Sequence record: NC_041919.1
Source: Escherichia phage HP3
DNA length: 64,000 nucleotides
Reading direction: 5' to 3' (one strand)
Notes under the pieces: generated by a model
Told to the model about the DNA's origin: nothing
What the model saw: only the letters and a program-made list of their open reading frames with translations
Database searches by the model: none
In this document: positions 1 to 64,000 of the stretch, in pieces
Position numbering within the stretch: position 1 is the stretch's first letter
Layout of the letters: every line of letters starts with the position of its first letter
Translations under genes and position numbers: made by a program

Positions 1-3
1 TAA

Positions 4-384
4 ATGTTGCATTGGTGGTATTACTCGTCCACAGTTTTTCGTAATCGGAATGCAATGATGACAGACACTCAGCTTTTCGAATATCTTTATTTTTCGCCAA
101 AAACTATTAAAAATAAATTGGTGAATCATTTTGAAATTTTGGCAAATAACAACGTCTTGAGCGAATTTTATCCTAAGCAATACAAATTACAAAAAGGTGT
201 ATTCAAAGGATGCAGAGTTTTGTGTACTGCTCCTAATGCAAGATTAATGAATAAAATTCCATATTTTACCATGGAATTTATTGATGGACCTTTTAAAGGA
301 CTAATCACCCAAAGTTTAATGGCATATGATTCTGAGCCATTTTTAATTAAAGAACAGTCTTGGATAAATTTATTTTCTAATTGA
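4..384 (+). CDS. hypothetical protein (126 aa)
   Basis: Complete ORF in track, preceded by stop at 1-3; no recognisable motif. Confidence 0.4.
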   Translation: MLHWWYYSSTVFRNRNAMMTDTQLFEYLYFSPKTIKNKLVNHFEILANNNVLSEFYPKQYKLQKGVFKGCRVLCTAPNARLMNKIPYFTMEFIDGPFKGLITQSLMAYDSEPFLIKEQSWINLFSN

Positions 385-390
385 GGTTAT

Positions 391-753
391 ATGAAAGCAT
401 ATCAAATTCTTGAAGGCACGCATAAAGGTACTATTTATTTTGAAGATGGTATTCAAGCACGAATTATTGTTTCTAAAACCTTTAAAGAGGACTCTTTTGT
501 AGACCCAGAAATTTTCTACGGTTTGCATGCCCGTGAAATTGAAATTGAGCCACAGCCTACAGTTAAAATTGAAGGTGGTCAACACCTGAACGTTAACGTT
601 CTGCGTCGTGAAACTCTGGAAGATGCAGTTAAGCATCCGGAAAAATATCCGCAGCTGACCATCCGTGTATCCGGTTATGCAGTTCGCTTTAACTCTCTGA
701 CTCCGGAACAGCAGCGCGACGTTATCGCTCGTACCTTTACTGAGAGCTTGTAA
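391..753 (+). CDS. grcA: GrcA/YfiD-like autonomous glycyl-radical cofactor (120 aa)
   Basis: C-terminal half [59 protein letters not shown] matches the glycyl-radical domain of E. coli GrcA/PflB as I recall it; T4 is known to carry such a homolog. Confidence 0.85.
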
Positions 754-974
754 TGGCAAAGATAATTATTGAAGGTTCTAAAGATGTGTTAAATGCTTTC
801 GCAGAATGGTTTAGTAATTCAGGCGAACAGCAATTTAATGAAGCGTGGAATATGGGTGATATTAGTGGAATTTATCCTACGACAGAAATTTCTGTTCAGG
901 GATATGGCATTCATGAACCTATTCGTTTAGTTGAATACGATTTATGTACTGGTGAGGAAGTCAAATATGATTGA
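753..974 (+). CDS. hypothetical protein (73 aa)
   Basis: ORF with start overlapping upstream stop (TAATG); phage-typical packing. Confidence 0.5.
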   Translation: MAKIIIEGSKDVLNAFAEWFSNSGEQQFNEAWNMGDISGIYPTTEISVQGYGIHEPIRLVEYDLCTGEEVKYD

Positions 975-1233
975 AGATATTAAAGGTTATAAGCCACATA
1001 CCGACGAAAAAATCGGTAAAGTAAATGCTATTAAAGACGCTGAAGTTCGTTTAGGACTTATCTTTGATGCTTTATATGATGAATTCTGGGAAGCACTAGA
1101 TAATTGCGAAGACTTTGAACTCGCGAAGAATTATGCTGAAAGCCTCGATCAGTTAGCTATTGCTAAAACGAAACTCAAAGAAGCCAGTATGTGGGCTTGT
1201 CGTGCTGTGTTCCAACCAGAGGAAAAATACTAA
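967..1233 (+). CDS. hypothetical protein (88 aa)
   Basis: Internal ATG at 967 preceded by GAGGAAG SD; ATGA overlap with upstream stop; track ORF 931-1233 trimmed. Confidence 0.5.
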
Positions 1234-1511
1234 TGGCTCAATTAAGCGCAGGGTTTGGTTATGAGTATTATACTGCCCCTCGTCGTGTGTCTGCTGCTCC
1301 TAAGAAAATTCAAAGTCTTGATGACTTCCAGGAAGTAGTCCGTAACGCTTTCCAGGACTATGCACGGTATCTTAAAGAAGATTCACAGGACTGTCTCGAA
1401 GAAGATGAAATTGCTTACTATACGCAGCGTCTTGAACAGCTCAAAAATCTACATGAGGTTCGTGCCGAAGTTTCAAAGTCTATGAATAAATTGATTAGAT
1501 TTAAAGAATAA
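1233..1511 (+). CDS. hypothetical protein (92 aa)
   Basis: ATG at 1233 preceded by GAGGAAAAA SD; track ORF 1191-1511 trimmed. Confidence 0.5.
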
Positions 1512-1513
1512 CT

Positions 1514-1543
1514 GTTTACTTTTCCTCTTGACTGTGGTATAAT
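1514..1543 (+). promoter_or_regulatory. T4-type early promoter (GTTTAC -35, 18 nt spacer, TATAAT -10)
   Basis: GTTTAC 1514-1519, TATAAT 1538-1543, followed by AAGAGGAG SD and ATG 1571. Confidence 0.6.
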
Positions 1544-1570
1544 TTTTCTATCAGTTAAGAGGAGAATAAC

Positions 1571-2032
1571 ATGACTATCAACACAGAAGTTTTTATCCGT
1601 CGAAATAAGCTTCGTCGTCACTTTGAGTCGGAGTTTCGTCAAATTAACAATGAGATTCGTGAGGCATCAAAAGCAGCAGGGGTCTCATCGTTTCATCTAA
1701 AATATTCTCAGCATCTTCTTGATCGTGCAATTCAACGGGAGATTGATGAGACATATGTTTTTGAATTATTCCACAAAATAAAAGACCATGTTTTAGAAGT
1801 TAATGAATTCCTGAGTATGCCTCCGCGTCCTGACATTGATGAGGATTTTATTGATGGGGTTGAATACCGTCCTGGACGTTTAGAAATCACAGATGGAAAT
1901 CTTTGGCTTGGATTTACAGTTTGTAAACCTAATGCGAAGTTCAAAGACCCGTCGCTTCAATGCAGGATGGCAATTATCAATAGTCGTCGTTTACCAGGAA
2001 AGGCTTCTAAAGCAGTAATTAAAACTCAATGA
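1571..2032 (+). CDS. regB: RegB-like endoribonuclease (153 aa)
   Basis: 153 aa, same size as T4 RegB; strong SD; sits upstream of vs/tk block as in T4. Confidence 0.7.
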   Translation: MTINTEVFIRRNKLRRHFESEFRQINNEIREASKAAGVSSFHLKYSQHLLDRAIQREIDETYVFELFHKIKDHVLEVNEFLSMPPRPDIDEDFIDGVEYRPGRLEITDGNLWLGFTVCKPNAKFKDPSLQCRMAIINSRRLPGKASKAVIKTQ

Positions 2033-2039
2033 GGTAAGC

Positions 2040-2585
2040 ATGAGAAAAGCACTACTCGCTGGTCTATTGGCCATTTCAATGATGGCACATAGCTCCGAGC
2101 ATACTTTCAGTAATGTCCAACTCGATAACATGCGTTACGCGTATCAATTCGGGGAACAATTTTCTAAGGATGGAAAATATAAAACACACAAAAATATCCA
2201 CAAGAGCGGATTAGGTCATATAATGGCTGCTATTTTATGGCAAGAAAGCTCTGGCGGAGTTAATTTAAAATCTAAACCAAAGCATCATGCCTATGGAATG
2301 TTCCAAAATTATTTGCCTACTATGCGAGCGAGAGTCAAGGAACTTGGTTATAATATGACCGATGCTGAAATAAAAAGAATGTTGAATAAACGGTCCAATT
2401 CAGCTTCCTGGGCGTACATTGAACTTTCTTATTGGTTAAATATACATAAGGGCGATATAAGAAAAGCAATATCCTCTTATAATTCGGGATGGAATGTTAA
2501 AGCTGGTTCTAAATATGCTTCTGAAGTCCTAGAAAAGGCTAATTACCTTAAAAATAATAAACTTTTGGAAATAGTAAATGACTAA
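2040..2585 (+). CDS. exported protein (181 aa), vs.1 position
   Basis: N-terminal signal-peptide-like segment MRKALLAGLLAISMMAHS; synteny with T4 vs.1. Confidence 0.55.
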   Translation: MRKALLAGLLAISMMAHSSEHTFSNVQLDNMRYAYQFGEQFSKDGKYKTHKNIHKSGLGHIMAAILWQESSGGVNLKSKPKHHAYGMFQNYLPTMRARVKELGYNMTDAEIKRMLNKRSNSASWAYIELSYWLNIHKGDIRKAISSYNSGWNVKAGSKYASEVLEKANYLKNNKLLEIVND

Positions 2586-2919
2586 AATTTTGGTTTTATG
2601 TATAGGATTAATTTCATTTTCTGCGTTAGCAGATACATCATATACTGAAATTAGAGAGTATGTAAACCGTACTGCCGCGGATTATTGTGGGAAAAATAAA
2701 GCATGCCAAGCTGAATTTGCGCAGAAATTAATATATGCATATAAAGACGGAGAAAGAGATAAATCAAGCAGATACAAAAACGATACATTATTAAAACGAT
2801 ATGCTAAAAAGTGGAATACCTTAGAATGTTCAGTTGCGGAGGAGAAAGATAAAGCCGCTTGTCATTCAATGGTTGACCGTTTGGTAGATTCTTATAATCG
2901 AGGATTGAGTACTAGATGA
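2578..2919 (+). CDS. exported protein (113 aa), possibly Vs-like
   Basis: Signal-peptide-like N-terminus MTKILVLCIGLISFSALA; position between vs.1-like and tk block. Confidence 0.45.
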   Translation: MTKILVLCIGLISFSALADTSYTEIREYVNRTAADYCGKNKACQAEFAQKLIYAYKDGERDKSSRYKNDTLLKRYAKKWNTLECSVAEEKDKAACHSMVDRLVDSYNRGLSTR

Positions 2920-3383
2920 TTGTAAAATATATCAAGGGCGATATTGTCGCCCTTTTCGCTGAAGGTAAAAATATTGCGCATGGATGCAATTGTTTTCATA
3001 CTATGGGTTCAGGCGTAGCGGGTCAATTAACCAAAGCTTTCCCTAAAATTTTGGAAGCTGATAAATTACAGACTGAATGGGGTGATGTAACTAAACTCGG
3101 TTCTTACTCAGTCTATGAAAAATACTTTAGGACTCATAAAGCGTATTGCTTCAACCTTTATACTCAATTTCAACCAGGGCCAAATTTTGAGTATTCCGCT
3201 TTAATGAATTGTATGTTAGAATTAAATGAGTTTGGTGAAAATAAACTGATTAAACCTACAATCTATATGCCTAGGATTGGTGCAGGCATAGGTAAAGGGA
3301 ACTGGGATATTATTGAGGGGATTTTAGATACATATTCCTCTAAATTAGAAATTGTGATTGTTGATTGGGAACCGTTATTATGA
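2916..3383 (+). CDS. macro-domain-like protein (155 aa)
   Basis: KGDIV..NIAHGCNCFHTMGSGVAGQL and later PRIGAGIGKG resemble the macro-domain ADP-ribose-binding motifs (GDIT..NAAN..GGGV..G and P.IGTG.YG). Confidence 0.55.
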   Translation: MIVKYIKGDIVALFAEGKNIAHGCNCFHTMGSGVAGQLTKAFPKILEADKLQTEWGDVTKLGSYSVYEKYFRTHKAYCFNLYTQFQPGPNFEYSALMNCMLELNEFGENKLIKPTIYMPRIGAGIGKGNWDIIEGILDTYSSKLEIVIVDWEPLL

Positions 3384-3592
3384 ATATACATTATCCACAT
3401 CCATATGACCCAAAGAATAAGGCAGTAATTATTCGTCAATGGGAACGCATTTGCCGTACTAAATGTCCAATTAATAGTCCGCATGATGTAGATAAAGACT
3501 ACATTGGAACATTCGTTGAATATACCTTTATTGATAAGAAAGGTCGTAAACAGCATGTAGAAGAATACTGCTTAAAGGTTACATGGTTATGA
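3365..3592 (+). CDS. hypothetical protein (75 aa)
   Basis: Track ORF overlapping neighbours by a few codons. Confidence 0.45.
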   Translation: MGTVIMNIHYPHPYDPKNKAVIIRQWERICRTKCPINSPHDVDKDYIGTFVEYTFIDKKGRKQHVEEYCLKVTWL

Positions 3593-3795
3593 GCCAAACT
3601 AGTATTCTTAAAAATGCCCATTGTGAAAAGTGTAAATGGCCAGTTGTTTTTGCTTTATGCAACGATGAAATGGCTTGTGATTTCGATTATTGGTGCTATT
3701 GTTCTAATAAAGGATGCATCAATCATAAAGGTGAAGGATTTTATTCGGGATTTTATCCTTATCCAGATTTCGTTAAAGAAGGTAAACCGAAATGA
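3583..3795 (+). CDS. Cys-rich small protein (70 aa)
   Basis: Nine Cys incl. CEKCKW..CNDEMACDFDYWCYCSNKGC; possible metal-binding. Confidence 0.45.
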   Translation: MVMSQTSILKNAHCEKCKWPVVFALCNDEMACDFDYWCYCSNKGCINHKGEGFYSGFYPYPDFVKEGKPK

Positions 3796-3965
3796 ATAGT
3801 TTTGAGTTACAGTATGAAGTGTTACGTGAGCTTGATAATTTAATTGAACTCGCTGTCAATAAAGGTTTTGCCATTGGAATCGGTCAAAAAGATACTGGTC
3901 ATTTAACTATGGAAATATTTAAGCAAAAGCGAATTATTTTAAAACTCCTGGAAATTAATATATGA
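3792..3965 (+). CDS. hypothetical small protein (57 aa)
   Basis: ATG 3792 to TGA 3963-3965 read from sequence; below track size cut-off; fills gap and overlaps neighbours. Confidence 0.35.
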   Translation: MNSFELQYEVLRELDNLIELAVNKGFAIGIGQKDTGHLTMEIFKQKRIILKLLEINI

Positions 3966-4147
3966 GTCTGAGTAAAGAACAAAAAGATAAATTGTTTGAG
4001 CTTATCCATGAACTTCTAGATGAGCATACAGAAGCAAACACCTTTTATGATGAATACGGCCCGCTATCTCCCGAACAGCAAGAAGAATTTGCTGATCGGT
4101 TTGATAAGAAAGAAAACGAATTAATAGCTTATGTGAATATGCTTTAA
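3962..4147 (+). CDS. hypothetical protein (61 aa)
   Basis: Track ORF; acidic. Confidence 0.5.
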   Translation: MSLSKEQKDKLFELIHELLDEHTEANTFYDEYGPLSPEQQEEFADRFDKKENELIAYVNML

Positions 4148-4156
4148 GAAGGTGAT

Positions 4157-4738
4157 ATGGCGAGTTTAATTTTTACTTACGCAGCAATGAATGCTGGAAA
4201 ATCTGCTTCTCTTTTGACTGCTGCACATAATTATAAAGAACGCGGAATGGGTGTATTAGTTCTTAAGCCTGCTATTGATACTCGCGATTCTGTCTGTGAA
4301 GTCGTTTCTCGCATTGGAATTAAGCAGGAAGCGAATATTATTACGGATGATATGGATATTTTTGAGTTCTATAAATGGGCTGAAGCACAAAAAGATATTC
4401 ATTGTGTATTTGTAGATGAAGCTCAGTTTTTAAAAACTGAACAGGTGCATCAATTAAGTCGAATTGTTGATACATATAATGTTCCTGTTATGGCTTATGG
4501 GCTAAGGACTGATTTCGCTGGAAAATTATTTGAAGGTTCTAAAGAACTTTTGGCGATTGCAGATAAACTTATTGAACTAAAGGCAGTTTGTCATTGTGGT
4601 AAAAAAGCTATTATGACAGCTCGATTAATGGAAGATGGAACACCAGTTAAAGAAGGTAATCAAATCTGTATTGGTGATGAAATTTATGTTTCTTTGTGTA
4701 GAAAACATTGGAATGAATTAACTAAAAAGCTCGGTTAG
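4157..4738 (+). CDS. tk: thymidine kinase (193 aa)
   Basis: P-loop AAMNAGKS, 193 aa as T4 Tk, Cys cluster CHCGKKA near C-terminus. Confidence 0.93.
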   Translation: MASLIFTYAAMNAGKSASLLTAAHNYKERGMGVLVLKPAIDTRDSVCEVVSRIGIKQEANIITDDMDIFEFYKWAEAQKDIHCVFVDEAQFLKTEQVHQLSRIVDTYNVPVMAYGLRTDFAGKLFEGSKELLAIADKLIELKAVCHCGKKAIMTARLMEDGTPVKEGNQICIGDEIYVSLCRKHWNELTKKLG

Positions 4739-4747
4739 TGCAAAAGT

Positions 4748-4755
4748 TATAAATA
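4748..4755 (+). promoter_or_regulatory. T4 late-promoter consensus TATAAATA
   Basis: Exact TATAAATA 25 nt upstream of ATG 4781. Confidence 0.45.
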
Positions 4756-4780
4756 GGTTTATCTAACTAAAGGGGTATAT

Positions 4781-4993
4781 ATGCTACAATTAACTGAAAA
4801 GCAACTTCGCAATCTTACTGTTCTTCAATTAGATGAAATTCGTAGGGAAGTTGGAAATATCATTTCAGCTTTGCGTCGAGAAGTATCACTCAACCAATCT
4901 CCGGCAGACTATACTAGATTGCGAAATTTTGAAAAATACCTTGATAAAGTTAAGGCCGTGCATCGGCATAAAGTAAATACAGGACAAAAATGA
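4781..4993 (+). CDS. hypothetical protein (70 aa), rI-adjacent
   Basis: Track ORF with GGGG SD. Confidence 0.55.
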
Positions 4994-5005
4994 TAGGAGG
5001 CCTTT

Positions 5006-5299
5006 ATGGCCTTAAAAGCAACGGCACTATTTGCCATGCTAGGATTAGCGTTTGCTTTATCTCCACCAATTGAAGCGAATGTCGATCCTCATTTTGATAA
5101 ATTTATGGAATCTGGTATTAGGCACGTTTATATGCTTTTTGAAAATAAAAGCGTAGAATCGTCTGAACAATTCTATAGTTTTATGAGAACGACCTATAAA
5201 AATGACCCGTGCTCTTCTGATTTTGAATGTATAGAGCGAGGCGCGGAGATGGCACAATCATACGCTAGAATTATGAACATTAAATTGGAGACTGAATGA
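5006..5299 (+). CDS. rI: RI lysis-inhibition regulator-like periplasmic protein (97 aa)
   Basis: 97 aa with signal-anchor MALKATALFAMLGLAFALSPP; size/position as T4 rI between tk and nrdC block. Confidence 0.75.
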   Translation: MALKATALFAMLGLAFALSPPIEANVDPHFDKFMESGIRHVYMLFENKSVESSEQFYSFMRTTYKNDPCSSDFECIERGAEMAQSYARIMNIKLETE

Positions 5300-5682
5300 A
5301 ATTCAGCGACTTTTCACAAAGTGGAAAACCTTCAAAGGCAGATGAATACTTAGGTTTATTAATGGCTGCACAAGCTTATTTTCATTCTGCGCATTTTGAA
5401 ACTAAAAGTTATGCTAGACACAAAGCATACGATTTTATTTTCTCTGAGTTGCCAGATTTGATTGATAAATTTGGTGAGCAATATTTGGGGTATTCTGGTA
5501 GAAAATACACGCCTTCTATTCCAGATGCCAGTAAACTTCCTACCGACACAATTAAAATGATTGATCGCATACTAGACCAATCTAACAGCATTTATAAAGA
5601 AATGCCTCCAGCCATTCAAAGCACGATAGATGATATTACTGGGATGTTTTACCAGAGTAAATATCTTCTTTCCCTCGAATAA
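5296..5682 (+). CDS. hypothetical protein (128 aa)
   Basis: Track ORF, ATGA overlap with rI. Confidence 0.6.
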
Positions 5683-5686
5683 CATT

Positions 5687-5709
5687 AGTCTCCTTCGGGA
5701 GACTTTTTT
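5687..5709 (+). terminator. rho-independent terminator (UUCG tetraloop hairpin + T-run)
   Basis: AGTCTCC-TTCG-GGAGACT followed by TTTTTT. Confidence 0.8.
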
Positions 5710-5719
5710 CATTTTACCG

Positions 5720-5749
5720 GTTTACTTTCCATTTGAGCTGTGATACTAT
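5720..5749 (+). promoter_or_regulatory. T4-type early promoter
   Basis: GTTTAC 5720-5725, TACTAT 5744-5749. Confidence 0.55.
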
Positions 5750-5777
5750 ACAACTATCGGATAAAGAGGAGAACATC

Positions 5778-5966
5778 ATGAAAATTGAAGCACTTAATCA
5801 AGAAGGAAATATCTACGTCATCATTAATGGTGATTTTTTCGTCGACATGGATGAAGTTACTAGTGAAGAACTTGTAGAACTTCTTAAGAAACGTTATGAT
5901 ATGTGTGATGAAGCTGCAACTCATATGGCGTGTGCAATATTCTCTCTTTCATATGTGGTGGAATAA
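5778..5966 (+). CDS. hypothetical protein (62 aa)
   Basis: ATG 5778 after AAGAGGAG SD; track ORF 5733-5966 trimmed. Confidence 0.5.
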
Positions 5967-6169
5967 TGACTAGAATTGAACAAGCAGATAAAATTAAAGA
6001 ATTGGTAGCTTTAATTCGCAAAGCAGATGAGGAACTTAGTGACTTTGCTTGGTTTTCGGCAGGCATTGCAAATAAAGGTATTGAAAAATTTGAAGCTAAA
6101 GTTGATAATGCTTTAGAAGCGTTAGATATGTTTCTTGATGAAATTATCGATCATAATACGAGAGTTTAA
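5966..6169 (+). CDS. hypothetical protein (67 aa)
   Basis: ATG 5966 overlapping upstream stop; track ORF trimmed. Confidence 0.5.
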   Translation: MTRIEQADKIKELVALIRKADEELSDFAWFSAGIANKGIEKFEAKVDNALEALDMFLDEIIDHNTRV

Positions 6170-6171
6170 TT

Positions 6172-6366
6172 ATGCTAACACGTGAACAGTTTGAAAAAAT
6201 CATTAAATTAGCACGTGATATTGAAATAGATTCATACCAATTAGCAGTTGAGCATTGTGAAGGATATTCATACGACGGTATAGAAGCAGCTAAAAAGGAT
6301 TTGGATAAATCCAAAGCTAAGTTAGTTCAATATCTTGAAATGATTAGGTGGAATAATGAAAACTGA
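6172..6366 (+). CDS. hypothetical protein (64 aa)
   Basis: Track ORF. Confidence 0.5.
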   Translation: MLTREQFEKIIKLARDIEIDSYQLAVEHCEGYSYDGIEAAKKDLDKSKAKLVQYLEMIRWNNEN

Positions 6367-6529
6367 AAAGCAGATGTTTTTAATGAAGCTAATTGAAGAA
6401 TATGCTAATGCAGTTTCTGACTATGAGTATTCTGCTCGGGAAAGAGGTACAGCTTTCGCAAAGGAAGAAATGAAAATCATGGTTGATGCTCACACAAAGC
6501 TTCAGAATTTTATTGAAAACGTCATTTAA
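6356..6529 (+). CDS. hypothetical small protein (57 aa)
   Basis: ATG 6356 to TAA 6527-6529 read from sequence; below track cut-off. Confidence 0.35.
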   Translation: MKTEKQMFLMKLIEEYANAVSDYEYSARERGTAFAKEEMKIMVDAHTKLQNFIENVI

Positions 6530-6531
6530 TG

Positions 6532-6573
6532 GTTTACAAGTTGACAAGATTATGATATAGTAATCTTGTCAAC
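6532..6573 (+). promoter_or_regulatory. early promoter embedded in 13-bp perfect inverted repeat
   Basis: GTTTAC 6532-6537, TATAGT 6556-6561; arms GTTGACAAGATTA 6540-6552 / TAATCTTGTCAAC 6561-6573. Confidence 0.6.
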
Positions 6574-6696
6574 TGCCAAGGAGAAGAGAATGAAAGTTTT
6601 GTTTGTTGTGTATGTGATGATTCAATATAATTATCCAATGTTTACTTATAATCTGGTGAACAACATTATTGATATTATTCAAAGGAGTATGTAATT

Positions 6697-7254
6697 GTGG
6701 GTGAGTCGAAGAGAATCAATATGAAACGATTAGTATTAGAAGTTAGTCCGCTTTTTGGTGAATTAGCTATAGAAAAAGTAAATAATATGTATCGTTTGAC
6801 ACAAGAAGACGATATGCTATATTTTACGCCTAGTGAAATCATTCATTTAACCCAAATTGAATATCCTTATACTGATAAAATAGTAAGCATCAATGATGAG
6901 CACAAAATTCATTTTTATTCTTCATGCCCAGGATTTAATATTAAAAGTGAGTCAATGTGTTTATCAGTTATCCATTGGGATAGCTTTATAGCTAAGATTA
7001 AATATTTTTATTATTCTAATGAAAGAAAACATAGTTTAAAATGGCTCAAAAATTGCAATGCTATTATTACTAACGCTTGCAATCAGAATGATGAAACTGT
7101 TTTAAACGTATCAAAATGCTATGAAGATGGTGATGTCTTAACTATTCGTCAAATTGATGATTTTCGATCGTATATTGTCACATTTACCAAAGACGAAGCT
7201 ATTGCGCTAAAGACTTATCTCGATTCTGTCATTCCAACTATGATTTCAAAGTGA
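6697..7254 (+). CDS. hypothetical protein, paralog A1 (185 aa)
   Basis: GTG start with AAGGAG SD 9 nt upstream; C-terminus aligns with next ORF. Confidence 0.6.
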   Translation: MGESKRINMKRLVLEVSPLFGELAIEKVNNMYRLTQEDDMLYFTPSEIIHLTQIEYPYTDKIVSINDEHKIHFYSSCPGFNIKSESMCLSVIHWDSFIAKIKYFYYSNERKHSLKWLKNCNAIITNACNQNDETVLNVSKCYEDGDVLTIRQIDDFRSYIVTFTKDEAIALKTYLDSVIPTMISK

Positions 7255-7260
7255 GGAAAT

Positions 7261-7782
7261 ATGTTTATTTCAAGTGGAAGTGGTTTAATTCGTGTTGAAT
7301 TTAAAAATGACATCTTCCTTATTCAAGGAGATGATATTATTAAAATGAGTTATGATGAAATTAAGAAAATTTGTAATGCTCTTGAAAGTCATGGAAAAGT
7401 GAACGCTGTTATTGATATTGGTGATTTATGGGTGACACTTTATGAAGTATCCGAAGGATTTAATATTGAAGATGAAAACAACATCTTAGCTATTGATAAA
7501 AGAAGCGATTTGTTTGATGTGTTAAAAGTTTATGAACAGTCAAACGGTGGAAGAAAAGCTGTATTGATTTATCAAAAACCACATTCATGTGGAACTGCTT
7601 CAATCATTTCAGATATTGAAGATGAAACTGATACTTATATGTGTGTTTTAAAAGCTGGTGGTGACCGTCATCCGGATTTTATTTCTATTCGTCAAAACAA
7701 TGAAGAAATTTCATTATCAAAATCAGAAGCTGAAGCTATGATTAAGTATTTAACAACTGTTACACCTTCAATGAAAGGATAA
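7261..7782 (+). CDS. hypothetical protein, paralog A2 (173 aa)
   Basis: C-terminal EAEAMIKYLTTVTPSM vs A1 EAIALKTYLDSVIPTM. Confidence 0.6.
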   Translation: MFISSGSGLIRVEFKNDIFLIQGDDIIKMSYDEIKKICNALESHGKVNAVIDIGDLWVTLYEVSEGFNIEDENNILAIDKRSDLFDVLKVYEQSNGGRKAVLIYQKPHSCGTASIISDIEDETDTYMCVLKAGGDRHPDFISIRQNNEEISLSKSEAEAMIKYLTTVTPSMKG

Positions 7783-7784
7783 TT

Positions 7785-8246
7785 ATGATTATTAATGAAA
7801 ACTCTTGGCACTATAAATTATTCAAATTGTTTAACGATGAATGGCAACGACCTAAGACGCTGTGCGCATACTTTTGGTCTATTGTTATCCCTACATTTTT
7901 CGTTTCTTTTTTCGGATGTACTATACTCGTAGGTCTAACTATCATCTGCGCAGAAATCATACAGAAATGGCTTATTTTTGGTAGTTTATGGACTCTTATT
8001 CCATCAGCATTTATACTTGCCATTTTGCTTGTTTTACTTATTGTCGGTTCATTTGTTATTCCTGCACAACTGCGTGAAAAATATAAAGATTATAAATGGA
8101 AAAAGGATTATGCTTTACACGTAGAAAATATTGATAGGGCGTATAAAGGTTTACCTCCTATTCAACCCAAGAAATCGATTATCGTTGAATTTTTAAAAGC
8201 TCGTAAAGCTAAAGTATGTCCTGTTATTGAATATAAGGCTGAATGA
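7785..8246 (+). CDS. multi-pass membrane protein (153 aa)
   Basis: Two long hydrophobic segments FWSIVIPTFFVSFFGCTILVGLTIICAEI and LWTLIPSAFILAILLVLLIVGSFVI. Confidence 0.6.
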   Translation: MIINENSWHYKLFKLFNDEWQRPKTLCAYFWSIVIPTFFVSFFGCTILVGLTIICAEIIQKWLIFGSLWTLIPSAFILAILLVLLIVGSFVIPAQLREKYKDYKWKKDYALHVENIDRAYKGLPPIQPKKSIIVEFLKARKAKVCPVIEYKAE

Positions 8247-9256
8247 TGAAAACAGTAATGAAAAGCTATTTTGGTAGTCATCTTTATGGAACTTCTACCC
8301 CAGAATCTGATGTAGATTTTAAAGAAATCTTTGTTCCTCCTGCTCGTGATATTCTTATCGGAAATGTTAAAGAGCACATGAGTAAAAACACTAACAACAC
8401 ATCATCTAAAAACACTAAAGATGATATTGACCATGAACTATACAGTCTTAAATATTTCTTTAAATTAGCAGCAGATGGTGAAACTGTAGCGTTAGATATG
8501 CTTCACACTCCACCTGAACTAGTGGTTAAATCTGATTTGCCTGATGTGTGGAAGTTTATTCAAGACAACCGTTCTCGTTTTTATACGACTAACATGAAAT
8601 CCTATTTAGGATATGTCCGTAAGCAAGCTTCTAAATACGGCGTTAAGGGTTCTCGTTTGGCTGCATTACGTGATGTATTGAAAGTAGTTAATCAAATCCC
8701 TGAGCAATGGGTTGATTACCAAGAAGATGGTTCTATTAAGCAGCGTCGTACTAAAGTTGAAGATATTAAGCATCGTCTTCCAGAAAACGAATTCTGTGAA
8801 TGGGTGTTCCATAATCATGAGAAAACAGGCCCACAGACGTTCTACACAGTGTTGGGTCGTAAATATCAGACAACGCTTTCTCTTATTGAGCTTAAGCAGT
8901 CACTGAACAAATTAGATGCTGAATACGGTGAACGTGCTCGTAAGGCCGAAGCCAATGAAGGTATTGACTGGAAAGCTATGAGTCATGCTTGCCGTGGTGG
9001 ACTCCAACTATTGGAAATTTACAAAACTGGTGACTTGGTTTATCCACTCCAAGATGCTCCATTTATTCTCGACGTGAAGTTGGGTAAACATCCATTTAAA
9101 ACGGTTCAAGAGTTTTTGGAAGATGTGGTCGATCAAGTAGAAGCAGCATCTACTGAAGCTTCTAAGAACGGTATGCAGCAAAAAGTAGACATGGGTTTTT
9201 GGGATGACTTCCTTGAGAGGGTTTATCTTGAAAACCACCGAAGTTATTATAAATGA
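8243..9256 (+). CDS. nucleotidyltransferase-fold protein (337 aa)
   Basis: N-terminal FGSHLYGTSTPESDVDF fits the pol-beta-type G[GS]x9-13 DxD motif, third acidic residue in VALDML; ATGA overlap with upstream gene. Confidence 0.6.
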   Translation: MMKTVMKSYFGSHLYGTSTPESDVDFKEIFVPPARDILIGNVKEHMSKNTNNTSSKNTKDDIDHELYSLKYFFKLAADGETVALDMLHTPPELVVKSDLPDVWKFIQDNRSRFYTTNMKSYLGYVRKQASKYGVKGSRLAALRDVLKVVNQIPEQWVDYQEDGSIKQRRTKVEDIKHRLPENEFCEWVFHNHEKTGPQTFYTVLGRKYQTTLSLIELKQSLNKLDAEYGERARKAEANEGIDWKAMSHACRGGLQLLEIYKTGDLVYPLQDAPFILDVKLGKHPFKTVQEFLEDVVDQVEAASTEASKNGMQQKVDMGFWDDFLERVYLENHRSYYK

Positions 9257-9258
9257 TA

Positions 9259-9283
9259 GGGAGCCTTCGGGCTCCCTTTTTTT
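9259..9283 (+). terminator. rho-independent terminator
   Basis: GGGAGCC-TTCG-GGCTCCC + TTTTTTT. Confidence 0.85.
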
Positions 9284-9307
9284 ATTTCAAAAATTTTTCA
9301 CAAAATT

Positions 9308-9337
9308 GTTTACAAGCATAAAGCTTTATGGTACTAT
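9308..9337 (+). promoter_or_regulatory. T4-type early promoter with conserved leader
   Basis: GTTTAC 9308-9313, TACTAT 9332-9337; leader nearly identical to the one at 36377-36446. Confidence 0.6.
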
Positions 9338-9371
9338 ACAACTATCAACTGATACGGATTTGGAGAATAAA

Positions 9372-10340
9372 ATGAAAACTGTAACTATCAATAAGGGTAT
9401 CTACTTCGGTAAAGAAATCTCTGGAACTTTTGAGCTCTTAGGTGAATGGTTCCCAGATAATGCTCCGGTAGATGCACAAGGAGATGGTAAAGTTTTTGTT
9501 GAAATTGACGGTAAGCGTCGCGGTGTTTGGGTTTACAAATCAGACATTTCATATGATGGTGTAAAAGTTGAAGAAGTTAAAGAATCGTATGAAGATATGA
9601 AAACCCGCATTAATAAAAGATTTAATGTTATGGGAATGATGACGAATGGTATTATTAACGGAAACATTCGTTCATTAATTATCTCTGGTGCGGCGGGTAT
9701 TGGTAAAACGTATTCTTTAGATAAAGCTTTAAATAAAGCAAATGATATTGGATACATTGAATATAAAAGCATTAATGGTAAAATCTCTGGTATTGGTCTT
9801 TATGAGCAGCTTTGGAATAATCGTGAAGAGAATTCTGTACTTTTGATTGATGATGTGGATGTTTTCTCTGATATGGACATTCTTAATCTTCTGAAAGCTG
9901 CTCTGGACACCGGAGAGACCCGCAAAGTCTGCTGGAGCACTGCATCTTCTTACTTAGAAGAAAAAGGCATTGAGCGTGAGTTTGAATTTAAAGGAACGAT
10001 TGTTTTTATCACAAACGTTGACATTGACCGCGAATTAGACCGTGGTACTAAACTTGCTCCACATTTACAAGCATTAGTTTCCCGCTCGGTTTATTTAGAT
10101 TTGGGTGTTCACACTAATGAAGAAATTATGGTCAGGGTTGAAGATGTTATTCTTTCAACTGACATGATGCAAAAACGCGGTCTTTCTGATGAAGAAACTT
10201 ATAAAGCATTATCATGGATGAAAGTCAATGTTAATCGTTTACGCAATGTTTCACTGCGTACTGCACTTTATCTTGCTGACTTTATTATGACCGACAAAAA
10301 CGGTTGGGAAGAAATCGCTGAGGTTACTCTTCTGAAATAA
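9372..10340 (+). CDS. P-loop NTPase / AAA-like ATPase (322 aa)
   Basis: Walker A SGAAGIGKT, Walker B VLLIDDVD; ATG 9372 after GGAG SD; track ORF 9204-10340 trimmed. Confidence 0.7.
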   Translation: MKTVTINKGIYFGKEISGTFELLGEWFPDNAPVDAQGDGKVFVEIDGKRRGVWVYKSDISYDGVKVEEVKESYEDMKTRINKRFNVMGMMTNGIINGNIRSLIISGAAGIGKTYSLDKALNKANDIGYIEYKSINGKISGIGLYEQLWNNREENSVLLIDDVDVFSDMDILNLLKAALDTGETRKVCWSTASSYLEEKGIEREFEFKGTIVFITNVDIDRELDRGTKLAPHLQALVSRSVYLDLGVHTNEEIMVRVEDVILSTDMMQKRGLSDEETYKALSWMKVNVNRLRNVSLRTALYLADFIMTDKNGWEEIAEVTLLK

Positions 10341-10441
10341 TTCATAAGAGGCCTTCTATGACAAAAAGGCAGTTCAGAAATAGATTATATGGACTGCCAT
10401 CAAAAAGATGATTAGAATTAAACTGGTAAATGGAGGTAGTG

Positions 10442-10744
10442 ATGTTATACTCAAAGGCTCGTGAAATTTACGAAACTAAAATTAAAGACGCGGTTCATCA
10501 GTTCGCAACGACAATGCGTTGGACAAATGACTGGGAATACTCCAAGAATCATAAGAAGCCCTTGGTGACAAGAAAGGCTCATATGTTAGTGTTAATAGAC
10601 CGTGAGCAGATTAAAGCCCGAGAAGCCCTCCAGAATCATAAAAAGGCTGCCTTTGAATGGTTTATGGATAACACTGCTCCTGAGACTAAGAAAGCGGTAA
10701 GCGCATGGTTCAGTGGAAAAAATTGTGAAAGAAGTTTCTTTTAG
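10442..10744 (+). CDS. hypothetical protein (100 aa)
   Basis: ATG 10442 after GGAGG SD; track ORF trimmed. Confidence 0.5.
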   Translation: MLYSKAREIYETKIKDAVHQFATTMRWTNDWEYSKNHKKPLVTRKAHMLVLIDREQIKAREALQNHKKAAFEWFMDNTAPETKKAVSAWFSGKNCERSFF

Positions 10745-10746
10745 TG

Positions 10747-10776
10747 GTTTACAAGACTGTTCCTCTGTGGTACTAT
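10747..10776 (+). promoter_or_regulatory. T4-type early promoter
   Basis: GTTTAC 10747-10752, TACTAT 10771-10776; shares TGGTACTATACAACTATCAACTAC leader motif. Confidence 0.6.
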
Positions 10777-10804
10777 ACAACTATCAACTACGGAGGAACA
10801 CAAA

Positions 10805-11332
10805 ATGAACGCTAAAGATATTTTCAACCTGGTAAATTACAACGATGGTAAATTTAAATCTGAAGCACAAAGCAAGTTCTTTAATGACATCTCAATCGGA
10901 GGTGAAATCACGGTTGACGGAGGACAAATTTACAAATCTCGTTGGAATTGGATCGTTATTATCGATGAGATTGGTATTGTAGAAATTTACAAGAATACGA
11001 ATAAAAATCGTACATTACACTGGTCTCGTGATACTAACGAACAGTACAAAAAGGATAAAGCATCTAAATTATCTCGTGTAACTCAAGAAGATATTGAGTT
11101 CATCAAGAAAGATATTTTGATGTATGATAACTTAATTGCTGAAGAGCAAGCTGTTATTGATAAATTTGATGAGATTAAAGCTTCTCGTGAAATTCCTGAT
11201 TTTATGAAAGAATCAGTAAATGAACGATACACTCTCATTTCAGAGCGTATTGAAACTTACAAAAAGCAAAGAGCTGAACGCCAAAATACTCTTCGGAAGT
11301 TTGAAGAACGGTTAAAGACGGTACTCGCATAA
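10805..11332 (+). CDS. hypothetical protein (175 aa)
   Basis: Track ORF with GGAGG SD. Confidence 0.6.
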   Translation: MNAKDIFNLVNYNDGKFKSEAQSKFFNDISIGGEITVDGGQIYKSRWNWIVIIDEIGIVEIYKNTNKNRTLHWSRDTNEQYKKDKASKLSRVTQEDIEFIKKDILMYDNLIAEEQAVIDKFDEIKASREIPDFMKESVNERYTLISERIETYKKQRAERQNTLRKFEERLKTVLA

Positions 11333-11387
11333 CCGCTTTATACCAAGGATGGTATAATGGTTCTAAGCCCTTTTAATTGAGATTATT

Positions 11388-11795
11388 ATGAAACAGTTGA
11401 TAATTAAAAGATTGAATTTATTGATATGTTGTTTATGTGTAGTAGTTGCATATGGTTATTACGCAATTAATGATTATATGCATTATAAAGATTATGATGT
11501 TACTGTAGTTAATACCTTTACAGGAACTCAAGGAAAGGGGTCTAGTTTATCGTTTATTGCTGTATATGAACTCAAAGACGGTTATAGATTTAGCGAATAT
11601 ATTTCACCAGAGATGTATTCATCAATAGAAAAAGGCGATAATATTACTGTAAGTTTACGTCCTTTCGACGTAAAACAGACATTGTTTGATAATATTGTTT
11701 GGTTCTTTGGAATGGTATTAGTTCAATCTGTGTGTGGTGCTTATATAGTCTGTTCCATCTTATTCTGTATATTTAGTAAAATTGAAATTGAGTGA
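11388..11795 (+). CDS. membrane protein (135 aa)
   Basis: Hydrophobic N- and C-terminal segments. Confidence 0.5.
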   Translation: MKQLIIKRLNLLICCLCVVVAYGYYAINDYMHYKDYDVTVVNTFTGTQGKGSSLSFIAVYELKDGYRFSEYISPEMYSSIEKGDNITVSLRPFDVKQTLFDNIVWFFGMVLVQSVCGAYIVCSILFCIFSKIEIE

Positions 11796-11802
11796 GGAAA
11801 AT

Positions 11803-12690
11803 ATGTCAGTAGTAATTAATAATGTCAATGCAGTAATTAAATCTTTAGTTAATAAAAAATTGAATGAATGGACTGTACTTCGTCGTGGAGAGCCAGATAA
11901 ATTTTTTCATAGATTTAACCCAACTTTGGATTTGAATGTTATTGACAGAGATGTTCATGCTGAAATTTTAGATAAATTTAAAGTTGATATTGGGTTTGGA
12001 TTAGATAAACATTTACAACGAACAAACGGGTCTGGAATGGGTTTATCTAATCGCATCATGAAAGCCCTTAATAAAATTGGAGCGTTGTCTCGTATTAATG
12101 CGAGTGAAATCCTTCGCAATTATAATAAAGGATATGACCTTTATGGTCGATTAATGCCGAAATTATCATTTGACCAAATGATCGCAGATTTGTGGGAAAA
12201 TCAACGACGATTATTAGCATTAGGCGCTCGATTAGCTAAAGGTCTAGATAAACAAATGATTTTTAAGACCAATAATACAGAAGACCTTAAATGCTTTAAA
12301 TTTAGTATTCGTGGCGATGATTATTATATCAGAGCTCACTCTACAGATTATGTTAATATGGGGCATCATCTCTGTTTAGCTTTTGAAGTTTTAAAAGAAG
12401 CCGGAACATTAGAATATTCATCTGGTGCAAAATGCCCTATTGGTTCAAGTTGTATTTTAATTTATCGCCCGGATGAATCCAGTTCAACTAAATTGCCTAC
12501 AAAACCTGTACCAGTTCGTAGTAATGAAAAACATTCTGAGCAAATTGATTATTTTAATAAGCAAATTGAAGAGCTGAATATTTCTATTCAACAATATGAT
12601 GATGAAATTTTCAGACTATCTGGACTGAGTAGTAAAGCTAAATCTGAGCGTGAAAAGTTAATTAAAATTATCGATTTACTTAAATCTTAA
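11803..12690 (+). CDS. paralog family B member 1 (295 aa), C-terminal coiled coil
   Basis: ATG 11803 after TGAGGAAAAT; shared motif WENQRRLLALGARL; heptad-rich tail. Confidence 0.6.
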   Translation: MSVVINNVNAVIKSLVNKKLNEWTVLRRGEPDKFFHRFNPTLDLNVIDRDVHAEILDKFKVDIGFGLDKHLQRTNGSGMGLSNRIMKALNKIGALSRINASEILRNYNKGYDLYGRLMPKLSFDQMIADLWENQRRLLALGARLAKGLDKQMIFKTNNTEDLKCFKFSIRGDDYYIRAHSTDYVNMGHHLCLAFEVLKEAGTLEYSSGAKCPIGSSCILIYRPDESSSTKLPTKPVPVRSNEKHSEQIDYFNKQIEELNISIQQYDDEIFRLSGLSSKAKSEREKLIKIIDLLKS

Positions 12691-12698
12691 GGAACACC

Positions 12699-13721
12699 AT
12701 GAAAACTCGTTCTCAAATTGAAGATATGGTTCGTAATGCCAGCTATACTCGTGATGCTATGACATTTTTGTGCGAAAATAATTTAGACCTTGGTAAAGTT
12801 AATTGTTCCATTCACGCCTTTAAACATCTGAACAGCAGTGAATGGGTGCGTAATTTTAATGAAGCTGGGTATATTACTCAAATGACTGCTCGTGAACAGC
12901 TCACCGATTTCTGTAAAACTATTGATTATAAAAATCCTCTATTTGTTCAAGGTGTTGGTCAGAGTAAGGTCGATTTATCATCTGGATTTTTCAATCCAAA
13001 TCATTATCGTATTGAATGGAGATTTATTGCTCTATTCCGTAAACAATTAAAGCAAATTTTGTCTACTGCTAGTCGATTAAAAGGTTCTGATATTAACTTA
13101 AAGAATCTGAAATTTGATGGTTATACTCTTCAGATGGAAGTAAGACCATTAAAAGAAAATAACAGAACTGCACGAATTAGCTTTAAACCTAATACAAAAA
13201 ATTCTCTTTCAATTTGTGAATGCCTTAAATCACAGTTGACAGAAGCATTTAAGTATATGGATGTAGTTGCCGCGGTTCAGTCTAAGATTTTACCTCATTT
13301 TGAGCGAAATTGGGAACATACAACAACGTATGAACTTGATATGATCGTTTCATTTAAATACGATTTTTTGAGAAAGGACGAAGTCCCGCAAGAGAAAAAG
13401 CAGGAAGTGCAAGATATCTTAAATTTATCCAATTACTCATCAAACGATCCTAAATTTTGGATGTATAGTTCAGGTAATAAAGATACATGGAAATTCAATA
13501 AAGTGAATTTTCTTCCTGTTGAAAATCCGAGTCTTAAACCTGTTGAAAAATGGCACGCGGATGCGATTGAGAAGTCTATCAAGGCAGTAGATGATGAACT
13601 CGTTAAAGCAACTAATGAAGTGTTAGAAGCTGAAAAGATGCTAGAAAAAGCTCAAGAAAAAGTCAAAAATCTTACGAAGCAACGTTCTAAACTGAACAAC
13701 GCACTAAATGCACTAAACTAG
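12699..13721 (+). CDS. paralog family B member 2 (340 aa)
   Basis: Motif WRFIALFRKQLKQILSTASRL aligns with next ORF; coiled-coil tail. Confidence 0.65.
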   Translation: MKTRSQIEDMVRNASYTRDAMTFLCENNLDLGKVNCSIHAFKHLNSSEWVRNFNEAGYITQMTAREQLTDFCKTIDYKNPLFVQGVGQSKVDLSSGFFNPNHYRIEWRFIALFRKQLKQILSTASRLKGSDINLKNLKFDGYTLQMEVRPLKENNRTARISFKPNTKNSLSICECLKSQLTEAFKYMDVVAAVQSKILPHFERNWEHTTTYELDMIVSFKYDFLRKDEVPQEKKQEVQDILNLSNYSSNDPKFWMYSSGNKDTWKFNKVNFLPVENPSLKPVEKWHADAIEKSIKAVDDELVKATNEVLEAEKMLEKAQEKVKNLTKQRSKLNNALNALN

Positions 13722-13750
13722 TTTACTTTGCCACAAGGATGTGGTATAAT
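13721..13750 (+). promoter_or_regulatory. T4-type early promoter (duplicate of 59958-59987)
   Basis: GTTTAC 13721-13726, TATAAT 13745-13750; 30-nt block nearly identical to the 59958 copy. Confidence 0.65.
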
Positions 13751-13778
13751 GTTCTTACTTTCTACTGAGGAGATTAAT

Positions 13779-14780
13779 ATGACTCGTAACGAATATATCA
13801 AATCATTCAATAGCGTTATTGATGATAAAGTTAAACCTGTGTTTAGTCAGAATAGTGTTATTTCCATTATCAATCAATGGCTCAATAATATTGATGCAAG
13901 TATTGTTTCTTCAAGCAAATTTATTCATGAAGTTCATAAAATTTCTAGTCGCGAATATAAAGATGATATTAAGGAAACTTTTAAAGGTTCTCGTCTTCTT
14001 TCATATTTAGTTAATCAAGATATTCTTGGTAAATTTGGGAAAGAAATTAAACGAACTAAAGATGTAGTAGGATACAGTTGGTTCGGTGATGTTAATTCTT
14101 ATCATCTTAATAATAAAGAAGACCCTGAGAATATTTTTACTCGTCGTTGGATTAGTAATTTTAGACTTTTCAAGAAGCAAATTCTAAAATCAGCTTCTAA
14201 ATTATGCTATGGTGATTATCGTCAAATCCATCCTTGGGCTTCTGATATGATTATCATAAAAGAATATGAGCTTGATAAAAATAAAGCAGCTATTTTTGTG
14301 AATTATGAATTTTTTACACCAGAAGCTAATCAAAAGAACATTAATAAATTTTTCTCAATTGCTAGCGATATAACTCGTCAGTTAGAGACCGCATTACTTT
14401 GTATGGAAACAGTAGAAAATATTCATACTTATCCTTTTAAGAATATATGCGGTTGGGAAGGATATAAAATTGTAGTTAGTCTCCGTGAAGTAAAGTGTGC
14501 GTACTCACCGACTGATAAAGAAATTTACCAACAAAAATGTGATGAAATTGTGAATACTCCTAAAGAAGAAACTACCCTTGAGGAACTAATGGAATGTCTT
14601 GACGATTCGCCTGAACCAGTAGAAATTCGTCCAGAAGTTATTGCACTAGAAAAAGCTTATAAAGAAGTTCTAGAAATTTCTAATAAAGCGCAGAAAGAAT
14701 ATGAGCAGGCTAAAAAGATTTGGGAAGAATCCGTTAATCGTCTTGATCGTCTTGAACAAGCTTTACAGTTAATTAAGTAA
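13779..14780 (+). CDS. paralog family B member 3 (333 aa)
   Basis: ATG 13779 after GAGGAG SD; motif WISNFRLFKKQILKSASKL; coiled-coil tail. Confidence 0.65.
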   Translation: MTRNEYIKSFNSVIDDKVKPVFSQNSVISIINQWLNNIDASIVSSSKFIHEVHKISSREYKDDIKETFKGSRLLSYLVNQDILGKFGKEIKRTKDVVGYSWFGDVNSYHLNNKEDPENIFTRRWISNFRLFKKQILKSASKLCYGDYRQIHPWASDMIIIKEYELDKNKAAIFVNYEFFTPEANQKNINKFFSIASDITRQLETALLCMETVENIHTYPFKNICGWEGYKIVVSLREVKCAYSPTDKEIYQQKCDEIVNTPKEETTLEELMECLDDSPEPVEIRPEVIALEKAYKEVLEISNKAQKEYEQAKKIWEESVNRLDRLEQALQLIK

Positions 14781-14832
14781 TTTAAAGCCAAGGATGGCTC
14801 GGAGTATAAACCATTAACCAAGTGAGAAGAAT

Positions 14833-15762
14833 ATGAAAACTCGTAAACATTATATTGATTATTTTGACAGTCTTATTACTAAACACCGTAATTATCAGAT
14901 CGGGCACAGAGCAGTAATCAATAATATTCTTCGTGATTTCCTTCAATATGTTGGTCAGGAAAATCATATCTGTAAAGATACTCAAAACGCTTATTCTCAT
15001 TCGTTAGGCAATTTGCTTGAATGGTTTAAACGTTCTCGTATGTTATCTTCTACTGTAGCTCATGAGAACATTAAAAACTTTATGAAGCCGAGCTTCATTA
15101 AATCTGAGACATCTATAACCGATTTGGTTGAATTTACTATTGTTAATGATGTTAAAAAGACTCATTTGGCTGATTGGTTTTCTACCATTCCTGAAACTAA
15201 ATTTGCTGATAAATTTGCTTGTCAATTCAATGACCAAGTGAATATGCTTTTTAAGCATGCTCGCAAACTATTTACCGCGGGCGATGACCGTACAAATACA
15301 GTTCATGTTAAGGACTGGGTTATTGCTGATGAAGTAACACACAAGCCAGGTGGTTCATCAGTATTAATTAATATCCAGGTTCCTTATTATTACTCACGTA
15401 ATCTTGGCACCATGACAGCTAAAGAAATTAATAAGCACAACAAAACTATTCGTTCGTTGTCTTATAAACTCCGCATGATGTTAAAAATTATGGACGTAGT
15501 GGAAATGTATGACGAAACCGAAGATAATGGTTCAATGTTATACAGTTCACGCATTCTAATTAAACTGAAGAACCCTAATACATATAAGACAGTTGTAAAA
15601 GAGCCTAAAGTAGAAAAGGTTGATAATCTGAGTGAAGAACGTGAATATCTCAATGCCCGTTTGATTGAAGTTGAAGCCCAAATTGCAGAACACACCAAAT
15701 TGTTAAAAGCTCTTAATGCAAAAGCAAATGGTTTACGTAATGCTATTGAGGTATTGAAATGA
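14833..15762 (+). CDS. paralog family B member 4 (309 aa)
   Basis: Starts MKTR like member 2; motif FNDQVNMLFKHARKL; coiled-coil tail. Confidence 0.65.
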   Translation: MKTRKHYIDYFDSLITKHRNYQIGHRAVINNILRDFLQYVGQENHICKDTQNAYSHSLGNLLEWFKRSRMLSSTVAHENIKNFMKPSFIKSETSITDLVEFTIVNDVKKTHLADWFSTIPETKFADKFACQFNDQVNMLFKHARKLFTAGDDRTNTVHVKDWVIADEVTHKPGGSSVLINIQVPYYYSRNLGTMTAKEINKHNKTIRSLSYKLRMMLKIMDVVEMYDETEDNGSMLYSSRILIKLKNPNTYKTVVKEPKVEKVDNLSEEREYLNARLIEVEAQIAEHTKLLKALNAKANGLRNAIEVLK

Positions 15763-16148
15763 AAAAGCGTTTATTAGAAGACATTGCAGCTTCAAGTAAT
15801 TCCAGTTTAATTAAAATTATTATGGCTGGTGAGGAAGATGATATGGAAATGCGTGGAAAGATTCACGGCTGCGACGATTTAGATTTTAAACCTCCAGCAT
15901 GGGATGCTATTATGGCTATGGTTGAACGACGTGAAAGAGCTTCTAAAAACGTTCCTAATTGCCCTGAATGCGGTACTGAACAAGTTCAGTTGATTAACTG
16001 GCGTAAACCAGAGCTTGAATATAAATGCCGTCAATGTAAACATAAATTCAGTAAGCATGCTCCGGAAATGGTTAAATTGCCTGACTCTACTGAGTTCTTT
16101 AAAGAACTTGTGAGTGTTCAACCAATGCCTAATAATATTTTGGATTAA
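15759..16148 (+). CDS. zinc-ribbon protein (129 aa)
   Basis: CPECG...CRQC four-Cys ribbon. Confidence 0.55.
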
Positions 16149-16150
16149 AA

Positions 16151-16393
16151 ATGACCAAGCGTAAAGAATATATGGAGGCTGCTGAAAAGGCAGTCCGTGA
16201 ATTAGCAATAGCTTATTATAATGAACACGGTAAATTTCCTGATAGATACAGCGTGCTTAAATCTGCTTTAACTCGTTCATATAAAAATATGCTATCAGAA
16301 GTAAGTGATATTATATACAAACATAAAGAACAAACGGGCCAAAGTCTTGATTACGACGAGACTTTTAAACAAGTACTAGGAATTAAGGAATAA
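16151..16393 (+). CDS. hypothetical protein (80 aa)
   Basis: Track ORF. Confidence 0.55.
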
Positions 16394-16394
16394 T

Positions 16395-16658
16395 ATGTTT
16401 AAAGTATATGGTTATGATAGCAACATTCATAAATGCGTGTATTGCGATAATGCAAAACGTCTTTTGACTGTGAAGAAACAGCCGTTTGAATTTATCAACA
16501 TTATGCCGGAAAAAGGTGTTTTTGATGATGAGAAAATCGCTGAGCTTCTGACTAAACTAGGTCGTGATACTCAAATCGGCTTGACAATGCCTCAGGTATT
16601 TGCTCCTGATGGAAGTCATATTGGTGGATTTGACCAACTGCGAGAATATTTTAAATGA
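16395..16658 (+). CDS. nrdC: glutaredoxin/thioredoxin NrdC (87 aa)
   Basis: CVYC active site, 87 aa as T4 NrdC. Confidence 0.9.
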   Translation: MFKVYGYDSNIHKCVYCDNAKRLLTVKKQPFEFINIMPEKGVFDDEKIAELLTKLGRDTQIGLTMPQVFAPDGSHIGGFDQLREYFK

Positions 16659-16870
16659 TGCTCGAAGGAACTGACTATATTCATGATTACCGCGGAAGCG
16701 CGGTATATGTAGGTGATGAAGTTGCAGTTTATTATGGGTATGGAACTTTGATGACAGCCAAGGTTATTCAAATTAAAAATAATCGTGCTAAACTCGAAGT
16801 TTATTATTCTAATGGCGAAAAGTCTATTTCTAAGTGGAAATACGGCGATTGCATGGTCAAACTGGGGTAA
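16655..16870 (+). CDS. hypothetical protein (71 aa)
   Basis: Track ORF with ATGA overlap. Confidence 0.5.
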   Translation: MMLEGTDYIHDYRGSAVYVGDEVAVYYGYGTLMTAKVIQIKNNRAKLEVYYSNGEKSISKWKYGDCMVKLG

Positions 16871-16872
16871 AT

Positions 16873-17043
16873 ATGATTTACGATATTAATGTATCACGAG
16901 CTCCGTCAATGGTTACTATTCCAGCCGAAGAACTAGATCGTCTTCAGAAAATTGAAGAACTTCTTTGGGAAATTGAATGTGACCTGCCATCAGGACTAGA
17001 ATCTTGGATTGATTATGAAGAACTTAATAAGCTTCGGGGTTAA
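16873..17043 (+). CDS. hypothetical protein (56 aa)
   Basis: ATG 16873 right after upstream stop; track ORF 16834-17043 trimmed. Confidence 0.4.
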   Translation: MIYDINVSRAPSMVTIPAEELDRLQKIEELLWEIECDLPSGLESWIDYEELNKLRG

Positions 17044-17165
17044 ACCTTGGTGGGCGGCTAGATGGGAAACTGTAGAGCCAGAGCCGGAAGAACCGGTTTA
17101 CACTGATGAAGAAACAATATATAATGAACCAACGATAAATGACTTAATTGATATGGAGATGGGAC

Positions 17166-17651
17166 ATGATTACAGTAGATAAGTGGTTTAGAATTAATCG
17201 TGCTGATACAGGGCTGTGTAATTACTGGCCGGAACTTAGTGCAGGTACTGTCTTTAAAGTTCGTGAACTTGCAAAAGAATGTGAAGATGATATAGAGCCT
17301 GATACTGGAATTATTGAAATTGAACTTTCCGACGGAAAGATTATTAACATCTACGATAAGCCAATTACGTATTGGTGCTTGTGGAATACTGAATCCATTG
17401 AAAATGGCGAAATTGAAGAAGTTGTAGAGCGAACTAATCAAGTTGTTCAGAAGCCTAAAGCCGATTTTCAAGGTGAACGTATTTCATACGCATTAGCTAA
17501 ATTAGCTGCACAAGAAAATAACGATGGCTATGAAGGAAATTTGATGCAAGCTGCGGCAGAATATATTGAATGGCTTGAAACCCAAATTTCTTTTTCTGAC
17601 CAAAAGATTCGGCAATATAAGCGATTGAATCAAATGTTTTACAATACTTGA
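17166..17651 (+). CDS. hypothetical protein (161 aa) at the T4 pin position
   Basis: ATG 17166; 161 aa and position between nrdC and gene 49 are consistent with T4 Pin, but identity not verified. Confidence 0.5.
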   Translation: MITVDKWFRINRADTGLCNYWPELSAGTVFKVRELAKECEDDIEPDTGIIEIELSDGKIINIYDKPITYWCLWNTESIENGEIEEVVERTNQVVQKPKADFQGERISYALAKLAAQENNDGYEGNLMQAAAEYIEWLETQISFSDQKIRQYKRLNQMFYNT

Positions 17652-17692
17652 AAATAATAAATACCCTTATCTATTTAAGGTAAGGGTTTATT

Positions 17693-18166
17693 ATGTTATT
17701 GACTGGCAAATTATACAAAGAAGAAAAACAGAAATTTTATAATGCACAAAACGGTAAATGCTTAATTTGCCAACGAGAACTAAATCCTGATGTTCAAGCT
17801 AATCACCTTGACCATGATCATGAATTAAATGGACCAAAAGCAGGAAAGGTACGTGGATTGCTTTGTAATCTCTGCAATGCCGCAGAAGGTCAAATGAAGC
17901 ATAAATTTAATCGTTCTGGCTTAAAGGGACAAGGTGTTGATTATCTTGAATGGTTAGAAAATTTACTTACTTATTTAAAATCCGATTACACCCAAAATAA
18001 TATTCACCCTAACTTTATTGGAGATAAATCAAAGGAATTTTCTCGTTTAGGAAAAGAGGAAATGATGGCTGAGATGCTTCAAAGAGGATTTGAATATAAT
18101 GAATCTGACACTAAAACACAGTTAATAGCTTCATTTAAGAAGCAGCTTAGAAAGAGTTTAAAATGA
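17693..18166 (+). CDS. 49: endonuclease VII, Holliday junction resolvase (157 aa)
   Basis: 157 aa; Cys/His cluster CLICQ..HLDHDH..CNLCN typical of T4 endo VII. Confidence 0.9.
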   Translation: MLLTGKLYKEEKQKFYNAQNGKCLICQRELNPDVQANHLDHDHELNGPKAGKVRGLLCNLCNAAEGQMKHKFNRSGLKGQGVDYLEWLENLLTYLKSDYTQNNIHPNFIGDKSKEFSRLGKEEMMAEMLQRGFEYNESDTKTQLIASFKKQLRKSLK

Positions 18167-19980
18167 CAATTGAAAAAGAAATTGAAGGATTGATTCATAA
18201 AACTAATAAAGACCTTTTGAACGAGAATGCTAATAAAGATTCTCGTGTTTTTCCAACTCAACGGGACCTTATGGCTGGTATTGTGTCTAAACACATTGCC
18301 AAAAATATGGTCCCGTCTTTTATTATGAAAGCGCATGAAAGCGGAATTATTCATTTCCATGATATTGATTATTCCCCTGCTCTTCCATTTACTAATTGTT
18401 GTTTAGTAGATTTAAAAGGAATGCTTGAGAACGGATTTAAGCTTGGTAATGCGCAGATTGAAACTCCTAAATCAATCGGTGTTGCTACTGCAATTATGGC
18501 ACAAATTACTGCACAGGTTGCTTCCCATCAATATGGCGGAACGACTTTTGCGAATGTAGATAAAGTACTTTCTCCTTATGTTAAACGCACATATGCAAAA
18601 CATATTGAGGATGCAGAAAAATGGCAAATCGCTGATGCGTTGAATTATGCTCAATCTAAAACAGAAAAAGACGTATACGATGCATTCCAAGCTTATGAAT
18701 ATGAAGTAAATACTCTCTTTAGTTCAAACGGACAAACACCTTTTGTAACAATTACATTTGGTACGGGAACTGACTGGACTGAACGAATGATTCAGAAAGC
18801 AATTCTGAAAAATCGTATTAAAGGTCTTGGTCGTGATGGGATAACTCCTATTTTCCCTAAGCTTGTTATGTTTGTTGAAGAAGGTGTTAATCTTTATAAA
18901 GACGATCCGAACTATGATATTAAGCAGCTTGCTCTAGAGTGTGCAAGCAAAAGGATGTATCCTGATATTATTTCAGCTAAGAACAATAAAGCTATCACTG
19001 GTTCATCTGTTCCTGTTTCTCCAATGGGTTGCCGTAGTTTCTTGAGCGTATGGAAAGATTCGACTGGTAATGAAATTCTTGATGGACGTAATAATCTTGG
19101 TGTTGTAACACTGAATCTTCCTCGTATTGCGTTGGATTCTTATATTGGAACACAGTTCAATGAACAGAAATTTGTTAAATTATTCAATGAGCGAATGGAT
19201 TTATGTTTTGAAGCTTTGATGTGTAGAATTAGTTCCTTAAAAGGAGTTAAAGCGACTGTTGCTCCTATTCTTTACCAAGAAGGTGCATTCGGGGTTCGTC
19301 TTAAACCTGATGACGATATAATTGAGTTATTTAAAAATGGTAGAAGTTCAGTGTCTTTAGGATACATTGGTATTCACGAATTGAATATTCTTGTCGGTCG
19401 TGATATTGGACAGGAAATTTTAACTAAAATGAATGCTCGTCTTAAACAGTGGACTGAAAGAACTGGGTTTGCTTTTAGCTTGTATTCTACTCCTGCTGAA
19501 AACCTTTGCTATCGCTTCTGTAAACTTGATACAGAAAAATATGGAAGTGTAAAGGATGTTACTGATAAAGGCTGGTACACTAACAGTTTCCATGTTTCAG
19601 TAGAAGAAAATATTACTCCGTTTGAAAAGATTTCTCGCGAAGCCCCGTATCATTTCATTGCAACAGGTGGTCACATTTCTTATGTTGAACTTCCTGATAT
19701 GAAAAATAACTTAAAAGGTCTTGAGGCTGTATGGGATTATGCTGCACAACATTTAGATTATTTTGGTGTTAATATGCCAGTAGATAAATGTTTTACGTGT
19801 GGAAGTACCCATGAAATGACTCCTACTGAAAACGGGTTTGTTTGTTCTATTTGTGGAGAAACTGATCCTAAAAAGATGAACACAATAAGAAGAACATGCG
19901 GTTATTTGGGAAACCCGAACGAACGCGGATTTAATCTCGGTAAAAATAAAGAAATCATGCATAGGGTTAAACACCAATGA
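18163..19980 (+). CDS. nrdD: anaerobic ribonucleoside-triphosphate reductase NrdD (605 aa), intron-less
   Basis: 605 aa continuous ORF; C-terminal glycyl-radical motif RRTCGYLG and Cys cluster CFTCGS..CSICGE. Confidence 0.95.
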   Translation: MTIEKEIEGLIHKTNKDLLNENANKDSRVFPTQRDLMAGIVSKHIAKNMVPSFIMKAHESGIIHFHDIDYSPALPFTNCCLVDLKGMLENGFKLGNAQIETPKSIGVATAIMAQITAQVASHQYGGTTFANVDKVLSPYVKRTYAKHIEDAEKWQIADALNYAQSKTEKDVYDAFQAYEYEVNTLFSSNGQTPFVTITFGTGTDWTERMIQKAILKNRIKGLGRDGITPIFPKLVMFVEEGVNLYKDDPNYDIKQLALECASKRMYPDIISAKNNKAITGSSVPVSPMGCRSFLSVWKDSTGNEILDGRNNLGVVTLNLPRIALDSYIGTQFNEQKFVKLFNERMDLCFEALMCRISSLKGVKATVAPILYQEGAFGVRLKPDDDIIELFKNGRSSVSLGYIGIHELNILVGRDIGQEILTKMNARLKQWTERTGFAFSLYSTPAENLCYRFCKLDTEKYGSVKDVTDKGWYTNSFHVSVEENITPFEKISREAPYHFIATGGHISYVELPDMKNNLKGLEAVWDYAAQHLDYFGVNMPVDKCFTCGSTHEMTPTENGFVCSICGETDPKKMNTIRRTCGYLGNPNERGFNLGKNKEIMHRVKHQ

Positions 19981-20609
19981 ATTATGACAGAATCTATTCA
20001 AATCTAGTTAATTCTGCTGAACACCCATCTAAGCCCCGTCAAACTAAAGCCGGGTATGAACTTCATCATATAATTCCAAGAAGTATGGGTGGTTCAGATG
20101 ATTTAGACAACTTAGTATTTTTAACTTATAAGGCCCACTATACTGCTCACCATTTATTGGCTAAAATATATGGTGGAAAGATGTATGATGCATATTGGAT
20201 AATGAGTAATAGTAAGCATAGAAAAGTTACTTCTTCACAATACGCGTATGCAAAAGCTAAGAAATTTGAAAATCAGCGTGGCGCAAAAAGAAGCGATAAA
20301 ACTAAGAAGCTAATGAGCATAGCTAGGTCTAAAGTAACTCTTCCTGATGATTTTGGAAAAAGGATATCTGATGGGCTAACAGGAAGAACTTTGTCTACTA
20401 GTCATAAAGAGCATATCAAAAATAGTTCTAGAAATCGCTTTAACACCAAAACGGTTATTGGCTATTCACCAGACGGAAATACAATAGAACTAACTGGAGC
20501 AACTGAAATAAGAAATGCAGGATTTTTTCATTCTGCTGTTTATAAATGTTGCAAAGGAATTCAATCTATTCATAAGGGATATACTTGGAAATATAAAGAT
20601 GAATTATGA
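19977..20609 (+). CDS. HNH homing endonuclease (210 aa)
   Basis: HNH motif ELHHIIPRSMGGSDDLDNLVFLTYKAHYTAHH; C-terminal NUMOD-like DNA-binding repeats; starts in ATGA overlap with nrdD stop. Confidence 0.8.
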   Translation: MNYDRIYSNLVNSAEHPSKPRQTKAGYELHHIIPRSMGGSDDLDNLVFLTYKAHYTAHHLLAKIYGGKMYDAYWIMSNSKHRKVTSSQYAYAKAKKFENQRGAKRSDKTKKLMSIARSKVTLPDDFGKRISDGLTGRTLSTSHKEHIKNSSRNRFNTKTVIGYSPDGNTIELTGATEIRNAGFFHSAVYKCCKGIQSIHKGYTWKYKDEL

Positions 20610-21069
20610 TAGAATTTATCCATGCGATTTCGTTAACGGCCCTGGATGTAGGGTCGTTCTCTTCGTCACTGGATGTTTGCATAAATGCGAAGGTTGTTAT
20701 AATCGTAGTACTTGGAATGCTCGTAACGGACAGTTATTCACTATGAATACCGTTAAAGAACTTGCGTCCCATTTAAGCAAATCGTATATCCAAGGCCTTA
20801 CCTTAACCGGTGGTGACCCACTTTATCCACAGAACCGAGAAGAGATTTCAAATTTAGTTTCTTGGGTTAAAGCAAGATTTCCTGAGAAAGACATTTGGTT
20901 GTGGACAGGATATAAGTTTGAAGATATTAAACAACTAGAAATGCTTAAATATGTTGATGTTATTATTGATGGGAAGTATGAGAAAAATCTTCCGACCAAA
21001 AAGCTGTGGCGAGGATCAGATAATCAGCGACTTTGGTCAAATACCGATGGGGTGTGGACACATGATTAA
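20599..21069 (+). CDS. nrdG: anaerobic RNR activase NrdG (156 aa)
   Basis: Radical-SAM CxxxCxxC (CLHKCEGC); 156 aa as T4 NrdG; ATG 20599 inside track ORF 20515-21069. Confidence 0.9.
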   Translation: MNYDRIYPCDFVNGPGCRVVLFVTGCLHKCEGCYNRSTWNARNGQLFTMNTVKELASHLSKSYIQGLTLTGGDPLYPQNREEISNLVSWVKARFPEKDIWLWTGYKFEDIKQLEMLKYVDVIIDGKYEKNLPTKKLWRGSDNQRLWSNTDGVWTHD

Positions 21070-21184
21070 ATTGAATTACATTATGGATACTATAAATGAT
21101 ATGATTTTTCATTTTGGTCCAGAATTTTATTCGCAGTATAGTTTAGTGCTTATCAATGCTTGGTTAATCAATTAAGGGTAAAAT

Positions 21185-21400
21185 ATGTATAAATTTCGTA
21201 AAGGTTTAGCTGATTTTCTTACAACTGTAACGTTCTTTCTGTTTATGGCAGTTGGAGCTATTTTCCTTATTCCTTTTATTGCTATATTTTTCGTGATTAG
21301 TTTGATTTCTCCAGAAAAGAGTTTATCTTCTAGCGAGTTCAATGAGCGTCTGGATAAAATTACTAACAAGCTGAATTCTGTTCTTGATAAAAAGGCTTAA
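21185..21400 (+). CDS. small membrane protein (71 aa)
   Basis: Hydrophobic core FLFMAVGAIFLIPFIAIFFVISLI. Confidence 0.5.
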   Translation: MYKFRKGLADFLTTVTFFLFMAVGAIFLIPFIAIFFVISLISPEKSLSSSEFNERLDKITNKLNSVLDKKA

Positions 21401-21402
21401 TT

Positions 21403-21714
21403 ATGATTAGTTTTGAGCGGTATGTGGTAGAGAGTTGGAAGGGTTTTGATATGTTCGGTAATGACTATTATTTTTACGAATGTAGTCTAAATCCTAGTTT
21501 TTGGGCTGGACGTGAACGAGATCTCGAAGAAATTAATGCTCGTGCCGAATTGTTAGGTGAACTGCCTACGGTTTATTTTACCTTTGATGCATCTGGATTT
21601 GTTATCCAGGTTTATTTTCCTGAAGAAAACTCTGGTGAGGATTCTGTTAACCCGCCATACTGGGCTTATCAAGGAATTATTTCTCGTGGAACAAAACTCG
21701 AACTTAAAGAATAA
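21403..21714 (+). CDS. hypothetical protein (103 aa)
   Basis: Track ORF. Confidence 0.55.
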   Translation: MISFERYVVESWKGFDMFGNDYYFYECSLNPSFWAGRERDLEEINARAELLGELPTVYFTFDASGFVIQVYFPEENSGEDSVNPPYWAYQGIISRGTKLELKE

Positions 21715-21715
21715 G

Positions 21716-22009
21716 ATTGAAATCTATGGCATCCCCGAAGAAGTAGGTCGTTGTCCTGGATGTCAATCAGTTACAAAACTTCTAAAGGAGCTCAATGCTC
21801 CTTTTACTTTCTATAAAGTTCTTACAAATAATGGTAAGATTGAGTATGATCGTCCACTGATTGTATCTCTTGCTAAACGTGCTGGATTCACATCTCTTAA
21901 CATTCGTTATCCAGTCATTTTCATTAATGATTCTAGACAAAAGAACATTAAACACTTCAAAGAAACTCTCATTTCACTTGGATATGATAGAGATATCATA
22001 GAAGATTAA
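21716..22009 (+). CDS. glutaredoxin-like (NrdH-like) protein, start codon uncertain
   Basis: KIEIYGIPEEVGRCPGCQ redoxin motif; no in-frame ATG near the conserved N-terminus (candidates ATT 21716 or GTG 21686). Confidence 0.45.
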   Translation: MEIYGIPEEVGRCPGCQSVTKLLKELNAPFTFYKVLTNNGKIEYDRPLIVSLAKRAGFTSLNIRYPVIFINDSRQKNIKHFKETLISLGYDRDIIED

Positions 22010-22012
22010 GAC

Positions 22013-22033
22013 GGGCCCTCTGGGCCTTTCTTT
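22013..22033 (+). terminator. possible terminator hairpin
   Basis: GGCCC-TCT-GGGCC followed by T-rich run. Confidence 0.4.
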
Positions 22034-22107
22034 CTCACATTCTGTATATTACCATTCTAAGTTATCGTTCCCTTCTTATCATTCCCTAAAATATTTTTCA
22101 CAAAGTT

Positions 22108-22137
22108 GTTTACAACAAGTTCAAACCGTGGTATTAT
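22108..22137 (+). promoter_or_regulatory. T4-type early promoter
   Basis: GTTTAC 22108-22113, TATTAT 22132-22137, A/T-rich upstream element. Confidence 0.55.
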
Positions 22138-22167
22138 TAACATATGAATTGCCTTTGAGGAATTGAT

Positions 22168-22344
22168 ATGGTTGATAAAGAGATTAAAAGAGATCAGTAT
22201 TATCGTGTTAATGGACATATCGTTATTGTTACAGCAGTAGATGATTTTGAGGTTCACTATACTTTACTTAAATGGAATAAACGCTTGATTTGCGATCGTG
22301 CTGCATTTAGTTCAGTTGCTAAGGAAATTAAACTCCATGGGTAA
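22168..22344 (+). CDS. hypothetical small protein (58 aa)
   Basis: ATG 22168 after GAGG SD, read from sequence; below track cut-off. Confidence 0.4.
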   Translation: MVDKEIKRDQYYRVNGHIVIVTAVDDFEVHYTLLKWNKRLICDRAAFSSVAKEIKLHG

Positions 22345-22630
22345 AACGTATCGTCGTAAAGACTTGAAAGTTCGTGATTATGACTATTTCGGAAAGCGTA
22401 AAGCTCCTGATGGTGTAAGTCATAAAGATATGGTTGAAAACATTTTTCGCTCAGATAAATGGCGTAGAATGAAAGGTATTGATTCAGAAGTTAAAGATGA
22501 GTTAAATCGTCAATTACGCGGTGAAGTAAGAAAGTTGAAAAAATCAGTTTACATTGACGATGATTTTGATTATAATACTTCTCAACGAGTTGCTAAACGT
22601 AAATCAAACGAGTGTTATCGTTATAGCTGA
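22337..22630 (+). CDS. basic protein (97 aa)
   Basis: ATG 22337 inside track ORF 22298-22630; Lys/Arg-rich. Confidence 0.5.
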   Translation: MGKTYRRKDLKVRDYDYFGKRKAPDGVSHKDMVENIFRSDKWRRMKGIDSEVKDELNRQLRGEVRKLKKSVYIDDDFDYNTSQRVAKRKSNECYRYS

Positions 22631-22637
22631 GGAAAAT

Positions 22638-22769
22638 ATGAATATCAAACGAATGCTTTTTAAGCAGGGGTTATATACTTTAAATGTTACTCCAAAAGGC
22701 GATACAACTAAGTGGTCAGTAAATGACTGGATTAAATTTATTGATGAAAATGGCAATTGGGAAATTTAA
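22638..22769 (+). CDS. hypothetical small protein (43 aa)
   Basis: ATG 22638 after TGAGGAAAAT; track ORF 22554-22769 trimmed. Confidence 0.3.
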   Translation: MNIKRMLFKQGLYTLNVTPKGDTTKWSVNDWIKFIDENGNWEI

Positions 22770-22970
22770 ATGAATCCTGAATCTAAATTATCGCAGCGAA
22801 TTGCTGAAGAACGCGCCAAATTTTTCCAGAACATGAAACACAATGGTATTGAGGATGAAGTTTTTCTAAATTGGTTCTGGAATAATAAGTACACAGCATG
22901 TGAAGGAGCTTTGTCATTGTCAGTCGCAATGATGTACGAAGGCTGGAAGGGTGCCAAAAAGTTTAGCTAA
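22770..22970 (+). CDS. hypothetical protein (66 aa)
   Basis: Track ORF. Confidence 0.5.
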   Translation: MNPESKLSQRIAEERAKFFQNMKHNGIEDEVFLNWFWNNKYTACEGALSLSVAMMYEGWKGAKKFS

Positions 22971-22988
22971 GGGCTTCGGCCCTTTTTT
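22969..22988 (+). terminator. rho-independent terminator
   Basis: AAGGGC-TTCG-GCCCTT + TTTT. Confidence 0.8.
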
Positions 22989-23023
22989 GGATAATAAAAT
23001 TTTAACGTAATTGAGGATAATGT

Positions 23024-23350
23024 ATGACTATTCAAATTAAAAACGCCATCAATTCTTACGCATATGATAAAGTAGTTTCTTTGCTAGAAAAAGGCGATAT
23101 TGTAACTCCTCAAATTTTGGATAAATGGGAAAAAGAGCTTCATCAGACGATGAAACAGAATGATCAGAAGATTGGACGCAATACTGTCCGTGAATTGTTG
23201 GTTCAATATATCTTGTCAGAATTTGATGTTAAAGCTTTTGGTGTAGAATCTAAAGCTTATCAAAAGCATGAAATTTCCGATAAAACTATTCGTCGCATGA
23301 AAAATCAACGCAAGAAAAAATTTGCTGACCTGAAAATTACTAAGGCATAA
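23024..23350 (+). CDS. hypothetical protein (108 aa)
   Basis: Track ORF with GAGGATAATG SD context. Confidence 0.55.
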   Translation: MTIQIKNAINSYAYDKVVSLLEKGDIVTPQILDKWEKELHQTMKQNDQKIGRNTVRELLVQYILSEFDVKAFGVESKAYQKHEISDKTIRRMKNQRKKKFADLKITKA

Positions 23351-23352
23351 TT

Positions 23353-23568
23353 ATGAATGAAGCTCTTATTAACGATTTACGTCTTGCTGGGTATGAAGTA
23401 AATACAAACGGCAGTGGTTTAACTCAAATTGAAGGAAATGGATTCATTCTTGAGTATGAATTTAGCCAATGGTGGTTATATGCCAATTACGGCGAATTGA
23501 TTGAATATGTTGACCAATTTGATTCACTAGATGCAGCTCTTGAAGCGGCTAAGTTGATGAATGTATGA
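23353..23568 (+). CDS. hypothetical protein (71 aa)
   Basis: Track ORF. Confidence 0.5.
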   Translation: MNEALINDLRLAGYEVNTNGSGLTQIEGNGFILEYEFSQWWLYANYGELIEYVDQFDSLDAALEAAKLMNV

Positions 23569-23834
23569 AATTTATTAATATTTCTATTACTATTGAAAAT
23601 TATGGCATTTTCTATGTTGACCAATACATGAAAATTTCATTTTTCCCAAATAAGACTGGTGTTGGATATTGGGAAAGCCATGTTTCTGAATTAAATGAAA
23701 GTGAATATGTTAGTACACATGAAAAGTTTTTAGACTTTTTATATCATGCTGATCTAACTAGTCATTATATAGATATTCATGAATTTAAAAAGATGATGGA
23801 GAAAGTATTCCAAGCATACTGCTTACTTAGATAA
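23565..23834 (+). CDS. hypothetical protein (89 aa)
   Basis: Track ORF with ATGA overlap. Confidence 0.5.
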   Translation: MKFINISITIENYGIFYVDQYMKISFFPNKTGVGYWESHVSELNESEYVSTHEKFLDFLYHADLTSHYIDIHEFKKMMEKVFQAYCLLR

Positions 23835-23847
23835 CTGATATCCTCTA

Positions 23848-23883
23848 TGCTTTAAGATAGATCTTCAAATATTATGATATAAT
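23848..23883 (+). promoter_or_regulatory. possible MotA-box middle promoter within an 8-bp inverted repeat
   Basis: TGCTTTA at 23848-23854; TATTAT 23870-23875 / TATAAT 23878-23883; ATAGATCT...AGATCTAT arms; spacing not ideal. Confidence 0.3.
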
Positions 23884-23912
23884 AGATCTATGAATTGAGC
23901 TAAGAGGTGAAA

Positions 23913-24470
23913 ATGTCAGAAACTAAGCCTAAATATAATTACGTAAACAATAAAGAGCTTTTACAAGCTATTATTGATTGGAAAACAGAATTAGCAAATA
24001 ATAAAGACCCAAATAAAGTAGTTCGTCAGAATGATACTATCGGATTAGCCATTATGCTTATTGCAGAAGGCTTATCTAAACGTTTCAACTTTTCAGGATA
24101 CACCCAGTCTTGGAAACAAGAAATGATTGCAGATGGTATAGAAGCTTCTATTAAGGGGCTTCACAATTTTGATGAAACGAAATATAAAAACCCGCATGCA
24201 TATATAACTCAAGCTTGTTTTAATGCATTCGTCCAACGTATTAAAAAAGAACGTAAGGAAGTTGCAAAGAAATACAGTTACTTCGTTCACAATGTCTATG
24301 ACAGTCGTGACGACGATATGGTTGCGTTAGTAGATGAAACTTTTATTCAAGACATCTACGATAAAATGACGCATTACGAAGAATCAACCTATAGAACACC
24401 GGGGGCTGAAAAGAAAAGTGTTGTAGACGATTCTCCTAGTTTGGATTTTTTATATGAGGCTAACGATTAA
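23913..24470 (+). CDS. 55: late-transcription sigma factor gp55 (185 aa)
   Basis: Starts [20 protein letters not shown] as T4 gp55; 185 aa. Confidence 0.93.
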
Positions 24471-24672
24471 CCTCTCCGGATTCTTGGAAGAAATACCTGA
24501 AGTTGAAGCTATTCCCTATTTACTTAAAATGTATCTCAGGGAAGTTTTAGCTCTTGACATTGATATTGATCCAGAAAATCCGTATGATACCGCTTTTAAA
24601 TCTAATGGTGTAGAATTAAACTATCGGTATCATTTAACAGATGATGATTTTTATTTTATATTAGAGAAATAA
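24454..24672 (+). CDS. hypothetical protein (72 aa)
   Basis: Track ORF. Confidence 0.5.
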
Positions 24673-24673
24673 T

Positions 24674-24991
24674 ATGACTGATAAACCCGAAATTAATGAT
24701 GAAGTGAAAAAGCTTATTTCTTCTATTGAAGAAAAGAACCGTCTTGAAGCAGAAAGAAAAGCAAATAAGTTATTGTCTAAAAATAAACGCGAACTGAATC
24801 GTCTTTATAAGCACGCTCAGATCGCAGCTGAAAATAATAATTTTGCTCAATACGAATATGCTATCAAGAAAAGTCGGGATATTCTAAAACAGCCATATAA
24901 CGATGAACTCATCAGTATTCTTTGGAAGACTACTAGATCGCAGATTGAGGATATGATTGATGCTTACACACGTAAAATTCAAGCGTCTTAA
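24674..24991 (+). CDS. hypothetical protein (105 aa)
   Basis: Track ORF. Confidence 0.55.
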   Translation: MTDKPEINDEVKKLISSIEEKNRLEAERKANKLLSKNKRELNRLYKHAQIAAENNNFAQYEYAIKKSRDILKQPYNDELISILWKTTRSQIEDMIDAYTRKIQAS

Positions 24992-25163
24992 AATTAATGC
25001 AGGATTTACTGAATCTTTGAATGGTCATCTTTGTGTGAAAATTTCTGAAAAAGAATACCATGATAGTTCAATTAAAGAAGTTAATCCTCCTATTGTAAGA
25101 GCAGACCCTAATATGAAAGTGTGGGTTGATTCTTATCAAGTCAAAAAATGGTGGCAGTTATGA
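24957..25163 (+). CDS. hypothetical protein (68 aa)
   Basis: Track ORF. Confidence 0.4.
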   Translation: MMLTHVKFKRLKINAGFTESLNGHLCVKISEKEYHDSSIKEVNPPIVRADPNMKVWVDSYQVKKWWQL

Positions 25164-25336
25164 AAGATGAACACCCAGACTTCTGAAATAGATTATAATA
25201 AAATTCGTTCCTCTAAAGTAGAAATGATGAGACGCTTTAAAGAGTCTTACGATAAAGCTAAAGCAGAAGGAACTATAACATATAGGCGCAGAAAATTTAG
25301 AAGCTCTAATGAGCCTTTGTATGGCGTATTATGTGG

Positions 25337-25356
25337 ATAGGAGCTTCGGCTCCTAT
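25337..25356 (+). terminator. hairpin, possible terminator
   Basis: ATAGGAGC-TTCG-GCTCCTAT, no long T-run. Confidence 0.4.
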
Positions 25357-25358
25357 AT

Positions 25359-25382
25359 TGCTTTATAAATTTTTGGTAAAAT
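25359..25382 (+). promoter_or_regulatory. MotA-box middle promoter for a-gt
   Basis: TGCTTTA 25359-25365, 11 nt, TAAAAT 25377-25382. Confidence 0.45.
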
Positions 25383-25406
25383 AAACCAAAACAAAGAGGA
25401 TATTAA

Positions 25407-26609
25407 ATGAAAGTATGTATTTTTATGGCTCGAGGTCTTGAAGGTTGTGGTGTAACAAAATTCTCACTCGAGCAACGTGATTGGTTTATTAAGAATGGTC
25501 ATGAAGTAACTTTGGTTTATGCTAAAGATAAATCATTTACTCGTACAAGTTCTCATGACCACAAATCATTTTCAATTCCAGTTATTTTAGCTAAAGAATA
25601 CGATAAAGCACTTAAGCTGGTAAATGATTGTGATATTCTAATTATTAATTCTGTTCCTGCTACTTCCGTTCAAGAAGCCACGATTAATAACTATAAAAAA
25701 CTTTTAGATAATATTAAACCTTCTATTCGTGTTGTAGTTTATCAGCATGATCATTCTGTTCTTTCTTTGCGTCGAAATTTGGGATTAGAAGAAACTGTTC
25801 GTCGAGCTGATGTTATTTTTAGTCATTCTGATAATGGCGATTTTAATAAAGTTCTGATGAAAGAATGGTATCCAGAAACTGTTTCTCTGTTTGATGATAT
25901 TGAAGAAGCACCAACAGTATATAATTTTCAGCCTCCTATGGATATTGCGAAAGTTCGATCAACCTACTGGAAAGATGTTTCTGAAATTAACATGAATATC
26001 AATCGTTGGATTGGTCGTACGACTACATGGAAAGGTTTTTACCAGATGTTTGATTTTCACGAAAAATTCTTAAAACCTGCTGGTAAATCCACTGTAATGG
26101 AAGGTCTTGAACGTTCCCCTGCTTTTATTGCAATTAAGGAAAAAGGTATTCCGTATGAATATTACGGTAATCGTGAGATCGATAAAATGAATCTCACGCC
26201 GAATCAACCGGCACAAATCCTAGATTGTTATATTAATAGTGAAATGCTTGAACGAATGAGTAAATCTGGCTTTGGATATCAGTTGAGTAAACTTAACCAG
26301 AAATACTTACAACGCTCACTAGAATATACTCATCTTGAATTAGGTGCTTGCGGTACAATTCCTGTTTTCTGGAAATCTACTGGCGAAAATTTAAAATTCC
26401 GTGTTGATAATACTCCTTTGACCTCGCATGATAGCGGTATCATTTGGTTTGATGAAAATGACATGGAATCAACATTCGAGCGTATTAAAGAACTGTCATC
26501 TGACCGAGCTCTTTATGACCGTGAGCGAGAAAAAGCATATGAATTTTTGTATCAGCATCAAGATTCAAGCTTCTGCTTTAAAGAACAGTTTGACATTATT
26601 ACAAAATAA
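25407..26609 (+). CDS. a-gt: DNA alpha-glucosyltransferase (400 aa)
   Basis: 400 aa; N-terminus CIFMARGLEGCGVTKFSLEQRDWFIKNGHEV as I recall for T4 AGT. Confidence 0.92.
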   Translation: MKVCIFMARGLEGCGVTKFSLEQRDWFIKNGHEVTLVYAKDKSFTRTSSHDHKSFSIPVILAKEYDKALKLVNDCDILIINSVPATSVQEATINNYKKLLDNIKPSIRVVVYQHDHSVLSLRRNLGLEETVRRADVIFSHSDNGDFNKVLMKEWYPETVSLFDDIEEAPTVYNFQPPMDIAKVRSTYWKDVSEINMNINRWIGRTTTWKGFYQMFDFHEKFLKPAGKSTVMEGLERSPAFIAIKEKGIPYEYYGNREIDKMNLTPNQPAQILDCYINSEMLERMSKSGFGYQLSKLNQKYLQRSLEYTHLELGACGTIPVFWKSTGENLKFRVDNTPLTSHDSGIIWFDENDMESTFERIKELSSDRALYDREREKAYEFLYQHQDSSFCFKEQFDIITK

Positions 26610-26625
26610 AGGGCTTCGGCCCTTT
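26608..26625 (+). terminator. terminator hairpin
   Basis: AAAGGGC-TTCG-GCCCTTT. Confidence 0.6.
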
Positions 26626-26650
26626 AGCTTTATACGGAGTTTGATATAAT
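26626..26650 (+). promoter_or_regulatory. MotA-box-like middle promoter for gene 47
   Basis: AGCTTTA 26626-26632, 12 nt, TATAAT 26645-26650; same cassette as 58071-58113. Confidence 0.45.
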
Positions 26651-26785
26651 GATATTTCTTGGATATGTGATACTTTTTCTCGCGTTTTATCTATTCACTA
26701 GAGCATGTTGGATTGGGTTCTTTAGCACTCCAGATGGATTTATTTCAATAATTTTATTTTGCATTTCAATGACGGTTCTTGATAT

Positions 26786-27805
26786 ATGAAAATTTTAAAT
26801 TTAGGTGATTGGCATTTAGGTGTTAAAGCTGATGATGAATGGATTCGCGGTATTCAAATTGATGGAATTAAGCAAGCGATAGAATATTCTAAGAAAAATG
26901 GAATTACTGTATGGATTCAATACGGTGATATTTTTGATGTACGAAAAGCGATCACGCATAAAACTATGGAGTTTGCCCGTGAAATAGTTCAAATGCTTGA
27001 TGACGCTGGAATCACATTACATACTATTGTAGGAAATCACGATCTCCACTACAAAAATGTAATGCATCCAAATGCCTCTACTGAGCTTTTGGCTAAATAT
27101 CCTAATGTTAAAGTATATGATAAGCCTACTACAGTAGATTTTGACGGATGTTTAATTGATTTAATTCCTTGGATGTGTGAAGAAAATACTGGTGAAATTC
27201 TTGAGCACATCAAAACTTCATCTGCTTCTTTTTGTGTTGGTCACTGGGAACTGAATGGATTTTATTTTTATAAAGGAATGAAATCTCATGGTCTTGAACC
27301 TGATTTCCTTAAGACTTATAAAGAAGTGTGGTCTGGTCACTTCCATACTATCTCTGAGGCTGCTAACGTCAGATATATTGGGACACCATGGACACTAACT
27401 GCAGGTGACGAGAATGACCCTCGCGGGTTCTGGATGTTTGATACAGAAACAGAACGAATGGAATTTATTCCAAACAATACTACCTGGCATCGTAGAATTC
27501 ATTATCCATTTAAAGGAAAAATTGACTATAAAGATTTTACAAATCTATCAGTACGTGTTATAGTAACTGAAGTAGACAAAAATCTAACGAAGTTCGAATC
27601 TGAACTAGAAAAAGTTGTGCATTCATTACGAGTTGTGTCAAAGATTGATAACTCTGTCGAGTCAGATGACAGTGAAGAAGTTGAAGTCCAATCGCTTCAG
27701 ACATTAATGGAAGAGTATATTAATGCAATTCCAGACATCACTGATTCTGACCGTGAAGCACTTATTCAATATGCAAATCAGCTATATGTAGAGGCAACAC
27801 AATGA
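26786..27805 (+). CDS. 47: recombination nuclease subunit gp47 (Mre11-like, 339 aa)
   Basis: Phosphoesterase motifs DWHLG, GDIFD, GNHD; 339 aa as T4 gp47. Confidence 0.93.
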   Translation: MKILNLGDWHLGVKADDEWIRGIQIDGIKQAIEYSKKNGITVWIQYGDIFDVRKAITHKTMEFAREIVQMLDDAGITLHTIVGNHDLHYKNVMHPNASTELLAKYPNVKVYDKPTTVDFDGCLIDLIPWMCEENTGEILEHIKTSSASFCVGHWELNGFYFYKGMKSHGLEPDFLKTYKEVWSGHFHTISEAANVRYIGTPWTLTAGDENDPRGFWMFDTETERMEFIPNNTTWHRRIHYPFKGKIDYKDFTNLSVRVIVTEVDKNLTKFESELEKVVHSLRVVSKIDNSVESDDSEEVEVQSLQTLMEEYINAIPDITDSDREALIQYANQLYVEATQ

Positions 27806-28065
27806 CTTTTGATGAATTTAAAAATGTTATGATGAGTCAGCATTTTGAATGCGAAGTAAAAGATGATATTGGGCATAAAGAAATTATTGAATATTGGTTT
27901 GAACCGTTAGAGGTTGAAGATAATTGTATTAAAAAGGTTACAGTCTGCACTGACTGGGCTGTATCTTTTAACTTCAACATTTTAGATAATGACACACCTA
28001 AATCATTACGAGATATGGCCGTATCTTGTATTAAGGATGCATACTGTGAAGTTTTCGACATTTGA
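27802..28065 (+). CDS. hypothetical protein (87 aa)
   Basis: Track ORF with ATGA overlap. Confidence 0.5.
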   Translation: MTFDEFKNVMMSQHFECEVKDDIGHKEIIEYWFEPLEVEDNCIKKVTVCTDWAVSFNFNILDNDTPKSLRDMAVSCIKDAYCEVFDI

Positions 28066-28252
28066 CATTAATGATGAATTCATAGCAAACATTGATTATA
28101 CCGAAGAAGATTCTAGATATGTTGGAATAATTTATATTACATCGAAAACAGCACAAGGCGTTGTTTGCATGGCTGAATTTGATGAATACTTTTTAGATTA
28201 TGATGATATGATAGAATGGTCTAAAAGATACATTAAAAGGAATCTTTTGTGA
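28046..28252 (+). CDS. hypothetical protein (about 68 aa)
   Basis: In-frame GTG 28046 after AAGGATG SD within track ORF 27989-28252. Confidence 0.35.
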   Translation: MKFSTFDINDEFIANIDYTEEDSRYVGIIYITSKTAQGVVCMAEFDEYFLDYDDMIEWSKRYIKRNLL

Positions 28253-29931
28253 AGAATTTTAAACTAAACCGAGTTAGGTATCAAAATATAATGTCAGTAG
28301 GTGGAAATCCTATTGACATTCAACTAGATAAGGTTCAAAAAACTCTTATTACTGGACGAAATGGCGGTGGTAAGTCTACTATGTTAGAAGCCATCACATT
28401 TGGGCTTTTTGGCAAGCCATTTCGTGATGTAAAGAAAGGTCAATTAATAAACAGCACAAATAAGAAAGAACTTTTAGTTGAACTGTGGATGGAATATGAT
28501 GAGAAAAAGTACTATATCAAAAGAGGACAAAAACCAAACGTTTTCGAAATCACCGTTAACGGTACACGTCTTAATGAATCTGCCAGCAGTAAAGATTTCC
28601 AAGCAGAATTTGAACAGCTTATCGGAATGTCATATGCCAGTTTCAAGCAGATTGTTGTCCTTGGTACAGCAGGGTATACCCCTTTCATGGGTTTGTCGAC
28701 CCCTGCGCGAAGAAAGCTTGTGGAAGACCTGCTTGAGGTAGGAACATTAGCTGAAATGGATAAGCTTAATAAAGCACTAATACGTGAATTAAATTCACAA
28801 AACCAAGTGCTTGATGTTAAAAAAGATAGTATTATCCAACAAATTAAAATATATAATGATAACGTTGAACGCCAGAAAAAATTAACGGGTGACAACCTTA
28901 CTCGTCTACAAAATATGTATGATGATTTGGCAAAAGAAGCTAGAACGCTAAAATCGGAAATAGAAGAAGCTAATGAAAGATTAGTTAATATTGTTTTAGA
29001 TGAAGACCCGACTGATGCATTTAATAAAATCGGTCAAGAAGCAGTTTTAATTAAATCAAAAATTGACTCGTATAATAAAGTCATTAATATGTATCACGAA
29101 GGTGGATTATGTCCAACCTGTTTGTCACAATTAAGTTCCGGTGATAAAGTTGTTTCTAAAATTAAAGATAAAGTTTCTGAATGTACGCATTCGTTTGAAC
29201 AGCTTTCAACGCACCGTGATAATTTAAAAGTTCTTGTTGATGAATACCGAGATAATATTAAAACCCAGCAGTCGTTGGCAAATGATATTCGCAATAAAAA
29301 GCAATCTCTAATCACGACAGTAGATAAAGCTAAAAAAGTTAAAGCAGCTATAGAAAAAGCATCATCCGAGTTTATTGACCATGCTGATGAAATAGCACTG
29401 CTTCAAGAAGAACTTGATAAAATTGTTAAGACAAAAACTAATTTAGTAATGGAAAAATACCACCGAGGAATTTTGACTGATATGCTCAAAGATTCTGGTA
29501 TTAAAGGTGCTATTATTAAAAAGTACATTCCATTATTTAATAAGCAGATTAACCATTATCTTAAAATAATGGAAGCGGATTATGTGTTTACATTAGATGA
29601 AGAATTTAATGAGACAATTAAATCCCGTGGTCGTGAAGATTTTAGTTATGCTTCATTTAGTGAAGGTGAAAAGGCACGAATTGATATTGCTCTTTTATTT
29701 ACTTGGCGTGATATTGCTTCTATCGTATCTGGTGTTAGTATTAGTACATTAATTCTTGATGAAGTGTTTGATGGGTCATTTGATGCCGAAGGTATTAAAG
29801 GTGTAGCTAATATTATAAATTCAATGAAAAACACTAATGTTTTTATAATTTCGCATAAAGACCATGACCCGCAAGAATATGGTCAGCATCTTCAAATGAA
29901 GAAAGTTGGTCGATTTACTGTAATGGTTTAA
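28249..29931 (+). CDS. 46: recombination ATPase gp46 (Rad50/SbcC-like, 560 aa)
   Basis: Walker A GRNGGGKST, central coiled coil with CPTC zinc hook, Walker B LILDEVFD; GTG start. Confidence 0.93.
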   Translation: MKNFKLNRVRYQNIMSVGGNPIDIQLDKVQKTLITGRNGGGKSTMLEAITFGLFGKPFRDVKKGQLINSTNKKELLVELWMEYDEKKYYIKRGQKPNVFEITVNGTRLNESASSKDFQAEFEQLIGMSYASFKQIVVLGTAGYTPFMGLSTPARRKLVEDLLEVGTLAEMDKLNKALIRELNSQNQVLDVKKDSIIQQIKIYNDNVERQKKLTGDNLTRLQNMYDDLAKEARTLKSEIEEANERLVNIVLDEDPTDAFNKIGQEAVLIKSKIDSYNKVINMYHEGGLCPTCLSQLSSGDKVVSKIKDKVSECTHSFEQLSTHRDNLKVLVDEYRDNIKTQQSLANDIRNKKQSLITTVDKAKKVKAAIEKASSEFIDHADEIALLQEELDKIVKTKTNLVMEKYHRGILTDMLKDSGIKGAIIKKYIPLFNKQINHYLKIMEADYVFTLDEEFNETIKSRGREDFSYASFSEGEKARIDIALLFTWRDIASIVSGVSISTLILDEVFDGSFDAEGIKGVANIINSMKNTNVFIISHKDHDPQEYGQHLQMKKVGRFTVMV

Positions 29932-29986
29932 TTTATAAGAGATTATGCTTTAATTTATTAGAGTATAATCTCTATGGAGGAAAAAC

Positions 29987-30175
29987 ATGGAATATTCAAC
30001 TGGACAGCATTTATTAACTTTTCCTGAAATAAAACGATATATTCTGAGAAATAATTTTTCTAATGAAGAGCATATAGTTACTGAATCTATGCTTAGGAAT
30101 GCATTTAAAGCAGAATATACAAAAATAATGTCCAATAGAAATGAAGCTTGGACTGTTACTGATTATTATGACTAA
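29987..30175 (+). CDS. hypothetical protein (62 aa)
   Basis: Track ORF with GGAGG SD. Confidence 0.5.
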   Translation: MEYSTGQHLLTFPEIKRYILRNNFSNEEHIVTESMLRNAFKAEYTKIMSNRNEAWTVTDYYD

Positions 30176-30184
30176 AGGTGTATT

Positions 30185-30574
30185 ATGACTAAAATTACTG
30201 TGAATTATACTGTTGATGTAAAAGATATTCAGCCAAAACACGTGCGTTCTGAATCAAATCCACAAAACCAAAATAAAATTCGTCGAGCATGGGTTTTGTC
30301 TCTTTCTGATAACGCAATGGAAGTTATTCAGAACAAAATTAAATCTGCACCTGCTCGTCATGCGTATTATGAAGCTATCGATCGTGAAGTAAGTAATAAA
30401 TGGATTGAACTAATGCGCAAACATACTACAGAATCCCTAAACGCCGGTGCTAAATTTATTATGACTTCATGTGGTGAACGCCTTGAAGATGATTATTGTG
30501 GTAATGCAGATGAACGTCTGATTGTTGCTGCACAAATTGTTGCCGAAACAATCGCAACTGATTTTAATCGTTAA
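30185..30574 (+). CDS. rpbA: RNA polymerase-binding protein RpbA-like (129 aa)
   Basis: 129 aa, between 46 and 45 as T4 rpbA. Confidence 0.7.
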
Positions 30575-30629
30575 TTGCTTTATTAAATTAGTTATAAAAT
30601 TAAATCTCATTTGAATTGAAGGAAATTAC

Positions 30630-31316
30630 ATGAAACTGTCTAAAGATACACTGAATATTTTGAAAAATTTCGCTACTATTAACTCTGGCATTATGCTTAA
30701 ATCCGGTCAATTTATTATGACTCGCGCAGTTAATGGTACAACTTACGCGGAAGCAAATATTTCTGACGTTATTGATTTTGATGTAGCAATTTACGATTTG
30801 AACGGTTTTCTCGGTATTCTGTCGCTAGTTAATGATGATGCAGAAATTTCCCAGTCAGAAGATGGAAATATTAAAATTGCTGATGCTCGTTCAACAATTT
30901 TTTGGCCAGCAGCCGATCCGAGTACAGTAGTTGCTCCTAATAAACCAATTCCATTTCCGGTAGCATCTGTTGTTACTGAAATTAAAGCTGAAGACCTTCA
31001 ACAACTGTTGCGTGTATCTCGTGGTCTGCAAATTGATACAATTGCTATCACGGTAAAAGAAGGTAAAATCGTAATTAACGGTTTTAATAAAGTAGAAGAT
31101 TCTGCTCTGACCCGTGTTAAATATTCTTTGACTCTTGGTGATTATGATGGTGAAAATACATTTAATTTCATTATCAATATGGCAAATATGAAAATGCAAC
31201 CAGGAAATTATAAACTTCTGCTCTGGGCAAAAGGTAAACAAGGTGCTGCTAAATTTGAAGGTGAACACGCGAATTATGTGGTAGCTCTTGAAGCTGATTC
31301 TACCCACGATTTTTAA
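30630..31316 (+). CDS. 45: sliding clamp gp45 (228 aa)
   Basis: 228 aa; N-terminus MKLSKDTLNILKNFATINSGIMLK as T4 gp45. Confidence 0.95.
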   Translation: MKLSKDTLNILKNFATINSGIMLKSGQFIMTRAVNGTTYAEANISDVIDFDVAIYDLNGFLGILSLVNDDAEISQSEDGNIKIADARSTIFWPAADPSTVVAPNKPIPFPVASVVTEIKAEDLQQLLRVSRGLQIDTIAITVKEGKIVINGFNKVEDSALTRVKYSLTLGDYDGENTFNFIINMANMKMQPGNYKLLLWAKGKQGAAKFEGEHANYVVALEADSTHDF

Positions 31317-31317
31317 T

Positions 31318-31335
31318 AAAGGGCTTCGGCCCTTT
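31318..31335 (+). terminator. terminator hairpin
   Basis: AAAGGGC-TTCG-GCCCTTT. Confidence 0.6.
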
Positions 31336-31367
31336 ATAATTTACACTAAAACTTGAATGAGGAAATT

Positions 31368-32327
31368 ATGATTACCGTAAATGAAAAAGAACACATTCTT
31401 GAACAGAAATATCGTCCATCTACTATCGATGAATGTATTCTTCCCGCCTTTGATAAAGAAACCTTTAAATCTATTACAAGTAAAGGTAAGATTCCACATA
31501 TTATTCTTCATTCTCCTTCTCCAGGAACAGGTAAAACAACTGTAGCAAAAGCATTGTGTCATGATGTAAATGCTGATATGATGTTTGTGAATGGATCAGA
31601 TTGTAAAATTGATTTCGTTCGCGGTCCTTTGACTAATTTTGCCAGCGCCGCTTCATTTGATGGTCGTCAAAAAGTAATCGTTATTGATGAATTTGACCGC
31701 TCAGGATTAGCAGAGTCTCAGCGACATCTTCGTTCCTTTATGGAAGCTTATAGTTCAAACTGTAGTATTATTATTACTGCTAACAATATTGATGGTATTA
31801 TTAAACCACTTCAGTCACGCTGCCGAGTTATTACGTTCGGTCAACCGACCGATGAAGATAAAATTGAAATGATGAAGCAGATGATTCGTCGATTGACTGA
31901 AATCTGTAAGCATGAAGGAATTGCTATAGCTGATATGAAAGTTGTAGCAGCTTTGGTTAAAAAGAATTTTCCTGATTTTCGTAAAACTATTGGCGAGCTC
32001 GATAGTTATTCATCTAAAGGTGTTTTGGATGCTGGTATTTTATCACTGGTTACTAACGATCGTGGTGCTATTGATGATGTTCTTGAGTCTCTCAAAAATA
32101 AAGATGTTAAACAACTCAGAGCTTTAGCACCAAAATATGCAGCTGATTATTCGTGGTTCGTAGGTAAACTTGCCGAAGAAATCTATTCACGTGTAACTCC
32201 GCAGAGTATTATTCGTATGTACGAAATTGTCGGCGAAAATAATCAGTATCATGGTATTGCAGCTAATACTGAATTGCATTTAGCTTATCTTTTCATTCAG
32301 TTAGCATGTGAAATGCAGTGGAAGTGA
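31368..32327 (+). CDS. 44: clamp loader large subunit gp44 (319 aa)
   Basis: Starts [17 protein letters not shown]; Walker [11 protein letters not shown]; ATG 31368 inside track ORF. Confidence 0.95.
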
Positions 32328-32328
32328 T

Positions 32329-32892
32329 ATGAGCTTATTTGAAGATGATATTCAATTAAACGAGCATCAAGTTGCTTGGTATTCAAAAGATTGGACAGCT
32401 GTCCAATCCGCTGCTGATTCTTTTAAAGAAAAAGCTGAAAATGAGTTTTTTGAAATAATTGGAGCTATTAATAATAAAACTAAATGCTCTATTGCTCAAA
32501 AAGATTATTCAAAATACATGGTTGAGAATGCATTATCACAATTTCCAGAGTGCATGCCAGCTGTATATGCTATGAATTTAATCGGTTCTGGATTAAGTGA
32601 TGAAGCTCATTTTAATTATCTGATGGCTGCTGTTCCTCGGGGTAAAAGATATGGTAAATGGGCAAAACTGGTTGAAGATTCCACCGAAGTATTGATTATT
32701 AAGTTACTTGCTAAGCGGTATCAAGTTAATACAAATGATGCAATTAACTATAAATCAATTCTTACTAAAAATGGAAAACTATCTTTAGTATTAAAAGAAC
32801 TAAAAGGTTTAGTCACGGATGATTTTTTGAAAGAAGTGACTAAGAACGTAAAAGAACAGAAACAACTCAAAAAACTAGCATTGGAATGGTAA
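32329..32892 (+). CDS. 62: clamp loader small subunit gp62 (187 aa)
   Basis: Starts [14 protein letters not shown]; 187 aa; overlaps gp44 stop. Confidence 0.93.
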
Positions 32893-32893
32893 A

Positions 32894-33262
32894 ATGATTG
32901 AAATTACTCTTAAAAAACCTGAAGATTTTCTGAAAGTAAAAGAAACTTTGACTCGTATGGGAATTGCTAATAATAAAGATAAAGTTCTGTATCAGTCCTG
33001 TCATATTCTTCAGAAAAAAGGACTATACTATATCGTTCATTTTAAAGAAATGCTTCGTATGGATGGTCGCCAAGTTGAAATGACAGAAGAAGATGAAGTT
33101 CGTCGTGATTCGATTGCATGGCTGTTAGAAGATTGGGGACTGATTGAAATCGTTCCTGGTCAAAGAACTTTTATGAAAGATTTAACTAATAATTTCCGAG
33201 TTATTTCTTTTAAACAAAAACATGAATGGAAACTCGTTCCTAAATATACGATTGGTAATTAA
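32894..33262 (+). CDS. regA: translational repressor RegA (122 aa)
   Basis: 122 aa; position between 62 and 43. Confidence 0.9.
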   Translation: MIEITLKKPEDFLKVKETLTRMGIANNKDKVLYQSCHILQKKGLYYIVHFKEMLRMDGRQVEMTEEDEVRRDSIAWLLEDWGLIEIVPGQRTFMKDLTNNFRVISFKQKHEWKLVPKYTIGN

Positions 33263-33263
33263 T

Positions 33264-33485
33264 ATGACTGCTATAACTCCGCAAGAATACATGGCGTCTC
33301 TTAAAGAAAAATATAATCTTTCTGCAACAGAAACACTTTTCGATTTACCAGAAAACCTTCAACTAAAATTTCAGGTAGAATTTCAAAAATTAATTCACCC
33401 AGAACAAAAACACTTTACTGCAGTCGTTAAGTCAATTAATGCAGATGGAATGACAATTTTTCACCGACAAATAGTACTAATTTAA
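33264..33485 (+). CDS. hypothetical protein (73 aa)
   Basis: ATG 33264 inside track ORF 33222-33485. Confidence 0.5.
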   Translation: MTAITPQEYMASLKEKYNLSATETLFDLPENLQLKFQVEFQKLIHPEQKHFTAVVKSINADGMTIFHRQIVLI

Positions 33486-33487
33486 GC

Positions 33488-33509
33488 AAGGGGCTTCGGC
33501 CCCTTATTT
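33488..33509 (+). terminator. rho-independent terminator
   Basis: AAGGGGC-TTCG-GCCCCTT + ATTT. Confidence 0.7.
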
Positions 33510-33526
33510 GGAGTATAATATATCAA

Positions 33527-33563
33527 GAGCCTAATAACTCGGGCTATAAACTAAGGAATATCT
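33527..33563 (+). promoter_or_regulatory. gene 43 translational operator-like hairpin adjacent to SD
   Basis: GAGCC-UAAUAACUC-GGGCU hairpin immediately 5' of AAGGAA SD and ATG 33564; T4 gp43 is known to autoregulate via such an operator. Confidence 0.5.
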
Positions 33564-36260
33564 ATGAAAGAATTTTATATCTCTATTGAAACAGTCGGAA
33601 ATAACATTGTTGAACGTTATATTGATGAAAACGGAAAGGAACGTACTCGTGAAGTAGAATATCTTCCGACTATGTTTAGGCATTGTAAGGAAGAGTCAAA
33701 ATACAAAGACATCTATGGTAAAAACTGCGCTCCTCAAAAATTTCCATCAATGAAAGATGCTCGAGATTGGATGAAACGAATGGAAGACATCGGTCTCGAA
33801 GCTCTCGGTATGAACGATTTTAAACTCGCTTATATCAGTGATACATATGGTTCAGAAATTGTTTATGACCGAAAATTTGTTCGTGTAGCTAACTGTGACA
33901 TTGAGGTTACTGGTGATAAATTTCCTGACCCAATGAAAGCAGAATATGAAATTGATGCTATTACTCATTATGATTCAATTGATGATCGTTTTTATGTTTT
34001 CGACCTTTTGAATTCAATGTACGGTTCAGTATCAAAATGGGATGCAAAGTTAGCTGCTAAGCTTGACTGTGAAGGTGGTGATGAAGTTCCTCAAGAAATT
34101 CTTGACCGAGTAATTTATATGCCATTCGATAATGAGCGTGATATGCTCATGGAATATATCAATCTCTGGGAACAGAAACGACCTGCTATTTTTACTGGTT
34201 GGAATATTGAGGGATTTGACGTTCCGTATATCATGAATCGTGTTAAAATGGTTCTCGGTGAACGTAGTATGAAACGCTTCTCTCCAATCGGTCGAGTAAA
34301 ATCTAAACTAATTCAAAATATGTACGGTAGCAAAGAAATTTATTCTATTGATGGCGTATCTATTCTTGATTATTTAGATTTGTACAAGAAATTCGCTTTT
34401 ACTAATTTGCCGTCATTCTCTTTGGAATCAGTTGCTCAACATGAAACCAAAAAAGGTAAATTACCGTATGATGGTCCTATTAATAAACTTCGTGAGACTA
34501 ATCATCAACGATACATTAGTTATAACATCATTGACGTAGAATCAGTTCAAGCAATTGATAAAATTCGCGGGTTTATCGATCTAGTTTTAAGTATGTCTTA
34601 TTATGCTAAAATGCCTTTTTCTGGTGTAATGAGTCCTATTAAAACTTGGGATGCTATTATTTTTAACTCATTGAAAGGTGAACATAAGGTTATTCCTCAA
34701 CAAGGTTCGCATGTTAAACAGAGTTTTCCGGGTGCATTTGTGTTTGAACCTAAACCAATTGCTCGTCGATATATTATGAGTTTTGACTTGACGTCTCTGT
34801 ATCCGAGCATTATTCGTCAGGTTAACATTAGTCCTGAGACTATTCGTGGACAATTTAAAGTTCATCCAATTCATGAATATATCGCAGGAACAGCTCCTAA
34901 GCCAAGTGAAGAATATTCTTGTTCTCCGAATGGATGGATGTATGATAAGCATCAAGAAGGTATCATTCCAAAGGAAATCGCTAAAGTATTTTTCCAGCGT
35001 AAAGACTGGAAAAAGAAAATGTTCGCTGAAGAAATGAATGCCGAAGCTATTAAAAAGATTATTATGAAAGGCGCAGGGTCTTGTTCAACTAAACCAGAAG
35101 TTGAACGATATGTTAAGTTCAGTGATGATTTCTTAAATGAACTGTCGAATTATACTGAATCTGTTCTCAATAGTTTGATTGAAGAATGTGAAAAAGCTGC
35201 TACACTTGCTAACACAAATCAGCTGAACCGTAAAATTCTCATTAACAGTCTTTATGGTGCTCTTGGTAATATTCATTTCCGTTACTATGATTTGCGAAAT
35301 GCTACTGCTATCACAATTTTTGGCCAAGTTGGTATTCAGTGGATTGCTCGTAAAATTAATGAATATCTGAATAAAGTATGCGGAACTAATGGCGAAGATT
35401 TCATTGCAGCAGGTGATACTGATTCGGTATATGTTTGTGTAGATAAAGTTATTGAAAAAGTTGGTCTTGACCGATTCAAAGAGCAGAACGATTTGGTTGA
35501 ATTTATGAATCAGTTCGGTAAGAAAAAGATGGAACCTATGATTGATGTTGCATATCGTGAGTTATGTGATTATATGAATAACCGCGAGCATCTGATGCAT
35601 ATGGACCGTGAAGCTATTTCTTGCCCTCCACTTGGTTCAAAGGGTATTGGTGGATTTTGGAAAGCGAAAAAGCGTTATGCTCTGAACGTTTATGATATGG
35701 AAGATAAACGATTTGCTGAACCGCATCTAAAAATCATGGGTATGGAAACTCAGCAGAGTTCAACACCAAAAGCAGTACAAGAAGCTCTCGAAGAAAGTAT
35801 TCGTCGTATTCTTCAGGAAGGTGAAGAGTCTGTCCAAGAATATTACAAGAACTTCGAGAAAGAATATCGTCAACTCGACTATAAAGTTATTGCTGAAGTA
35901 AAAACTGCGAACGATATAGCGAAATATGATGATAAAGGTTGGCCAGGATTTAAATGTCCGTTCCATATTCGTGGTGTGCTAACTTATCGTCGAGCTGTTA
36001 GCGGTTTAGGTGTAGCTCCAATTTTGGATGGAAATAAAGTAATGGTTCTTCCATTGCGTGAAGGAAATCCATTTGGTGACAAATGCATTGCTTGGCCGTC
36101 GGGTACAGAACTTCCAAAAGAAATTCGTTCTGACGTACTGTCTTGGATTGACTACTCAACTTTGTTCCAAAAATCGTTTGTTAAACCGCTTGCGGGCATG
36201 TGTGAATCGGCTGGTATGGACTATGAAGAAAAAGCTTCGTTAGACTTCCTGTTTGGCTGA
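33564..36260 (+). CDS. 43: DNA polymerase gp43 (898 aa)
   Basis: 898 aa; exo motifs and family-B polymerase motifs DxxSLYPS, YGDTDS. Confidence 0.97.
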   Translation: MKEFYISIETVGNNIVERYIDENGKERTREVEYLPTMFRHCKEESKYKDIYGKNCAPQKFPSMKDARDWMKRMEDIGLEALGMNDFKLAYISDTYGSEIVYDRKFVRVANCDIEVTGDKFPDPMKAEYEIDAITHYDSIDDRFYVFDLLNSMYGSVSKWDAKLAAKLDCEGGDEVPQEILDRVIYMPFDNERDMLMEYINLWEQKRPAIFTGWNIEGFDVPYIMNRVKMVLGERSMKRFSPIGRVKSKLIQNMYGSKEIYSIDGVSILDYLDLYKKFAFTNLPSFSLESVAQHETKKGKLPYDGPINKLRETNHQRYISYNIIDVESVQAIDKIRGFIDLVLSMSYYAKMPFSGVMSPIKTWDAIIFNSLKGEHKVIPQQGSHVKQSFPGAFVFEPKPIARRYIMSFDLTSLYPSIIRQVNISPETIRGQFKVHPIHEYIAGTAPKPSEEYSCSPNGWMYDKHQEGIIPKEIAKVFFQRKDWKKKMFAEEMNAEAIKKIIMKGAGSCSTKPEVERYVKFSDDFLNELSNYTESVLNSLIEECEKAATLANTNQLNRKILINSLYGALGNIHFRYYDLRNATAITIFGQVGIQWIARKINEYLNKVCGTNGEDFIAAGDTDSVYVCVDKVIEKVGLDRFKEQNDLVEFMNQFGKKKMEPMIDVAYRELCDYMNNREHLMHMDREAISCPPLGSKGIGGFWKAKKRYALNVYDMEDKRFAEPHLKIMGMETQQSSTPKAVQEALEESIRRILQEGEESVQEYYKNFEKEYRQLDYKVIAEVKTANDIAKYDDKGWPGFKCPFHIRGVLTYRRAVSGLGVAPILDGNKVMVLPLREGNPFGDKCIAWPSGTELPKEIRSDVLSWIDYSTLFQKSFVKPLAGMCESAGMDYEEKASLDFLFG

Positions 36261-36272
36261 TAGAATAAATCT

Positions 36273-36294
36273 AGGGACCTCCGGGTCCCTTTTT
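36273..36294 (+). terminator. rho-independent terminator
   Basis: AGGGACC-TCCG-GGTCCCT + TTTT. Confidence 0.8.
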
Positions 36295-36376
36295 CATACA
36301 AGTAATATAAATCTATACTTATGAAAAACAGATGATTCTGGACATTTAGAATTCCCTAAAAAATTTTCACAAAACT

Positions 36377-36406
36377 GTTTACATCTCTGTTCTTCCATGG
36401 TACTAT
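36377..36406 (+). promoter_or_regulatory. T4-type early promoter with conserved leader (copy of 9308-9374)
   Basis: GTTTAC 36377-36382, TACTAT 36401-36406. Confidence 0.6.
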
Positions 36407-36443
36407 ACAACTATCAACTACTGATACGGATTTGGAGAATAAA

Positions 36444-36680
36444 ATGAAAATTGTTATGGGTTGCTTAGCAGTTTGTTTAGTTGCATTAGCAGCAGTTCCA
36501 TTTGTTAGTGTTGAAAATGATACTCAACCTGTGATTGAATCTAGCACTGTTATTCACACTAATGGTAAAATATCAGTTAAAATTGATGATAATCTTCATG
36601 TGAATACAAATGGATCTTTAGGTGTGCAAATGGGTAATACCTGCATAAGCACTACTGGAGTAATTACTACTTGTATTTGA
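36444..36680 (+). CDS. secreted small protein (78 aa)
   Basis: ATG 36444 after GGAG SD; signal-peptide-like MKIVMGCLAVCLVALAAVPFVSV. Confidence 0.5.
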   Translation: MKIVMGCLAVCLVALAAVPFVSVENDTQPVIESSTVIHTNGKISVKIDDNLHVNTNGSLGVQMGNTCISTTGVITTCI

Positions 36681-36690
36681 GGAAATTATT

Positions 36691-37071
36691 ATGAAAATCG
36701 CTATTTTGGTTATTGCATTAGGTCTTACTGGTTGTGTAGCTCAAGGACCGGTAGTAAATCAGTCTGATGTAGGAAAAATTGTAAACTGTTCAAGCAAATT
36801 TTATAATCCTAATGTCAAGTGTTATAAAGAAGCTCCAAAACAGACAGTAGAACAAATGCAGGCGAATTTTGACGAGGCTATTCGTCCAGATGAATCTGCT
36901 CAAGCATATCGTAATTCGGATGTAATTACACGCGAAGAAAAAATTGAAAACTACTGCGCCGAGCTTTGGGCTAATTGGGCCAATAATTACCAATGGCGTA
37001 CTGGTAAAAATGCTCCGATGGAGTATGTAGTGAATTCTTATAATTCATGTGTAAAAAATTTGACTAAGTGA
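36691..37071 (+). CDS. lipoprotein (126 aa)
   Basis: Lipobox LTGC after hydrophobic leader. Confidence 0.6.
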   Translation: MKIAILVIALGLTGCVAQGPVVNQSDVGKIVNCSSKFYNPNVKCYKEAPKQTVEQMQANFDEAIRPDESAQAYRNSDVITREEKIENYCAELWANWANNYQWRTGKNAPMEYVVNSYNSCVKNLTK

Positions 37072-37078
37072 GGAAAAT

Positions 37079-37330
37079 ATGGAAACTTTAGTAACAGGTT
37101 CAATTTTTATGGTTTTAGTTTCAGGTGTGTTGGCTATTATTATATACATGCTTCCATGGTTTATCGCCTTGATGCGTGGGTCAAAATCGACAGTAGGAAT
37201 CTTTTTCACATCTTTACTGTTTAACTGGTCAATTATTGGTTGGTTTATTACATTTATTTGGTCAATTGCGGGTGAAACTAAAAAGTCTGCACAGCCAAAT
37301 CAAGTAATTATCATCAGAGAGAAGGAATGA
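37079..37330 (+). CDS. imm: superinfection immunity membrane protein Imm (83 aa)
   Basis: 83 aa, two TM segments; position upstream of gene 42. Confidence 0.8.
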   Translation: METLVTGSIFMVLVSGVLAIIIYMLPWFIALMRGSKSTVGIFFTSLLFNWSIIGWFITFIWSIAGETKKSAQPNQVIIIREKE

Positions 37331-37476
37331 AAAGCAAAATTATAGCAGTGTTGCTTTTAATCTTGATGATTATAATAAGTATATACTATAGTGTAACGGT
37401 TCCTCTTATGATTCCAACTATTATTTTAGGTTGGAGTTTATTACTGTTACAAGTTAAATATGAATGTATCAATTGA
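37327..37476 (+). CDS. small membrane peptide (49 aa)
   Basis: ATGA overlap with imm; hydrophobic; read from sequence, below track cut-off. Confidence 0.35.
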   Translation: MKSKIIAVLLLILMIIISIYYSVTVPLMIPTIILGWSLLLLQVKYECIN

Positions 37477-37483
37477 GGTTTAA

Positions 37484-38224
37484 ATGATTAGTGACTCTAT
37501 GACAGTTGAAGAAATCCGTCTTCATTTGGGGCTTGCATTAAAAGAAAAAGATTTCGTAGTTGATAAAACTGGTGTTAAAACTATTGAAATTATTGGCGCA
37601 TCATTTGTAGCAGATGAACCGTTTATTTTTGGCGCTCTTAATGATGAATACATTCAGCGTGAACTTGAATGGTATAAATCTAAGAGTTTGTTTGTTAAAG
37701 ATATTCCAGGTGAAACACCAAAGATTTGGCAGCAGGTAGCATCTTCTAAAGGCGAAATTAACTCGAATTATGGTTGGGCTATTTGGTCAGAAGATAACTA
37801 TGCCCAGTATGATATGTGTTTAGCTGAACTTGGTCAAAATCCTGATTCTCGACGTGGTATCATGATTTATACTCGTCCATCTATGCAGTTTGACTACAAT
37901 AAAGATGGTATGTCAGATTTCATGTGTACTAATACAGTACAGTACTTGATTCGTGATAAGAAAGTCAATGCGGTAGTAAGCATGCGCTCAAATGACGTGG
38001 TCTTCGGATTCCGTAATGATTATGCATGGCAAAAATACGTATTAGATAAATTAGTATCTGATTTGAATGCAGGCGATTCAACTCGTCAGTATAAAGCAGG
38101 TTCTATTATATGGAATGTTGGAAGTCTTCATGTATATTCTCGTCATTTTTATTTGGTTGATCATTGGTGGAATACTGGCGAAACTCATATTGTGAAAAAA
38201 GACTATAAAGGTGAGTGGAAATGA
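37484..38224 (+). CDS. 42: dCMP hydroxymethylase gp42 (246 aa)
   Basis: 246 aa; thymidylate-synthase-like fold position; synteny. Confidence 0.9.
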   Translation: MISDSMTVEEIRLHLGLALKEKDFVVDKTGVKTIEIIGASFVADEPFIFGALNDEYIQRELEWYKSKSLFVKDIPGETPKIWQQVASSKGEINSNYGWAIWSEDNYAQYDMCLAELGQNPDSRRGIMIYTRPSMQFDYNKDGMSDFMCTNTVQYLIRDKKVNAVVSMRSNDVVFGFRNDYAWQKYVLDKLVSDLNAGDSTRQYKAGSIIWNVGSLHVYSRHFYLVDHWWNTGETHIVKKDYKGEWK

Positions 38225-39063
38225 TTCAATTCGTAATTCCAAGTTATCAACGTGTCGGGGCAGTTTCTGCCCTTAATATGTTTCCGACTGATTATGAACC
38301 CCATATTGTGGTGCGTGAACACGAAGAAAAAGCTTATTATGATGCTTATGGGTCTAGAGCTAAAATTGTAACTATTCCTGATGATGTTAATGGAATTGCC
38401 GGTACTCGTAAAGCAATTACTGATATGTATGCAGGTCAACGAATCTGGATGATTGATGATGATACTACTATTCGTATGAGTTCAATACGAAAGAGAGACG
38501 ATAAACGGCGTGTAGATAAAATTAATCAATTAACTCGTGAACAGTTCTATGAATTAATTCAATACGTTGAAGATGCCATGGATTGCGGGTATTATCACGG
38601 TCATGCTCGTCTACCAATTTTTAAAATTACTTCATCTTGGGGCAATTATCGTGAAAACTCATATGGATTCACGAATACATGGTATGACCTCGGAAAACTT
38701 ACGACAGAACAAATTGGGTATGGAAAAATTGATTTATGCGAAGATATGTATGCATTTCTCAATTTAATTAATCAAGGTTATCCGCATTTGGCCTTGTTCA
38801 AATATCTAGTTGTATCTGGAAAATCACACGCTCCCGGTGGGTGTAGTTCAATTCGTAGTAATTCTAAACATAATAGAGCGCTTGAGCAAATCAATAGAGA
38901 GTTTCCAGAGCAAGCTCGTTGGAAAACATCGAATATTGAAAAACGAAAATCGTTGGGTGAAGAAGACGAGCCATTAAAGGTTCTTCGCATGTGTGTTTCG
39001 CGTAAAGAAAAATCAGAAGCATTTCATAAGTTTAATGCTATTCATCCAATAGCAGTTGATTAA
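38215..39063 (+). CDS. GT-A-type glycosyltransferase at the beta-gt locus (282 aa)
   Basis: DxD motif IWMIDDDTT; not the 351-aa T4 beta-gt; may correspond to the beta-alpha-glucosyltransferase of T2/T6-type phages. Confidence 0.55.
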   Translation: MEMIQFVIPSYQRVGAVSALNMFPTDYEPHIVVREHEEKAYYDAYGSRAKIVTIPDDVNGIAGTRKAITDMYAGQRIWMIDDDTTIRMSSIRKRDDKRRVDKINQLTREQFYELIQYVEDAMDCGYYHGHARLPIFKITSSWGNYRENSYGFTNTWYDLGKLTTEQIGYGKIDLCEDMYAFLNLINQGYPHLALFKYLVVSGKSHAPGGCSSIRSNSKHNRALEQINREFPEQARWKTSNIEKRKSLGEEDEPLKVLRMCVSRKEKSEAFHKFNAIHPIAVD

Positions 39064-39140
39064 TGCCTAAATTTATTGTGTTATAATTACTATATCTTTA
39101 ACCAGTGAGGAAAATATAATGATGCCTATGGAAAAAATGA

Positions 39141-40322
39141 ATGTCTATTGCAGATTTAAAATCCCGTTTGATTAAAGCTTCCACTTCTAAAATGACTGCT
39201 GAACTGACTACATCTAAATTCTTTAATGAAAAGGATGTAATTCGTACAAAAATTCCAATGCTTAATATCGCTATTTCTGGTGCGATTGATGGCGGTATGC
39301 AGTCTGGTTTAACTATTTTTGCAGGGCCTTCTAAACACTTTAAATCAAATATGTCTTTGACTATGGTTGCGGCATATTTGAACAAATATCCTGACGCGGT
39401 TTGTCTATTCTATGATAGCGAATTTGGTATTACTCCAGCTTATTTGCGATCCATGGGAGTTGACCCGGAACGTGTAATTCATACGCCAATTCAATCAGTT
39501 GAACAGCTGAAAATTGATATGGTGAATCAGCTTGAAGCTATTGAGCGTGGTGAAAAAGTTATTGTATTCATCGATTCAATTGGTAATATGGCTTCTAAGA
39601 AAGAAACTGAAGATGCCTTGAATGAAAAATCTGTGGCAGATATGACTCGTGCTAAATCACTGAAGTCATTATTCCGTATCGTTACTCCTTATTTTAGCAT
39701 TAAAAATATTCCATGCGTTGCGGTTAACCATACAATTGAAACAATTGAAATGTTTAGTAAAACCGTGATGACAGGTGGTACAGGCGTAATGTATTCGGCT
39801 GATACCGTATTCATTATCGGTAAGCGTCAGATTAAAGATGGTTCTGATCTTCAGGGGTATCAATTTGTTCTAAATGTAGAAAAATCTCGTACCGTTAAAG
39901 AAAAAAGTAAATTCTTTATTGATGTTAAATTTGACGGTGGTATCGATCCTTATTCTGGATTGTTAGATATGGCTCTAGAATTAGGATTTGTAGTAAAACC
40001 TAAGAATGGTTGGTATGCTCGTGAATTTCTTGACGAAGAAACCGGCGAGATGATTCGCGAAGAAAAATCTTGGCGTGCAAAAGATACTAACTGCACTACA
40101 TTCTGGGGTCCTTTATTTAAGCATCAACCATTCCGAGATGCTATTAAACGTGCTTATCAGTTAGGTGCTATTGATAGTAATGAAATTGTTGAAGCTGAAG
40201 TTGATGAATTGATTAACTCAAAGGTTGAAAAATTTAAATCTCCAGAAAGTAAAAGTAAATCAGCTGCTGATTTAGAAACTGACCTCGAACAGTTAAGTGA
40301 TATGGAAGAATTTAATGAATAA
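39141..40322 (+). CDS. uvsX: recombinase UvsX (393 aa)
   Basis: RecA-like Walker A GPSKHFKS; N-terminus MSIADLKSRLIKASTSK. Confidence 0.95.
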   Translation: MSIADLKSRLIKASTSKMTAELTTSKFFNEKDVIRTKIPMLNIAISGAIDGGMQSGLTIFAGPSKHFKSNMSLTMVAAYLNKYPDAVCLFYDSEFGITPAYLRSMGVDPERVIHTPIQSVEQLKIDMVNQLEAIERGEKVIVFIDSIGNMASKKETEDALNEKSVADMTRAKSLKSLFRIVTPYFSIKNIPCVAVNHTIETIEMFSKTVMTGGTGVMYSADTVFIIGKRQIKDGSDLQGYQFVLNVEKSRTVKEKSKFFIDVKFDGGIDPYSGLLDMALELGFVVKPKNGWYAREFLDEETGEMIREEKSWRAKDTNCTTFWGPLFKHQPFRDAIKRAYQLGAIDSNEIVEAEVDELINSKVEKFKSPESKSKSAADLETDLEQLSDMEEFNE

Positions 40323-40659
40323 AGATGATTTAGACTTAGATCTAGAAATTATCGATGAATCCCCCTCTTCGGAGGGGGAAGAAGAAAGAAAAGAACGTCT
40401 TTTTAATGAGTCTCTTAAGATAATTAAATCCGCTATGGAAAATGTTATCCAGGAGATTGTCATTAAACTAGAAGATGGTTCTACACACATTGTGTATGTG
40501 ACAAAATTAGATTGGGTTGATGGAAAAGTCGTAATGGACTTTGCTGTTCTTGACCAAGAAAGAAAAGCTGAGTTAGCTCCTCATGTAGAAAAATGTATTA
40601 CAATGCAACTACAAGATGCATTTAATAAAAGGTCAAAGAAAAAGTTTAAATTCTTTTAA
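40315..40659 (+). CDS. 40: gp40-like protein (114 aa)
   Basis: ATG 40315 overlapping uvsX end; position between uvsX and 41. Confidence 0.6.
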   Translation: MNKDDLDLDLEIIDESPSSEGEEERKERLFNESLKIIKSAMENVIQEIVIKLEDGSTHIVYVTKLDWVDGKVVMDFAVLDQERKAELAPHVEKCITMQLQDAFNKRSKKKFKFF

Positions 40660-40668
40660 GGAGTAAGT

Positions 40669-42096
40669 GTGGTAGAAATTATTCTTTCTCATCTCATATT
40701 TGATCAAGCTTATTTTTCAAAAGTTTGGCCATATATGGATTCAGAATATTTTGAAAGTGGTCCAGCTAAAAATACATTCAAATTAATTAAATCTCATGTC
40801 AATGAGTATCATAGCGTTCCATCTATTAATGCGTTAAATGTTGCATTAGAAAATAGTTCATTTACTGAAACAGAATATTCTGGTGTAAAAACACTTATTT
40901 CAAAACTGGCTGATTCTCCGGAAGACCACAGCTGGTTAGTAAAAGAAACAGAAAAATATGTTCAGCAAAGGGCGATGTTTAATGCTACGTCTAAAATAAT
41001 CGAAATTCAAACTAATGCTGAGCTTCCTCCGGAAAAACGAAATAAGAAAATGCCAGATGTAGGTGCTATTCCTGACATCATGCGCCAAGCATTATCAATT
41101 TCATTTGATAGCTACGTTGGTCATGATTGGATGGATGACTATGAAGCGCGTTGGCTATCTTATATGAATAAAGCTCGTAAGGTTCCATTTAAACTCAGAA
41201 TTCTAAACAAAATTACTAAAGGCGGAGCTGAAACTGGAACACTGAACGTTTTAATGGCTGGTGTTAACGTTGGTAAGTCATTAGGACTTTGTTCATTAGC
41301 AGCAGATTATTTGCAGCTTGGTCATAACGTTCTTTATATCTCCATGGAAATGGCAGAAGAAGTCTGTGCTAAACGTATTGATGCTAATATGCTTGATGTT
41401 TCTCTTGATGACATTGATGACGGGCATATTTCTTACGCTGAGTATAAAGGAAAAATGGAAAAATGGCGCGAGAAATCTACTCTCGGTCGTTTAATCGTTA
41501 AACAGTATCCTACTGGTGGAGCAGACGCTAATACATTTCGATCACTTTTAAACGAATTGAAGCTCAAGAAGAATTTTGTTCCAACAATCATTATTGTCGA
41601 CTATCTAGGTATTTGTAAATCTTGTCGCATCCGAGTTTATTCAGAAAATAGTTACACAACTGTTAAAGCTATTGCAGAGGAATTGCGTGCTCTGGCTGTT
41701 GAAACCGAAACTGTTCTTTGGACTGCAGCACAGGTTGGTAAACAAGCTTGGGATTCTTCTGATGTTAACATGAGTGATATCGCAGAATCTGCCGGTCTTC
41801 CAGCAACAGCTGATTTTATGCTTGCGGTCATTGAAACCGAGGAGTTAGCAGCTGCTGAACAACAACTTATTAAGCAAATCAAATCACGATATGGTGATAA
41901 GAATAAATGGAATAAGTTTTTGATGGGTGTTCAAAAAGGAAATCAGAAATGGGTAGAAATTGAACAAGATTCTACTCCAACTGAAGTGAGTGAGGTAGCA
42001 GGTTCACAACAGATACAAGCTGAGCAGAATCGCTATCAAAGAAACGAATCGACTCGAGCTCAGTTAGATGCTTTGGCAAATGAATTAAAATTTTAG
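40669..42096 (+). CDS. 41: replicative helicase gp41 (475 aa)
   Basis: Starts (GTG) MVEIILSHLIFDQAYF; Walker A GVNVGKS; 475 aa. Confidence 0.95.
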   Translation: MVEIILSHLIFDQAYFSKVWPYMDSEYFESGPAKNTFKLIKSHVNEYHSVPSINALNVALENSSFTETEYSGVKTLISKLADSPEDHSWLVKETEKYVQQRAMFNATSKIIEIQTNAELPPEKRNKKMPDVGAIPDIMRQALSISFDSYVGHDWMDDYEARWLSYMNKARKVPFKLRILNKITKGGAETGTLNVLMAGVNVGKSLGLCSLAADYLQLGHNVLYISMEMAEEVCAKRIDANMLDVSLDDIDDGHISYAEYKGKMEKWREKSTLGRLIVKQYPTGGADANTFRSLLNELKLKKNFVPTIIIVDYLGICKSCRIRVYSENSYTTVKAIAEELRALAVETETVLWTAAQVGKQAWDSSDVNMSDIAESAGLPATADFMLAVIETEELAAAEQQLIKQIKSRYGDKNKWNKFLMGVQKGNQKWVEIEQDSTPTEVSEVAGSQQIQAEQNRYQRNESTRAQLDALANELKF

Positions 42097-42133
42097 TTTA
42101 CAAGCTGACAAGACTATGGTATAGTAGTCTTGT
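42096..42133 (+). promoter_or_regulatory. early promoter embedded in inverted repeat (copy of 6532-6573)
   Basis: GTTTAC 42096-42101, TATAGT 42120-42125; arms ACAAGACTA / TAGTCTTGT. Confidence 0.6.
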
Positions 42134-42154
42134 TGGTTAAATGAGGAGATTGTT

Positions 42155-42337
42155 ATGGAATTGGTAAAGGTAGTTTTTATGGGGTGGTTTAAGAATGAAA
42201 GCATGTTTACTAAAGAGATCACAATGATGAAAGATGACGTTCAATGGGCTACTACTCAATATGCTGAAGTTAATAAAGCACTAGTTAAAGCTTTCATTGA
42301 TGACAAGAAGGTATGTGAAGTGGATTGCCGAGGATAA
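42155..42337 (+). CDS. dmd: Dmd antitoxin-like protein (60 aa)
   Basis: 60 aa directly downstream of gene 41 as T4 dmd. Confidence 0.75.
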   Translation: MELVKVVFMGWFKNESMFTKEITMMKDDVQWATTQYAEVNKALVKAFIDDKKVCEVDCRG

Positions 42338-42338
42338 T

Positions 42339-42596
42339 ATGCATATCGTTTTATTTAAACCTACTCCGTATAATGTCAGGAAAAATACTCAATTCAAAGC
42401 ACTTATTGCAGATACGTGGGAATTAGTATTAGATATTCCGGCAGAAGAAAGCCCTCCATTTGGTCGAGTGGAATTTATTAAGTTTGCTGTGCGCCCTACA
42501 AAGCGACAGATTCGTCAATGCAAAAGATACTTTCGTAAAATCGCCAAGTTAGAGAAACAGTTTGTAACATGTGATTACGCAAAAGTTTTAAAATAA
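42339..42596 (+). CDS. hypothetical protein (85 aa), 61.4 position
   Basis: ATG 42339 overlapping dmd stop. Confidence 0.5.
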   Translation: MHIVLFKPTPYNVRKNTQFKALIADTWELVLDIPAEESPPFGRVEFIKFAVRPTKRQIRQCKRYFRKIAKLEKQFVTCDYAKVLK

Positions 42597-42598
42597 CT

Positions 42599-42628
42599 GT
42601 TTACTTTTATTGGAAATTGAGATACTAT
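42599..42628 (+). promoter_or_regulatory. T4-type early promoter
   Basis: GTTTAC 42599-42604, TACTAT 42623-42628, then GAGGAG SD. Confidence 0.55.
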
Positions 42629-42656
42629 ATAAACATAAACTACTGAGGAGATTATC

Positions 42657-42950
42657 ATGAAAAAATTTATCTTTGCTGCAATTTTTGCTTTATCTTCTTG
42701 CGCTGCTCAGCCTGCTATGGCGGGTTATGACAAAGATTTGTGCGAATGGTCTATGACTGCGGATCAGACTGAAGTTGAAACTCAAATTGAAGCAGATATT
42801 ATGAATATCGTTGAACGTGATCGTCCTGAAATGAAAGCTGAAGTGCAAAAACAGCTTAAGTCTGGTGGTGTAATGCAGTATAATTATGTTCTGTATTGCG
42901 ATAAAAACTTTAATAATAAAAATATCATCGCTGAAGTGGTAGGTGAATAA
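42657..42950 (+). CDS. sp: periplasmic spackle protein Sp (97 aa)
   Basis: 97 aa with signal peptide MKKFIFAAIFALSSCAAQPAMA. Confidence 0.8.
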   Translation: MKKFIFAAIFALSSCAAQPAMAGYDKDLCEWSMTADQTEVETQIEADIMNIVERDRPEMKAEVQKQLKSGGVMQYNYVLYCDKNFNNKNIIAEVVGE

Positions 42951-43576
42951 TGCTTTATCAAATGCACAAGTGTAAAGACACGTACAAATATAAAGGTGCC
43001 CAGTGTTATATCATTAATCGTGAAAACGCAGGTCCAGGCCATTCGCATCAATCACGGTTTGTATTCGTTAAAAATAATGAAATTATAGCAGTTGCTAATT
43101 ATATGCTTGTGACCAATGATGTTAATCCGGTGCCTTTCACATATGACAATCTAATGGACTTGGCATATGATTATAATTGGTTTAATCATGACAATTTAGT
43201 TCATATTGAAGGCGTAGGATTTGACATCTCTTATTCTAGTTATTCGTTGTGCCCTATGAGCCGAGCTCATAAAGAGCCTGAATATTTTTCATTTCGTCGG
43301 CGTGTAGACTTTAAACGCAGTACAGAGTATGTCGGTGGAATCTTTGTTAAAGATAATCGAATTACTCGCATTATTTATCCTTTGGGCTTTGGTCAAAAAG
43401 ATATTGATGTTGATTTAGACTTTACTGAAAGCAGCATTAATCATATTGCTTCTGTGTATTTTGATATTGATCACAAAATTGTAATATGTGGATATGAATT
43501 ACCATCCGAAAAACAGTCTAAAGTAAATGTTTCTATTGATGACCAAATTTTTAATGCTTTTATGAATAGAGGTTAA
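42950..43576 (+). CDS. hypothetical protein (208 aa), 61.2 position
   Basis: Track ORF; synteny with T4 61.2. Confidence 0.6.
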   Translation: MLYQMHKCKDTYKYKGAQCYIINRENAGPGHSHQSRFVFVKNNEIIAVANYMLVTNDVNPVPFTYDNLMDLAYDYNWFNHDNLVHIEGVGFDISYSSYSLCPMSRAHKEPEYFSFRRRVDFKRSTEYVGGIFVKDNRITRIIYPLGFGQKDIDVDLDFTESSINHIASVYFDIDHKIVICGYELPSEKQSKVNVSIDDQIFNAFMNRG

Positions 43577-43577
43577 T

Positions 43578-43742
43578 ATGAAAACATTTAAAGAATTTAT
43601 TAAAGAAGATATGGTCGCTGGAGATTCAGGTGGTAATCCTGAAAATATCTCTACTGGAACAACATCAGGCGCTGTAGTAAATAAAGGTCCTGAACAGATT
43701 CCTAAAAAGAAAAAAGAGGAATCTAAAGAAAAAGAAGAGTAA
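43578..43742 (+). CDS. hypothetical small protein (54 aa), 61.1 position
   Basis: ATG 43578 to TAA 43740-43742 read from sequence; Lys/Glu-rich tail. Confidence 0.45.
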   Translation: MKTFKEFIKEDMVAGDSGGNPENISTGTTSGAVVNKGPEQIPKKKKEESKEKEE

Positions 43743-43744
43743 AA

Positions 43745-44773
43745 ATGTCATCAATACCTTGGATTGATAATGAGTTTGCGTATCGTGCATTAGCTCATTT
43801 ACCTAAATTCACACAAGTAAATAATAGTTCAACTTTTAAATTACGGTTTAGATGCCCAGTGTGTGGAGATTCAAAAACCGACCAAAATAAAGCCCGTGGA
43901 TGGTATTATGGTGATAATAATGAAGGAAATATTCATTGTTATAACTGTAACTATCATGCACCAATCGGAATATATTTAAAGGAGTTTGAACCTGATTTAT
44001 ATCGTGAGTATATCTTTGAAATAAGAAAAGAAAAAGGTAAAAGTCGTCCAGTAGAAAAACCTAAAGAACTTCCTAAACAACCTGAGAAGAAAATAATTAA
44101 ATCTCTTCCGTCATGCGTTAGATTAGATAAACTGGCGGAAGACCATCCAATTATAAAATATGTAAAAGCTCGTTGTATTCCAAATGATAAATGGAAATAT
44201 CTTTGGTTTACAACCGAATGGCCTAAATTAGTTAATAGCATAGCACCAGGAACATACAAAAAGGAAATTTCTGAGCCTCGTCTTGTTATTCCAATTTATA
44301 ATGCTAATGGAAAAGCTGAGTCTTTTCAAGGACGTGCATTAAAGAAAGATGCTCCTCAAAAATATATCACCATTAAAGCTTATCCTGAGGCAACAAAAAT
44401 ATATGGAGTCGAACGAGTTAAAGATGGTGATGTATATGTTCTAGAAGGACCTATAGATTCACTTTTTATTGAAAATGGTATAGCTATTACGGGTGGTCAA
44501 TTAGACCTAGAAGTTGTTCCATTTAAAGATAGACGAGTGTGGGTTTTAGATAATGAACCTCGTCACCCTGACACTATCAAACGAATGACTAAATTAGTTG
44601 ATGCAGGAGAAAGAGTTATGTTTTGGGATAAATCTCCCTGGAAATCAAAAGATGTTAATGATATGATTAGAAAGGAAGGTGCAACCCCTGAACAAATTAT
44701 GGAATATATGAAAAATAATATTGCCCAAGGGTTGATGGCTAAAATGCGGTTATCTAAATATGCCAAGATTTAA
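43745..44773 (+). CDS. 61: DNA primase gp61 (342 aa)
   Basis: Zinc-binding CPVCGDS...CYNC; 342 aa. Confidence 0.95.
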   Translation: MSSIPWIDNEFAYRALAHLPKFTQVNNSSTFKLRFRCPVCGDSKTDQNKARGWYYGDNNEGNIHCYNCNYHAPIGIYLKEFEPDLYREYIFEIRKEKGKSRPVEKPKELPKQPEKKIIKSLPSCVRLDKLAEDHPIIKYVKARCIPNDKWKYLWFTTEWPKLVNSIAPGTYKKEISEPRLVIPIYNANGKAESFQGRALKKDAPQKYITIKAYPEATKIYGVERVKDGDVYVLEGPIDSLFIENGIAITGGQLDLEVVPFKDRRVWVLDNEPRHPDTIKRMTKLVDAGERVMFWDKSPWKSKDVNDMIRKEGATPEQIMEYMKNNIAQGLMAKMRLSKYAKI

Positions 44774-44970
44774 ATTAACCCAACTAAAGCAAATGCTAGA
44801 TCTACGAATGTATCAAGAGTAATTACTGGAATATTAACACCATGAGCAATAGCAATTGGTGATAAAACAAAATTCCAGAGTAAAATTCCTACCATAGCAG
44901 AAATAGTAAAAGCTATACGTTTTTTATTACCTTTTATGGCATTAACAAGTGCCATTAATTTTTGTGCCAT
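44770..44970 (-). CDS. small membrane protein (66 aa), opposite strand
   Basis: Minus-strand ORF with AGGAGG SD (complement of 44975-44980) upstream of its ATG; hydrophobic segments; convergent with gene 61. Confidence 0.55.
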   Translation of the reverse strand: MAQKLMALVNAIKGNKKRIAFTISAMVGILLWNFVLSPIAIAHGVNIPVITLDTFVDLAFALVGLI

Positions 44971-45014
44971 ATGTCCTCCTTTAAATTAATATTTATCACA
45001 AATTTCATAAATTT

Positions 45015-45044
45015 GTTTACTTTCTCAGCTTGTTATGGTATTAT
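45015..45044 (+). promoter_or_regulatory. T4-type early promoter
   Basis: GTTTAC 45015-45020, TATTAT 45039-45044. Confidence 0.55.
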
Positions 45045-45069
45045 AAAATAAATTGCTGAGGATGATATA

Positions 45070-46409
<1,340 letters not shown>

Positions 46410-46469
46410 TTGCTTACATACTCAAATGATATAATTATTTAACTTATTAATGAATTGAAAGGAAAAATA

Positions 46470-46988
46470 ATGGCTTACTTTAACGAATGTAGTCAACTGA
46501 TCGAAGGCGCTGATAAAGCTCAAAATGAATACTGGGATATTCTCGGTGATGAAAAAGACCCGCTGCAAGTTATGCTTGATATGCAGAAATCTTTGCAGGT
46601 TCGTTTAGCTAAAGATAAACCTGAATATAACCGTCATCCTGATGATTTGGCTACTGCAGGCGAAGTTGTCGATTGGCTGCGTAATCAGAAAGATTACATT
46701 GATGATGAATTCCGCGAACTATTGACTTCTCTTGGTGGTATGAGCAATGGTGAAAAAGATGCATCTGCTGTATGGAAGCCTTGGAAGTCGCAGCATGGTG
46801 AACGTCGTGAAACTCTAATTACTGATTTGTCACCACAAGACCAATTGGAAATTAAATTCGAAATGATTGATATTCTTCATTTCGTTCTGAACATGTTCCA
46901 AGGTCTCGGTCTTACGGCTGAAGAAATCTTTAAACTTTATTATCTGAAAAATGCTGAAAACTTCGCTCGTCAAGACCGAGGTTATTAA
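46470..46988 (+). CDS. 56: dCTPase/dUTPase gp56 (172 aa)
   Basis: MAYFNECSQLIEG start resembling T4 gp56; ATG 46470 inside track ORF. Confidence 0.85.
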   Translation: MAYFNECSQLIEGADKAQNEYWDILGDEKDPLQVMLDMQKSLQVRLAKDKPEYNRHPDDLATAGEVVDWLRNQKDYIDDEFRELLTSLGGMSNGEKDASAVWKPWKSQHGERRETLITDLSPQDQLEIKFEMIDILHFVLNMFQGLGLTAEEIFKLYYLKNAENFARQDRGY

Positions 46989-47188
46989 TGGCTCGTTTAA
47001 ATAAACGCCAGCTTAAGAAAGCCCACAAGAAACGTATTGACCAGCTATTTAAAAATTATGACAAGGAGCTCACATACGAGCTCCTATCTAATCAGCTCCA
47101 CAAAGCTTACACAATTAAAACTGGACATATACAATTAGGTAAGGTGCATGAAGAAGCCTTAAAATTAATTATAGAGCATTCAAAATGA
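46988..47188 (+). CDS. basic small protein (66 aa)
   Basis: Track ORF. Confidence 0.5.
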   Translation: MARLNKRQLKKAHKKRIDQLFKNYDKELTYELLSNQLHKAYTIKTGHIQLGKVHEEALKLIIEHSK

Positions 47189-47212
47189 AATTTGATTTTT
47201 ATGCATGGCAAA

Positions 47213-47233
47213 AAGCCGGGAGACCGGCTTTTT
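47213..47233 (+). terminator. rho-independent terminator
   Basis: AAGCCGG-GAGA-CCGGCTT + TTT. Confidence 0.7.
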
Positions 47234-47372
47234 GAGCATTTGGTTCTGATGGATATAATATTAGAGCTCATTGGAAGTTTAATGCTCCAGCCGATTATTC
47301 TCCGGTAATTATTAACGGTGATGTTGTTATATTAACTAAAATTGGGTATTTTAACGTTCCGCAAGAATTTAT

Positions 47373-47380
47373 TATAAATA
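47373..47380 (+). promoter_or_regulatory. T4 late promoter TATAAATA for soc
   Basis: Exact TATAAATA about 30 nt upstream of soc ATG. Confidence 0.7.
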
Positions 47381-47409
47381 GTCATGTAATTTAAATAAAG
47401 GAGAATTAC

Positions 47410-47655
47410 ATGACTAGTACTCGCGGTTATGTTAATATTAAAACATTTGAGCAAAAATTAGATGGAAATAAGAAAATTGAAGGAAAGGAAATTTCTGTAG
47501 CTTTCCCTCTTTATTCTGACGTTCACAAAATTTCTGGCGCTCATTATCAGATATTCCCTTCAGAAAAAGCAGCATATTCTACAGTATATGAAGAAAATCA
47601 ACGTACTGAATGGATTACTGCAAACGAAGATTTGTGGAAAGTAACTGGTGAATAA
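47410..47655 (+). CDS. soc: small outer capsid protein Soc (81 aa)
   Basis: TSTRGYVNIKTFEQKLDGNKKIEGKEISVAFPLYSDVHKISGAHYQ matches T4 Soc as I recall it. Confidence 0.93.
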   Translation: MTSTRGYVNIKTFEQKLDGNKKIEGKEISVAFPLYSDVHKISGAHYQIFPSEKAAYSTVYEENQRTEWITANEDLWKVTGE

Positions 47656-47660
47656 ATTCA

Positions 47661-47685
47661 AGGACTCCTTCGGGAGTCCTTTTTT
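47661..47685 (+). terminator. rho-independent terminator
   Basis: AGGACTCC-TTCG-GGAGTCCT + TTTTT. Confidence 0.85.
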
Positions 47686-47695
47686 CATTTTACCG

Positions 47696-47725
47696 GTTTA
47701 CTTTCCAAAATGAGTATGGTATAAT
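47696..47725 (+). promoter_or_regulatory. T4-type early promoter (cassette shared with 5687-5749)
   Basis: GTTTAC 47696-47701, TATAAT 47720-47725. Confidence 0.6.
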
Positions 47726-47751
47726 AAAATTATCTTATAGAGGAGAGCACT

Positions 47752-47964
47752 ATGTTAAATCGCTGGATTAAACCAAATGAAGACCTCCAGAAGGTTCTTG
47801 ATAAAGCTATCTCTGATAAATGGGGTATGAAAAGCTGGGATTGTGATATCGTCACGCATTCATTCATGATGCATGCAGATGGTTCAGTCGAGTTCAATGC
47901 TGAAATGCGATACACTGATTGGGGTGGATTTCAAAGAGTCGAATTTCAAAGAGGCTTTTTGTAA
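47752..47964 (+). CDS. hypothetical protein (70 aa)
   Basis: Track ORF with GAGGAG SD. Confidence 0.5.
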   Translation: MLNRWIKPNEDLQKVLDKAISDKWGMKSWDCDIVTHSFMMHADGSVEFNAEMRYTDWGGFQRVEFQRGFL

Positions 47965-48302
47965 TGTTTATCTTTAATTGGTTTAAAAGTTTCTTTACGG
48001 ATTTTTTCTCTACAACTCCCGGAGAAGGTGTAGTTCCTATTTCAAATGACTACCTTCCTTTAACTGTAGTTGAATATGTTTATATGGGAGATGGAACAGT
48101 AGAAGCGGTTACTATGACTTATGAAGAAGCCCAGGAATATTATAAAAATCCTTGGCGTTGGTCAACACCTACATCATCTAATACGCAGAATACACAGTCT
48201 AGTTCTGATTCATATGATACTAATGTTCCTGTTCATGTGTGGACGGGCGATTCATGTGGAAGTTCTTGTGATTCTAGTTGTTCATCTACATCTTGTGATT
48301 GA
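47964..48302 (+). CDS. membrane-anchored protein with Ser/Cys-rich tail (112 aa)
   Basis: ATG 47964 overlapping upstream stop; tail [17 protein letters not shown]. Confidence 0.5.
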
Positions 48303-48310
48303 GGAAAATT

Positions 48311-48796
48311 ATGGAAGCGATTTTGTTTGAAATGTATATTAGCAGTAATAGTTTGTCATTTGCTAAAGATGTTCCAATTACTGTAGCAGTAATGATTGAT
48401 AAGGGTTATTGTGACCCAATGTATCTCGTAGAAAATTTCGTTTCAATGCCAGTTCCAGAAGATGCTGAAATAAAACTTAAAAAGATTGGTATTATTGAAA
48501 CTGTACCAAATATTCCATTTAGAGCAATTGAAGCATTTACTAAATCCGAATACATTAATGTTAGCGCAGAACAATATAATGATAAGCCTTTATCTTTTTA
48601 TTCGTACGATTCACTATATAGTTGGAAAATAGATAAAGGAAATAAATTTATAATTGCAAGTGAAGATGCGTTATCATACTTTATTTCTTCTGTATGGAAT
48701 AGTTTACATCCAAATTTGCTAAAAATTCATGAATTTGATGATGCTCCTACTGTTGTTTTAGGTAAAACAAATGAAAGTTCTGAAGAAAATGTTTGA
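48311..48796 (+). CDS. hypothetical protein (161 aa)
   Basis: ATG 48311 after TGAGGAAAAT. Confidence 0.55.
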
Positions 48797-48974
48797 ATGG
48801 TTCAATAGACCAAACTCAATGTATATTGATGATGGCTGGGTTGAACAAGCAAATAAAGAAATGCAGAACGAATCGGAAGAATGGATGAAATCAATGATTA
48901 GTGCTGAGAAAGAAAAGAAATTAGAACGCTCAGCGCTTAAATTGATGAGAGACATCTATGGTGATAAATCATGA
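48771..48974 (+). CDS. hypothetical protein (67 aa)
   Basis: Track ORF. Confidence 0.4.
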
Positions 48975-49135
48975 ACAAAGATATGACGTTAGAAGAGGCC
49001 AAGGCTAAAGCAAATGAAGCACTGGATTTGCTTCTTAAAATTGGCAGTAAAATGATGGAAGAAAATGAGAAATATATCCAGGAAAACAAAATTCCTGACG
49101 GCCCATTAGTAGGCAAAAGGAAATCACATGATTGA
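48971..49135 (+). CDS. hypothetical small protein (54 aa)
   Basis: ATG 48971 to TGA 49133-49135 read from sequence; below track cut-off. Confidence 0.35.
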
Positions 49136-49610
49136 AGTAGCAAAACATTATTCAATAGAATTTATGTCTAAAGAAGGTAAATCAGTAAATGCACTTGATA
49201 AAAAATGCTCATTAATTATTCCTTTAGCAGAAAATCCGGATCTTTTAATTAAAGATATAAAAGAAAGAAAATATCCAGAAAATGTTATTCTAATTATAAA
49301 GCATACTGAAGATATTTTACAGAATACTGATTCACCGTTTTCTTCTTCTGAAGCTTTAACTATTAAAGGCTATAAAAGAGCTCATGAATATGGTCTTTTT
49401 GCCCTGTTTGAAGACGATAAAGTTAAATTAGCACTTAATTTAGCAGGTCAACCTTCTAAAAGTAAAACATTCATTATTGAAGATATTAAAGATATAAATG
49501 CATTTGTTAAGATGGTCTGGGCTCATTTTGATGTTGGACTACGCTGGAGAATGTCCGAAGAAGAAAGAAAGATTATTGAAGCTAATCGTCATTTTGGTTT
49601 TTATCGCTAG
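49128..49610 (+). CDS. hypothetical protein (160 aa)
   Basis: Track ORF. Confidence 0.55.
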
Positions 49611-49618
49611 GAATTAAT

Positions 49619-49801
49619 ATGGATTTATTTGAGATGTTAGAAGATAATCATTCTACGAATAACCAGAATGATTCTAGTGATTATAAGAAAGAGTACCGTA
49701 TAGTATTACAGAATTATGGAATTGAAGCCCCAGATGCTCTTCTAGAAGAACTAGCTTCATACCATCTTGACCCTCCGCCCTGGGCTCCCTGGGCAAAATA
49801 A
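49619..49801 (+). CDS. hypothetical protein (60 aa)
   Basis: Track ORF. Confidence 0.45.
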   Translation: MDLFEMLEDNHSTNNQNDSSDYKKEYRIVLQNYGIEAPDALLEELASYHLDPPPWAPWAK

Positions 49802-49812
49802 TTCAAAAAGTT

Positions 49813-49842
49813 GTTTACTTTCCTTTCTAACGATGATATGAT
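49813..49842 (+). promoter_or_regulatory. T4-type early promoter
   Basis: GTTTAC 49813-49818, TATGAT 49837-49842. Confidence 0.55.
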
Positions 49843-49869
49843 AGCTTCTGAAGTATACGGGAGGCTATC

Positions 49870-50493
49870 ATGATTATTAATCTCGCAGATGTTGAACAGT
49901 TATCTATAAAAGCTGAAAGCGTTGATTTTCAATATGATATGTATAAAAAGGTCTGTGAAAAATTTACTGACTTTGAACAGTCAATTCTTTGGCAATGTAT
50001 GGAAGCCAAAAAGAATGAAGCTCTTCATAGGCAGTTGAATAAAATCGTTAAAAAGCATTTAACTAAATCGCCTTATCAGCTATATCGTGGTATATCAAAA
50101 TCGACAAAAGAACTCATTAAAGATTTACAAGTCGGAGAAGTGTTTTCAACGAACAGAGTAGATTCATTTACTACTAGTTTGCACACAGCATGTGGTTTTT
50201 CTTATGTTGAGTATTTCACTGAAATAATATTTCGCTTAAAAACTGATAAAGCTTTTAATTATTCTGACCATATCAGCGATATTATACTTTCTTCTCCTAA
50301 TACTGAATTTAAGTATACATATGAAGATACTGATGGATTAGATTCAGAGCGTACTGATAACTTAATGATGATTGTGCGTGAACAAGAATGGATGATTCCA
50401 ATTGGAAAGTATAGAATAACTTCTATTTCAAAAGAAAAATTACACGATTCATTTGGAACATTTAAAGTTTATGATATTGAGGTAGTTGAATGA
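49870..50493 (+). CDS. modB: ADP-ribosyltransferase, ModB-like (207 aa)
   Basis: R-S-EXE signature: YRG, TTS, EQEW; 207 aa. Confidence 0.65.
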   Translation: MIINLADVEQLSIKAESVDFQYDMYKKVCEKFTDFEQSILWQCMEAKKNEALHRQLNKIVKKHLTKSPYQLYRGISKSTKELIKDLQVGEVFSTNRVDSFTTSLHTACGFSYVEYFTEIIFRLKTDKAFNYSDHISDIILSSPNTEFKYTYEDTDGLDSERTDNLMMIVREQEWMIPIGKYRITSISKEKLHDSFGTFKVYDIEVVE

Positions 50494-51092
50494 AATATTC
50501 AGCAATGCAATTAAAAGATTTTAAAATCAAATCAATGGATGCATCTGTGCGTGCTTCTATTCGTGAAGAATTACTTTCTGAAGGATTTAATTTATCTGAA
50601 ATTGAACTTTTAATTCATTGTATTACTAATAAACCAGACGATCATTCTTGGTTAAATGAAATAGTCAAATCTCGTTTGGAACCAAACGATAAACCTCTTT
50701 GGAGAGGTGTTCCAGCTGAGACTAAGCAGGTGTTAAATCAAGGAATTGATATTATTACATTTGATAAAGTCGTATCAGCTTCATATGATAAAAATATAGC
50801 TCTACATTTTGCTTCTGGATTAGAATACAACACACAAGTTATTTTTGAATTCAAAGCTCCTATGGTGTTTAATTTCCAGGAGTATGCTATAAAAGCTTTA
50901 CGTTGTAAAGAATATAGTCCGAGTTTTAAGTTTCCGGATAGCCATCGCTATCGTAATATGGAATTAGTTTCAGATGAACAAGAAGTAATGATACCAGCTG
51001 GAAGTGTATTTAGAATTGCGGATAGATACGAGTATAAAAAGTATTCAACATACACTATCTATACTCTTGATTTTGAAGGATTTAATCTATAA
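50490..51092 (+). CDS. modA: ADP-ribosyltransferase, ModA-like (200 aa)
   Basis: R-S-EXE signature: WRG, SAS, EQEV; 200 aa; tandem with previous. Confidence 0.65.
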   Translation: MKYSAMQLKDFKIKSMDASVRASIREELLSEGFNLSEIELLIHCITNKPDDHSWLNEIVKSRLEPNDKPLWRGVPAETKQVLNQGIDIITFDKVVSASYDKNIALHFASGLEYNTQVIFEFKAPMVFNFQEYAIKALRCKEYSPSFKFPDSHRYRNMELVSDEQEVMIPAGSVFRIADRYEYKKYSTYTIYTLDFEGFNL

Positions 51093-51148
51093 TGGAAGGA
51101 CTTAGATTCATTATACCATGAAAGTTTTAAAGCATTTTTCATAAAGTT

Positions 51149-51178
51149 GTTTACAAGCTGAAGTAAAAATGTTATAGT
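51149..51178 (+). promoter_or_regulatory. T4-type early promoter
   Basis: GTTTAC 51149-51154, TATAGT 51173-51178. Confidence 0.55.
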
Positions 51179-51208
51179 ATAAGTAGTTAACCCGTCCGTG
51201 AGAAAAAT

Positions 51209-51955
51209 ATGAAACTGTCTAAAAATCAAATTCGTAAAATTACACGTCGTCTAGAGCATACTCAGGCATCTGCTAAAAGACGTTCTAAAGATTTTAACTT
51301 AGACTTCAATTACATTAAGAACATTTTAGATCAGAAAGTTTGCGCTTACTCAGGAGAACCTTTTGATAATCGTATTGAAGGAGAGAAATTATCATTAGAA
51401 CGTTTTGATAATAACGTTGGATACATTAAAGGGAATGTTATTGCAGTAAAGAAAAAGTACAATACATTTCGTTCTGATTATACTTTAGAAGAGTTGATTG
51501 AAAAGCGTGATTTATTTGCTTTGCGAATTGGTCGTTCATCTGCGAAAAAAGTTCATAAACTAAATTTAGATGAAAAGAAATGGGCTAAAATCAAAAAGAC
51601 TTATAATCAAATTAAAGCTATACAGAAAAAACGTGAAAACCGAATTGAACACATTTCTCAGCTTTCTAAATCAAAACAGACCTCTGACATTAAGCTAAGG
51701 ATTATAGCACTTAAAGCACGTATTGATGGTTCTCGCATAGCAGAAGGCGCTGAAGTTGTTAAATTGAACGTTCTTCTTAAAGGCTCGGATTGGAAAATTG
51801 TGAAAAAGCTGTCAGAAGCAGAAATGCAATATGATATGTGTGATAAAATTATTCAAGGTGTAGAGCGGTATCAAAATTTGTCTTTTATTGATAAACTTAA
51901 ACTGAAAAGAGGATACCCGCTAAATTGTTCAATTTTTAAACTTATCCGAGGATAA
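51209..51955 (+). CDS. hypothetical protein (248 aa) at the srd position
   Basis: Track ORF; basic N-terminus; identity as Srd not verifiable by eye. Confidence 0.55.
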   Translation: MKLSKNQIRKITRRLEHTQASAKRRSKDFNLDFNYIKNILDQKVCAYSGEPFDNRIEGEKLSLERFDNNVGYIKGNVIAVKKKYNTFRSDYTLEELIEKRDLFALRIGRSSAKKVHKLNLDEKKWAKIKKTYNQIKAIQKKRENRIEHISQLSKSKQTSDIKLRIIALKARIDGSRIAEGAEVVKLNVLLKGSDWKIVKKLSEAEMQYDMCDKIIQGVERYQNLSFIDKLKLKRGYPLNCSIFKLIRG

Positions 51956-51956
51956 T

Positions 51957-52268
51957 ATGGTTTATGTATATGCGATAGTTTACCGAGACAAAGACGGATT
52001 TACGGCGCCAGTTCCACTTGATGAACATCGTCCTGCTGTATTTTTTGAAAGGGAGATTGCTGATAAAGTATTTACTACTCTTAAAGAGCAGTATCGACTA
52101 GCTTTAGGTAAAGGAATTCCAAGATTAGTTGAGACTCCACGTAAATTTTGGTTTAATAAAATAGAAGTTAAACATGTTAAGCCTGATGTAGATACACAAA
52201 GATTATATCAACGAATTCTAGATACTGGGCGTATTGTTAGTATTCCAATTGCAGGGACTTTCCGATGA
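51957..52268 (+). CDS. hypothetical protein (103 aa), dda.1 position
   Basis: Track ORF overlapping dda start. Confidence 0.5.
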   Translation: MVYVYAIVYRDKDGFTAPVPLDEHRPAVFFEREIADKVFTTLKEQYRLALGKGIPRLVETPRKFWFNKIEVKHVKPDVDTQRLYQRILDTGRIVSIPIAGTFR

Positions 52269-53584
52269 CATTTGATGATTTGACAGAAGGCCAGAAAAAT
52301 GCCTTTAACATCGTTATGAGGGCTATTAAAGAAAAGAAACATCATGTAACTATTAATGGACCTGCTGGTACCGGTAAGACTACTCTTACTAAGTTCATCA
52401 TTGAAGCTTTAATATCTACGGGTGAAACTGGTATTATTTTAGCAGCTCCTACTCATGCAGCTAAAAAGATTCTTTCAAAACTATCAGGGAAAGAAGCAAG
52501 TACTATTCATAGCATTCTTAAAATTAACCCAGTAACATATGAAGAAAACGTTCTTTTTGAACAAAAAGAAGTACCGGATTTAGCTAAATGCAGAGTATTA
52601 ATCTGCGACGAAGTGTCAATGTATGATAGAAAGCTATTTAAAATTCTGCTTTCAACTATCCCGCCGTGGTGTACTATAATTGGAATAGGTGATAATAAGC
52701 AGATTAGACCTGTTGACCCAGGAGAAAACACTGCTTATATCAGTCCATTCTTTACACACAAAGATTTTTATCAGTGTGAACTTACTGAAGTTAAACGCAG
52801 TAATGCTCCTATTATTGATGTAGCTACTGACGTTCGTAACGGTAAGTGGATTTATGATAAAATTGTTGACGGGCATGGAGTACGTGGATTTACAGGTGAT
52901 ACCGCTTTACGCGATTTTATGGTAAATTATTTTTCAATCGTAAAATCACTAGATGATTTGTTTGAAAATCGCGTAATGGCATTTACGAATAAATCTGTTG
53001 ACAAGTTAAATAGCATTATTCGTAAAAAGATTTTTGAAACTGATAAAGATTTTATTGTCGGTGAAATTATTGTAATGCAGGAACCATTAATTAAAACATA
53101 TAAAATTGATGGAAAGCCTGTGCCAGAAATTATTTTTAATAACGGACAATTAGTTCGTATTATAGAAGCAGAGTATACATCGACGTTTGTTAAAGCTCGT
53201 GGTGTTCCTGGAGAATACTTAATTCGTCATTGGGATTTAACAGTAGAAACTTATGGCGATGATGAATATTATCGTGAAAAGATTAAAATAATTTCATCTG
53301 ATGAAGAACTGTATAAGTTTAACCTATTTTTAGGTAAAACGGCAGAAACTTATAAAAATTGGAACAAAGGCGGAAAAGCTCCATGGAGTGATTTTTGGGA
53401 TGCTAAATCACAGTTTAGTAAAGTGAAAGCACTTCCTGCATCAACATTCCATAAAGCACAGGGCATGTCTGTAGACCGTGCTTTCATTTATACGCCTTGT
53501 ATTCATTATGCAGATGCTGAATTGGCTCAACAACTTCTTTATGTTGGTGTTACCCGTGGTCGTTATGATGTGTTTTATGTATGA
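52265..53584 (+). CDS. dda: DNA helicase Dda (439 aa)
   Basis: Walker A GPAGTGKTT, Walker B ICDEVSM; 439 aa. Confidence 0.95.
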   Translation: MTFDDLTEGQKNAFNIVMRAIKEKKHHVTINGPAGTGKTTLTKFIIEALISTGETGIILAAPTHAAKKILSKLSGKEASTIHSILKINPVTYEENVLFEQKEVPDLAKCRVLICDEVSMYDRKLFKILLSTIPPWCTIIGIGDNKQIRPVDPGENTAYISPFFTHKDFYQCELTEVKRSNAPIIDVATDVRNGKWIYDKIVDGHGVRGFTGDTALRDFMVNYFSIVKSLDDLFENRVMAFTNKSVDKLNSIIRKKIFETDKDFIVGEIIVMQEPLIKTYKIDGKPVPEIIFNNGQLVRIIEAEYTSTFVKARGVPGEYLIRHWDLTVETYGDDEYYREKIKIISSDEELYKFNLFLGKTAETYKNWNKGGKAPWSDFWDAKSQFSKVKALPASTFHKAQGMSVDRAFIYTPCIHYADAELAQQLLYVGVTRGRYDVFYV

Positions 53585-53605
53585 TTAAATTTGAGGAAGC
53601 TATTC

Positions 53606-53851
53606 GTGGAAATAACTAAAGATCAGTTTTATCTTCTTCAAGATAAAGTAAGCGAAATTTATGAAATTGCTTATAGCAAAAATCGTGAAACTGTAAAAAT
53701 AGAATCTAGTAAGTTGATGCTTCAATTAGAAGAAATTGAACGAGATTTAATTGCGTTAGAATTCTTTTGTGGTGAAGTGAAAACTGTTACAATCAATGAT
53801 TATATTTTAGGCGAAATTAGCTATCTTTATAAGGCGATTATTAATGATTGA
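53606..53851 (+). CDS. hypothetical protein (81 aa), paralog of next ORF
   Basis: GTG 53606 after GAGGAAG SD; LEEIERDL / INDYILGEI align with next ORF. Confidence 0.5.
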   Translation: MEITKDQFYLLQDKVSEIYEIAYSKNRETVKIESSKLMLQLEEIERDLIALEFFCGEVKTVTINDYILGEISYLYKAIIND

Positions 53852-54086
53852 ATTGAGTTGGTACCAGTTTAAATCTCTTATGACAAATGTTAAAACTGTC
53901 ATTGAAGAAAATCAGGGTCCTGAAAATATTACTATTCGCGAAAAAGCTTTAAAGATAGTATACAGTCTTGAAGAAATACAAAAAGATATTGAATCTATGG
54001 CAAAATTTATTGATGAACCTATTAATAAAGTTTATATTCAAGATTATACTGTAGGTCAAATTCGCGATTTAGCAAGGAAAATTTAA
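53844..54086 (+). CDS. hypothetical protein (80 aa)
   Basis: LEEIQKDI / IQDYTVGQI similar to previous ORF. Confidence 0.5.
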   Translation: MIELSWYQFKSLMTNVKTVIEENQGPENITIREKALKIVYSLEEIQKDIESMAKFIDEPINKVYIQDYTVGQIRDLARKI

Positions 54087-54769
54087 TGTTTGATTTTATT
54101 ATAGATTTTGAAACAATGGGAAGTGGTGAAAAAGCAGCTGTTATTGATTTAGCTGTAATTGCTTTTGACCCTAATCCAGAAGTAGTTGAAACATTTGATG
54201 AATTAGTTTCACGCGGCATTAAAATCAAGTTTGATTTAAAAAGCCAAAAAGGACATCGTCTTTTTACTAAAAGCACTATCGAATGGTGGAAGAATCAATC
54301 TCCTGAAGCTCGAAAAAATATTGCACCATCAGATGAAGATGTAAGCACTATCGATGGTATTGCAAAATTTAATGATTACATCAATGCACATAATATCGAT
54401 CCTTGGAAATCTCAAGGCTGGTGCCGTGGAATGTCGTTTGATTTTCCAATTTTAGTCGATCTTATTCGTGATATTCAACGTTTTAATGGTGTTTCTGAGA
54501 ATGAGCTTGACACATTTAAGTTAGAACCATGTAAATTCTGGAATCAGCGTGATATTCGTACCAGAATTGAAGCACTTCTGCTTGTTCGTGATATGACCAC
54601 GTGTCCTCTTCCAAAAGGAACTTTAGATGGATTCGTTGCGCATGATTCTATTCATGACTGTGCGAAAGACATCCTGATGATGAAGTACGCTTTGCGATAT
54701 GCTATGGGTCTTGAAGATGCTCCATCAGAGGAAGATTGCGATCCTCTATCTCTTCCAACAAAACGATAA
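54086..54769 (+). CDS. dexA: exonuclease A DexA (227 aa)
   Basis: 227 aa; DEDD-like acidic motifs; downstream of dda. Confidence 0.85.
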   Translation: MFDFIIDFETMGSGEKAAVIDLAVIAFDPNPEVVETFDELVSRGIKIKFDLKSQKGHRLFTKSTIEWWKNQSPEARKNIAPSDEDVSTIDGIAKFNDYINAHNIDPWKSQGWCRGMSFDFPILVDLIRDIQRFNGVSENELDTFKLEPCKFWNQRDIRTRIEALLLVRDMTTCPLPKGTLDGFVAHDSIHDCAKDILMMKYALRYAMGLEDAPSEEDCDPLSLPTKR

Positions 54770-54775
54770 AAAGTT

Positions 54776-54805
54776 GTTTACTTCCTCGGTTAGTTGTGGT
54801 ATTAT
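54776..54805 (+). promoter_or_regulatory. T4-type early promoter
   Basis: GTTTAC 54776-54781, TATTAT 54800-54805. Confidence 0.55.
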
Positions 54806-54832
54806 AACACCATAGCTACTGAGGATAATAAA

Positions 54833-55333
54833 ATGAAAATTTATCGTGTTGAATCATCGTTTAGTATTCTTGATTATGAAGATGCTATAACAATACGTCG
54901 AAATCTTTGTGTTCAAATAACGCCGTACAGGAGTATAATAGATTCATGGAGCGAAGAGTGGCTATTACACGTAGGTTATGACAGACCTAATTTTATGCAT
55001 CATAGCGATAATAATAAAAGAATTCCTTTACCACACGAAGATAAACTATTAGTTAAAAACGCTAATATAGTAATTAATACTAAGTTCAAGAAAGATTATG
55101 TTGGAGTAGAATATCATATTCCAGGATGGTTTATAGGTCTTTATCATTTTGCTTTCGCTAGTGAATATGATATGATGAGATGGTTCACACGAGAAGAGCG
55201 TGAAGAATTAGCTTCGAAAGGATTTTATCTTGCTGTATACGAAGTACCAGATGACCAAGTTATCATTGGCGGGCATCAAGTAATGTTCCGTAAATCCCAT
55301 GCTGAACTTGTAGATTTTATTGAAATGAGATAA
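54833..55333 (+). CDS. hypothetical protein (166 aa)
   Basis: ATG 54833 after GAGGA SD; track ORF trimmed. Confidence 0.55.
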   Translation: MKIYRVESSFSILDYEDAITIRRNLCVQITPYRSIIDSWSEEWLLHVGYDRPNFMHHSDNNKRIPLPHEDKLLVKNANIVINTKFKKDYVGVEYHIPGWFIGLYHFAFASEYDMMRWFTREEREELASKGFYLAVYEVPDDQVIIGGHQVMFRKSHAELVDFIEMR

Positions 55334-55335
55334 TT

Positions 55336-55881
55336 ATGAAATTTAATTATAATCCTGAATACACACCGAATCCGGCAGCTAAACTGATTGATTTTGACGT
55401 TGTAAGTACTTATGTATGCCCTGTTAAACCACTGGAAATTAAGGAACCTACTATGACTACCGCTATTGAAATCGGCAAAACCTACAAACTGGTTGAACCT
55501 AAAATTAAAACTAATGCCTTGATTTCTGGTCATAAAACTCTGACTGATGTTTTTGGCGAAGGCGAATTTATTGTTGAAGAATTTGCCAAAAGTGAGTGGT
55601 TTGACAAATCTTACGTCATCCACGGTCGCCGGTTAGATAATAACAAAATAAAGAAAAACCTGGTTTATGAAGATGAGTTCATCCTGTTCCAAGAAGTTGA
55701 AGAACAAGACCCTACAGACCTGTTGTGTGCTGCTGTGTCTATCCGTCGTCCTTTTGATAATCCTATCTGTGGTTGGGTAACAGACCAGTGGATTGAAGAT
55801 GGTGTTGAGCTTCTGAACGTTGTCCATGCAGGAGATTTTAGTGTAGTACCTCGTAGTGCGGTGGTAGCTATTTTGAATTAA
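55336..55881 (+). CDS. hypothetical protein, paralog C1 (181 aa)
   Basis: VTDQWIEDGVELLNVVH aligns with next ORF. Confidence 0.6.
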   Translation: MKFNYNPEYTPNPAAKLIDFDVVSTYVCPVKPLEIKEPTMTTAIEIGKTYKLVEPKIKTNALISGHKTLTDVFGEGEFIVEEFAKSEWFDKSYVIHGRRLDNNKIKKNLVYEDEFILFQEVEEQDPTDLLCAAVSIRRPFDNPICGWVTDQWIEDGVELLNVVHAGDFSVVPRSAVVAILN

Positions 55882-55883
55882 TA

Positions 55884-55918
55884 GTTTACAAACTCTTGGG
55901 ACCAGAGTATAATGGTCC
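55884..55918 (+). promoter_or_regulatory. early promoter with -10 inside inverted repeat
   Basis: GTTTAC 55884-55889, TATAAT 55908-55913; GGACCA 55899-55904 / TGGTCC 55913-55918. Confidence 0.55.
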
Positions 55919-55957
55919 TGTGGAGTATAAAATCTTTTTAACAAGTGAGAGATAACT

Positions 55958-56449
55958 ATGATTATTAATATTGGTGAAATTGCTCGTGTATCTGATAAAT
56001 CCCGTTCTAAAGCAGCAGGAAAATTGGTCGAAATTGTAAGCATTCAGCTTAAACACGGCGTTAAAGATGAAGATTCTGAAGTAAAAGTGCGTATCATTCC
56101 TAAAGATGGAAAGTCTAAACCTCAGTTTGGTTATGTTCGCGCGAAATTTCTTGAATCTGCGTTTTTGAAAGCTGTTCCCGCTAAAGGAATTGAAACGATT
56201 GATACTTCGCATGTAGGTGTAGACTTTAAGTGGAAACTCGGTCAAGCTATTAAGTTCATTGCTCCTTATGAGTTTGAATTTATCGAAGGTGGACAACCAC
56301 TTCCTCGGCGTACTCGCGCTATGTGCGCATACATTACTGATCAATGGGTAGAAGATGGCGTTAAGTTATACAACGCGGTATTTTTAGGAACATACAAAGT
56401 CATTCCTGAAAGTTGGATTAAACACTACAGCAAAGCTCGCTATGCATAA
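55958..56449 (+). CDS. hypothetical protein, paralog C2 (163 aa)
   Basis: ITDQWVEDGVKLYNAVF. Confidence 0.6.
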   Translation: MIINIGEIARVSDKSRSKAAGKLVEIVSIQLKHGVKDEDSEVKVRIIPKDGKSKPQFGYVRAKFLESAFLKAVPAKGIETIDTSHVGVDFKWKLGQAIKFIAPYEFEFIEGGQPLPRRTRAMCAYITDQWVEDGVKLYNAVFLGTYKVIPESWIKHYSKARYA

Positions 56450-56471
56450 AGTTTAAAATTTTTTCATAAAA

Positions 56472-56510
56472 CTATATACATCAGTAGTTGATTATGGTAC
56501 TATATCAATA
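56472..56510 (+). promoter_or_regulatory. promoter-stem-loop element (11-bp inverted repeat around a -10)
   Basis: CAGTAGTTGAT 56472-56482 / ATCAACTACTG 56500-56510 flanking TACTAT 56488-56493; -35 degenerate. Confidence 0.45.
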
Positions 56511-56620
56511 TCAACTACTGATACAGAAAACAACTTGGAGAATAAAATGGATAATTCGTTAAAGGTGCGCTGATACTCTTCTGAAACGCATCGCTCCAAT
56601 GTTCAATTAATGAGGAAATT

Positions 56621-56839
56621 ATGATGAAACGTAAAATTATTCAGAATTGCACTAATGATGAATTTGAAGATGTGTTATTCGATCCAGATTTGGTAGTAGT
56701 TCAAAAGGAACACACTGCTAAGTTTACTCACTTGACTTCGGTTTATGTGTATGAAAAGGTTGGGGATAAACAACCAATTTACGGTGTATTTCGTGAAATC
56801 ACTGAAGATGGTACAACTTACTGGAAGGAAATTTATTAA
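56621..56839 (+). CDS. hypothetical protein (72 aa)
   Basis: Track ORF after TGAGGAAATT. Confidence 0.5.
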
Positions 56840-57252
56840 TGGCTATTAAATTTGAAGTTAATAAATGGTATCAATTTAAAAATAAACAAGCTCAAGAAAA
56901 TTTTATTAAAGACCATACTGATAACGGAATCTATGCACGCCGTTTAGGTATGCATCCTTTTAAAATTTTAGATGTGGATGCTCTTGGGCGTCCTATTAAA
57001 ATTATGTCATTTGCTGGAAATTTAGTACTATCTTCTGGTAAAGATATTTTGGATGAAGATTTTATTTGGCTTTCATCGAATGAAGCTGAATTCTTTAATG
57101 AAGTTGAAAATCCATACCAGGCAGCTGAAGAGCAGGAAGAATCTGCACCGATAATTGATCAATCTAAATTCCCTGTAATGAAAGTTACTATTGAAAATGA
57201 TGAACAGGCATGGTCCTTGTATCAGATGTTGAAAGCTCACTTTAAGGAATAA
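56839..57252 (+). CDS. hypothetical protein (137 aa)
   Basis: Track ORF. Confidence 0.55.
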
Positions 57253-57254
57253 TT

Positions 57255-57431
57255 ATGCCGCTTTATGATTATAAATGTCAATCAAAAGACTGCGCAAAAG
57301 AATACGAAAAAATCAAGAAAATTTCTGAAAGAGATACTGATGTATGTCCTGATTGTCATCGGATTGCTGTTCGGTTAGTTTCCGCTCCTAGACATGTGAA
57401 TGGTGGTTTTTACGACTTGCTTAAAGGGTGA
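57255..57431 (+). CDS. FmdB-like zinc-ribbon protein (58 aa)
   Basis: YDYKCQSKDC...CPDC pattern; read from sequence, below track cut-off. Confidence 0.45.
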   Translation: MPLYDYKCQSKDCAKEYEKIKKISERDTDVCPDCHRIAVRLVSAPRHVNGGFYDLLKG

Positions 57432-57433
57432 TT

Positions 57434-57805
57434 ATGTTTAAAATCGGTAAGAAATATCGCATTCGCGAAGGTGAAGAAAAGAAATATCTATTTTCTGCTA
57501 TTTATAGGAATGGTTCTATTAGTAATGTAATATCTACAAGCGAATTTATCGTTGAAGATATGAAAGGTAATAACGTTACAATGATTAGTACAGCATCTGG
57601 AAATGACGGAAAAATTCTTCACAGTTTTCAGAGTAATGTTCTAATATATGATGAAGAATTTAATCTATTCGAAGAAGTTCCCGAAGATTTTGATTTTGAA
57701 TGCACTATCACTATGAAATCTGGTGACCCTCTTTCTTTTACAGTTAAAGATGAAAGAAGCCGCTTGAGAGTTATTAGTCTTCTTCAAGCCATTAAATTTA
57801 AGTGA
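57434..57805 (+). CDS. hypothetical protein (123 aa)
   Basis: ATG 57434 within track ORF 57428-57805. Confidence 0.5.
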   Translation: MFKIGKKYRIREGEEKKYLFSAIYRNGSISNVISTSEFIVEDMKGNNVTMISTASGNDGKILHSFQSNVLIYDEEFNLFEEVPEDFDFECTITMKSGDPLSFTVKDERSRLRVISLLQAIKFK

Positions 57806-57810
57806 AAATT

Positions 57811-58071
57811 ATGAAATATATTAATCGTTCTATCGCAGCATTAGTATTAGCAGTGTCTTTAATAGGATGTACTGATGCTGATAATGCAACCAAAGTTTTG
57901 TCTTCAAGTGGTTTTACTAATATTGAAATCACTGGATATAATTGGTTCGGTTGCTCTGAAAATGATTTCCAGCATACTGGATTTCGTGCTATTGGACCTA
58001 CTGGGCAGAAAGTAGAAGGAACAGTATGTTCTGGACTATTCTTCAAGGATTCGACTATTCGTTTTAAATAA
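57811..58071 (+). CDS. lipoprotein (86 aa)
   Basis: Lipobox LIGC after hydrophobic leader. Confidence 0.55.
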   Translation: MKYINRSIAALVLAVSLIGCTDADNATKVLSSSGFTNIEITGYNWFGCSENDFQHTGFRAIGPTGQKVEGTVCSGLFFKDSTIRFK

Positions 58072-58088
58072 AAGGCCTTCGGGCCTTT
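58071..58088 (+). terminator. terminator hairpin
   Basis: AAAGGCC-TTCG-GGCCTTT. Confidence 0.6.
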
Positions 58089-58113
58089 AGCTTTATGATT
58101 ACCGGAGTATAAT
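58089..58113 (+). promoter_or_regulatory. MotA-box-like middle promoter for gene 39
   Basis: AGCTTTA 58089-58095, 12 nt, TATAAT 58108-58113. Confidence 0.45.
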
Positions 58114-58140
58114 ATTCCCGAAACCAAACGAGGATAAGTG

Positions 58141-59958
58141 ATGATTAAGAATGAAATTAAAATTCTGAGCGATATTGAACATATCAAAAAGCGTAGCGGC
58201 ATGTATATTGGCTCTTCTGCTAATGAAATGCATGAGCGCTTTCTGTTTGGTAAATGGGAAAGTGTTCAGTATGTACCTGGTCTTGTTAAGCTTATTGATG
58301 AAATTATCGATAACTCAGTAGATGAAGGTATTCGTACTAAGTTTAAATTCGCAAATAAAATTAATGTTACTATTAAAAACAATCAAGTAACAGTTGAAGA
58401 TAACGGTCGCGGTATTCCACAAGCGATGGTCAAAACACCTACCGGTGAAGAAATTCCTGGTCCTGTTGCTGCATGGACTATTCCAAAAGCAGGTGGTAAC
58501 TTTGGTGATGATAAAGAACGTGTCACCGGTGGTATGAATGGTGTTGGTTCTAGTTTGACAAACATTTTTTCTGTGATGTTTGTCGGTGAAACTGGTGATG
58601 GTCAAAATAATATTGTAGTTCGTTGTTCAAATGGCATGGAAAATAAATCATGGGAAGATATTCCTGGAAAATGGAAAGGAACTCGTGTTACTTTCATTCC
58701 TGATTTTATGTCATTTGAAACTAATGAGCTGTCTCAGGTTTATCTTGACATTACACTGGACCGTCTCCAGACACTCGCAGTAGTTTATCCTGATATTCAA
58801 TTTACCTTTAATGGTAAAAAGGTTCAGGGCAATTTTAAGAAATATGCACGCCAATATGATGAGCATGCTATTGTTCAAGAACAAGAAAATTGTTCTATTG
58901 CGGTTGGTCGTTCACCGGATGGTTTTCGTCAATTAACATACGTTAATAACATTCATACTAAGAATGGTGGCCATCACATTGACTGTGTTATGGATGATAT
59001 TTGTGAAGACCTTATTCCACAAATCAAACGTAAGTTCAAAATTGATGTGACTAAAGCACGCGTTAAAGAATGTTTGACTATCGTTATGTTTGTCCGTGAT
59101 ATGAAAAACATGCGATTTGATTCTCAAACTAAAGAGCGTTTGACTTCTCCATTTGGTGAAATCCGTAGTCATATTCAACTTGATGCTAAAAAGATTTCAC
59201 GTGCTATTCTAAATAATGAAGCAATTCTAATGCCGATTATTGAAGCTGCTTTGGCTCGTAAATTGGCGGCAGAAAAAGCAGCAGAAACTAAAGCAGCTAA
59301 AAAGGCTTCTAAAGCTAAGGTTCATAAACATATCAAAGCGAATCTTTGTGGTAAAGATGCTGACACTACTCTTTTCTTGACTGAGGGTGATTCGGCTATC
59401 GGATATCTTATTGATGTTCGTGATAAAGAACTTCATGGTGGTTATCCATTGCGCGGTAAAGTTCTCAACAGTTGGGGTATGTCATATGCTGATATGCTTA
59501 AAAACAAAGAATTGTTTGATATTTGCGCAATCACTGGATTAGTTCTCGGTGAAAAAGCTGAAAACTTGAATTATCATAATATCGCTATTATGACTGATGC
59601 TGACCATGATGGTCTAGGAAGCATTTATCCTTCTCTGCTCGGGTTTTTTAGTAATTGGCCAGAACTGTTTGAGCAAGGAAGAATTCGTTTTGTCAAAACT
59701 CCTGTAATCATCGCTCAGGTCGGTAAAAAACAAGAATGGTTTTATACAGTCGCTGAATATGAGAGTGCTAAAGATGCTCTACCTAAACATAGCATCCGTT
59801 ATATTAAAGGACTTGGCTCTTTGGAAAAATCTGAATATCGTGAGATGATTCAAAATCCAGTATATGATGTTGTTAAACTTCCTGAGAACTGGAAAGAGCT
59901 TTTTGAAATGCTCATGGGAGATAATGCTGACCTTCGTAAAGAATGGATGAGCCAGTAG
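58141..59958 (+). CDS. 39: topoisomerase II ATPase subunit, single continuous ORF (605 aa)
   Basis: GHKL ATPase motifs (EIIDNSVDE, DNGRGIP, GGMNGVGSS); 605 aa without interruption. Confidence 0.93.
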   Translation: MIKNEIKILSDIEHIKKRSGMYIGSSANEMHERFLFGKWESVQYVPGLVKLIDEIIDNSVDEGIRTKFKFANKINVTIKNNQVTVEDNGRGIPQAMVKTPTGEEIPGPVAAWTIPKAGGNFGDDKERVTGGMNGVGSSLTNIFSVMFVGETGDGQNNIVVRCSNGMENKSWEDIPGKWKGTRVTFIPDFMSFETNELSQVYLDITLDRLQTLAVVYPDIQFTFNGKKVQGNFKKYARQYDEHAIVQEQENCSIAVGRSPDGFRQLTYVNNIHTKNGGHHIDCVMDDICEDLIPQIKRKFKIDVTKARVKECLTIVMFVRDMKNMRFDSQTKERLTSPFGEIRSHIQLDAKKISRAILNNEAILMPIIEAALARKLAAEKAAETKAAKKASKAKVHKHIKANLCGKDADTTLFLTEGDSAIGYLIDVRDKELHGGYPLRGKVLNSWGMSYADMLKNKELFDICAITGLVLGEKAENLNYHNIAIMTDADHDGLGSIYPSLLGFFSNWPELFEQGRIRFVKTPVIIAQVGKKQEWFYTVAEYESAKDALPKHSIRYIKGLGSLEKSEYREMIQNPVYDVVKLPENWKELFEMLMGDNADLRKEWMSQ

Positions 59959-59987
59959 TTTACTTTACCACAAGGATGTGGTATAAT
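59958..59987 (+). promoter_or_regulatory. T4-type early promoter (duplicate of 13721-13750)
   Basis: GTTTAC 59958-59963 overlapping gene 39 stop, TATAAT 59982-59987. Confidence 0.6.
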
Positions 59988-60012
59988 TAATTGGGCAAAT
60001 GAGGATATTGAA

Positions 60013-60216
60013 ATGAAATCATATAAAGTAAATTTAGAACTTTTTGATAAAGCAGTTCATCGAGAATATAGAATCATTCAACGCTTTTTCGATATGGGAG
60101 AAGCCGAAGAATTTAAAAACCGCTTTAAAGATATTAGAGATAAAATTCAATCCGACACTGCAACTAAAGATGAATTACTAGAAGTTGCTGAAGTTATTAA
60201 GCGTAATATGAATTAA
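60013..60216 (+). CDS. hypothetical protein (67 aa)
   Basis: Track ORF with GAGGA SD. Confidence 0.5.
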
Positions 60217-60226
60217 TGAGGAAATT

Positions 60227-62404
60227 ATGATTATCACCACTGAAAAAGAAACAATTCTTGGCAATGGTTCTAAATCAAAAGCATTTAGCATCACAGCATC
60301 TCCTAAAGTATTTAAAATTCTGTCATCTGATTTGTATACAAACAAGATTCGTGCAGTAGTCCGTGAATTAATTACTAATATGATTGATGCCCATGCACTT
60401 AATGGAAATCCTGAAAAATTTATCATACAAGTTCCAGGACGATTAGATCCGCGATTTGTTTGTCGAGATTTTGGTCCGGGTATGAGTGATTTTGATATTC
60501 AGGGTGATGATAATTCTCCTGGGTTATATAATTCATACTTCAGTTCATCTAAGGCTGAATCTAATGACTTTATTGGCGGGTTTGGTTTAGGTTCTAAATC
60601 TCCGTTTAGTTATACTGATACATTTAGTATTACTTCGTATCATAAAGGTGAAATTCGTGGTTATGTAGCTTACATGGATGGTGATGGTCCACAGATTAAA
60701 CCTACATTCGTAAAAGAAATGGGTCCAGATGATAAAACTGGTATTGAAATCGTAGTTCCAGTTGAAGAAAAAGACTTTAGAAACTTTGCTTATGAAGTTT
60801 CTTATATCATGCGACCATTCAAAGATTTGGCTATCATTAATGGTCTTGACCGCGAAATTGATTATTTTCCGGATTTTGATGACTATTACGGTGTAAATCC
60901 AGAAAGATACTGGCCTGATCGTGGTGGATTATATGCTATCTATGGCGGTATTGTTTATCCTATCGATGGTGTTATTAGAGACCGTAACTGGCTAAGCATT
61001 CGCAATGAAGTGAATTACATTAAGTTTCCAATGGGTTCACTTGATATTGCTCCATCTCGCGAGGCTCTTTCACTGGATGATCGTACTCGTAAAAATATTA
61101 TTGAACGAGTTAAAGAACTCAGTGAGAAAGCATTTAATGAAGATGTAAAACGATTTAAAGAATCCACATCTCCCCGTCATACATATCGTGAATTGATGAA
61201 GATGGGATATTCTGCTCGAGATTATATGATTAGTAATTCAGTCAAATTTACGACTAAAAATCTGTCATATAAGAAGATGCAAAGCATGTTTGAACCTGAT
61301 AGTAAGTTATGCAATGCAGGAGTTGTGTATGAAGTAAATCTTGACCCTCGACTGAAGCGCATTAAGCAAAGTCATGAAACTTCAGCCGTTGCATCAAGTT
61401 ATCGTCTGTTTGGTATTAATGCAACAAAAATTAATATCGTTATTGATAATATTAAAAATCGTGTTAATATTGTCCGTGGATTAGCACATGCGTTAGATGA
61501 TAGTGAATTTAATAACACTTTGAATATTCATCACAACGAACGCCTTCTGTTTATTAATCCAGAAGTAGAATCGCAGATTGATTTGCTTCCTGATATTATG
61601 GCGATGTTTGAAAGTGATGAAGTTAACATTCATTATTTGTCAGAAATCGAAGCTTTAGTTAAAAGCTATATTCCAAAGGTAGTTAAAAGTAAAGCTCCTC
61701 GTCCTAAAGCTGCTACAGCATTTAAGTTTGAAATTAAAGACGGGCGCTGGGAAAAAGAGGAATTATTTACGCTCACATCAGAAGCAGATGAAATTACTGG
61801 GTATGTAGCGTATATGCATCGTTCTGATATTTTCTCTATGGATGGTACTACATCTCTTTGTCATCCATCTATGAATATTTTGATTCGTATGGCTAATCTT
61901 ATTGGCATTAATGAGTTTTATGTTATTCGTCCGCTTTTGCAGAAAAAGGTAAAAGAACTCGGTCAGTGCCAATGTATTTTTGAAACTCTGCGTGATTTAT
62001 ATGTAGATGCTTTTGATGATGTAGATTATGATAAGTACGTAGGTTATTCAAGTTCAGCTCAACGATATATTGATAAAATTATCAAGTATCCTGAACTAGA
62101 TTTTATGATGAAGTACTTCAGTACAGATGAAGTTTCTGAAGAATATACACGACTCGCTAATATAGTTAGTTCATTGCGCGGTGTATATTTTAATGGTGGA
62201 AAAGATACCATCGGTCATGACATCTGGACAGTAACTAATCTCTTTGATGAATTATCACGTAATGCTTCAAAAAATAGTGATAAAATGGTTGCTGAGTTTA
62301 CCAAGAAATTCCGTATTGTTTCCGACTTCATCGGTTATCGTAACTCTTTGAGTGATGATGAAGTTTCCCAAATCGCTAAAACTATGAAGGCCCTTGCGGC
62401 CTAA
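60227..62404 (+). CDS. rIIA: rIIA membrane-associated protein (725 aa)
   Basis: 725 aa; immediately upstream of 312-aa rIIB. Confidence 0.9.
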
Positions 62405-62415
62405 TAAGGAAAATT

Positions 62416-63354
62416 ATGTACAATATTAAATGCCTGACCAAAAACGAACAAGCTGAAATTGTTAAGCTGTATTCAAGTGGTAATTACACCCAACAGGAAT
62501 TGGCTGATTGGCAAGGTGTATCGGTTGACACAATCCGTCGTGTTTTGAAAAATGCTGAAGAAGCTAAACGCTCTAAAGTTACTATTAGCGGTGATATTAC
62601 AGTTAAAGTTAATAGCGATGTAGCTATTGCTCCAGTTGCTAAATCTGACATTATTTGGAATGCATCTAAAAAATTCATTTCAATTACTGTTGACGGTGTA
62701 ACTTATAACGCAACTCCTAATACTCATTCAAACTTCCAGGAAATTCTTAATCTGCTTGTAGCGGATAAGTTGGAAGAAGCGGCACAAAAAATTAATGTTC
62801 GTCGCGCTGTTGAAAAATATATTTCTGGTGATGTTCGAATTGAAGGCGGAAGCTTGTTCTATCAAAATATCGAATTACGGTCTGGTCTGGTTGATCGTAT
62901 TCTCGATTCGATGGAAAAAGGTGAAAACTTTGAATTTTATTTTCCGTTCTTGGAAAATCTGCTGGAAAACCCAAGCCAAAAAGCGGTATCTCGACTCTTT
63001 GATTTCTTGGTAGCAAATGATATTGAAATTACAGAAGATGGTTACTTCTATGCTTGGAAAGTAGTTCGTGACAACTACTTTGACTGTCACTCAAACACCT
63101 TTGATAACAGTCCGGGTAAAGTAGTTAAAATGCCACGTACTCGTGTGAATGACGATGATACACAAACTTGTTCTCGTGGTCTGCATGTGTGTTCTAAATC
63201 TTATATTCGTCACTTTGGCAGTTCAACTAGTCGAGTTGTAAAAGTTAAAGTACATCCGCGTGATGTAGTATCAATTCCGATTGATTACAACGATGCTAAA
63301 ATGCGTACCTGCCAATACGAAGTAGTTGAAGACGTTACTGAACAATTTAAATAA
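62416..63354 (+). CDS. rIIB: rIIB protein (312 aa)
   Basis: 312 aa; synteny with rIIA. Confidence 0.9.
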   Translation: MYNIKCLTKNEQAEIVKLYSSGNYTQQELADWQGVSVDTIRRVLKNAEEAKRSKVTISGDITVKVNSDVAIAPVAKSDIIWNASKKFISITVDGVTYNATPNTHSNFQEILNLLVADKLEEAAQKINVRRAVEKYISGDVRIEGGSLFYQNIELRSGLVDRILDSMEKGENFEFYFPFLENLLENPSQKAVSRLFDFLVANDIEITEDGYFYAWKVVRDNYFDCHSNTFDNSPGKVVKMPRTRVNDDDTQTCSRGLHVCSKSYIRHFGSSTSRVVKVKVHPRDVVSIPIDYNDAKMRTCQYEVVEDVTEQFK

Positions 63355-63368
63355 GGGCTTCGGCCCTT
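63353..63368 (+). terminator. terminator hairpin
   Basis: AAGGGC-TTCG-GCCCTT. Confidence 0.55.
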
Positions 63369-63382
63369 AACTAAGGAAAATT

Positions 63383-63577
63383 ATGTTAGGTTATCAAGCA
63401 CGAGTAAAAGAAGAATACGATCAATTAATGCTCAAAATTAATGCACTGAGCAAATTTTTAGAAAGCGCAAAGTTTCTAACAGTTAATGCAGTTGAGCAAG
63501 AACTGTTACTTTCGCAGTTTATCTCAATGAAATCTTATGCTGAATGTCTAGAGAAAAGAATTGCACAATTCAAATAA
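63383..63577 (+). CDS. hypothetical protein (64 aa)
   Basis: Track ORF. Confidence 0.5.
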   Translation: MLGYQARVKEEYDQLMLKINALSKFLESAKFLTVNAVEQELLLSQFISMKSYAECLEKRIAQFK

Positions 63578-63580
63578 AAT

Positions 63581-63600
63581 AAGGGCTTCGGCCCTTTTGT
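63581..63600 (+). terminator. rho-independent terminator
   Basis: AAGGGC-TTCG-GCCCTT + TTGTTTT. Confidence 0.75.
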
Positions 63601-63663
63601 TTTAAGAGAAATTATGATTTATTATATGAATACTAGTGATTCAGACATAAAAGGAAAGTTTAA

Positions 63664-64000
63664 ATGCAGAAAACGAATCCGGGGTTACAGAGACTATTTC
63701 AGATTCCGACATTTACCCTATCGAACAGTGACTTGACTAGTGAAATGAAGGTCAAAATTGTTGATACTGCAAGATACTCTTTAAAACAAAACCCAAATCA
63801 GGATAAGGCAGAAGTTATCGAAAGATGCCGTATCGCTGTGTACGCAGAGTTTTTTGTAGCAGATTGGCTGAGCGGGTATGTTAACAAAGGTCAAGAAGAT
63901 GTCGATGATCCGTACACATATGCATGGGATGTATTGGCGCATCCAAGATACTGCGGGCTTCGTGTAGAAGTTAAGACACATCAAACTGACTCACGTTGGA
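63664..64000 (+). CDS. denB: probable endonuclease IV DenB, 5' partial (runs off window)
   Basis: ATG 63664 after AAGGAAAG SD; frame open to window end; position after rIIB as in T4. Confidence 0.5.
   Translation, partial: MQKTNPGLQRLFQIPTFTLSNSDLTSEMKVKIVDTARYSLKQNPNQDKAEVIERCRIAVYAEFFVADWLSGYVNKGQEDVDDPYTYAWDVLAHPRYCGLRVEVKTHQTDSRW

Follow-up and report, generated by a model that had tools for sequence, protein, structure and literature searches.

The open reading frame at positions 2916–3383 (plus strand, end including the TGA stop) of the DNA analysed here, a 64,000-nucleotide stretch of Escherichia phage HP3 (NC_041919.1; the window), corresponds to phage T4 tk.4, recently renamed adfM. 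It very probably encodes a stand-alone macrodomain glycohydrolase of the Gln type, which would strip the ADP-ribose attached by DarT2 from thymidine in single-stranded phage DNA. The DarTG2 genetics that underlie this reading were performed by others with the T4 protein, which is identical to that of the window; identity, fold, class and residues were established in this work, and the chemistry is what we infer. The anti-DarTG2 finding is a rediscovery, as the role was reported in 2025, and a paper of 2006 had already noted that tk.4 orthologues contain an A1pp/macro domain (PMC1524935).

Locus, neighbourhood and distribution of tk.4

The ORF list gives tk.4 as 155 codons from ATG to TGA. A Shine-Dalgarno sequence, GAGGA, can be read directly from the sequence at 2900–2904 (plus strand), 11 nt 5′ of the ATG. 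This start codon (2916–2918) shares bases with the stop codon of vs (2917–2919) in the form ATGA, the stop codon of tk.4 and the start codon of tk.3, which follows, share bases in the same ATGA-type manner, and the vs/tk.4/tk.3 overlaps are likewise annotated in OL631480 and T4. The gene belongs to a tightly packed, co-oriented string, regB - vs.1 - vs - tk.4 - tk.3 - tk.2 - tk.1 - tk, which spans 1571–4738 on the plus strand and was delineated from the ORFs, the annotation of OL631480 and T4, and Pfam, with matches to RegB, SLT (vs.1) and DUF7202 (tk.3). The gene order from regB to tk is that of T4. A promoter scan returned a sigma-70-like candidate upstream of regB, at 1515–1543 (TTTACT-17-TATAAT, with TG), which is a match to the consensus only.

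A megablast search with positions 1500–5000 of the window matched 814 phage records, almost all from Tequatrovirus and its relatives, and the top match, Escherichia phage HP3.2, is 100% identical over 3.5 kb. Several of the matched records label the tk.4 ORF as a ‘macro domain protein’. Judged by these matches, the window derives from a T4-like Tequatrovirus. All residues (155/155) are shared by the window protein and T4 Tk.4, and this identity, together with synteny, assigns the ORF as the orthologue of T4 tk.4. The two genes thus encode an identical protein in the same position between vs and tk.3 and in the same genus, with no difference at the protein level; the phage studied here is a relative of T4, however, and the DarTG2 phenotype comes from T4 itself. 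In T4 the gene is annotated as ‘phosphatase; contains A1pp phosphatase motif’, and the word ‘phosphatase’, which GenBank and PHROGs both use, is carried over from the domain name.

The best 120 database homologues of Tk.4 are 34–98% identical to it. A tblastn search of 50,697 phage records found Tk.4-like genes in 2749 of them, including Pseudomonas, Vibrio, Acinetobacter, Aeromonas, Campylobacter, Felixounavirus-type and Bacillus phages. Cellular homologues beside darT, a sign of an orphan-antitoxin origin, were sought on the two longest ‘bacterial’ MAG contigs that carry homologues (Bacilli and Culicoidibacterales), but both are T4-like phage DNA, encoding Rnl1, PNKP, a Dda-like helicase, a T4 spanin and dCMP deaminase. 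Within the homologues sampled, the close Tk.4 family is confined to phages.

Codons 7–13 of tk.4 contain a GC-rich hairpin (2934–2954, not assigned to a strand) with a 9-bp stem and a 3-nt loop, followed by a T-rich tail. Its RNA minimum free energy is −13.4 kcal/mol (z = −2.9), it gives a terminator-like match on the minus strand, and OL631480 annotates a rho-independent terminator here. The DNA of the stem is invariant, synonymous sites included, in orthologues from Mosigvirus, Dhakavirus and a divergent Tequatrovirus whose proteins are 52–84% identical, with variation confined to the base in the loop and the one that follows the stem. The hairpin is absent from the tk.4 orthologues of Moonvirus, Jiaodavirus and Serratia phage 4S, which have other codons or residues at this place. 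The unchanged stem may point to an element that has been conserved in RNA or DNA, possibly an attenuator, a terminator or an mRNA element; alternatively, recent recombination of the short hairpin segment might account for its identity. Elsewhere, the window carries an orthologue of T4 gene 61.2 (98% identical), which we take to be adfA, a name that reportedly goes back to LeRoux et al. in 2022. It also carries an orthologue of dmd (100% identical).

Fold, class and active site

Tk.4 matches the Pfam Macro family (PF01661) with 27.7 bits against a gathering cut-off of 22 (E = 2.9e-6), over profile positions 2–113 of 118. A single-sequence search against solved structures returned BT1257 (1.3e-9) and also Poa1p, TARG1 and DarG. 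With a profile built from 49 homologues, BT1257 was again the best PDB match (1.6e-17), followed by TARG1 (E = 8.6e-14), Poa1p (1.1e-13), SCO6735 (1.4e-13) and M. tuberculosis DarG (2.1e-13), the score of SCO6735 being close to those of the other three. An AlphaFold2 model calculated from the 49-homologue alignment (pLDDT 95.9, pTM 0.91) shows the predicted three-layer α/β/α macro fold. When this model was compared with the PDB using Foldseek, the top group consisted of TARG1, Poa1p, BT1257 and three DarG entries, with E-values from 9e-10 to 3e-7 and TM values of 0.7–0.8; the highest match was human TARG1/OARD1 (PDB codes 4J5R and 4J5S; 8.7e-10, TM 0.71–0.78). Tk.4 resembles Poa1p both in fold and in sequence. 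Its nearest structural and sequence neighbours all fall into the ALC1-like/TARG1-like class (TARG1, DarG, Poa1p, SCO6735, BT1257), to which Tk.4 therefore belongs. A sequence-only reading of the window had already described a 155-aa ORF with macro-domain signatures, and the Pfam score above threshold and the very high confidence of the predicted fold agree with that description. The fold search that the same reading proposed returns a macrodomain with AlphaFold2 and Foldseek alike, and the Gly-rich loop on whose alignment it laid weight is retained, both loops being intact with key residues invariant in 119 homologues.

The active site was assigned by aligning the sequence and the profile with macrodomains of known structure, and residue conservation was counted over the same 119 homologues. 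The segment H22-G23-C24-N25-C26 (codons at 2979–2993, plus strand) carries the active-site asparagine, N25, which aligns with N22 of DarG and N27 of SCO6735, while H22 aligns with H24 of SCO6735; N25 is kept in 118/119 homologues and H22 in 114/119. The role of this asparagine has been described for SCO6735, DarG and PhiKZ AdfM (PMC9411070, PMC13309987). Residues 30–36, MGSGVAG (3003–3023, plus strand), align with MGAGIA of TARG1 and MGKGVA of DarG and probably form the first ADP-ribose-binding loop, with G33 and A35 invariant (119/119). The putative second, diphosphate-binding Gly-rich loop, PRIGAGIGKGNW, covers residues 119–130 (3270–3305, plus strand); in its segment PRIGAGIGKG (119–128), P119, I121, G122 and G124 are invariant in the 119 homologues, and position 126, the place of the catalytic Asp125 of TARG1, is occupied by Ala or Gly only.

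The motif N80-L-Y-T-Q84 (3153–3167, plus strand) places Q84 where TARG1 and DarG have their catalytic lysines (K84 and K80, respectively) and where SCO6735 has its essential Gln85. Both HMMER and MAFFT align Gln84 at this position, so that the lysine of the Lys-type glycohydrolases is absent from Tk.4; the glutamine is found in 119/119 homologues and lysine in none. The second member of the Lys84/Asp125 dyad of TARG1 is likewise replaced, by Gly126, and DarG also lacks the TARG1-type aspartate (PMC9411070). Tk.4 instead displays the Gln-type pattern H-x-C-N ... N-x-x-x-Q, in which a conserved asparagine holds the glutamine, with H22-G-C-N25 and N80-L-Y-T-Q84 corresponding to H24-V-C-N27 and N81-M-I-G-Q85 of SCO6735. 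Written as a motif map, AHGCN25 / NLYTQ84 / PRIGAGIG126 of Tk.4 stands against AHVCN27 / NMIGQ85 / PRIGCGLAGG of SCO6735.

Comparison with known macrodomains and anti-DarT factors

The active-site pattern of Tk.4 is common to two Gln-type ALC1-like macrodomains of known structure, SCO6735 from S. coelicolor (PDB code 5E3B) and BT1257 from Bacteroides (PDB codes 2FG1 and 2AFC), although their identity to Tk.4 is only 21–29%. Tk.4 has YTQ after the strand, as opposed to IGQHG, and is without the longer mobile loop that follows the glutamine in SCO6735 and BT1257. SCO6735 cleaves thymidine-linked ADP-ribose from DarT-modified single-stranded DNA, the Q85A and Q85E mutants being inactive and N27S nearly so, and a water-initiated mechanism in which the glutamine positions the distal ribose has been proposed (PMC9411070). 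The enzyme protects against DarT toxicity, and its inactive mutant keeps the ability to inhibit DarT through interaction (PMC9411070). SCO6735 is, however, a cellular, DNA-damage-inducible protein (PMC12879935) and not a phage counter-defence factor.

The DarG macrodomain (T. aquaticus, PDB codes 5M31 and 5M3E; M. tuberculosis, 5M3I) carries Lys80 where Tk.4 has Gln84, and DarG further possesses a C-terminal DarT-binding domain and an adjacent darT gene, neither of which accompanies Tk.4. Only DarG models were matched by Tk.4 in PADLOC and NCBIfam, and only in their macrodomain part (positions 2–146 of 338 and 2–145 of 329). With the NCBIfam DarG equivalog NF048014, for which the cut-off is 250 bits, Tk.4 reached 30.3 bits, and with the PADLOC DarG model 36 bits, compared with 133 bits for PhiKZ AdfM. 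There is no darT beside tk.4, the neighbours of which are regB, vs.1, vs, tk.3–tk.1 and tk; none is annotated beside the divergent tk.4 orthologues examined either, whose loci lie among T4-like phage genes. The low score, the lack of the second domain, the gene neighbours and the missing catalytic lysine rule out that Tk.4 is a DarG orthologue.

A second phage protein bears the same name. PhiKZ gp104 ‘AdfM’, a chimallivirus DarG2-like antitoxin published in Cell Reports in 2026 (PMC13309987), is also a stand-alone phage macrodomain with the same proposed job, and removal of thymidine-linked ADP-ribose (T-ADPr) in vitro has been shown for it (PMC13309987). The PhiKZ protein is of the Lys type (N23/K78) and is imported into the phage nucleus, whereas Tk.4 has a glutamine in place of the lysine. 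BLAST aligns the two over a local match of 23 residues only (E = 0.005), and this, together with the DarG-model scores given above, excludes that they form one family. The name AdfM thus covers two unrelated lineages of phage macrodomains, which should not be merged.

Among the remaining relatives, TARG1 also reverses T-ADPr on DNA (PMC12879935). T4 itself encodes other anti-DarT factors with folds unrelated to Tk.4, the anti-DarTG1 factors AdfN (gp30.3, a NADAR protein) and AdfA (PMC11825919). Like AdfM, AdfN is an ‘orphan antitoxin-like’ glycohydrolase, but it acts on guanosine-linked ADP-ribose and has no effect against DarTG2, and AdfA works by binding DarT1 (PMC11825919).

Anti-DarTG2 function and alternative roles

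T4 that lacks both adfA and adfN is still resistant to DarTG2 (PMC11825919), and hence another factor had to exist. According to a bioRxiv preprint of November 2025 (10.1101/2025.11.20.689424), tk.4 was the single significant hit when HIDEN-SEQ transposon mapping was carried out on a DarTG2-expressing host, and a clean tk.4 knockout rendered T4 sensitive to DarTG2. The gene was renamed adfM, for anti-DarT factor Macrodomain, and structural similarity of its product to M. tuberculosis DarG was noted. These experiments used T4 and a single DarTG2 system, with minimal medium and a temperature of 30 °C, and the DarTG2 host is the sole context in which the available text reports a tk.4 phenotype. 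Its authors state that removal of ADP-ribose from DNA ‘seems likely’, and no enzymatic assay is reported there; our literature searches returned no published enzymology of T4 AdfM/Tk.4. [quoted passage not shown] The sequence-only reading had listed DarT-type DNA ADP-ribosylation among the host defences that the protein could counter, and this option coincides with the published genetic function of the 100% identical T4 protein.

In the scheme that we propose, the host toxin DarT2 uses NAD+ to attach ADP-ribose to N3 of thymidine in TNTC motifs of single-stranded DNA, a modification that blocks replication of the phage DNA. Tk.4, presumably expressed from the regB-vs-tk gene string, would most likely take up the ADP-ribose group in the cleft formed by its Gly-rich loops and hydrolyse the bond between ribose and thymine, leaving unmodified DNA and a DarTG2-resistant phage. 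Because the invariant Gln84, with Asn25 and His22, replaces the catalytic lysine of DarG and TARG1, we infer a mechanism of the SCO6735 type, in which the glutamine would position the distal ribose, the reaction being started by water with no dependence on lysine. The activity proposed for Tk.4, in which the canonical lysine is missing, is drawn by analogy from one characterised Gln-type enzyme. Its pI of 5.9 makes Tk.4 on the whole an acidic to neutral protein, unlike what would be expected of an obvious DNA binder.

The same findings can be read in terms of inhibition. Tk.4 might mainly bind and inhibit DarT2, either occluding the toxin as an antitoxin would or mimicking its product, and hydrolysis would then contribute little or nothing. 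In vitro, DarT is still inhibited by each of the inactive variants SCO6735 Q85A, DarG K80A and TARG1 K84A, most strongly by that of SCO6735 (PMC9411070), the catalytic lysine is absent from Tk.4, and the T-even factor AdfA acts by binding DarT1 (PMC11825919). On the other hand, nothing in the 155-aa Tk.4 corresponds to the DarT-binding domain at the C terminus of DarG, and the residues conserved over the 119 homologues (N25, Q84 and both Gly loops) line the ADP-ribose cleft, which fits an enzyme and not a toxin-specific binder. Inhibition as the main activity is therefore unlikely, and hydrolysis by Tk.4 is the reading that we prefer.

ADP-ribose in the infected cell may also come from the transferases of the phage itself, and the leading framing of the sequence-only reading was that the macrodomain reverses or reads such marks. 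Tk.4 would then be an eraser for the modifications made by Alt, ModA and ModB, taking ADP-ribose or RNA-linked ADP-ribose off host proteins or shielding phage proteins from off-target modification. Macrodomains that de-ADP-ribosylate proteins exist in the superfamily, and protein substrates of the PARP1 type are among those processed by SCO6735 and TARG1 (PMC9411070). The window does encode ModA/ModB-like transferases at 49870–51092, as had been read, in the order modB then modA: modB (49870–50493, plus strand) is 95% identical to T4 ModB, and modA (50490–51092, plus strand), for the RNA polymerase alpha ADP-ribosyltransferase, is 97% identical to T4 ModA. Since Pfam gave no match for either protein, they were confirmed through PHROGs (PHROG 832 for both) and direct comparison with T4. 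However, tk.4 and modB/modA lie 47 kb apart in separate units. Co-occurrence, counted for Tk.4-like and ModB-like genes, is rejected: ModB-like genes, found mostly in enterobacterial T4-likes, are present in 1009 phage records against the 2749 with Tk.4-like genes. Alt, ModA and ModB modify arginine, and among the structures recovered no relative of the TARG1/DarG class is described as arginine-specific. The tk.4 phenotype, as far as the available preprint text describes it, concerns the DarTG2 host only. Distance, distribution and phenotype thus speak against a link between the macrodomain and ModA/ModB of the same phage, and a role as eraser of these marks is improbable. Of the sequence-only interpretation, then, the domain call and the DarT option stand, while the ModA/ModB framing and the options of an ADP-ribosylation ‘reader’ or of NAD-derived signals find no support.

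The legacy A1pp label would make Tk.4 a small-molecule enzyme of nucleotide or RNA-repair metabolism, either an ADP-ribose-1′′-phosphate phosphatase or an O-acetyl-ADP-ribose deacetylase. These enzyme names were transferred from the domain, and such an activity would leave the specific DarTG2 phenotype unexplained. T4 RNA repair (PNK and Rnl1) produces ordinary 3′-5′ junctions without a 2′-phosphate; the Appr>p / Appr-1′′-p by-product is not expected from it. A role of this kind is very improbable. Least credible of all is that Tk.4 degrades or sequesters NAD-derived signals (Thoeris gcADPR, His-ADPR or other ADPR derivatives) or reverses RNA ADP-ribosylation, as no report was found that ties tk.4 to Thoeris, the available preprint text describes the DarTG2 phenotype only, the closest structural class consists of nucleic-acid/protein glycohydrolases and not of the signal-binding ThsA type, and CmdTAC, a defence that ADP-ribosylates mRNA, blocks wild-type T4, a tk.4 carrier (PMC11618068), from which it follows that Tk.4 is no general eraser of nucleic-acid ADP-ribosylation in vivo.

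More tentatively, T4 AdfM might represent a separate, phage-wide Gln-type lineage with a lysine-independent, water-initiated mechanism like that of SCO6735, rather than a captured DarG, and like SCO6735 it might in addition release ADP-ribose from uracil in RNA or bind DarT2 and so inhibit it; we regard this fuller reading as plausible, but hold it with some reserve. Gln-type active sites are rare, and that of T4 AdfM seems to have been under-appreciated. It predicts that Q84 and N25 are essential, and a Q84K exchange would be informative. A true counter-defence gene was in this case picked out from a reading of the sequence alone. If the proposed lineage is real, phages would have recruited two mechanistically different macrodomains, the Gln-type Tk.4 and the Lys-type PhiKZ gp104, against the same toxin, and the Tk.4 family, present in ~2700 phage genomes from many genera, would be among the most widespread anti-defence enzymes.

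Structure within tk.4 and an upstream glycyl-radical ORF

The 5′ part of the macrodomain ORF tk.4 (2916-3383, +) contains a GC-rich hairpin with a 9-bp stem and a T-rich tail, located at 2934-2954 within codons 7-13 (MFE −13.4 kcal/mol, z −2.9). The stem DNA is unchanged, all synonymous third positions included, in Mosigvirus, Dhakavirus and a divergent Tequatrovirus orthologue, the Tk.4 proteins in this comparison being 52-84% identical, and the hairpin is not present in the Moonvirus, Jiaodavirus and Serratia phage 4S sequences compared. OL631480 labels it a rho-independent terminator. Acting between vs and tk.4, it could terminate or attenuate transcription; it could also be an element of mRNA stability or processing, or a segment preserved by recombination.

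A 120-aa ORF at 391-753 (+) carries the glycyl-radical motif RVSGYAV, and the annotation of its counterpart in a relative is autonomous glycyl radical cofactor (GrcA-like). Its T4 equivalent appears to be vs.6, for which a match to Pfam Gly_radical is listed in PMC1524935.

Detection of ADP-ribosyltransferases and Tk.4 homologues

ModB and ModA (49870-51092, +) are well-characterised ADP-ribosyltransferases. Neither returned a Pfam-A match at E ≤ 0.01, whereas PHROG 832 alone recognises both; a Pfam-only screen would therefore miss these enzymes.

Two Tk.4 homologues lie on contigs binned as bacterial, namely L004 (GCA_051648945.1, JBOFGC010000414.1; a ‘Bacilli bacterium’ MAG) and L005 (GCA_051660865.1, JBOFQK010000158.1; a ‘Culicoidibacterales’ MAG). 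The homologues are surrounded by T4-like phage genes, encoding Rnl1, PNKP, a Dda-like helicase, the T4 spanin, dCMP deaminase, DUF5856 and SLT, and in L004 the macro gene is flanked by the Rnl1-containing block and the Dda-like helicase gene. Both contigs have the appearance of Straboviridae-like phage DNA that was wrongly binned with bacteria.

Anti-DarT factors and the name AdfM

An orthologue of dmd lies at 42155-42337 (+; 60 aa, 100% identical to T4 Dmd); the T4 gene is annotated as ‘discriminator of mRNA degradation’, and Dmd is known as the antitoxin mimic acting against RnlA/LsoA. An orthologue of T4 gene 61.2 lies at 42950-43576 (+; 98% identity over 208 aa). Gene 61.2 is reportedly the adfA of LeRoux et al. 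2022, whose product counters DarT1 by binding it. If this assignment holds, AdfA and AdfM are both encoded in the window, giving it two factors against DarT toxins; adfN (30.3) lies outside it.

The name AdfM is given to T4 Tk.4, a Gln-type macrodomain, in a preprint (10.1101/2025.11.20.689424), and was given independently to PhiKZ gp104, which is Lys-type and DarG-like (PMC13309987). These are unrelated phage macrodomains under one name; their BLAST match spans only 23 residues, and AdfM is therefore a nomenclature trap in annotation transfer.

Follow-up and report, generated by a model that had tools for sequence, protein, structure and literature searches.

Repeated promoter and hairpin cassettes in the early and middle gene region of an HP3-like phage resemble T4-type transcription signals

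Described elements in T4-type phages and the HP3-like window

Early promoters combined with stem-loops are known as PeSL, and the architecture and crossover positions described for them, including in T4 and PST, are the same as those discussed here (PMC2839356, PMC4122927). For RB49 and phi1, mini-circles have been shown as well (Arbiol et al. 2010, PMC2839356). T4 early promoters and MotA-dependent middle promoters have been reviewed (Hinton 2010, PMC2988021), and for T4 e, soc, 49 and I-TevI hairpins are described that mask the ribosome-binding site and hold the promoter inside their 5' arm (Uzan and Miller 2010, PMC3014915).

The window, by which we mean the whole 64 kb stretch of DNA that was analysed, is 99.99% identical to Escherichia phage HP3.1 over all 64 kb (100% over 12 kb) and collinear with T4 64310-1; its sequence identifies it as the early and middle gene region of an HP3-like Tequatrovirus. 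An earlier note on this DNA had listed five repeat families, (a) to (e), scattered through the window. All five were recovered where it had placed them, small corrections apart, while shuffled sequence gave 0 matches in 100 shuffles for each family, and T4, PST and W143 have all the cassettes at corresponding sites with hardly any change. We consider it very likely that the repeats are T4-type phage transcription signals, namely early promoters, MotA/AsiA-dependent middle promoters and C(UUCG)G hairpins, which act as crossover sites only occasionally. The proposal that they are regulatory modules agrees with the T4 early consensus, the mapped middle promoter starts and the PeSL architecture; the roles in transcription, termination and recombination are assigned from T4 orthology and sequence. 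As a finding such cassettes are already known, as PeSL (Arbiol 2010; Comeau 2014).

Early promoters, middle promoters and hairpins

Following the consensus of Hinton 2010 and Comeau 2014, an early promoter had to lie on the sense strand, ahead of an early gene, and to have a -35 GTTTAC(A/T) separated by 17 nt from a -10 TAnnnT; TGn and an A/T-rich UP region are usual. This pattern is found at 18 intergenic sites, including all copies of families (a), (b) and (c). All cassettes, promoters, hairpins and the small ORF located below by coordinates lie on the plus strand. Family (a), described as a terminator plus early -35 at two loci, is confirmed by the exact 29-nt repeat CTTTTTTCATTTTACCGGTTTACTTTCCA (5703-5731 and 47679-47707), each copy being preceded by the common hairpin core CTCCTTCGGGAG (at 5690 and 47665). 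Both cassettes consist of a hairpin with T-run followed by an early promoter. The first (5687..5749; C(UUCG)G hairpin 5687-5704, -35 GTTTAC 5720-5725, -10 TACTAT 5744-5749) is located between the rI.-1 and mobD.5 homologues, the second (47660..47725; C(UUCG)G hairpin 47660-47681, -35 at 47696, -10 TATAAT 47720-47725) between soc and mrh.2. The 30-nt promoter of family (b), given for 13721 and 59958, is indeed found there with 29 of 30 positions matching; it lies upstream of nrdC.4 (13721..13750) and of rIIA.1 (59958..59987), with the same spacer hairpin CCACA-AGGA-TGTGG in both copies.

Family (c) had been described as promoter plus leader at two loci with partial copies at two more, and its 22-mer TGGTACTATACAACTATCAACT bears this out, being exact at 9329, 10768 and 36398 and having 3 mismatches at 56495. 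The copies at 9329 and 36398 have a 35-nt leader in common with 97% identity (9348-9382, 36420-36454). Cassette c1 (9258..9374), at an insertion hot spot, comprises a terminator hairpin (9258-9277), an early promoter (9308-9337) and a leader to the nrdC.10 ATG at 9372; c2 (36273..36446), whose T4 counterpart is the imm.1 promoter, comprises a UCCG-loop terminator hairpin (36273-36290), an early promoter (36377-36406) and a leader to an ATG at 36444. The early promoter and leader of nrdC.8 make up c3 (10747..10807), in which the spacer is predicted to pair with its own Shine-Dalgarno (-20 kcal/mol). Between motB and cef, c4 (56474..56549) has a -35 ATATAC and a leader, and here the spacer ATCAGTAGTTGAT can pair with the leader ATCAACTACTGAT. 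A further near-identical promoter pair, additional to those listed earlier, was noticed at 6532 and 42096: a 14-bp inverted repeat surrounds the -10 of the promoter at 6532..6574, which is 90% identical over 31 nt to 42096-42126, and the one at 42096..42134, upstream of dmd, has a -10-enclosing inverted repeat of the same kind.

The similarity within these pairs was compared with a null that keeps the consensus, in which the 18 early promoters were aligned, the columns shuffled and the longest common run scored. The family-wise 99th percentile was 18 nt and the maximum 21, whereas the longest common runs in the promoter pairs of the earlier note are 29, 24, 23, 22 and 20 nt. With runs of 20-29 nt against 18 nt, the pairs are therefore more alike than the consensus explains.

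Half of the early promoters (8-9 of the 18 cassettes) are found in hairpins that pair the spacer with the promoter's own leader. The spacer often has an anti-Shine-Dalgarno, CTTTCC or TTCCTC, directly after GTTTAC; the arm sequences vary between lineages while the architecture is kept. We tentatively suggest that the 18-nt spacer could serve as 5' hairpin arm and the own leader or ribosome-binding site as 3' arm, in a genome-wide translational insulation of early cassettes: a transcript arriving from further upstream would form the hairpin and hide the following gene, and one that starts at the embedded promoter would stay open. If true, this would extend to early promoters a mechanism already described for late ones (e, soc, 49 and I-TevI), and explain why promoter and leader are inherited and exchanged as one unit. 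Should the pairing be functional, translation of each early gene would depend mainly on the transcript of its own promoter. That would be of interest for the way in which inserted genes are insulated in compact phage genomes, and for engineering T4-like therapeutic phages, e.g. HP3.

Intercistronic regions of T4 reportedly contain C(UUCG)G tetraloop hairpins, as Tuerk et al. are said to have described in 1988. Twelve such hairpins with a stem of at least 6 bp are present in the window, 12 of 12 on the sense (+) strand and 0 on the minus strand, with folding energies of -8.8 to -15.9 kcal/mol. UNCG loops are found in 12 of the 16 intergenic G+C-rich hairpins. The intergenic hairpins all begin -3 to +21 nt from a stop codon, have folding energies of -9 to -17 kcal/mol and in six cases T-runs. 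A U-run directly follows the hairpins at 5687, 9258, 22969, 36273, 47660 and 63581, and was not found after those at 25337, 26607, 31316, 33488, 58071 and 63352. The family (e) hairpin, reported six times, is present in five exact copies of a 16-mer (at 22969, 26609, 31319, 63353 and 63581), but the sixth, at 33488, is a variant, AAGGGGCTTCGGCCCCTT. The copy at 22969..22984 is followed by a T-run and terminator-like, and a T-run also follows the exact 16-mer at 63581..63596; the hairpins at 31316..31337, between genes 45 and 44, and at 63352..63369, at the stop codon of the gene after rIIA, are without one. UUCG hairpins additional to the earlier list were seen at 5687, 9258, 25337, 40360, 47660 and 58071. 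The 16-mer occurs in >120 viral contigs, 110 of them without nucleotide similarity to the window (GC 27-67%), and by this distribution is a generic phage sequence.

A promoter was regarded as MotA-dependent if a box (a/t)(a/t)(a/t)TGCTTtA lies 12+/-1 bp upstream of a good -10 box. Terminator and MotA-like cassettes are indeed present at 26608 and 58071, the two sites of family (d), and 26603-26633 is 87% identical to 58066-58096; the hairpin stems, however, differ (GGGC/GCCC vs GGCC/GGCC). The first cassette (26607..26650) corresponds to T4 P47; its C(UUCG)G hairpin is at the stop codon of a-gt and is followed by a MotA box. The second (58071..58113) corresponds to P39, and here the hairpin, also C(UUCG)G, is at the stop codon of 39.1. 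In both, TTTAGCTTTA is followed after 12 nt, within the published MotA spacing of 12+/-1, by the -10 TATAAT (26645-26650 and 58108-58113). The counterpart of T4 PmobB (25337..25385) has a C(UUCG)G hairpin and then a consensus MotA box, ATTGCTTTA, and mobB is a T4 insertion just downstream of this site. In the counterpart of P43 (33488..33519) the variant hairpin (GGGGC/GCCCC) precedes the -10 of P43; a 220-nt ORF that T4 does not have ends just upstream of it. In T4 coordinates the -10 boxes end at 36583, 5356, 29938 and about 38688, that is 5-7 nt upstream of the mapped T4 starts at 36576 (P47), 5349 (P39), 29933 (P43) and 38682 (PmobB), the distance being 7 nt for P47 and P39.

Cassettes and the gain or loss of genes

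The nrdC.11/nrdC.10 spacer, where c1 is located, is an insertion hot spot, with insertions of several sizes in about 22 of 57 Tequatrovirus genomes (~39%; spread sample). In W143 the c1 hairpin is separated from its promoter by a promoter-ORF-terminator module, V797 has two modules inserted at c1 (722 nt) with the 17-nt repeat TTGGAGAATAAAATGAA on either side, in V875 part of c1 is replaced, and V101 carries an insertion at the c4 leader. At c2 a small extra ORF (36444..36690), missing from T4, PST, W143 and V101, is inserted between the leader and imm.1, the junction showing a 14-nt overlap around ATGAAAAT. This ORF has one place in each of 318 records, which in T4-numbered records is the 43/imm.1 region (about 25-28 kb), and a search of the 318 records for its movement between cassettes revealed none. 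Several independent indels have both their breakpoints and flanking direct repeats of 8-40 nt in cassette sequence.

Overall the cassettes are not preferred sites. Among 8 related genomes indel boundaries coincide with 9 of the 25 junctions that have a cassette and with 30 of the 90 that have none (odds ratio 1.1, p=0.81), and 30 of the 39 polymorphic junctions are without early promoter or hairpin, 23 of these being tight gene-gene junctions. Given this lack of enrichment, any role in recombination is minor at best; viable deletions between the copies of the distant pairs (a) and (b) are not possible, since these enclose essential genes. The idea that the repeats are substrates for recombination and shuffling thus stands for some (c)-cassette indel breakpoints but not for cassette junctions in general. 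The constancy of the cassettes and their positions in the genomes compared, and the generic nature of the hairpin 16-mer, also count against it. The comparison of cassette-flanked segments between related phages, which the note had recommended, likewise yielded several breakpoints in cassettes but the odds ratio just given. That cassettes mark boundaries of gene insertion or deletion is only partly supported; they do so only occasionally.

The reading we prefer combines these observations. Very strong host sigma-70 early promoters (A/T-rich UP region, -35 GTTTAC, TGn, -10), each unit ending in a short leader with a strong ribosome-binding site, would act beside the MotA/AsiA-dependent middle promoters, whose window copies correspond to T4 P47, P39, PmobB and P43. 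Very stable C(UUCG)G hairpins start only a few bases from the stop codon of the gene before them; some half of these, having a U-run, look like intrinsic terminators, and the others are most likely protective or processing structures at mRNA 3' ends. With a terminator or hairpin next to its promoter, a gene or small group of genes would be expressed as a unit of its own, the PeSL arrangement. Sub-families (a), (b) and (c) probably owe their similarity to common descent with occasional homogenisation and appear old and fixed in position within Tequatrovirus. The 20-70 nt in common may sometimes serve as crossover site for gain or loss of a promoter-ORF-terminator module, mainly at the (c) leader and the nrdC.11/nrdC.10 spacer, but most genes of the region were probably gained or lost by other routes. 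With nine genomes of 95-97% identity, common descent of the sub-families is inseparable from lineage-specific selection on promoter sequence.

A larger share of homogenisation is conceivable, with within-genome gene conversion between non-allelic promoters keeping the sub-families near-identical, although we hold this with reserve. The nrdC.10 and nrdC.8 promoters of Tequatrovirus have the block TGGTACTATACAACTATC in common, from the -10 to just past the start site, and those of another genus ATGTTATTATAGACCTATC instead, yet such a genus-specific block could also be a lineage-specific promoter optimum. The soc/mrh.2 copy of family (a) varies between genomes and in three is identical to the first copy, and the places found by megablast with a c1 probe vary from 1 to 4 between genomes; on the other hand, the single G/A difference between the family (b) copies is fixed in 4 of 4 genomes compared, and the ACT indel states of c1 and c2 follow no consistent pattern. 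Somewhat less likely, to our judgement, is pure functional convergence, in which selection drives promoters and hairpins to the same optimum with no part in recombination. The wide occurrence of the 16-mer hairpin, the fixed cassette positions and the missing enrichment for indel boundaries suit it, but the 20-29 nt runs exceed the consensus-keeping null and extend into spacer and leader positions outside those read by RNA polymerase, and several independent indels break in cassettes at the direct repeats mentioned above. It is improbable that the cassettes are actively mobile PeSL, excised as mini-circles, reinserted at other cassettes and the main driver of gene-content change, for although mini-circles are demonstrated in RB49 and phi1, c1 spacer modules differ in size among Tequatroviruses and other genera and the distance from nrdC.11 start to nrdC.10 start spans about 1.0-3.3 kb across genomes, the odds ratio of cassette junctions is near one, most polymorphic junctions have neither early promoter nor hairpin, no module was found at two different loci (extra c2 ORF, 318 records) and a DUF4031-type gene upstream of nrdC.10 keeps the same locus in different genera.

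Comparison with known systems

The main value of the analysis is that T4 regulatory architecture and the published PeSL idea are confirmed in one more Tequatrovirus; it adds a specific complementarity between promoter spacers and the leaders of the same promoters, and a lack of indel enrichment that tempers the claim of cassette-driven modular shuffling. The window cassettes share with PeSL their components (a strong sigma-70-like early promoter with A/T-rich sequence upstream, a stem-loop, a Shine-Dalgarno and an ATG), their intergenic position and their recurrence throughout the early region. Their promoters fit the T4/PST consensus TTTACW-N17-TAYWAT, crossovers fall in the A/T-rich region and between -10 box and ATG, and stem-loops are present in the spacer or around the -10 box, as they are in RB49 and phi1. 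Unlike PeSL, for which preferential association with indels or variable ORFs is a trait, the window cassettes show hot spots at c1, c2 and c4 while their junctions are overall no likelier indel boundaries than others. A further difference is the units of hairpin and MotA box (PmSL, described for nt-1) at P47, P39, PmobB and P43.

The C(UUCG)G hairpins are of the same kind as those of T4, with UUCG loop, C-G closing pair, intercistronic position on the sense strand only and high stability, the window having 5 copies of one exact 16-mer. The UP/-35/TGn/-10 layout is that of T4 early promoters, and the MotA box 12 nt upstream of the -10 box that of T4 middle promoters (PMC2988021), except that both family (d) copies read AGCTTTA where the T4 MotA consensus is TGCTTTA, which is within the published tolerance. 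As in e, soc, 49 and I-TevI, the leader or Shine-Dalgarno has its pairing partner upstream of the transcription start, so that the hairpin can form only in transcripts reading through from upstream; in contrast to those late promoters, the window has early promoters embedded in this way (8-9 of 18 cassettes), and their masking is predicted.

Families of promoter and hairpin repeats

All five families of promoter/terminator cassettes claimed in an earlier note were found in the window, and none of them is expected by chance. Family (a), a hairpin followed by an early promoter, comprises a 29-nt exact repeat at positions 5703 and 47679, with a common hairpin core CTCCTTCGGGAG upstream of each copy. 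The promoters of family (b) at 13721 and 59958 are identical at 29 of 30 nt. Family (c), an early promoter with its leader, contains an exact 22-mer at 9329 (c1, upstream of nrdC.10), 10768 (c3, nrdC.8) and 36398 (c2, imm.1 in T4), and a copy with 3 mismatches at 56495 (c4). A 35-nt leader is common to c1 and c2, and c1 and c3, with the cassette sequence TGGTACTATACAACTATCAACT, lie 1.4 kb apart with nrdC.10 and nrdC.9 between them. The two members of family (d), a hairpin plus MotA box (26607 and 58071), show 87% identity across 31 nt, with differing stems. The hairpin of family (e) had been counted six times; five copies of this 16-mer are exact, while the copy at 33488 is a variant with one more G-C pair. 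A further near-identical pair of early promoters, missing from the original list, is located at 6532-6574 and 42096-42134 (90% over 31 nt), each within an inverted repeat of 13-14 bp with the -10 box at its centre.

As a similarity control, 18 intergenic early promoters were aligned on their -35 boxes and the columns were shuffled, so that the position-specific consensus was retained. The longest shared run under this shuffle had a family-wise 99th percentile of 18 nt, versus 29, 24, 23, 22 and 20 nt for the pairs originally reported. Because these runs exceed a control that keeps the consensus, the copies are not merely as alike as any pair of promoters, and the observation of repeats is confirmed.

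The early promoters follow the T4 layout of an A/T-rich UP region, GTTTAC, 17-nt spacing, TGn and a -10 box. Scanning for promoters is informative only with the extended T4 consensus; a generic sigma-70 scan of positions 1-20000 was not discriminating (85 sites vs 82 expected). Both members of family (d) carry TTTAGCTTTA and TATAAT 12 nt downstream, the last base of the -10 box being 7 nt upstream of a start mapped in T4, P47 (36576) and P39 (5349) respectively. The functional labels first given to the elements are right, with the MotA-like cassettes falling at these mapped middle promoters. PmobB (38682) is found downstream of the hairpin at 25337, and P43 (29933) downstream of that at 33488. 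Many early leaders (13779, 42657, 45070, 54833 and others) have a common motif CTACTGAGGAG(A/T)T ahead of the ATG, which recurs regardless of promoter sub-family and whose GGAG is the target motif of the RegB endoribonuclease.

The cassettes are present at the same sites, almost unaltered, in T4, Yersinia phage PST and phage W143; the families are therefore older than the split of these phages, and their position is fixed. In Tequatrovirus the nrdC.10 and nrdC.8 promoters have in common the block TGGTACTATACAACTATC, which extends from the -10 box a little beyond the start site, and in another genus both carry ATGTTATTATAGACCTATC instead. This genus-specific block hints at concerted change and, to judge from the sequences, would fit either gene conversion or an optimum of promoter sequence specific to the lineage, the two being not separable here. 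Recent conversion of the second copy of family (a) (47660-47725) by the first (5687-5749) was considered and rejected: the second copy is polymorphic, with the state of the first in three genomes, and the ancestral state is undecidable. Reciprocal exchange between c1 and c2, judged by an ACT indel, was likewise discarded, the pattern being uninformative because a (-,-) genome exists. A scan of IMG/VR for the 30-mer of family (b) returned five contigs only, with the same two copies in each and no new contexts. On a T4-like IMG/VR contig of another genus, two counterparts of this promoter, ACAACCAAGGATGGTTGGAGTATAAT (12908-12937 and 13928-13957; exact run of 27 nt), are separated by about 1 kb with one gene between them, as compared to 46 kb in the window.

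Hairpins in promoters and at stop codons

Nine early promoters have a hairpin fold with z below -2 versus shuffled sequence, and folding energies average -11.1 kcal/mol in the promoters vs -5.7 in random windows (p=0.003). The spacer binds its own leader more strongly than that of another promoter (-9.1 vs -6.8 kcal/mol, permutation p=0.00035), and the 3' arm lies over the Shine-Dalgarno sequence in 6 or 7 cases. Both hairpin arms are present only in RNA reading through from upstream, and from these predicted folds we infer that the spacer-leader hairpins likely mask or process read-through transcripts. The nrdC.8 and nrdC.10 orthologues of other genera have the same architecture upstream, with different arm sequences. 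RNAalifold applied to the nrdC.8 promoters of three lineages gave no shared column-level structure and 0 compensatory pairs, because the hairpin registers differ between lineages, and we therefore make no formal claim of covariation. In the promoters of family (b) the spacer hairpin is CCACA-AGGA-TGTGG, with the counterparts AACCA-AGGA-TGGTT and ATCCA-AGGA-TGGAT in other genera.

The hairpins of the repeat families are all C(UUCG)G tetraloops; in the window, hairpins of this kind with stems of at least 6 bp number 12 on the sense strand and 0 on the opposite strand. UNCG loops occur in 12 of the 16 intergenic G+C-rich hairpins, and all intergenic ones start at -3 to +21 nt relative to the upstream stop codon. 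Six hairpins are followed by a T-run and are predicted to be intrinsic-terminator-like; six others have no T-run. Such hairpins are classically linked to the intercistronic regions of T4, as reportedly described by Tuerk et al. 1988. In its exact form the 16-mer is not peculiar to T4: the viral contigs scanned contain at least 120 loci with it, and 110 of those listed are without nucleotide similarity to the window (GC 27-67%). An Rfam scan of the whole window at gathering thresholds gave no match. Directly downstream of the hairpin at 33488 and the P43 -10 box, positions 33519-33545 read GAGCCTAATAACTCGGGCTA, the same as in T4; this is the translational-operator hairpin of gp43 with loop AAUAACUC, which is said to have been the target in the first SELEX experiment.

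Collinearity with T4 and indel boundaries

Along a 12-kb stretch the window matches Escherichia phage HP3.1 (Tequatrovirus) at 100% identity and T4 at about 97.5%, and across the full 64 kb 1 mismatch and 2 small indels separate it from HP3.1. The plus strand of the window is the T4 minus strand and the sense strand for the early and middle genes. Positions 1-62415 are collinear with T4 64310-1 in the order vs.8, tk, nrdC cluster, nrdD, 55, a-gt, 47-46-45-44-62-regA-43, imm, 42, uvsX, 41, 61, dam, 56, soc, mod, dda, dexA, motB, 39 and rIIA, the alignment being broken by 16 indel/replacement junctions.

The thymidine kinase ORF (4157-4738) is intact in the window (193 aa, as in T4) and 459 nt long in the annotation of the laboratory-evolved HP3.1, and the vs ORF (2578-2919) shows a 3-nt difference between the two. 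One uninterrupted ORF at 58141-59958 encodes the large topoisomerase subunit, a gp60+39 fusion like that of PST; the window is without T4 mobA, 60.1 and the gene 60 segment containing the 50-nt translational bypass (T4 3911-2793 unmatched). Several T4 homing-endonuclease elements are missing (18698-18701, 25391-25416, 7279-8242, 46951-47373): the window has neither the nrdD intron with I-TevII nor mobB, and other ORFs take the place of mobD and segF. At 38206-39153 an 843-nt glucosyltransferase gene replaces T4 b-gt and segA. It is annotated as beta-glucosyl-HMC-alpha-glucosyltransferase in PST and W143, and the DNA glucosylation pattern would therefore be T2/T6-like.

The earlier note had regarded the repeats as substrates for recombination; this is partly supported, being real at a few hot spots and no general property. 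The homologous region was assembled from eight relatives (T4, PST, W143 and five IMG/VR contigs; 95-97% identity to the window), and every indel/replacement boundary was placed on the 115 gene junctions of the window. An indel boundary in at least one comparison was found at 39 junctions, comprising 9 of 25 with an early promoter or hairpin (36%) and 30 of 90 without (33%). Across these junctions and relatives there is no cassette enrichment among indel boundaries (odds ratio 1.1, p=0.81), and the outcome was unchanged when only junctions having a genuine intergenic gap were counted. Gene gain and loss occurred mostly at cassette-free junctions, 23 of these being tight gene-gene junctions.

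What does stand from the comparison of related phages is a set of indels at c1, c2 and c4. In W143 the hairpin and the promoter of c1 (9258-9374 in the window) have a full promoter-ORF-terminator module between them. In one IMG/VR relative, a pair of promoter-ORF modules lies past the c1 transcription start region (CTATCAA) and ahead of the nrdC.10 ribosome-binding site, flanked by a 17-nt repeat TTGGAGAATAAAATGAA, and another relative has a deletion of the c1 UP region and -35 box with 515 nt gained. In the window itself a 234-nt ORF is inserted after the c2 leader (cassette 36273-36446) with a 14-nt overlap, and a third relative has a 200-nt insertion at the c4 leader (56474-56549). Read from their sequences, these events are exactly of the type of the promoter-early stem-loop cassettes (PeSLs) of T4-type phages. 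In a sample of 57 Tequatrovirus genomes spaced evenly along the ranked matches, about 22 have an insertion between nrdC.11 and nrdC.10, in at least 6 sizes; across other genera of T4-like phages, the starts of these two genes are about 1.0 to 3.3 kb apart. Crossovers map either to the A/T-rich region or to the stretch that separates the -10 box from the ATG. For the distant pairs (a) and (b) exchange should not yield viable deletions, because the copies, 42-46 kb apart, span essential replication genes. Movement of the extra c2 ORF was rejected: each of the 318 records has it at a single place, which in T4-numbered records is the 43/imm.1 region at about 25-28 kb.

Relation to described elements of T4-type phages

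The crossover positions sequenced in RB49 mini-circles (Arbiol 2010, PMC2839356) match those in the window and its relatives. The masking proposed here at early promoters resembles the late-promoter cases of e, soc, 49 and I-TevI (Uzan and Miller 2010, PMC3014915), and the spacer-leader hairpins extend known elements rather than adding a new kind. T4 early and MotA-dependent middle promoters have been described (Hinton 2010, PMC2988021), as have PeSLs, T4 and PST included (Arbiol 2010, PMC2839356; Comeau 2014, PMC4122927); with the UUCG hairpins, the whole picture is already published.

Follow-up and report, generated by a model that had tools for sequence, protein, structure and literature searches.

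The RlaP proteins are nucleotidyltransferases (NTases) that share a Pfam model (PF10127), a Gly-Ser pair and three aspartates, and in which the NTase domain at the N-terminus precedes a helical domain at the C-terminus; these features recur in the NrdC.11 described here, the domain layout as predicted by its model. They are exemplified by PfRlaP of Pseudomonas fluorescens, a family member associated with RtcB operons, in whose crystal structure the two domains form a cleft and the final helix packs back. The two bacterial enzymes PfRlaP and PaRlaP extend RNA at its 3'-OH end by one or two NMPs, leave DNA and protein alone and favour substrates that mimic cleaved tRNA; on a tRNA mimic the broken anticodon-loop end is preferred to the acceptor 3' end. 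Both partly restore the aminoacylation of a tRNA that is one nucleotide short, and they are proposed to rescue tRNAs from which a nuclease has excised a nucleotide; T4 NrdC.11 is listed among the viral RlaP proteins, in family cluster 5 (bioRxiv 10.64898/2025.12.29.696909).

The T4 RNA repair pathway, in which the PseT kinase/phosphatase and the RNA ligase Rnl1 counter the anticodon nuclease PrrC, operates in the same phages and on the substrate proposed for NrdC.11, cleaved tRNA. RloC-type nucleases have been proposed to defeat this classical kinase/ligase repair. The T4 pathway is devoid of a nucleotide-adding step, and NrdC.11 would supply the missing nucleotide.

The third point of comparison is the PeSL cassette of T4-type phages, which carries a sigma-70-like promoter, a stable stem-loop upstream of or overlapping the -10 element and an SD plus ATG at its 3' end, and which is sited in hyperplastic regions and associated with indels (Arbiol et al. 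2010; Comeau et al. 2014). The locus described here shares all of these features.

Gene layout and PeSL cassettes

The window, a stretch of 64,000 nucleotides of Escherichia phage HP3 (NC_041919.1), is 100% identical to the Tequatrovirus Escherichia phage HP3.1. The gene order of the region follows the mobD.2–nrdC.10 stretch of T4, as anticipated by the first-pass annotation in pointing to the T4 nrdC.x/mobD region. All features lie on the plus strand. A 34-aa ORF, mobD.2 (6590..6694; phrog_3515, E 6.5e-22; annotated as MobD.2 in T4 and fFiEco06), is followed by A1 (6697..7254), A2 (7261..7782), a 153-aa membrane protein (TM protein, 7785..8246), the 337-aa NrdC.11 (8243..9256) and the 322-aa NrdC.10 (9372..10340). 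The genes called in the first-pass annotation are correct and tightly clustered at the positions it gave, although mobD.2, between the promoter and A1, had been missed, and the spacings are 6 nt (A1-A2), 2 nt (A2-TM) and a 4-nt ATGA overlap (TM-NTase) rather than gaps of 3-7 nt.

The cluster is headed by an early promoter/stem-loop cassette at 6532..6589. A promoter scan places a TTTACA-17-TATAGT promoter at 6533-6561, with the -35 element (G)TTTACA at 6532-6538 and the -10 element TATAGT, preceded by TG, at 6556-6561, while an inverted-repeat search finds two perfectly complementary arms of 14 nt each (6539-6552 and 6561-6574) enclosing an 8-nt loop (6553-6560) that contains the -10; an SD sequence, GGAG, lies at 6579-6582. 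The earlier description of an unusual promoter with its -10 inside a perfect 13-bp palindrome holds as to layout and complementarity, with the arms one nucleotide longer and the -10 in the loop, but the arrangement is a published element type, the PeSL, with whose description it agrees (PMC2839356). The stem-loop is stable (-20.2 kcal/mol when folded as RNA, z = -7.9) and the palindrome occurs once within the window. Its arms are identical in T4 and differ in phage F2 and in locus L027, where the geometry is kept; over the 14 pairs of the stem, five have changed on both sides in a compensatory manner, two show G.U intermediates and 97% of cells are paired, so that the stem covaries.

The cassette would launch an early transcript carrying the mobD.2 micro-ORF, two MobD.1/y05I proteins and their membrane partner. 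Transcripts from the embedded promoter would start within the right arm and so be without the stem, which would form solely in RNA reading through from upstream, where PeSL stems may serve as attenuators. In contrast to described PeSLs, the stem at 6539-6574 is without a U-tract, and its terminator or attenuator activity is putative.

A second, classical PeSL (9258..9371) separates NrdC.11 from NrdC.10 and comprises an intrinsic terminator (9258-9277 plus a T-run, -16.2 kcal/mol), an early promoter (TTTACA-17-TACTAT at 9309-9337) and the SD/ATG of nrdC.10, in keeping with the published definition (PMC4122927). Both here and at 6533-6561 the early promoter belongs to the TTTACW-N17-TAYWAT type and is followed by an SD and a start codon. 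Exactly at this element relatives carry some 480 bp that include two small ORFs (positions 5975-6384 in L002), and the PeSL is an indel hotspot. A terminator after the NTase gene and a separately transcribed P-loop ATPase had been proposed before and are borne out. NrdC.10 lies in a longer mechanical ORF starting at 9204, carries a Walker A motif (GAAGIGKT, residue 106) and a Walker B motif (VLLIDD, residue 156), belongs to phrog_1250 (E 1.3e-166) and is 65-79% identical across the Tevenvirinae and Acinetobacter phages. Its Pfam AAA matches are all below threshold (best AAA_14, 23.5 bits against a cut-off of 27) and its profile finds in the PDB a weak match to Cdc6 only (E 0.25). This AAA+-like ATPase would follow the upstream genes as a separate, PeSL-bounded unit.

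The y05I-family proteins and their membrane partner

A1, which has a GTG start (ATG 6721 in some annotations), is the orthologue of T4 MobD.1 (Y05I), with 85% identity. A1 and A2 had been read as paralogues, and each indeed contains both domains of the y05I family, T4_y05I_N and T4_y05I_C, with all matches well above the Pfam cut-offs (A1: PF24449, E 9e-39, 132.5 bits, and PF24448, E 1.4e-20, 73.9 bits; A2: PF24449, E 1e-34, 119.6 bits, and PF24448, E 1.6e-23, 83.3 bits); their BLASTP alignment spans 176 aa with 27% identity (E 2e-8). The family is confined to T-even-type phages. A2 is found at 90% identity or more in about 430 phage records, and T4 is without an intact copy: the first six codons alone remain (MFISSG), and A2 and the TM gene are replaced by the homing endonuclease gene mobD. 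Unlike the indels associated with PeSLs, this swap has no PeSL at one or both of its junctions.

The TM protein (phrog_944, E 1.4e-49) is present in 928 phage records. Hydropathy reveals two hydrophobic segments, one at roughly residues 27-58 and the other at roughly 62-93, ahead of a C-terminal tail that is basic, and because there are two such segments the "multi-pass" membrane protein of the first-pass annotation is a 2-TM hairpin. It is marked by conserved motifs near the N-terminus (SWH), ahead of TM1 (LCxYFW) and near the C-terminus (KxCP), with S7, H9, C27, Y29, K143 and C145 invariant in the alignment. [quoted passage not shown] The TM protein is a conserved downstream partner of y05I-family genes, with which it would form a phage-specific soluble-plus-membrane pair.

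NrdC.11, an RlaP-family nucleotidyltransferase

NrdC.11, orthologous to the T4 protein of that name, shares about 99% identity with the T2-type protein. It matches the RlaP model PF10127 with 44.3 bits (cut-off 23, E 2.4e-11), a match that spans profile positions 23-142 of 249 and hence the N-terminal half alone, and PF10127 is assigned to all 240 homologues listed. The Pol-beta signature noted in the first-pass annotation is present with a spacing of x8 instead of x9 (G11 S12 x8 E21 S22 D23 V24 D25). Across 69 homologues, with identities as low as 31%, there is no variation at G11, S12, D23, D25 or the third acidic position, D63, and the AlphaFold model (pLDDT 87) is of NTase type with the catalytic residues on the expected strands; judged by these residues, the active site is catalytically intact. 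In the AF2 secondary structure the NTase domain is followed by long helices, the last of which spans residues 317-336, and a beta-rich insert occupies residues 155-209. The C-terminal half holds many invariant Lys, Arg or His residues (K131, K135, R138, R206, R231, K244, H248, R251, K279), which are compatible with a polyanion-binding cleft. The assayed RlaP enzymes belong to a different sequence cluster, and the activity of NrdC.11 is a predicted one. Addition of one or two nucleotides to RNA could also serve other purposes, for example to shut off the host or to mark RNA.

The start of the NTase gene overlaps the stop codon of the TM gene, to which it is translationally coupled. Such tight coupling occurs in Tequatro-, Mosig- and Dhakaviruses; an explanation through RNA repair does not account for it. 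The TM gene abuts the NTase gene in 13 of 43 loci, T4 keeps NrdC.11 in the absence of the TM gene, and NrdC.11 orthologues of distant phages occur without y05I and TM partners throughout. Rather than a single conserved unit, the four genes are separable cassettes.

Other neighbours of the NTase gene change from clade to clade. Some distant nrdC.11 genes adjoin PseT-like kinase genes: a kinase of AAA_33, the Pfam family to which the kinase domain of T4 PseT belongs (E 5e-23), is adjacent in L016 and in L017, whereas in L014 the distance is 3.7 kb, and the L016 kinase matches the PHROG "polynucleotide kinase" (E 8e-13). In L012 and L013 the NTase gene shares an overlap with a gene for an HD phosphohydrolase, and a ProQ-C-like gene is found immediately upstream in eight Slopekvirus-like loci. 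These associations are clade-specific, AAA_33 making up three of 114 non-redundant neighbour clusters. At the locus studied here, Pfam and PHROG profiles detect no RNA ligase or end-healing gene adjoining nrdC.11, and in T-even phages neither an RNA ligase nor a kinase adjoins it; in HP3.1, Pnk and the RNA ligase Rnl1 are encoded about 88 kb away.

Rival readings and a proposed role in tRNA repair

The first-pass annotation had likened the genes to a CBASS-like or minimal NTase toxin module. In a signalling module of this kind the NTase would make a cyclic or oligonucleotide signal (or oppose one), A1 and A2 would be HORMA-like sensors, the TM protein the effector and NrdC.10 a TRIP13-like regulator. 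The likeness to type III CBASS (CD-NTase, HORMA, TRIP13 and effector) is superficial: it extends to how many genes there are and of what sort, with a pair of paralogues beside an NTase, a membrane protein and an ATPase. To this a PDB match between A1 and HOP1, a HORMA protein, can be added, which is at chance level (E 0.78). None of the six proteins matches a PADLOC model, CD-NTase, HORMA and TRIP13-type models included, at E <= 1; Pfam returns RlaP and no CD-NTase family; and in the fold search, where small KNTase- and HalB-type NTases lead, the best CD-NTase match has an E-value of 0.46 and a probability of 0.08. No CD-NTase, HORMA, TRIP13 or effector-domain signal emerges by HMM or fold (the A2 model, with a pLDDT of 55, being too poor for a fold search), and a Saf_2TM match in one of 18 TM homologues (19.9 bits, cut-off 29.5) is noise. 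Together with the free separation of the genes in evolution and the absence of A2 and the TM protein from T4, this largely refutes the CBASS-like reading, which is scarcely credible. MobD.1, NrdC.11 and NrdC.10 of T4 are full-length homologues of A1, the NTase and the ATPase, but none is known to have a housekeeping role; of the counter-evidence envisaged at the outset, one half, the T4 homologues, was found, and the other half, such roles for them, was not.

The nearest solved folds of NrdC.11 are HalB, 3c18, KNTase and MNT. The closest, HalB, is an NTase whose partner is a membrane channel, and NrdC.11 could be pictured as making short oligonucleotides that gate the TM protein encoded upstream, or that mimic the host HalB product and keep a host HalA channel closed. 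HalB aligns with only 120 of the 337 residues, at 17% identity and within the generic NTase core, and KNTase and 3c18 score nearly as well; HalB (PDB 9dbh/9dbj) is moreover a protein of about 217 aa that makes oligodeoxyadenylate in a host defence system, PADLOC gives no match, and the adjacency of NTase and TM genes is not conserved. A Hailong-like or anti-Hailong function is very improbable. It is unlikely, though less remote, that NrdC.11 modifies a small molecule, nucleotide or protein in the manner of KNTase/ANT enzymes, in a region without a common theme: aminoglycoside and lincosamide NTases are among its fold neighbours and its RlaP match is confined to half of the model, but the assayed RlaP enzymes left protein and DNA unmodified and the invariant C-terminal residues fit a polyanion. 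A host take-over enzyme or toxin that nucleotidylates the 3' ends of intact tRNA or RNA, either inactivating them as MenT-like enzymes do or marking them for decay, is quite unlikely in view of the RlaP preference for the broken anticodon loop, the end-healing character of the PNK-like kinase and HD neighbours in distant phages and the absence of a conserved antitoxin-like partner.

The reading we favour, with confidence about evenly balanced, is that the region is part of the hyperplastic, non-essential early region of T-even phages, made up of independently evolving cassettes that are merely co-transcribed, with an NTase that would have a role in RNA repair. In keeping with dispensability, T4 tolerates deletion of the fragment nrdC.11-mobD.3 (PMC9825161). 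Against this reading stand the half-length RlaP match, the separate cluster of the assayed enzymes, the lack of an adjoining ligase or kinase gene in T-even phages, the clade-specific nature of the other neighbours, the coupling to the TM gene and HalB as the closest solved structure. The likeliest targets of NrdC.11 would be tRNA halves left short of a nucleotide by an RloC-type anticodon nuclease; once the gap is filled, the phage's own polynucleotide kinase and its RNA ligase, encoded at unlinked sites, could join the halves into a full-length tRNA. A counter-defence role is still our best guess for the NTase. More tentatively, NrdC.11 may restore the RloC-excised nucleotide before ligation while the protein with the y05I C-domain, together with the 2-TM protein, makes up a hitherto unrecognised, phage-specific two-component membrane module that is coupled to the NTase in some T-even lineages. 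If this is true, NrdC.11 would give phages the answer they have so far seemed to lack to RloC and other anticodon nucleases that excise a nucleotide.

Gene content of the mobD.2-nrdC.10 region

Over 6400-10500 the sequence matches Escherichia phages HP3.1 and HP3.2 (Tequatrovirus) at 100% identity and several hundred T-even phages at 95-99%, and the early-transcribed strand carries all of its genes. Compared with annotated T4, the region consists of mobD.2, mobD.1, nrdC.11 and nrdC.10, with A2 and a membrane protein gene located between mobD.1 and nrdC.11 where T4 has mobD. The open reading frames and coordinates listed in the first-pass annotation are borne out: A1, a MobD.1/y05I-family protein (6697-7254), its paralogue A2 (7261-7782), a 153-aa membrane protein (7785-8246) and the nucleotidyltransferase NrdC.11 (8243-9256) follow one another with spacings of 6 nt, 2 nt and an ATGA overlap. 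A 34-aa ORF, mobD.2 (6590-6694, phrog_3515), which lies between the promoter and A1, was absent from that list. The paralogy of A1 and A2 is evident from BLASTP (E 2e-8) and from the presence of the Pfam domains T4_y05I_N and T4_y05I_C in both, while the membrane protein has a pair of hydrophobic segments as well as a basic tail at its C-terminus, and the P-loop ATPase NrdC.10 (322 aa, 9372-10340) the expected Walker A and Walker B motifs. The nucleotidyltransferase motif of NrdC.11 is likewise present with its invariant residues, with the correction that it reads G11-S12-x8-E-S-D23-V-D25 and not, as noted earlier, with a nine-residue spacer. The observed features of the region are thus confirmed, and its elements are of known kinds, namely NrdC.11/RlaP, the MobD.1 family and the promoter/early stem-loop (PeSL) cassettes of T4-type phages. 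An NCBIfam search returned noise only, and an Rfam scan of 5000-11500 yielded only an L20-leader match below threshold.

Promoters embedded in stem-loops

The promoter upstream of mobD.2, in the PeSL cassette at 6532-6589, reads TTTACA-17-TATAGT with an upstream TG, and its -10 element does lie within a palindrome; the 13 bp first reported for the latter are replaced by perfect 14-nt arms enclosing an 8-nt loop that contains the -10. The corresponding RNA fold has an energy of -20.2 kcal/mol (z = -7.9). The stem arms are identical in T4, whereas Phage F2 and one contig (L027) have other arm sequences but keep the geometry and loop type; a third arm version occurs in locus L029 and more in other phages. 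Among five homologous sequences both sides have changed in 5 of the 14 pairs, a further two pairs represent G.U intermediates, with 97% of cells paired. Symmetric changes of half-sites can mimic covariation, and the palindrome was therefore considered as an operator for the y05I proteins, which Pfam labels 'putative transcription factor'. This possibility is disfavoured by the G.U-type intermediates found in two variants, by the recurrence of the hairpin around the -10 at an unrelated promoter (56480-56522) and by the fact that this is the layout described for PeSLs (Arbiol et al. 2010). The stem changes are better accounted for by a selected RNA or single-strand hairpin than by an operator bound by protein.

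The terminator (9258-9277) and the second promoter (9309-9337), both noted in the first-pass annotation, are confirmed and together form the classical terminator-plus-promoter PeSL (9258-9371). Relatives such as fFiEco06 have an insert of about 480 bp placed exactly in this cassette, between nrdC.11 and nrdC.10 (5975-6384 of locus L002); it contains two small ORFs, of which one is DUF4031. Elsewhere in the window, an inverted repeat with 20-nt arms encloses in its loop the -10 (TGGTACTAT) of the promoter at 56480-56522, an arrangement like that at 6532-6589; a Shine-Dalgarno sequence and an ATG follow at 56547. At 47371-47416 a Shine-Dalgarno sequence occupies the loop of a perfect 13-nt inverted repeat whose right arm includes the start codon; the repeat directly follows the late-promoter-like TATAAATA, and the ORF opens with MTSTRGYVNIKTFEQKL. 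We take this repeat to be the hairpin that is known to regulate soc in T4.

A y05I-membrane protein gene pair in a mosaic locus

The four-gene block and the adjacent ATPase had been likened in architecture to CBASS-like immunity modules, a reading that is not supported: none of the six proteins of the region has a PADLOC match. The coherence of the block was assessed in 78 loci around NrdC.11 relatives with identities from 99% to 40%, which were fetched from IMG/VR and searched with the window proteins. A y05I-family gene lies immediately 5' of the membrane protein gene in 35 of the 43 loci that have the latter upstream of the nucleotidyltransferase, across several Tevenvirinae genera, and in one locus (L091) the order of the two is reversed. 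Beyond the Tequatro-, Mosig- and Dhakaviruses the y05I gene encodes just 65-87 aa, corresponding to the C-terminal domain alone (PF24448, E 1e-20 to 1e-25). The membrane protein gene adjoins the nucleotidyltransferase gene in just 13 of these 43 loci, with 0.4-2.6 kb of other ORFs intervening in the others. Where the nucleotidyltransferase has about 60% identity or less, there is no y05I gene within 4 kb, and the membrane protein and NrdC.10 genes are likewise missing in nearly all cases. T4 itself lacks A2 and the membrane protein gene, and its homology to the window stops at 7279 and restarts at 8242. Upstream of mobD, T4 (locus L001, 13210-13283, minus strand) keeps the A2 start codon and first six codons (MFISSG, window 7261-7279), which implies that a homing endonuclease replaced A2 and the membrane protein gene. 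Among sequenced phages the state with A2 and the membrane protein gene outnumbers the mobD state about ninefold, T4-type mobD being present in approximately 47 records and A2 in approximately 430. A further rearrangement is seen in a metagenomic protein (P0142), a natural chimera of the A1 N-domain and the A2 C-domain, which implies deletion via recombination between the two paralogues. From the synteny survey and the replacement in T4, the robust association is therefore that of y05I with the membrane protein, which looks like a conserved two-gene unit, and NrdC.11 and NrdC.10 are separate cassettes. Of the regularities that emerged from the analysis, only this pairing is new, and it is a modest one.

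The y05I family is confined to T-even-type phages: clustering at 90% identity leaves 50 groups, and a set of 1.84 billion proteins contains 28 representatives; because it is so small, domain fusions and bacterial context are uninformative. An AlphaFold2 model of A2 built from 19 sequences has a pLDDT of 55, too low for a fold search. The membrane protein family is broader, with 928 phage records, and has the invariant residues S7, H9, C27, Y29, K143 and C145 within the motifs SWH, LCxYFW and KxCP. These residues are located in the N-terminal and C-terminal segments, both cytoplasmic, and may form a small metal-binding site. A match to Saf_2TM occurred in one of 18 members and was rejected as hydrophobic noise. 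An apparent y05I-membrane protein fusion in two loci (L045 and L057) was also rejected, since the N-terminal extension of these membrane proteins shows no relationship to y05I (hhalign probability 0.1). The apparent operon is thus a mosaic, which spares the effort of testing the block as a CBASS-like system and singles out the y05I C-domain protein and the two-TM protein as an unstudied conserved gene pair.

NrdC.11 and the RlaP family

NrdC.11 belongs to the RlaP family (PF10127) with a Pfam score past the curated cut-off, and the domain is found in every listed homologue. G11, S12, D23, D25 and D63 are invariant among 69 homologues with identities down to 31%. The AlphaFold model obtained from this 69-sequence alignment is confident (pLDDT 87). 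It begins with a Pol-beta nucleotidyltransferase domain, carries a small insert rich in beta structure and has a long, helical C-terminal portion. Matches to models of nucleotidyltransferases from many large phages and giant viruses span the greater part of the protein, and in Foldseek a CD-NTase surfaces only at E 0.46 with a probability of 0.08. PDB sequence and profile searches with NrdC.11, NrdC.10 and y05I gave nothing significant, and sequence comparison points to no solved structure for NrdC.11. NrdC.10 is an AAA+-like ATPase whose family matches are all sub-threshold; in the same phages its identity (65-79%) exceeds that of NrdC.11 (approximately 52-69%), and this higher conservation suggests a constrained role.

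Distant NrdC.11-like genes have no universal partner, the partner varying by clade, and their recurrent annotated neighbours are all RNA-end related. Small kinases of AAA_33, the Pfam family to which the kinase domain of T4 PseT belongs, adjoin the nucleotidyltransferase gene in L016 (5492-6001), where the kinase matches the PHROG 'polynucleotide kinase', and in L017 (6229-6693), and lie nearby in L014. An HD phosphohydrolase (HD_4) gene overlaps it on a Novosphingobium contig (L012/L013, 7378-8004), and a ProQ-C-like gene is located immediately upstream in eight Slopekvirus-like loci (L061-L071, ~3576-4004). These clade-specific neighbours lend modest support to an RNA substrate. Proteins of 324-363 aa near distant nucleotidyltransferases were considered as RNA ligases and rejected, having neither Pfam nor PHROG support.

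According to a preprint of December 2025, two RlaP enzymes encoded in RtcB operons of Pseudomonas extend RNA 3'-OH ends by one or two NMPs, preferably with Mn2+, and leave DNA and protein unmodified. On a mimic of cleaved tRNA they favour the broken end in the anticodon loop, and aminoacylation of a tRNA lacking one nucleotide is partly regained with RlaP. The authors propose that RlaP is an antidote to nucleotide-excising ribotoxins such as RloC, and list T4 NrdC.11 as a viral member (cluster 5) without assigned function (bioRxiv 10.64898/2025.12.29.696909). From this family biochemistry, the most likely mechanism of NrdC.11 would be the template-independent addition of one or two nucleotides to damaged RNA 3' ends within phage RNA repair. 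In HP3.1 the genes for Pnk and RNA ligase 1 are located approximately 88 kb from NrdC.11. The nrdC.11-mobD.3 fragment of T4 can be deleted with viability kept (PMC9825161), which is compatible with a conditional, host-dependent role. If NrdC.11 does repair nucleotide-deprived tRNAs, it would constitute a third T-even RNA-repair activity beside Pnk and RNA ligase, and would fill a gap in the arms race between phages and anticodon nucleases, that of coping with RloC-type enzymes.

Follow-up and report, generated by a model that had tools for sequence, protein, structure and literature searches.

The nrdC.6–nrdC.3 block of Escherichia phage HP3 is probably a tandem expansion, specific to this lineage, of one counter-defence family that is found only in T4-like phages. 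The component parts were already known. T4 is the best-studied phage, yet no function has been assigned to its genes nrdC.3, nrdC.4 and nrdC.6, and many records carry the mistaken label 'thioredoxin'. Paralogy to the anti-Dsr1 protein NrdC.5 makes these three orphan genes concrete candidates for new counter-defence activities.

Organization of the array and its early promoters

The window analysed here, 64,000 nucleotides of NC_041919.1, is Tequatrovirus DNA and matches Escherichia phage HP3.1 at 100% identity. The initial annotation had recognized four consecutive genes for proteins of 295–340 residues. Four consecutive open reading frames are indeed present on the plus strand (genes A to D), and they map gene for gene, in that order, onto nrdC.6, nrdC.5, nrdC.4 and nrdC.3 of T4. 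In all four, a GAGG-type ribosome-binding site is located 6–8 nt 5′ of the ATG.

11803–12690, plus strand: gene A, 295 aa, orthologue of T4 nrdC.6 (Y05B; Pfam PF26899, phrog_2257)
12699–13721, plus strand: gene B, 340 aa, orthologue of T4 nrdC.5 (Y05A; Pfam DUF7235, PF23882; phrog_2351)
13779–14780, plus strand: gene C, 333 aa, orthologue of T4 nrdC.4 (Pfam PF26897, Phage_T4_Y04OP; phrog_1435)
14833–15762, plus strand: gene D, 309 aa, orthologue of T4 nrdC.3 (phrog_1435)

Protein B matches DUF7235 over its entire length (residues 1–340) with a score of 419.8 bits, compared to a cutoff of 30, and is a member of this family. It is 91% identical to T4 NrdC.5 over 331 residues, and its gene is in the syntenic position. 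Proteins C and D belong to phrog_1435 (E = 2e-166 and 8e-116, respectively) and to PF26897, which covers Y04O/Y04P (nrdC.3/nrdC.4); the PF26897 assignment is based on the precomputed annotation present on all homologues of C. Protein A belongs to phrog_2257 (E = 5e-153) and to PF26899 (Phage_T4_Y05B), the latter based on the precomputed annotation of homologues that are 96–98% identical to it. In T4, nrdC.6 has a putative frameshift at codon 258. The allele of gene D is Mosigvirus-like, with 77% identity to WFbE185 and only 61% to T4.

Sequence searches of the PDB with the four proteins find no relatives. The curated models of anti-defence and defence systems have no match among them, with sub-threshold noise only from NCBIfam and PADLOC, and literature searches on the ORF names Y05A, Y04O/P, Y05B and DUF7235 give nothing relevant. 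Two other genes of similar size, nrdC.10 and nrdC.11, are unrelated, one product being Walker-A ATPase-like and the other an RlaP-type nucleotidyltransferase. The product of nrdC.8 was considered as a fifth member. It has the heptad end, but the family HMMs and the tail HMM give no match, and it was rejected.

Two T4-type early promoters were located near the array with a sigma-70 scan, and one of them has a second copy elsewhere in the window.

10747–10776, plus strand: T4-type early promoter 5′ of nrdC.8, matching GTTTAC-N18-TANNNT
13721–13750, plus strand: T4-type early promoter for genes C and D, GTTTAC-N18-TATAAT
59958–59987, plus strand: second copy of the 13721 promoter, 29/30 identical, between gene 39 (topoisomerase II subunit) and a small ORF before rIIA

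An equivalent of the 10747 promoter is annotated in phage ASO78A, as is the 13721 promoter itself. The former probably drives a transcription unit that would extend through nrdC.8, nrdC.7, A and B. The initial annotation had reported the early promoter at 13721–13750 and its distant duplicate, and both are confirmed, the first by its match to the T4 pattern and the second by an identity of 32/33 when flanks are included (0 expected by chance). Homology between the B–C and C–D intergenic spacers, which would mean a duplicated promoter, is not significant (P = 0.125).

The 13721 promoter can be compared with the PeSL (promoter-early stem-loop) cassettes of T4-like phages, in which a TTTACW-N17-TAYWAT promoter directly follows a stem-loop and which recur in hyperplastic regions (Comeau et al. 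2014, PMC4122927). It fits the promoter consensus and has a dispersed, near-identical copy. However, its small inverted repeat (CCACAAGGATGTGG) is located inside the spacer, whereas the hairpin of PeSLs is upstream of the promoter. The array would be transcribed immediately after infection from these sigma-70-type early promoters, A and B from that at 10747 and C and D from that at 13721.

Homology and shared architecture of the four proteins

The four proteins had been described as diverged paralogs. Among the six pairs compared with BLASTP, C–D alone is significant (E = 5e-6, 25% identity over 229 residues), and the claim therefore needed evidence from profiles and structures, which was obtained. 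HHalign aligns C with D at a probability of 98.2% (E = 4e-14) and B with C at 92% (E = 6.6e-7 over 187 columns). These alignments argue strongly that B, C and D are paralogs in one superfamily.

Protein A most likely belongs to the same superfamily, on good but weaker evidence from sequence and structure; it is weaker in that neither pairwise comparison nor a direct HMM search links A to the others. The HMM of the A family finds none of the B, C and D sequences (best E = 0.03), and HHalign of A with each single family is not significant (probability <3%). However, A matches an enriched B/C/D profile, in both local mode (score 41.5, probability 69%, E = 4e-5) and global mode (score 42, probability 92%). 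The match is collinear and above all controls, as the reversed and 15 block-shuffled sequences never exceed 31 in local mode or 21 in global mode. Moreover, a single-copy syntenic protein of phage IME523 bridges the families, being found with E = 1e-13 by the HMM of B/C/D and, independently, with E = 2e-8 by that of A; the latter match includes LTLGSRLCVGSSRELEFKT, aligned with LALGARLAKGLDKQMIFKT. Foldseek searches against BFVD, finally, match the model of C to NrdC.6 of JS10 (E = 7.5e-5, probability 1.0). The A–C matches between AlphaFold models are reciprocal, and the two models have seven other matches from T4-like phages in common. The TM-scores between families are modest (0.36–0.49), and the rmsd values are large.

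Pfam and PHROGs keep three separate families here. In Pfam, nrdC.3 and nrdC.4 are already merged, and Y04OP, DUF7235 and Y05B count as three families that are unrelated and have no known function. We propose to join these three into one superfamily; the publications searched do not report a link among all four genes.

A conserved internal helix motif had been noticed in all four proteins.

12193–12234, plus strand: motif in A, WENQRRLLALGARL, residues 131–144, the second half of a helix-kink-helix, where conservation within the A family is highest
13017–13079, plus strand: motif in B, WRFIALFRKQLKQILSTASRL, residues 107–127
14148–14204, plus strand: motif in C, WISNFRLFKKQILKSASKL, residues 124–142
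15226–15270, plus strand: motif in D, FNDQVNMLFKHARKL, residues 132–146

This motif is a true signature of the family. It occupies the same columns in the profile–profile alignments (B–C, C–D, and A with B/C/D), and it coincides with a helix-kink-helix in the AlphaFold models of A (helices 123–132 and 134–144; pLDDT 79) and C (helices 119–130 and 132–142; pLDDT 85.6). The secondary structure elements of these two models are in the same order. Each member is built from an N-terminal helical domain, the helix-kink-helix motif, an α/β core, a disordered linker and a C-terminal heptad helix, the core being predicted as two β-hairpins around one long helix. The N-terminal halves, which had been called highly diverged, are only partly so. 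The alignment of C with D begins at residue 1, and B, C, D and distant members all start with M(x)TR..(Y)I.

The heptad-rich tails of about 40 residues that had been assigned to each gene are found in all four proteins.

12562–12687, plus strand: heptad tail of A, last 42 residues, by heptad test; model helices 242–271 and 277–294
13593–13718, plus strand: heptad tail of B, last 42 residues; 92% hydrophobic a/d positions, reached by 0/2000 shuffles
14652–14777, plus strand: heptad tail of C, last 42 residues, by heptad test; model helix 285–332
15634–15759, plus strand: heptad tail of D, last 42 residues, by heptad test

The last 42 residues follow one unbroken heptad register in each protein, with 83–92% of the a/d positions hydrophobic, and P values against shuffles range from <0.0005 (0/2000) to 0.03. 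Counted from the terminal LK, A, B, C and D have the identical register. On this pattern and on the long terminal helices of the AlphaFold models, the tails are predicted coiled coils; the heptad helix of about 45 residues most likely oligomerises each protein. HMMs of the 50-residue tails, built with one family left out, never recover the tail of the omitted family. The likeness of the tails is therefore architectural and not demonstrably homologous.

Divergence, copy number and distribution

The proposal that the family is rapidly diversifying holds in comparison with the flanks. Between genera, the flanks are 68–91% identical, while A, B and C drop to 22–47% or are absent. D is the exception, being 77% identical to Mosigvirus; within Tequatrovirus, it is 61% identical to T4, with dS near 1. 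The gene-wide dN/dS of the four genes is 0.08–0.30, which is 3–10 times that of the flanks and yet below 1, so pervasive positive selection is not shown. Gene A is under fairly strong purifying selection within Tequatrovirus (dN/dS 0.08–0.14).

Kanagawavirus and Marfavirus have one copy, Mosigvirus and phage C6 have three, and Tequatrovirus has four. Three allele classes of D are present in 652 phage records. Natural variants include a deletion in ACG-C40, a B–D chimera (P0056) and an internal duplication (P0121). Recombination would gain, lose and swap both copies and alleles, and this variation at the locus may help explain why therapeutic T4-like phages, HP3 among them, differ in host range. 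A search of 1.84 billion representative proteins gives only 17 matches, so the family is confined to T4-like phages.

Proposed counter-defence function and alternative explanations

The nrdC.5 gene of T4 restores infection and plating on cells with the Dsr1 sirtuin defence, and plasmid-expressed NrdC.5 alone is sufficient against Dsr1 (Srikant et al. 2022, eLife, PMC9391042). The early guess at a host-interaction or anti-defence role has thus been borne out by experiment for one member, the T4 orthologue of B. By orthology, B would carry the same role and neutralise Dsr1, an NAD-depleting sirtuin immune protein of the host. C and D are demonstrable homologues of T4 NrdC.5 and A is a probable one; the three differ from it in being 13–25% identical and in belonging to other Pfam and PHROG families. 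As NrdC.5 disarms Dsr1, the three other copies are good candidates for further immune-evasion factors.

A possible mode of action comes from DSAD1 of an SPbeta-type phage, which blocks the SIR2-domain NADase DSR2 by binding its sensor region. By analogy, it is plausible that NrdC.5 binds the sensor of Dsr1 directly. However, no sequence or fold relationship was found between DSAD1 and the NrdC.5 family, and DSR2 senses the tail tube, unlike the sensor of Dsr1, which recognises the major capsid protein (PMC13581612). The array would most likely be a battery of stoichiometric counter-defence proteins. The scaffold and the tail would be kept, while the variable surfaces (the N-terminal domain and the β-sheet region) would be adapted to different immune sensors of the host or to different alleles. 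All four genes are dispensable for growth on laboratory hosts.

It is a less probable alternative that only NrdC.5 acts in counter-defence and that A, C and D, while homologous and early, have another accessory role (host takeover or regulation) or are subunits of a hetero-oligomer joined by the coiled-coil tails. The common register of the tails relative to the C-terminus would suit hetero-oligomerisation, and the purifying selection on A as well as the lack of a reported function for nrdC.3, nrdC.4 and nrdC.6 in the literature searched are consistent with an accessory role. However, members are individually lost or swapped and the copy number varies, which makes an obligate complex hard to reconcile. 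In addition, NrdC.5 is sufficient by itself, and the tails lack detectable sequence homology. Chance or convergence in the motif and tails of unrelated ORFs of similar size is very improbable. Such an origin would fit the five non-significant BLASTP pairs, the three families of Pfam and PHROGs, and the fact that coiled coils can be compositionally alike without homology. For B, C and D, profile–profile alignments at probabilities of 92–98% over 190–210 collinear columns have already refuted it, and for A it is opposed by three independent lines, namely the HHalign match above controls, the IME523 bridge and the reciprocal Foldseek matches.

Hundreds of GenBank records label the proteins as thioredoxin-like (thioredoxin/glutaredoxin) or as nucleotide-metabolism proteins, but there is no thioredoxin-fold match in Pfam or NCBIfam at E ≤ 1 and no CxxC in any of the four. 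For virion proteins of the tail-terminator type, the score to the tail terminator/completion fold (lambda gpU, DUF3168, SPP1 gp17-like) is in the grey zone, at 4–11% identity. Unlike tail terminators, the family carries an additional N-terminal domain as well as the coiled-coil tail, is expressed early and is dispensable. Either function is extremely improbable. It is a doubtful but different proposition that the α/β core is an exapted tail-terminator-like fold and that the early coiled-coil paralogs are decoys, occupying the host's pattern-recognition sensors for conserved virion proteins (Dsr1/Avs-type) before the true structural proteins are made. Each paralog would then mimic or block a different sensor, and the array would be a phage 'decoy library' derived from a virion gene.

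The genomic setting is consistent with the preferred reading, an expanded counter-defence family. The nearby nrdC.1 is anti-Septu (bioRxiv 10.1101/2025.11.20.689424) and the nearby 49.2 is anti-OLD (PMC13096335), which makes this an anti-defence neighbourhood. The hyperplastic regions of T4-like phages (gp49.2, NrdC.1, the internal-protein (IP) locus and PeSL cassettes) are in the same neighbourhood and, like the array, have TTTACW-N17-TAYWAT early promoters and dispensable host-range genes, with indels and exchanged alleles among closely related phages. The small genes at those loci are unrelated, whereas the array would be the tandem expansion of a single family of about 300 residues.

Relationships among the four tandem proteins

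The array consists of four consecutive open reading frames with good ribosome-binding sites, encoding proteins of 295, 340, 333, and 309 residues (A to D, respectively). Comparison with the T4 reference, Pfam, and PHROGs gives the following assignments.

11803-12690, + strand: A, nrdC.6; PF26899 (Phage_T4_Y05B)
12699-13721, + strand: B, nrdC.5; DUF7235
13779-14780, + strand: C, nrdC.4; PF26897 (Phage_T4_Y04OP) and phrog_1435
14833-15762, + strand: D, nrdC.3; same Pfam and PHROGs families as C

The array is located in the nrdC-mobD hyperplastic region and is transcribed in the early direction, with nrdC.7, nrdC.8, nrdC.9, nrdC.10, and nrdC.11 upstream and nrdC.2, nrdC.1, and nrdC downstream. 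The GC content is about 34% across the whole window. Across 11700-15800 the sequence matches Escherichia phage HP3.1/HP3.2 with 100% identity, and 655 phage records, nearly all from Tequatrovirus and relatives, share at least 80% identity with this region. A-D are already known T4 ORFs, two of which (C and D) Pfam has already merged. The union of all four genes (Y05B, DUF7235, and Y04OP) in one superfamily with a common architecture, and the resulting counter-defence prediction for nrdC.3, nrdC.4, and nrdC.6, were absent from the literature searched.

An internal helix motif is common to the four proteins (residues 131-144 of A, 107-127 of B, 124-142 of C, and 132-146 of D). The last 42 residues of each hold one unbroken heptad register, with 83-92% of the a/d positions hydrophobic (P from <0.0005, 0/2000, to 0.03 against shuffles), and all four proteins have the same register when counted from the terminal '...L(L/I/V)K'. 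The initial annotation, which had described diverged paralogs from these features, rested on a real observation and was essentially right in its interpretation.

Pairwise BLASTP links C and D alone (E 5e-6, 25% identity over 229 residues). With family alignments made from a large protein database and the fetched loci, HHalign matches C to D (98%, E 4e-14) over 211 columns beginning at residue 1, and B to C (92%, E 7e-7) over 187 columns, both alignments spanning the motif and the long helix after it. Homology among B, C, and D is certain. A shows no link to any single family (probability <3%). A search of 1.84 billion representative proteins with the B+C+D profile found 17 proteins only, which brought new distant members from Klebsiella phages. 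Against the profile enlarged with these members, A aligns collinearly, with a local score of 41.5 (69%, E 4e-5) and a global score of 42 (92%), compared to maxima of 31 and 21 for the controls (reversed and 15 block-shuffled). Independent evidence comes from Enterobacter phage IME523, whose syntenic protein, present in a single copy, is matched by both the B/C/D HMM (E 1e-13) and the A HMM (E 2e-8); in the latter, LALGARLAKGLDKQMIFKT of A is aligned to LTLGSRLCVGSSRELEFKT.

In the AlphaFold2 models, A (pLDDT 79) and C (pLDDT 85.6) have the same order of elements, starting with N-terminal helices and a small sheet, followed by the helix-kink-helix that corresponds to the motif, a β-hairpin, a long helix, and a second β-hairpin, and ending in a low-confidence linker and a long C-terminal helix. 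In a Foldseek search of BFVD, the A model finds first its own family and then uncharacterised proteins of 305-335 residues from T4-like phages of Enterobacter, Pectobacterium, Acinetobacter, and Yersinia. The C model finds the same proteins, and directly matches an A-family member, NrdC.6 of phage JS10 (E 7.5e-5, probability 1.0). The TM-scores are modest (0.36-0.49), probably in part due to the flexible linkers and tails. With the profile match above controls, the IME523 protein, and the Foldseek matches, A is very probably homologous to B, C, and D.

A sequence search of the PDB found no relative of A-D. Residues 30-86 of D, in the N-terminal helical domain, show weak, sub-threshold matches to the N-terminal SAM-like (core-binding) domain of XerC/XerD tyrosine recombinases (NCBIfam E 0.003-0.03; Pfam Phage_int_SAM_1 E 0.12), which may reflect a generic helical bundle.

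Hundreds of GenBank records label nrdC.3-nrdC.6 homologues 'thioredoxin', or 'Thioredoxin, phage-associated'. A thioredoxin or glutaredoxin identity was rejected, as none of the four proteins has a matching profile or a CxxC motif. The naming is therefore a propagated mis-annotation, which appears to stem from the name of the locus. Neighbours of these homologues in T6 carry plainly wrong names, such as 'tail sheath stabilizer'. Among the flanking genes, nrdC.8 has C-terminal heptads, yet is not a family member, and nrdC.10 and nrdC.11 are unrelated to A-D. The latter two genes (8243-10340, 5' of the array) encode a Walker-A (GAAGIGKT) ATPase-like protein (nrdC.10) and an RlaP-type nucleotidyltransferase (nrdC.11); unlike the array, they show good conservation between genera (78-82%).

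Published and predicted counter-defence functions

An anti-defence role, guessed initially from the sequence, is published for the T4 orthologue of B, to which B is 91% identical. A T4 clone with deletions was unable to infect ECOR17, owing to the Dsr1 sirtuin defence, and nrdC.5 alone, on a plasmid, restored infection of MG1655 carrying Dsr1 (Srikant et al., eLife 2022, PMC9391042). The Dsr1 sensor is reported to recognise the phage major capsid protein (PMC13581612). NrdC.5 may bind the sensor or the SIR2 domain directly, in analogy to DSAD1 and DSR2. In the same neighbourhood, nrdC.1 inhibits Septu (bioRxiv 10.1101/2025.11.20.689424) and gene 49.2 inhibits OLD (PMC13096335). From the proposed union of A-D in one superfamily, nrdC.3, nrdC.4, and nrdC.6 are predicted to be counter-defence paralogs.

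Divergence and rearrangement of the array

Compared to T4, the flanking proteins are 97-100% identical, except nrdC.7 (91%) and nrdC.2 (78%), and A, B, and C are 97%, 91%, and 92% identical, while D is only 61% identical. The dS of D is about 1.0 and that of its neighbours about 0.1-0.2; D in the window is therefore an old, swapped allele. It is closer to the Mosigvirus allele (77%) than to that of T4, and among 652 records D falls into identity classes of at least 90%, about 75%, and about 60%. Across genera, the flanks show 68-91% identity, and A, B, and C show 22-47% or are absent. The dN/dS values are 0.08-0.14 for A, 0.19-0.24 for B, 0.14-0.17 for C, and 0.3 for D, compared to 0-0.06 for nrdC.10, nrdC.8, and nrdC. 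The proposed rapid diversification thus holds as faster evolution than these three genes, but not as gene-wide positive selection.

Kanagawavirus IME523 and Marfavirus F48 each carry a single family member, Mosigvirus WFbE185 and phage C6 carry three, and Tequatrovirus carries four. Phage ACG-C40 (5805-6216 of its locus) has a natural 2.9-kb deletion from codon 69 of B (nrdC.5) to codon 238 of D (nrdC.3). Another homologue (P0056) is a natural chimera of B 146-272 and D 129-309, joined at a FNKVN/FNDQVN microhomology and without C. NrdC.6 (A) of phage Sf25 (P0121) carries an in-frame internal duplication of 83 residues, and a 173-residue protein (P0237) joins an unrelated N-terminus to an identical B (NrdC.5) tail.

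T4 nrdC.6 (NC_000866, 8008-8894, minus strand) has a frameshift at codon 258, which is due to a sequencing error or else reflects a genuine truncation in the laboratory strain of T4. The annotated protein has 275 residues, and the coiled-coil tail (residues 259-295) is intact in another reading frame, with 95% identity to that in the window. Immediately 3' of the array, the nrdC.2 homologue (15759-16148) is a further fast-diverging gene, with 129 residues compared to 104 in T4, 78% identity over the first 99, and a CPEC...CRQC zinc-ribbon-like pair.

The early promoter and its distant copy

The sequence at 13721-13750 is GTTTAC-N18-TATAAT, the T4 early-promoter pattern, and an early promoter is annotated at the equivalent site in phage ASO78A. 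The pattern GTTTAC-N18-TANNNT occurs 19 times in the window, where 0.8 occurrences would be expected, and always on the + strand; transcription of the whole window is therefore early and runs in one direction. The duplicate 46 kb away, noted initially, lies at 59958-59987, with 29/30 positions matching (32/33 when flanks are included). It directly follows gene 39 and precedes a small ORF (start 60014) and then rIIA (60227-62404). Gene 39 (within 58138-62404) is here a single topoisomerase ORF of 605 residues, whereas in T4 it is split as 39/60.

Comeau et al. (PMC4122927) proposed that recombination in the hyperplastic regions of T4 takes place at PeSL (promoter-early stem-loop) cassettes. The 13721 promoter matches the PeSL consensus, TTTACW-N17-TAYWAT. 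However, in both copies the inverted repeat CCACAAGGATGTGG is part of the spacer (13731-13744 and 59968-59981) rather than upstream of the promoter as in PeSL, and the promoter is therefore not classed as one. Recombination between the two direct copies would remove 46 kb including essential genes, and the likeliest reading is therefore a conserved regulatory cassette that occurs twice, rather than a functional pair.

A small hairpin with AGGA as its loop, the 10-mer CCAAGGATGG, has three exact occurrences, all in or beside the array.

11343-11352, + strand: exact CCAAGGATGG
14228-14237, - strand: exact CCAAGGATGG
14788-14797, + strand: exact CCAAGGATGG

Allowing one mismatch raises the count to 5, where 1.6 would be expected. 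CCACAAGGATGTGG is related to this 10-mer, the variants being those in the two promoter spacers. Two of the three exact copies are in intergenic spacers beside TATAAT/TATAAA.
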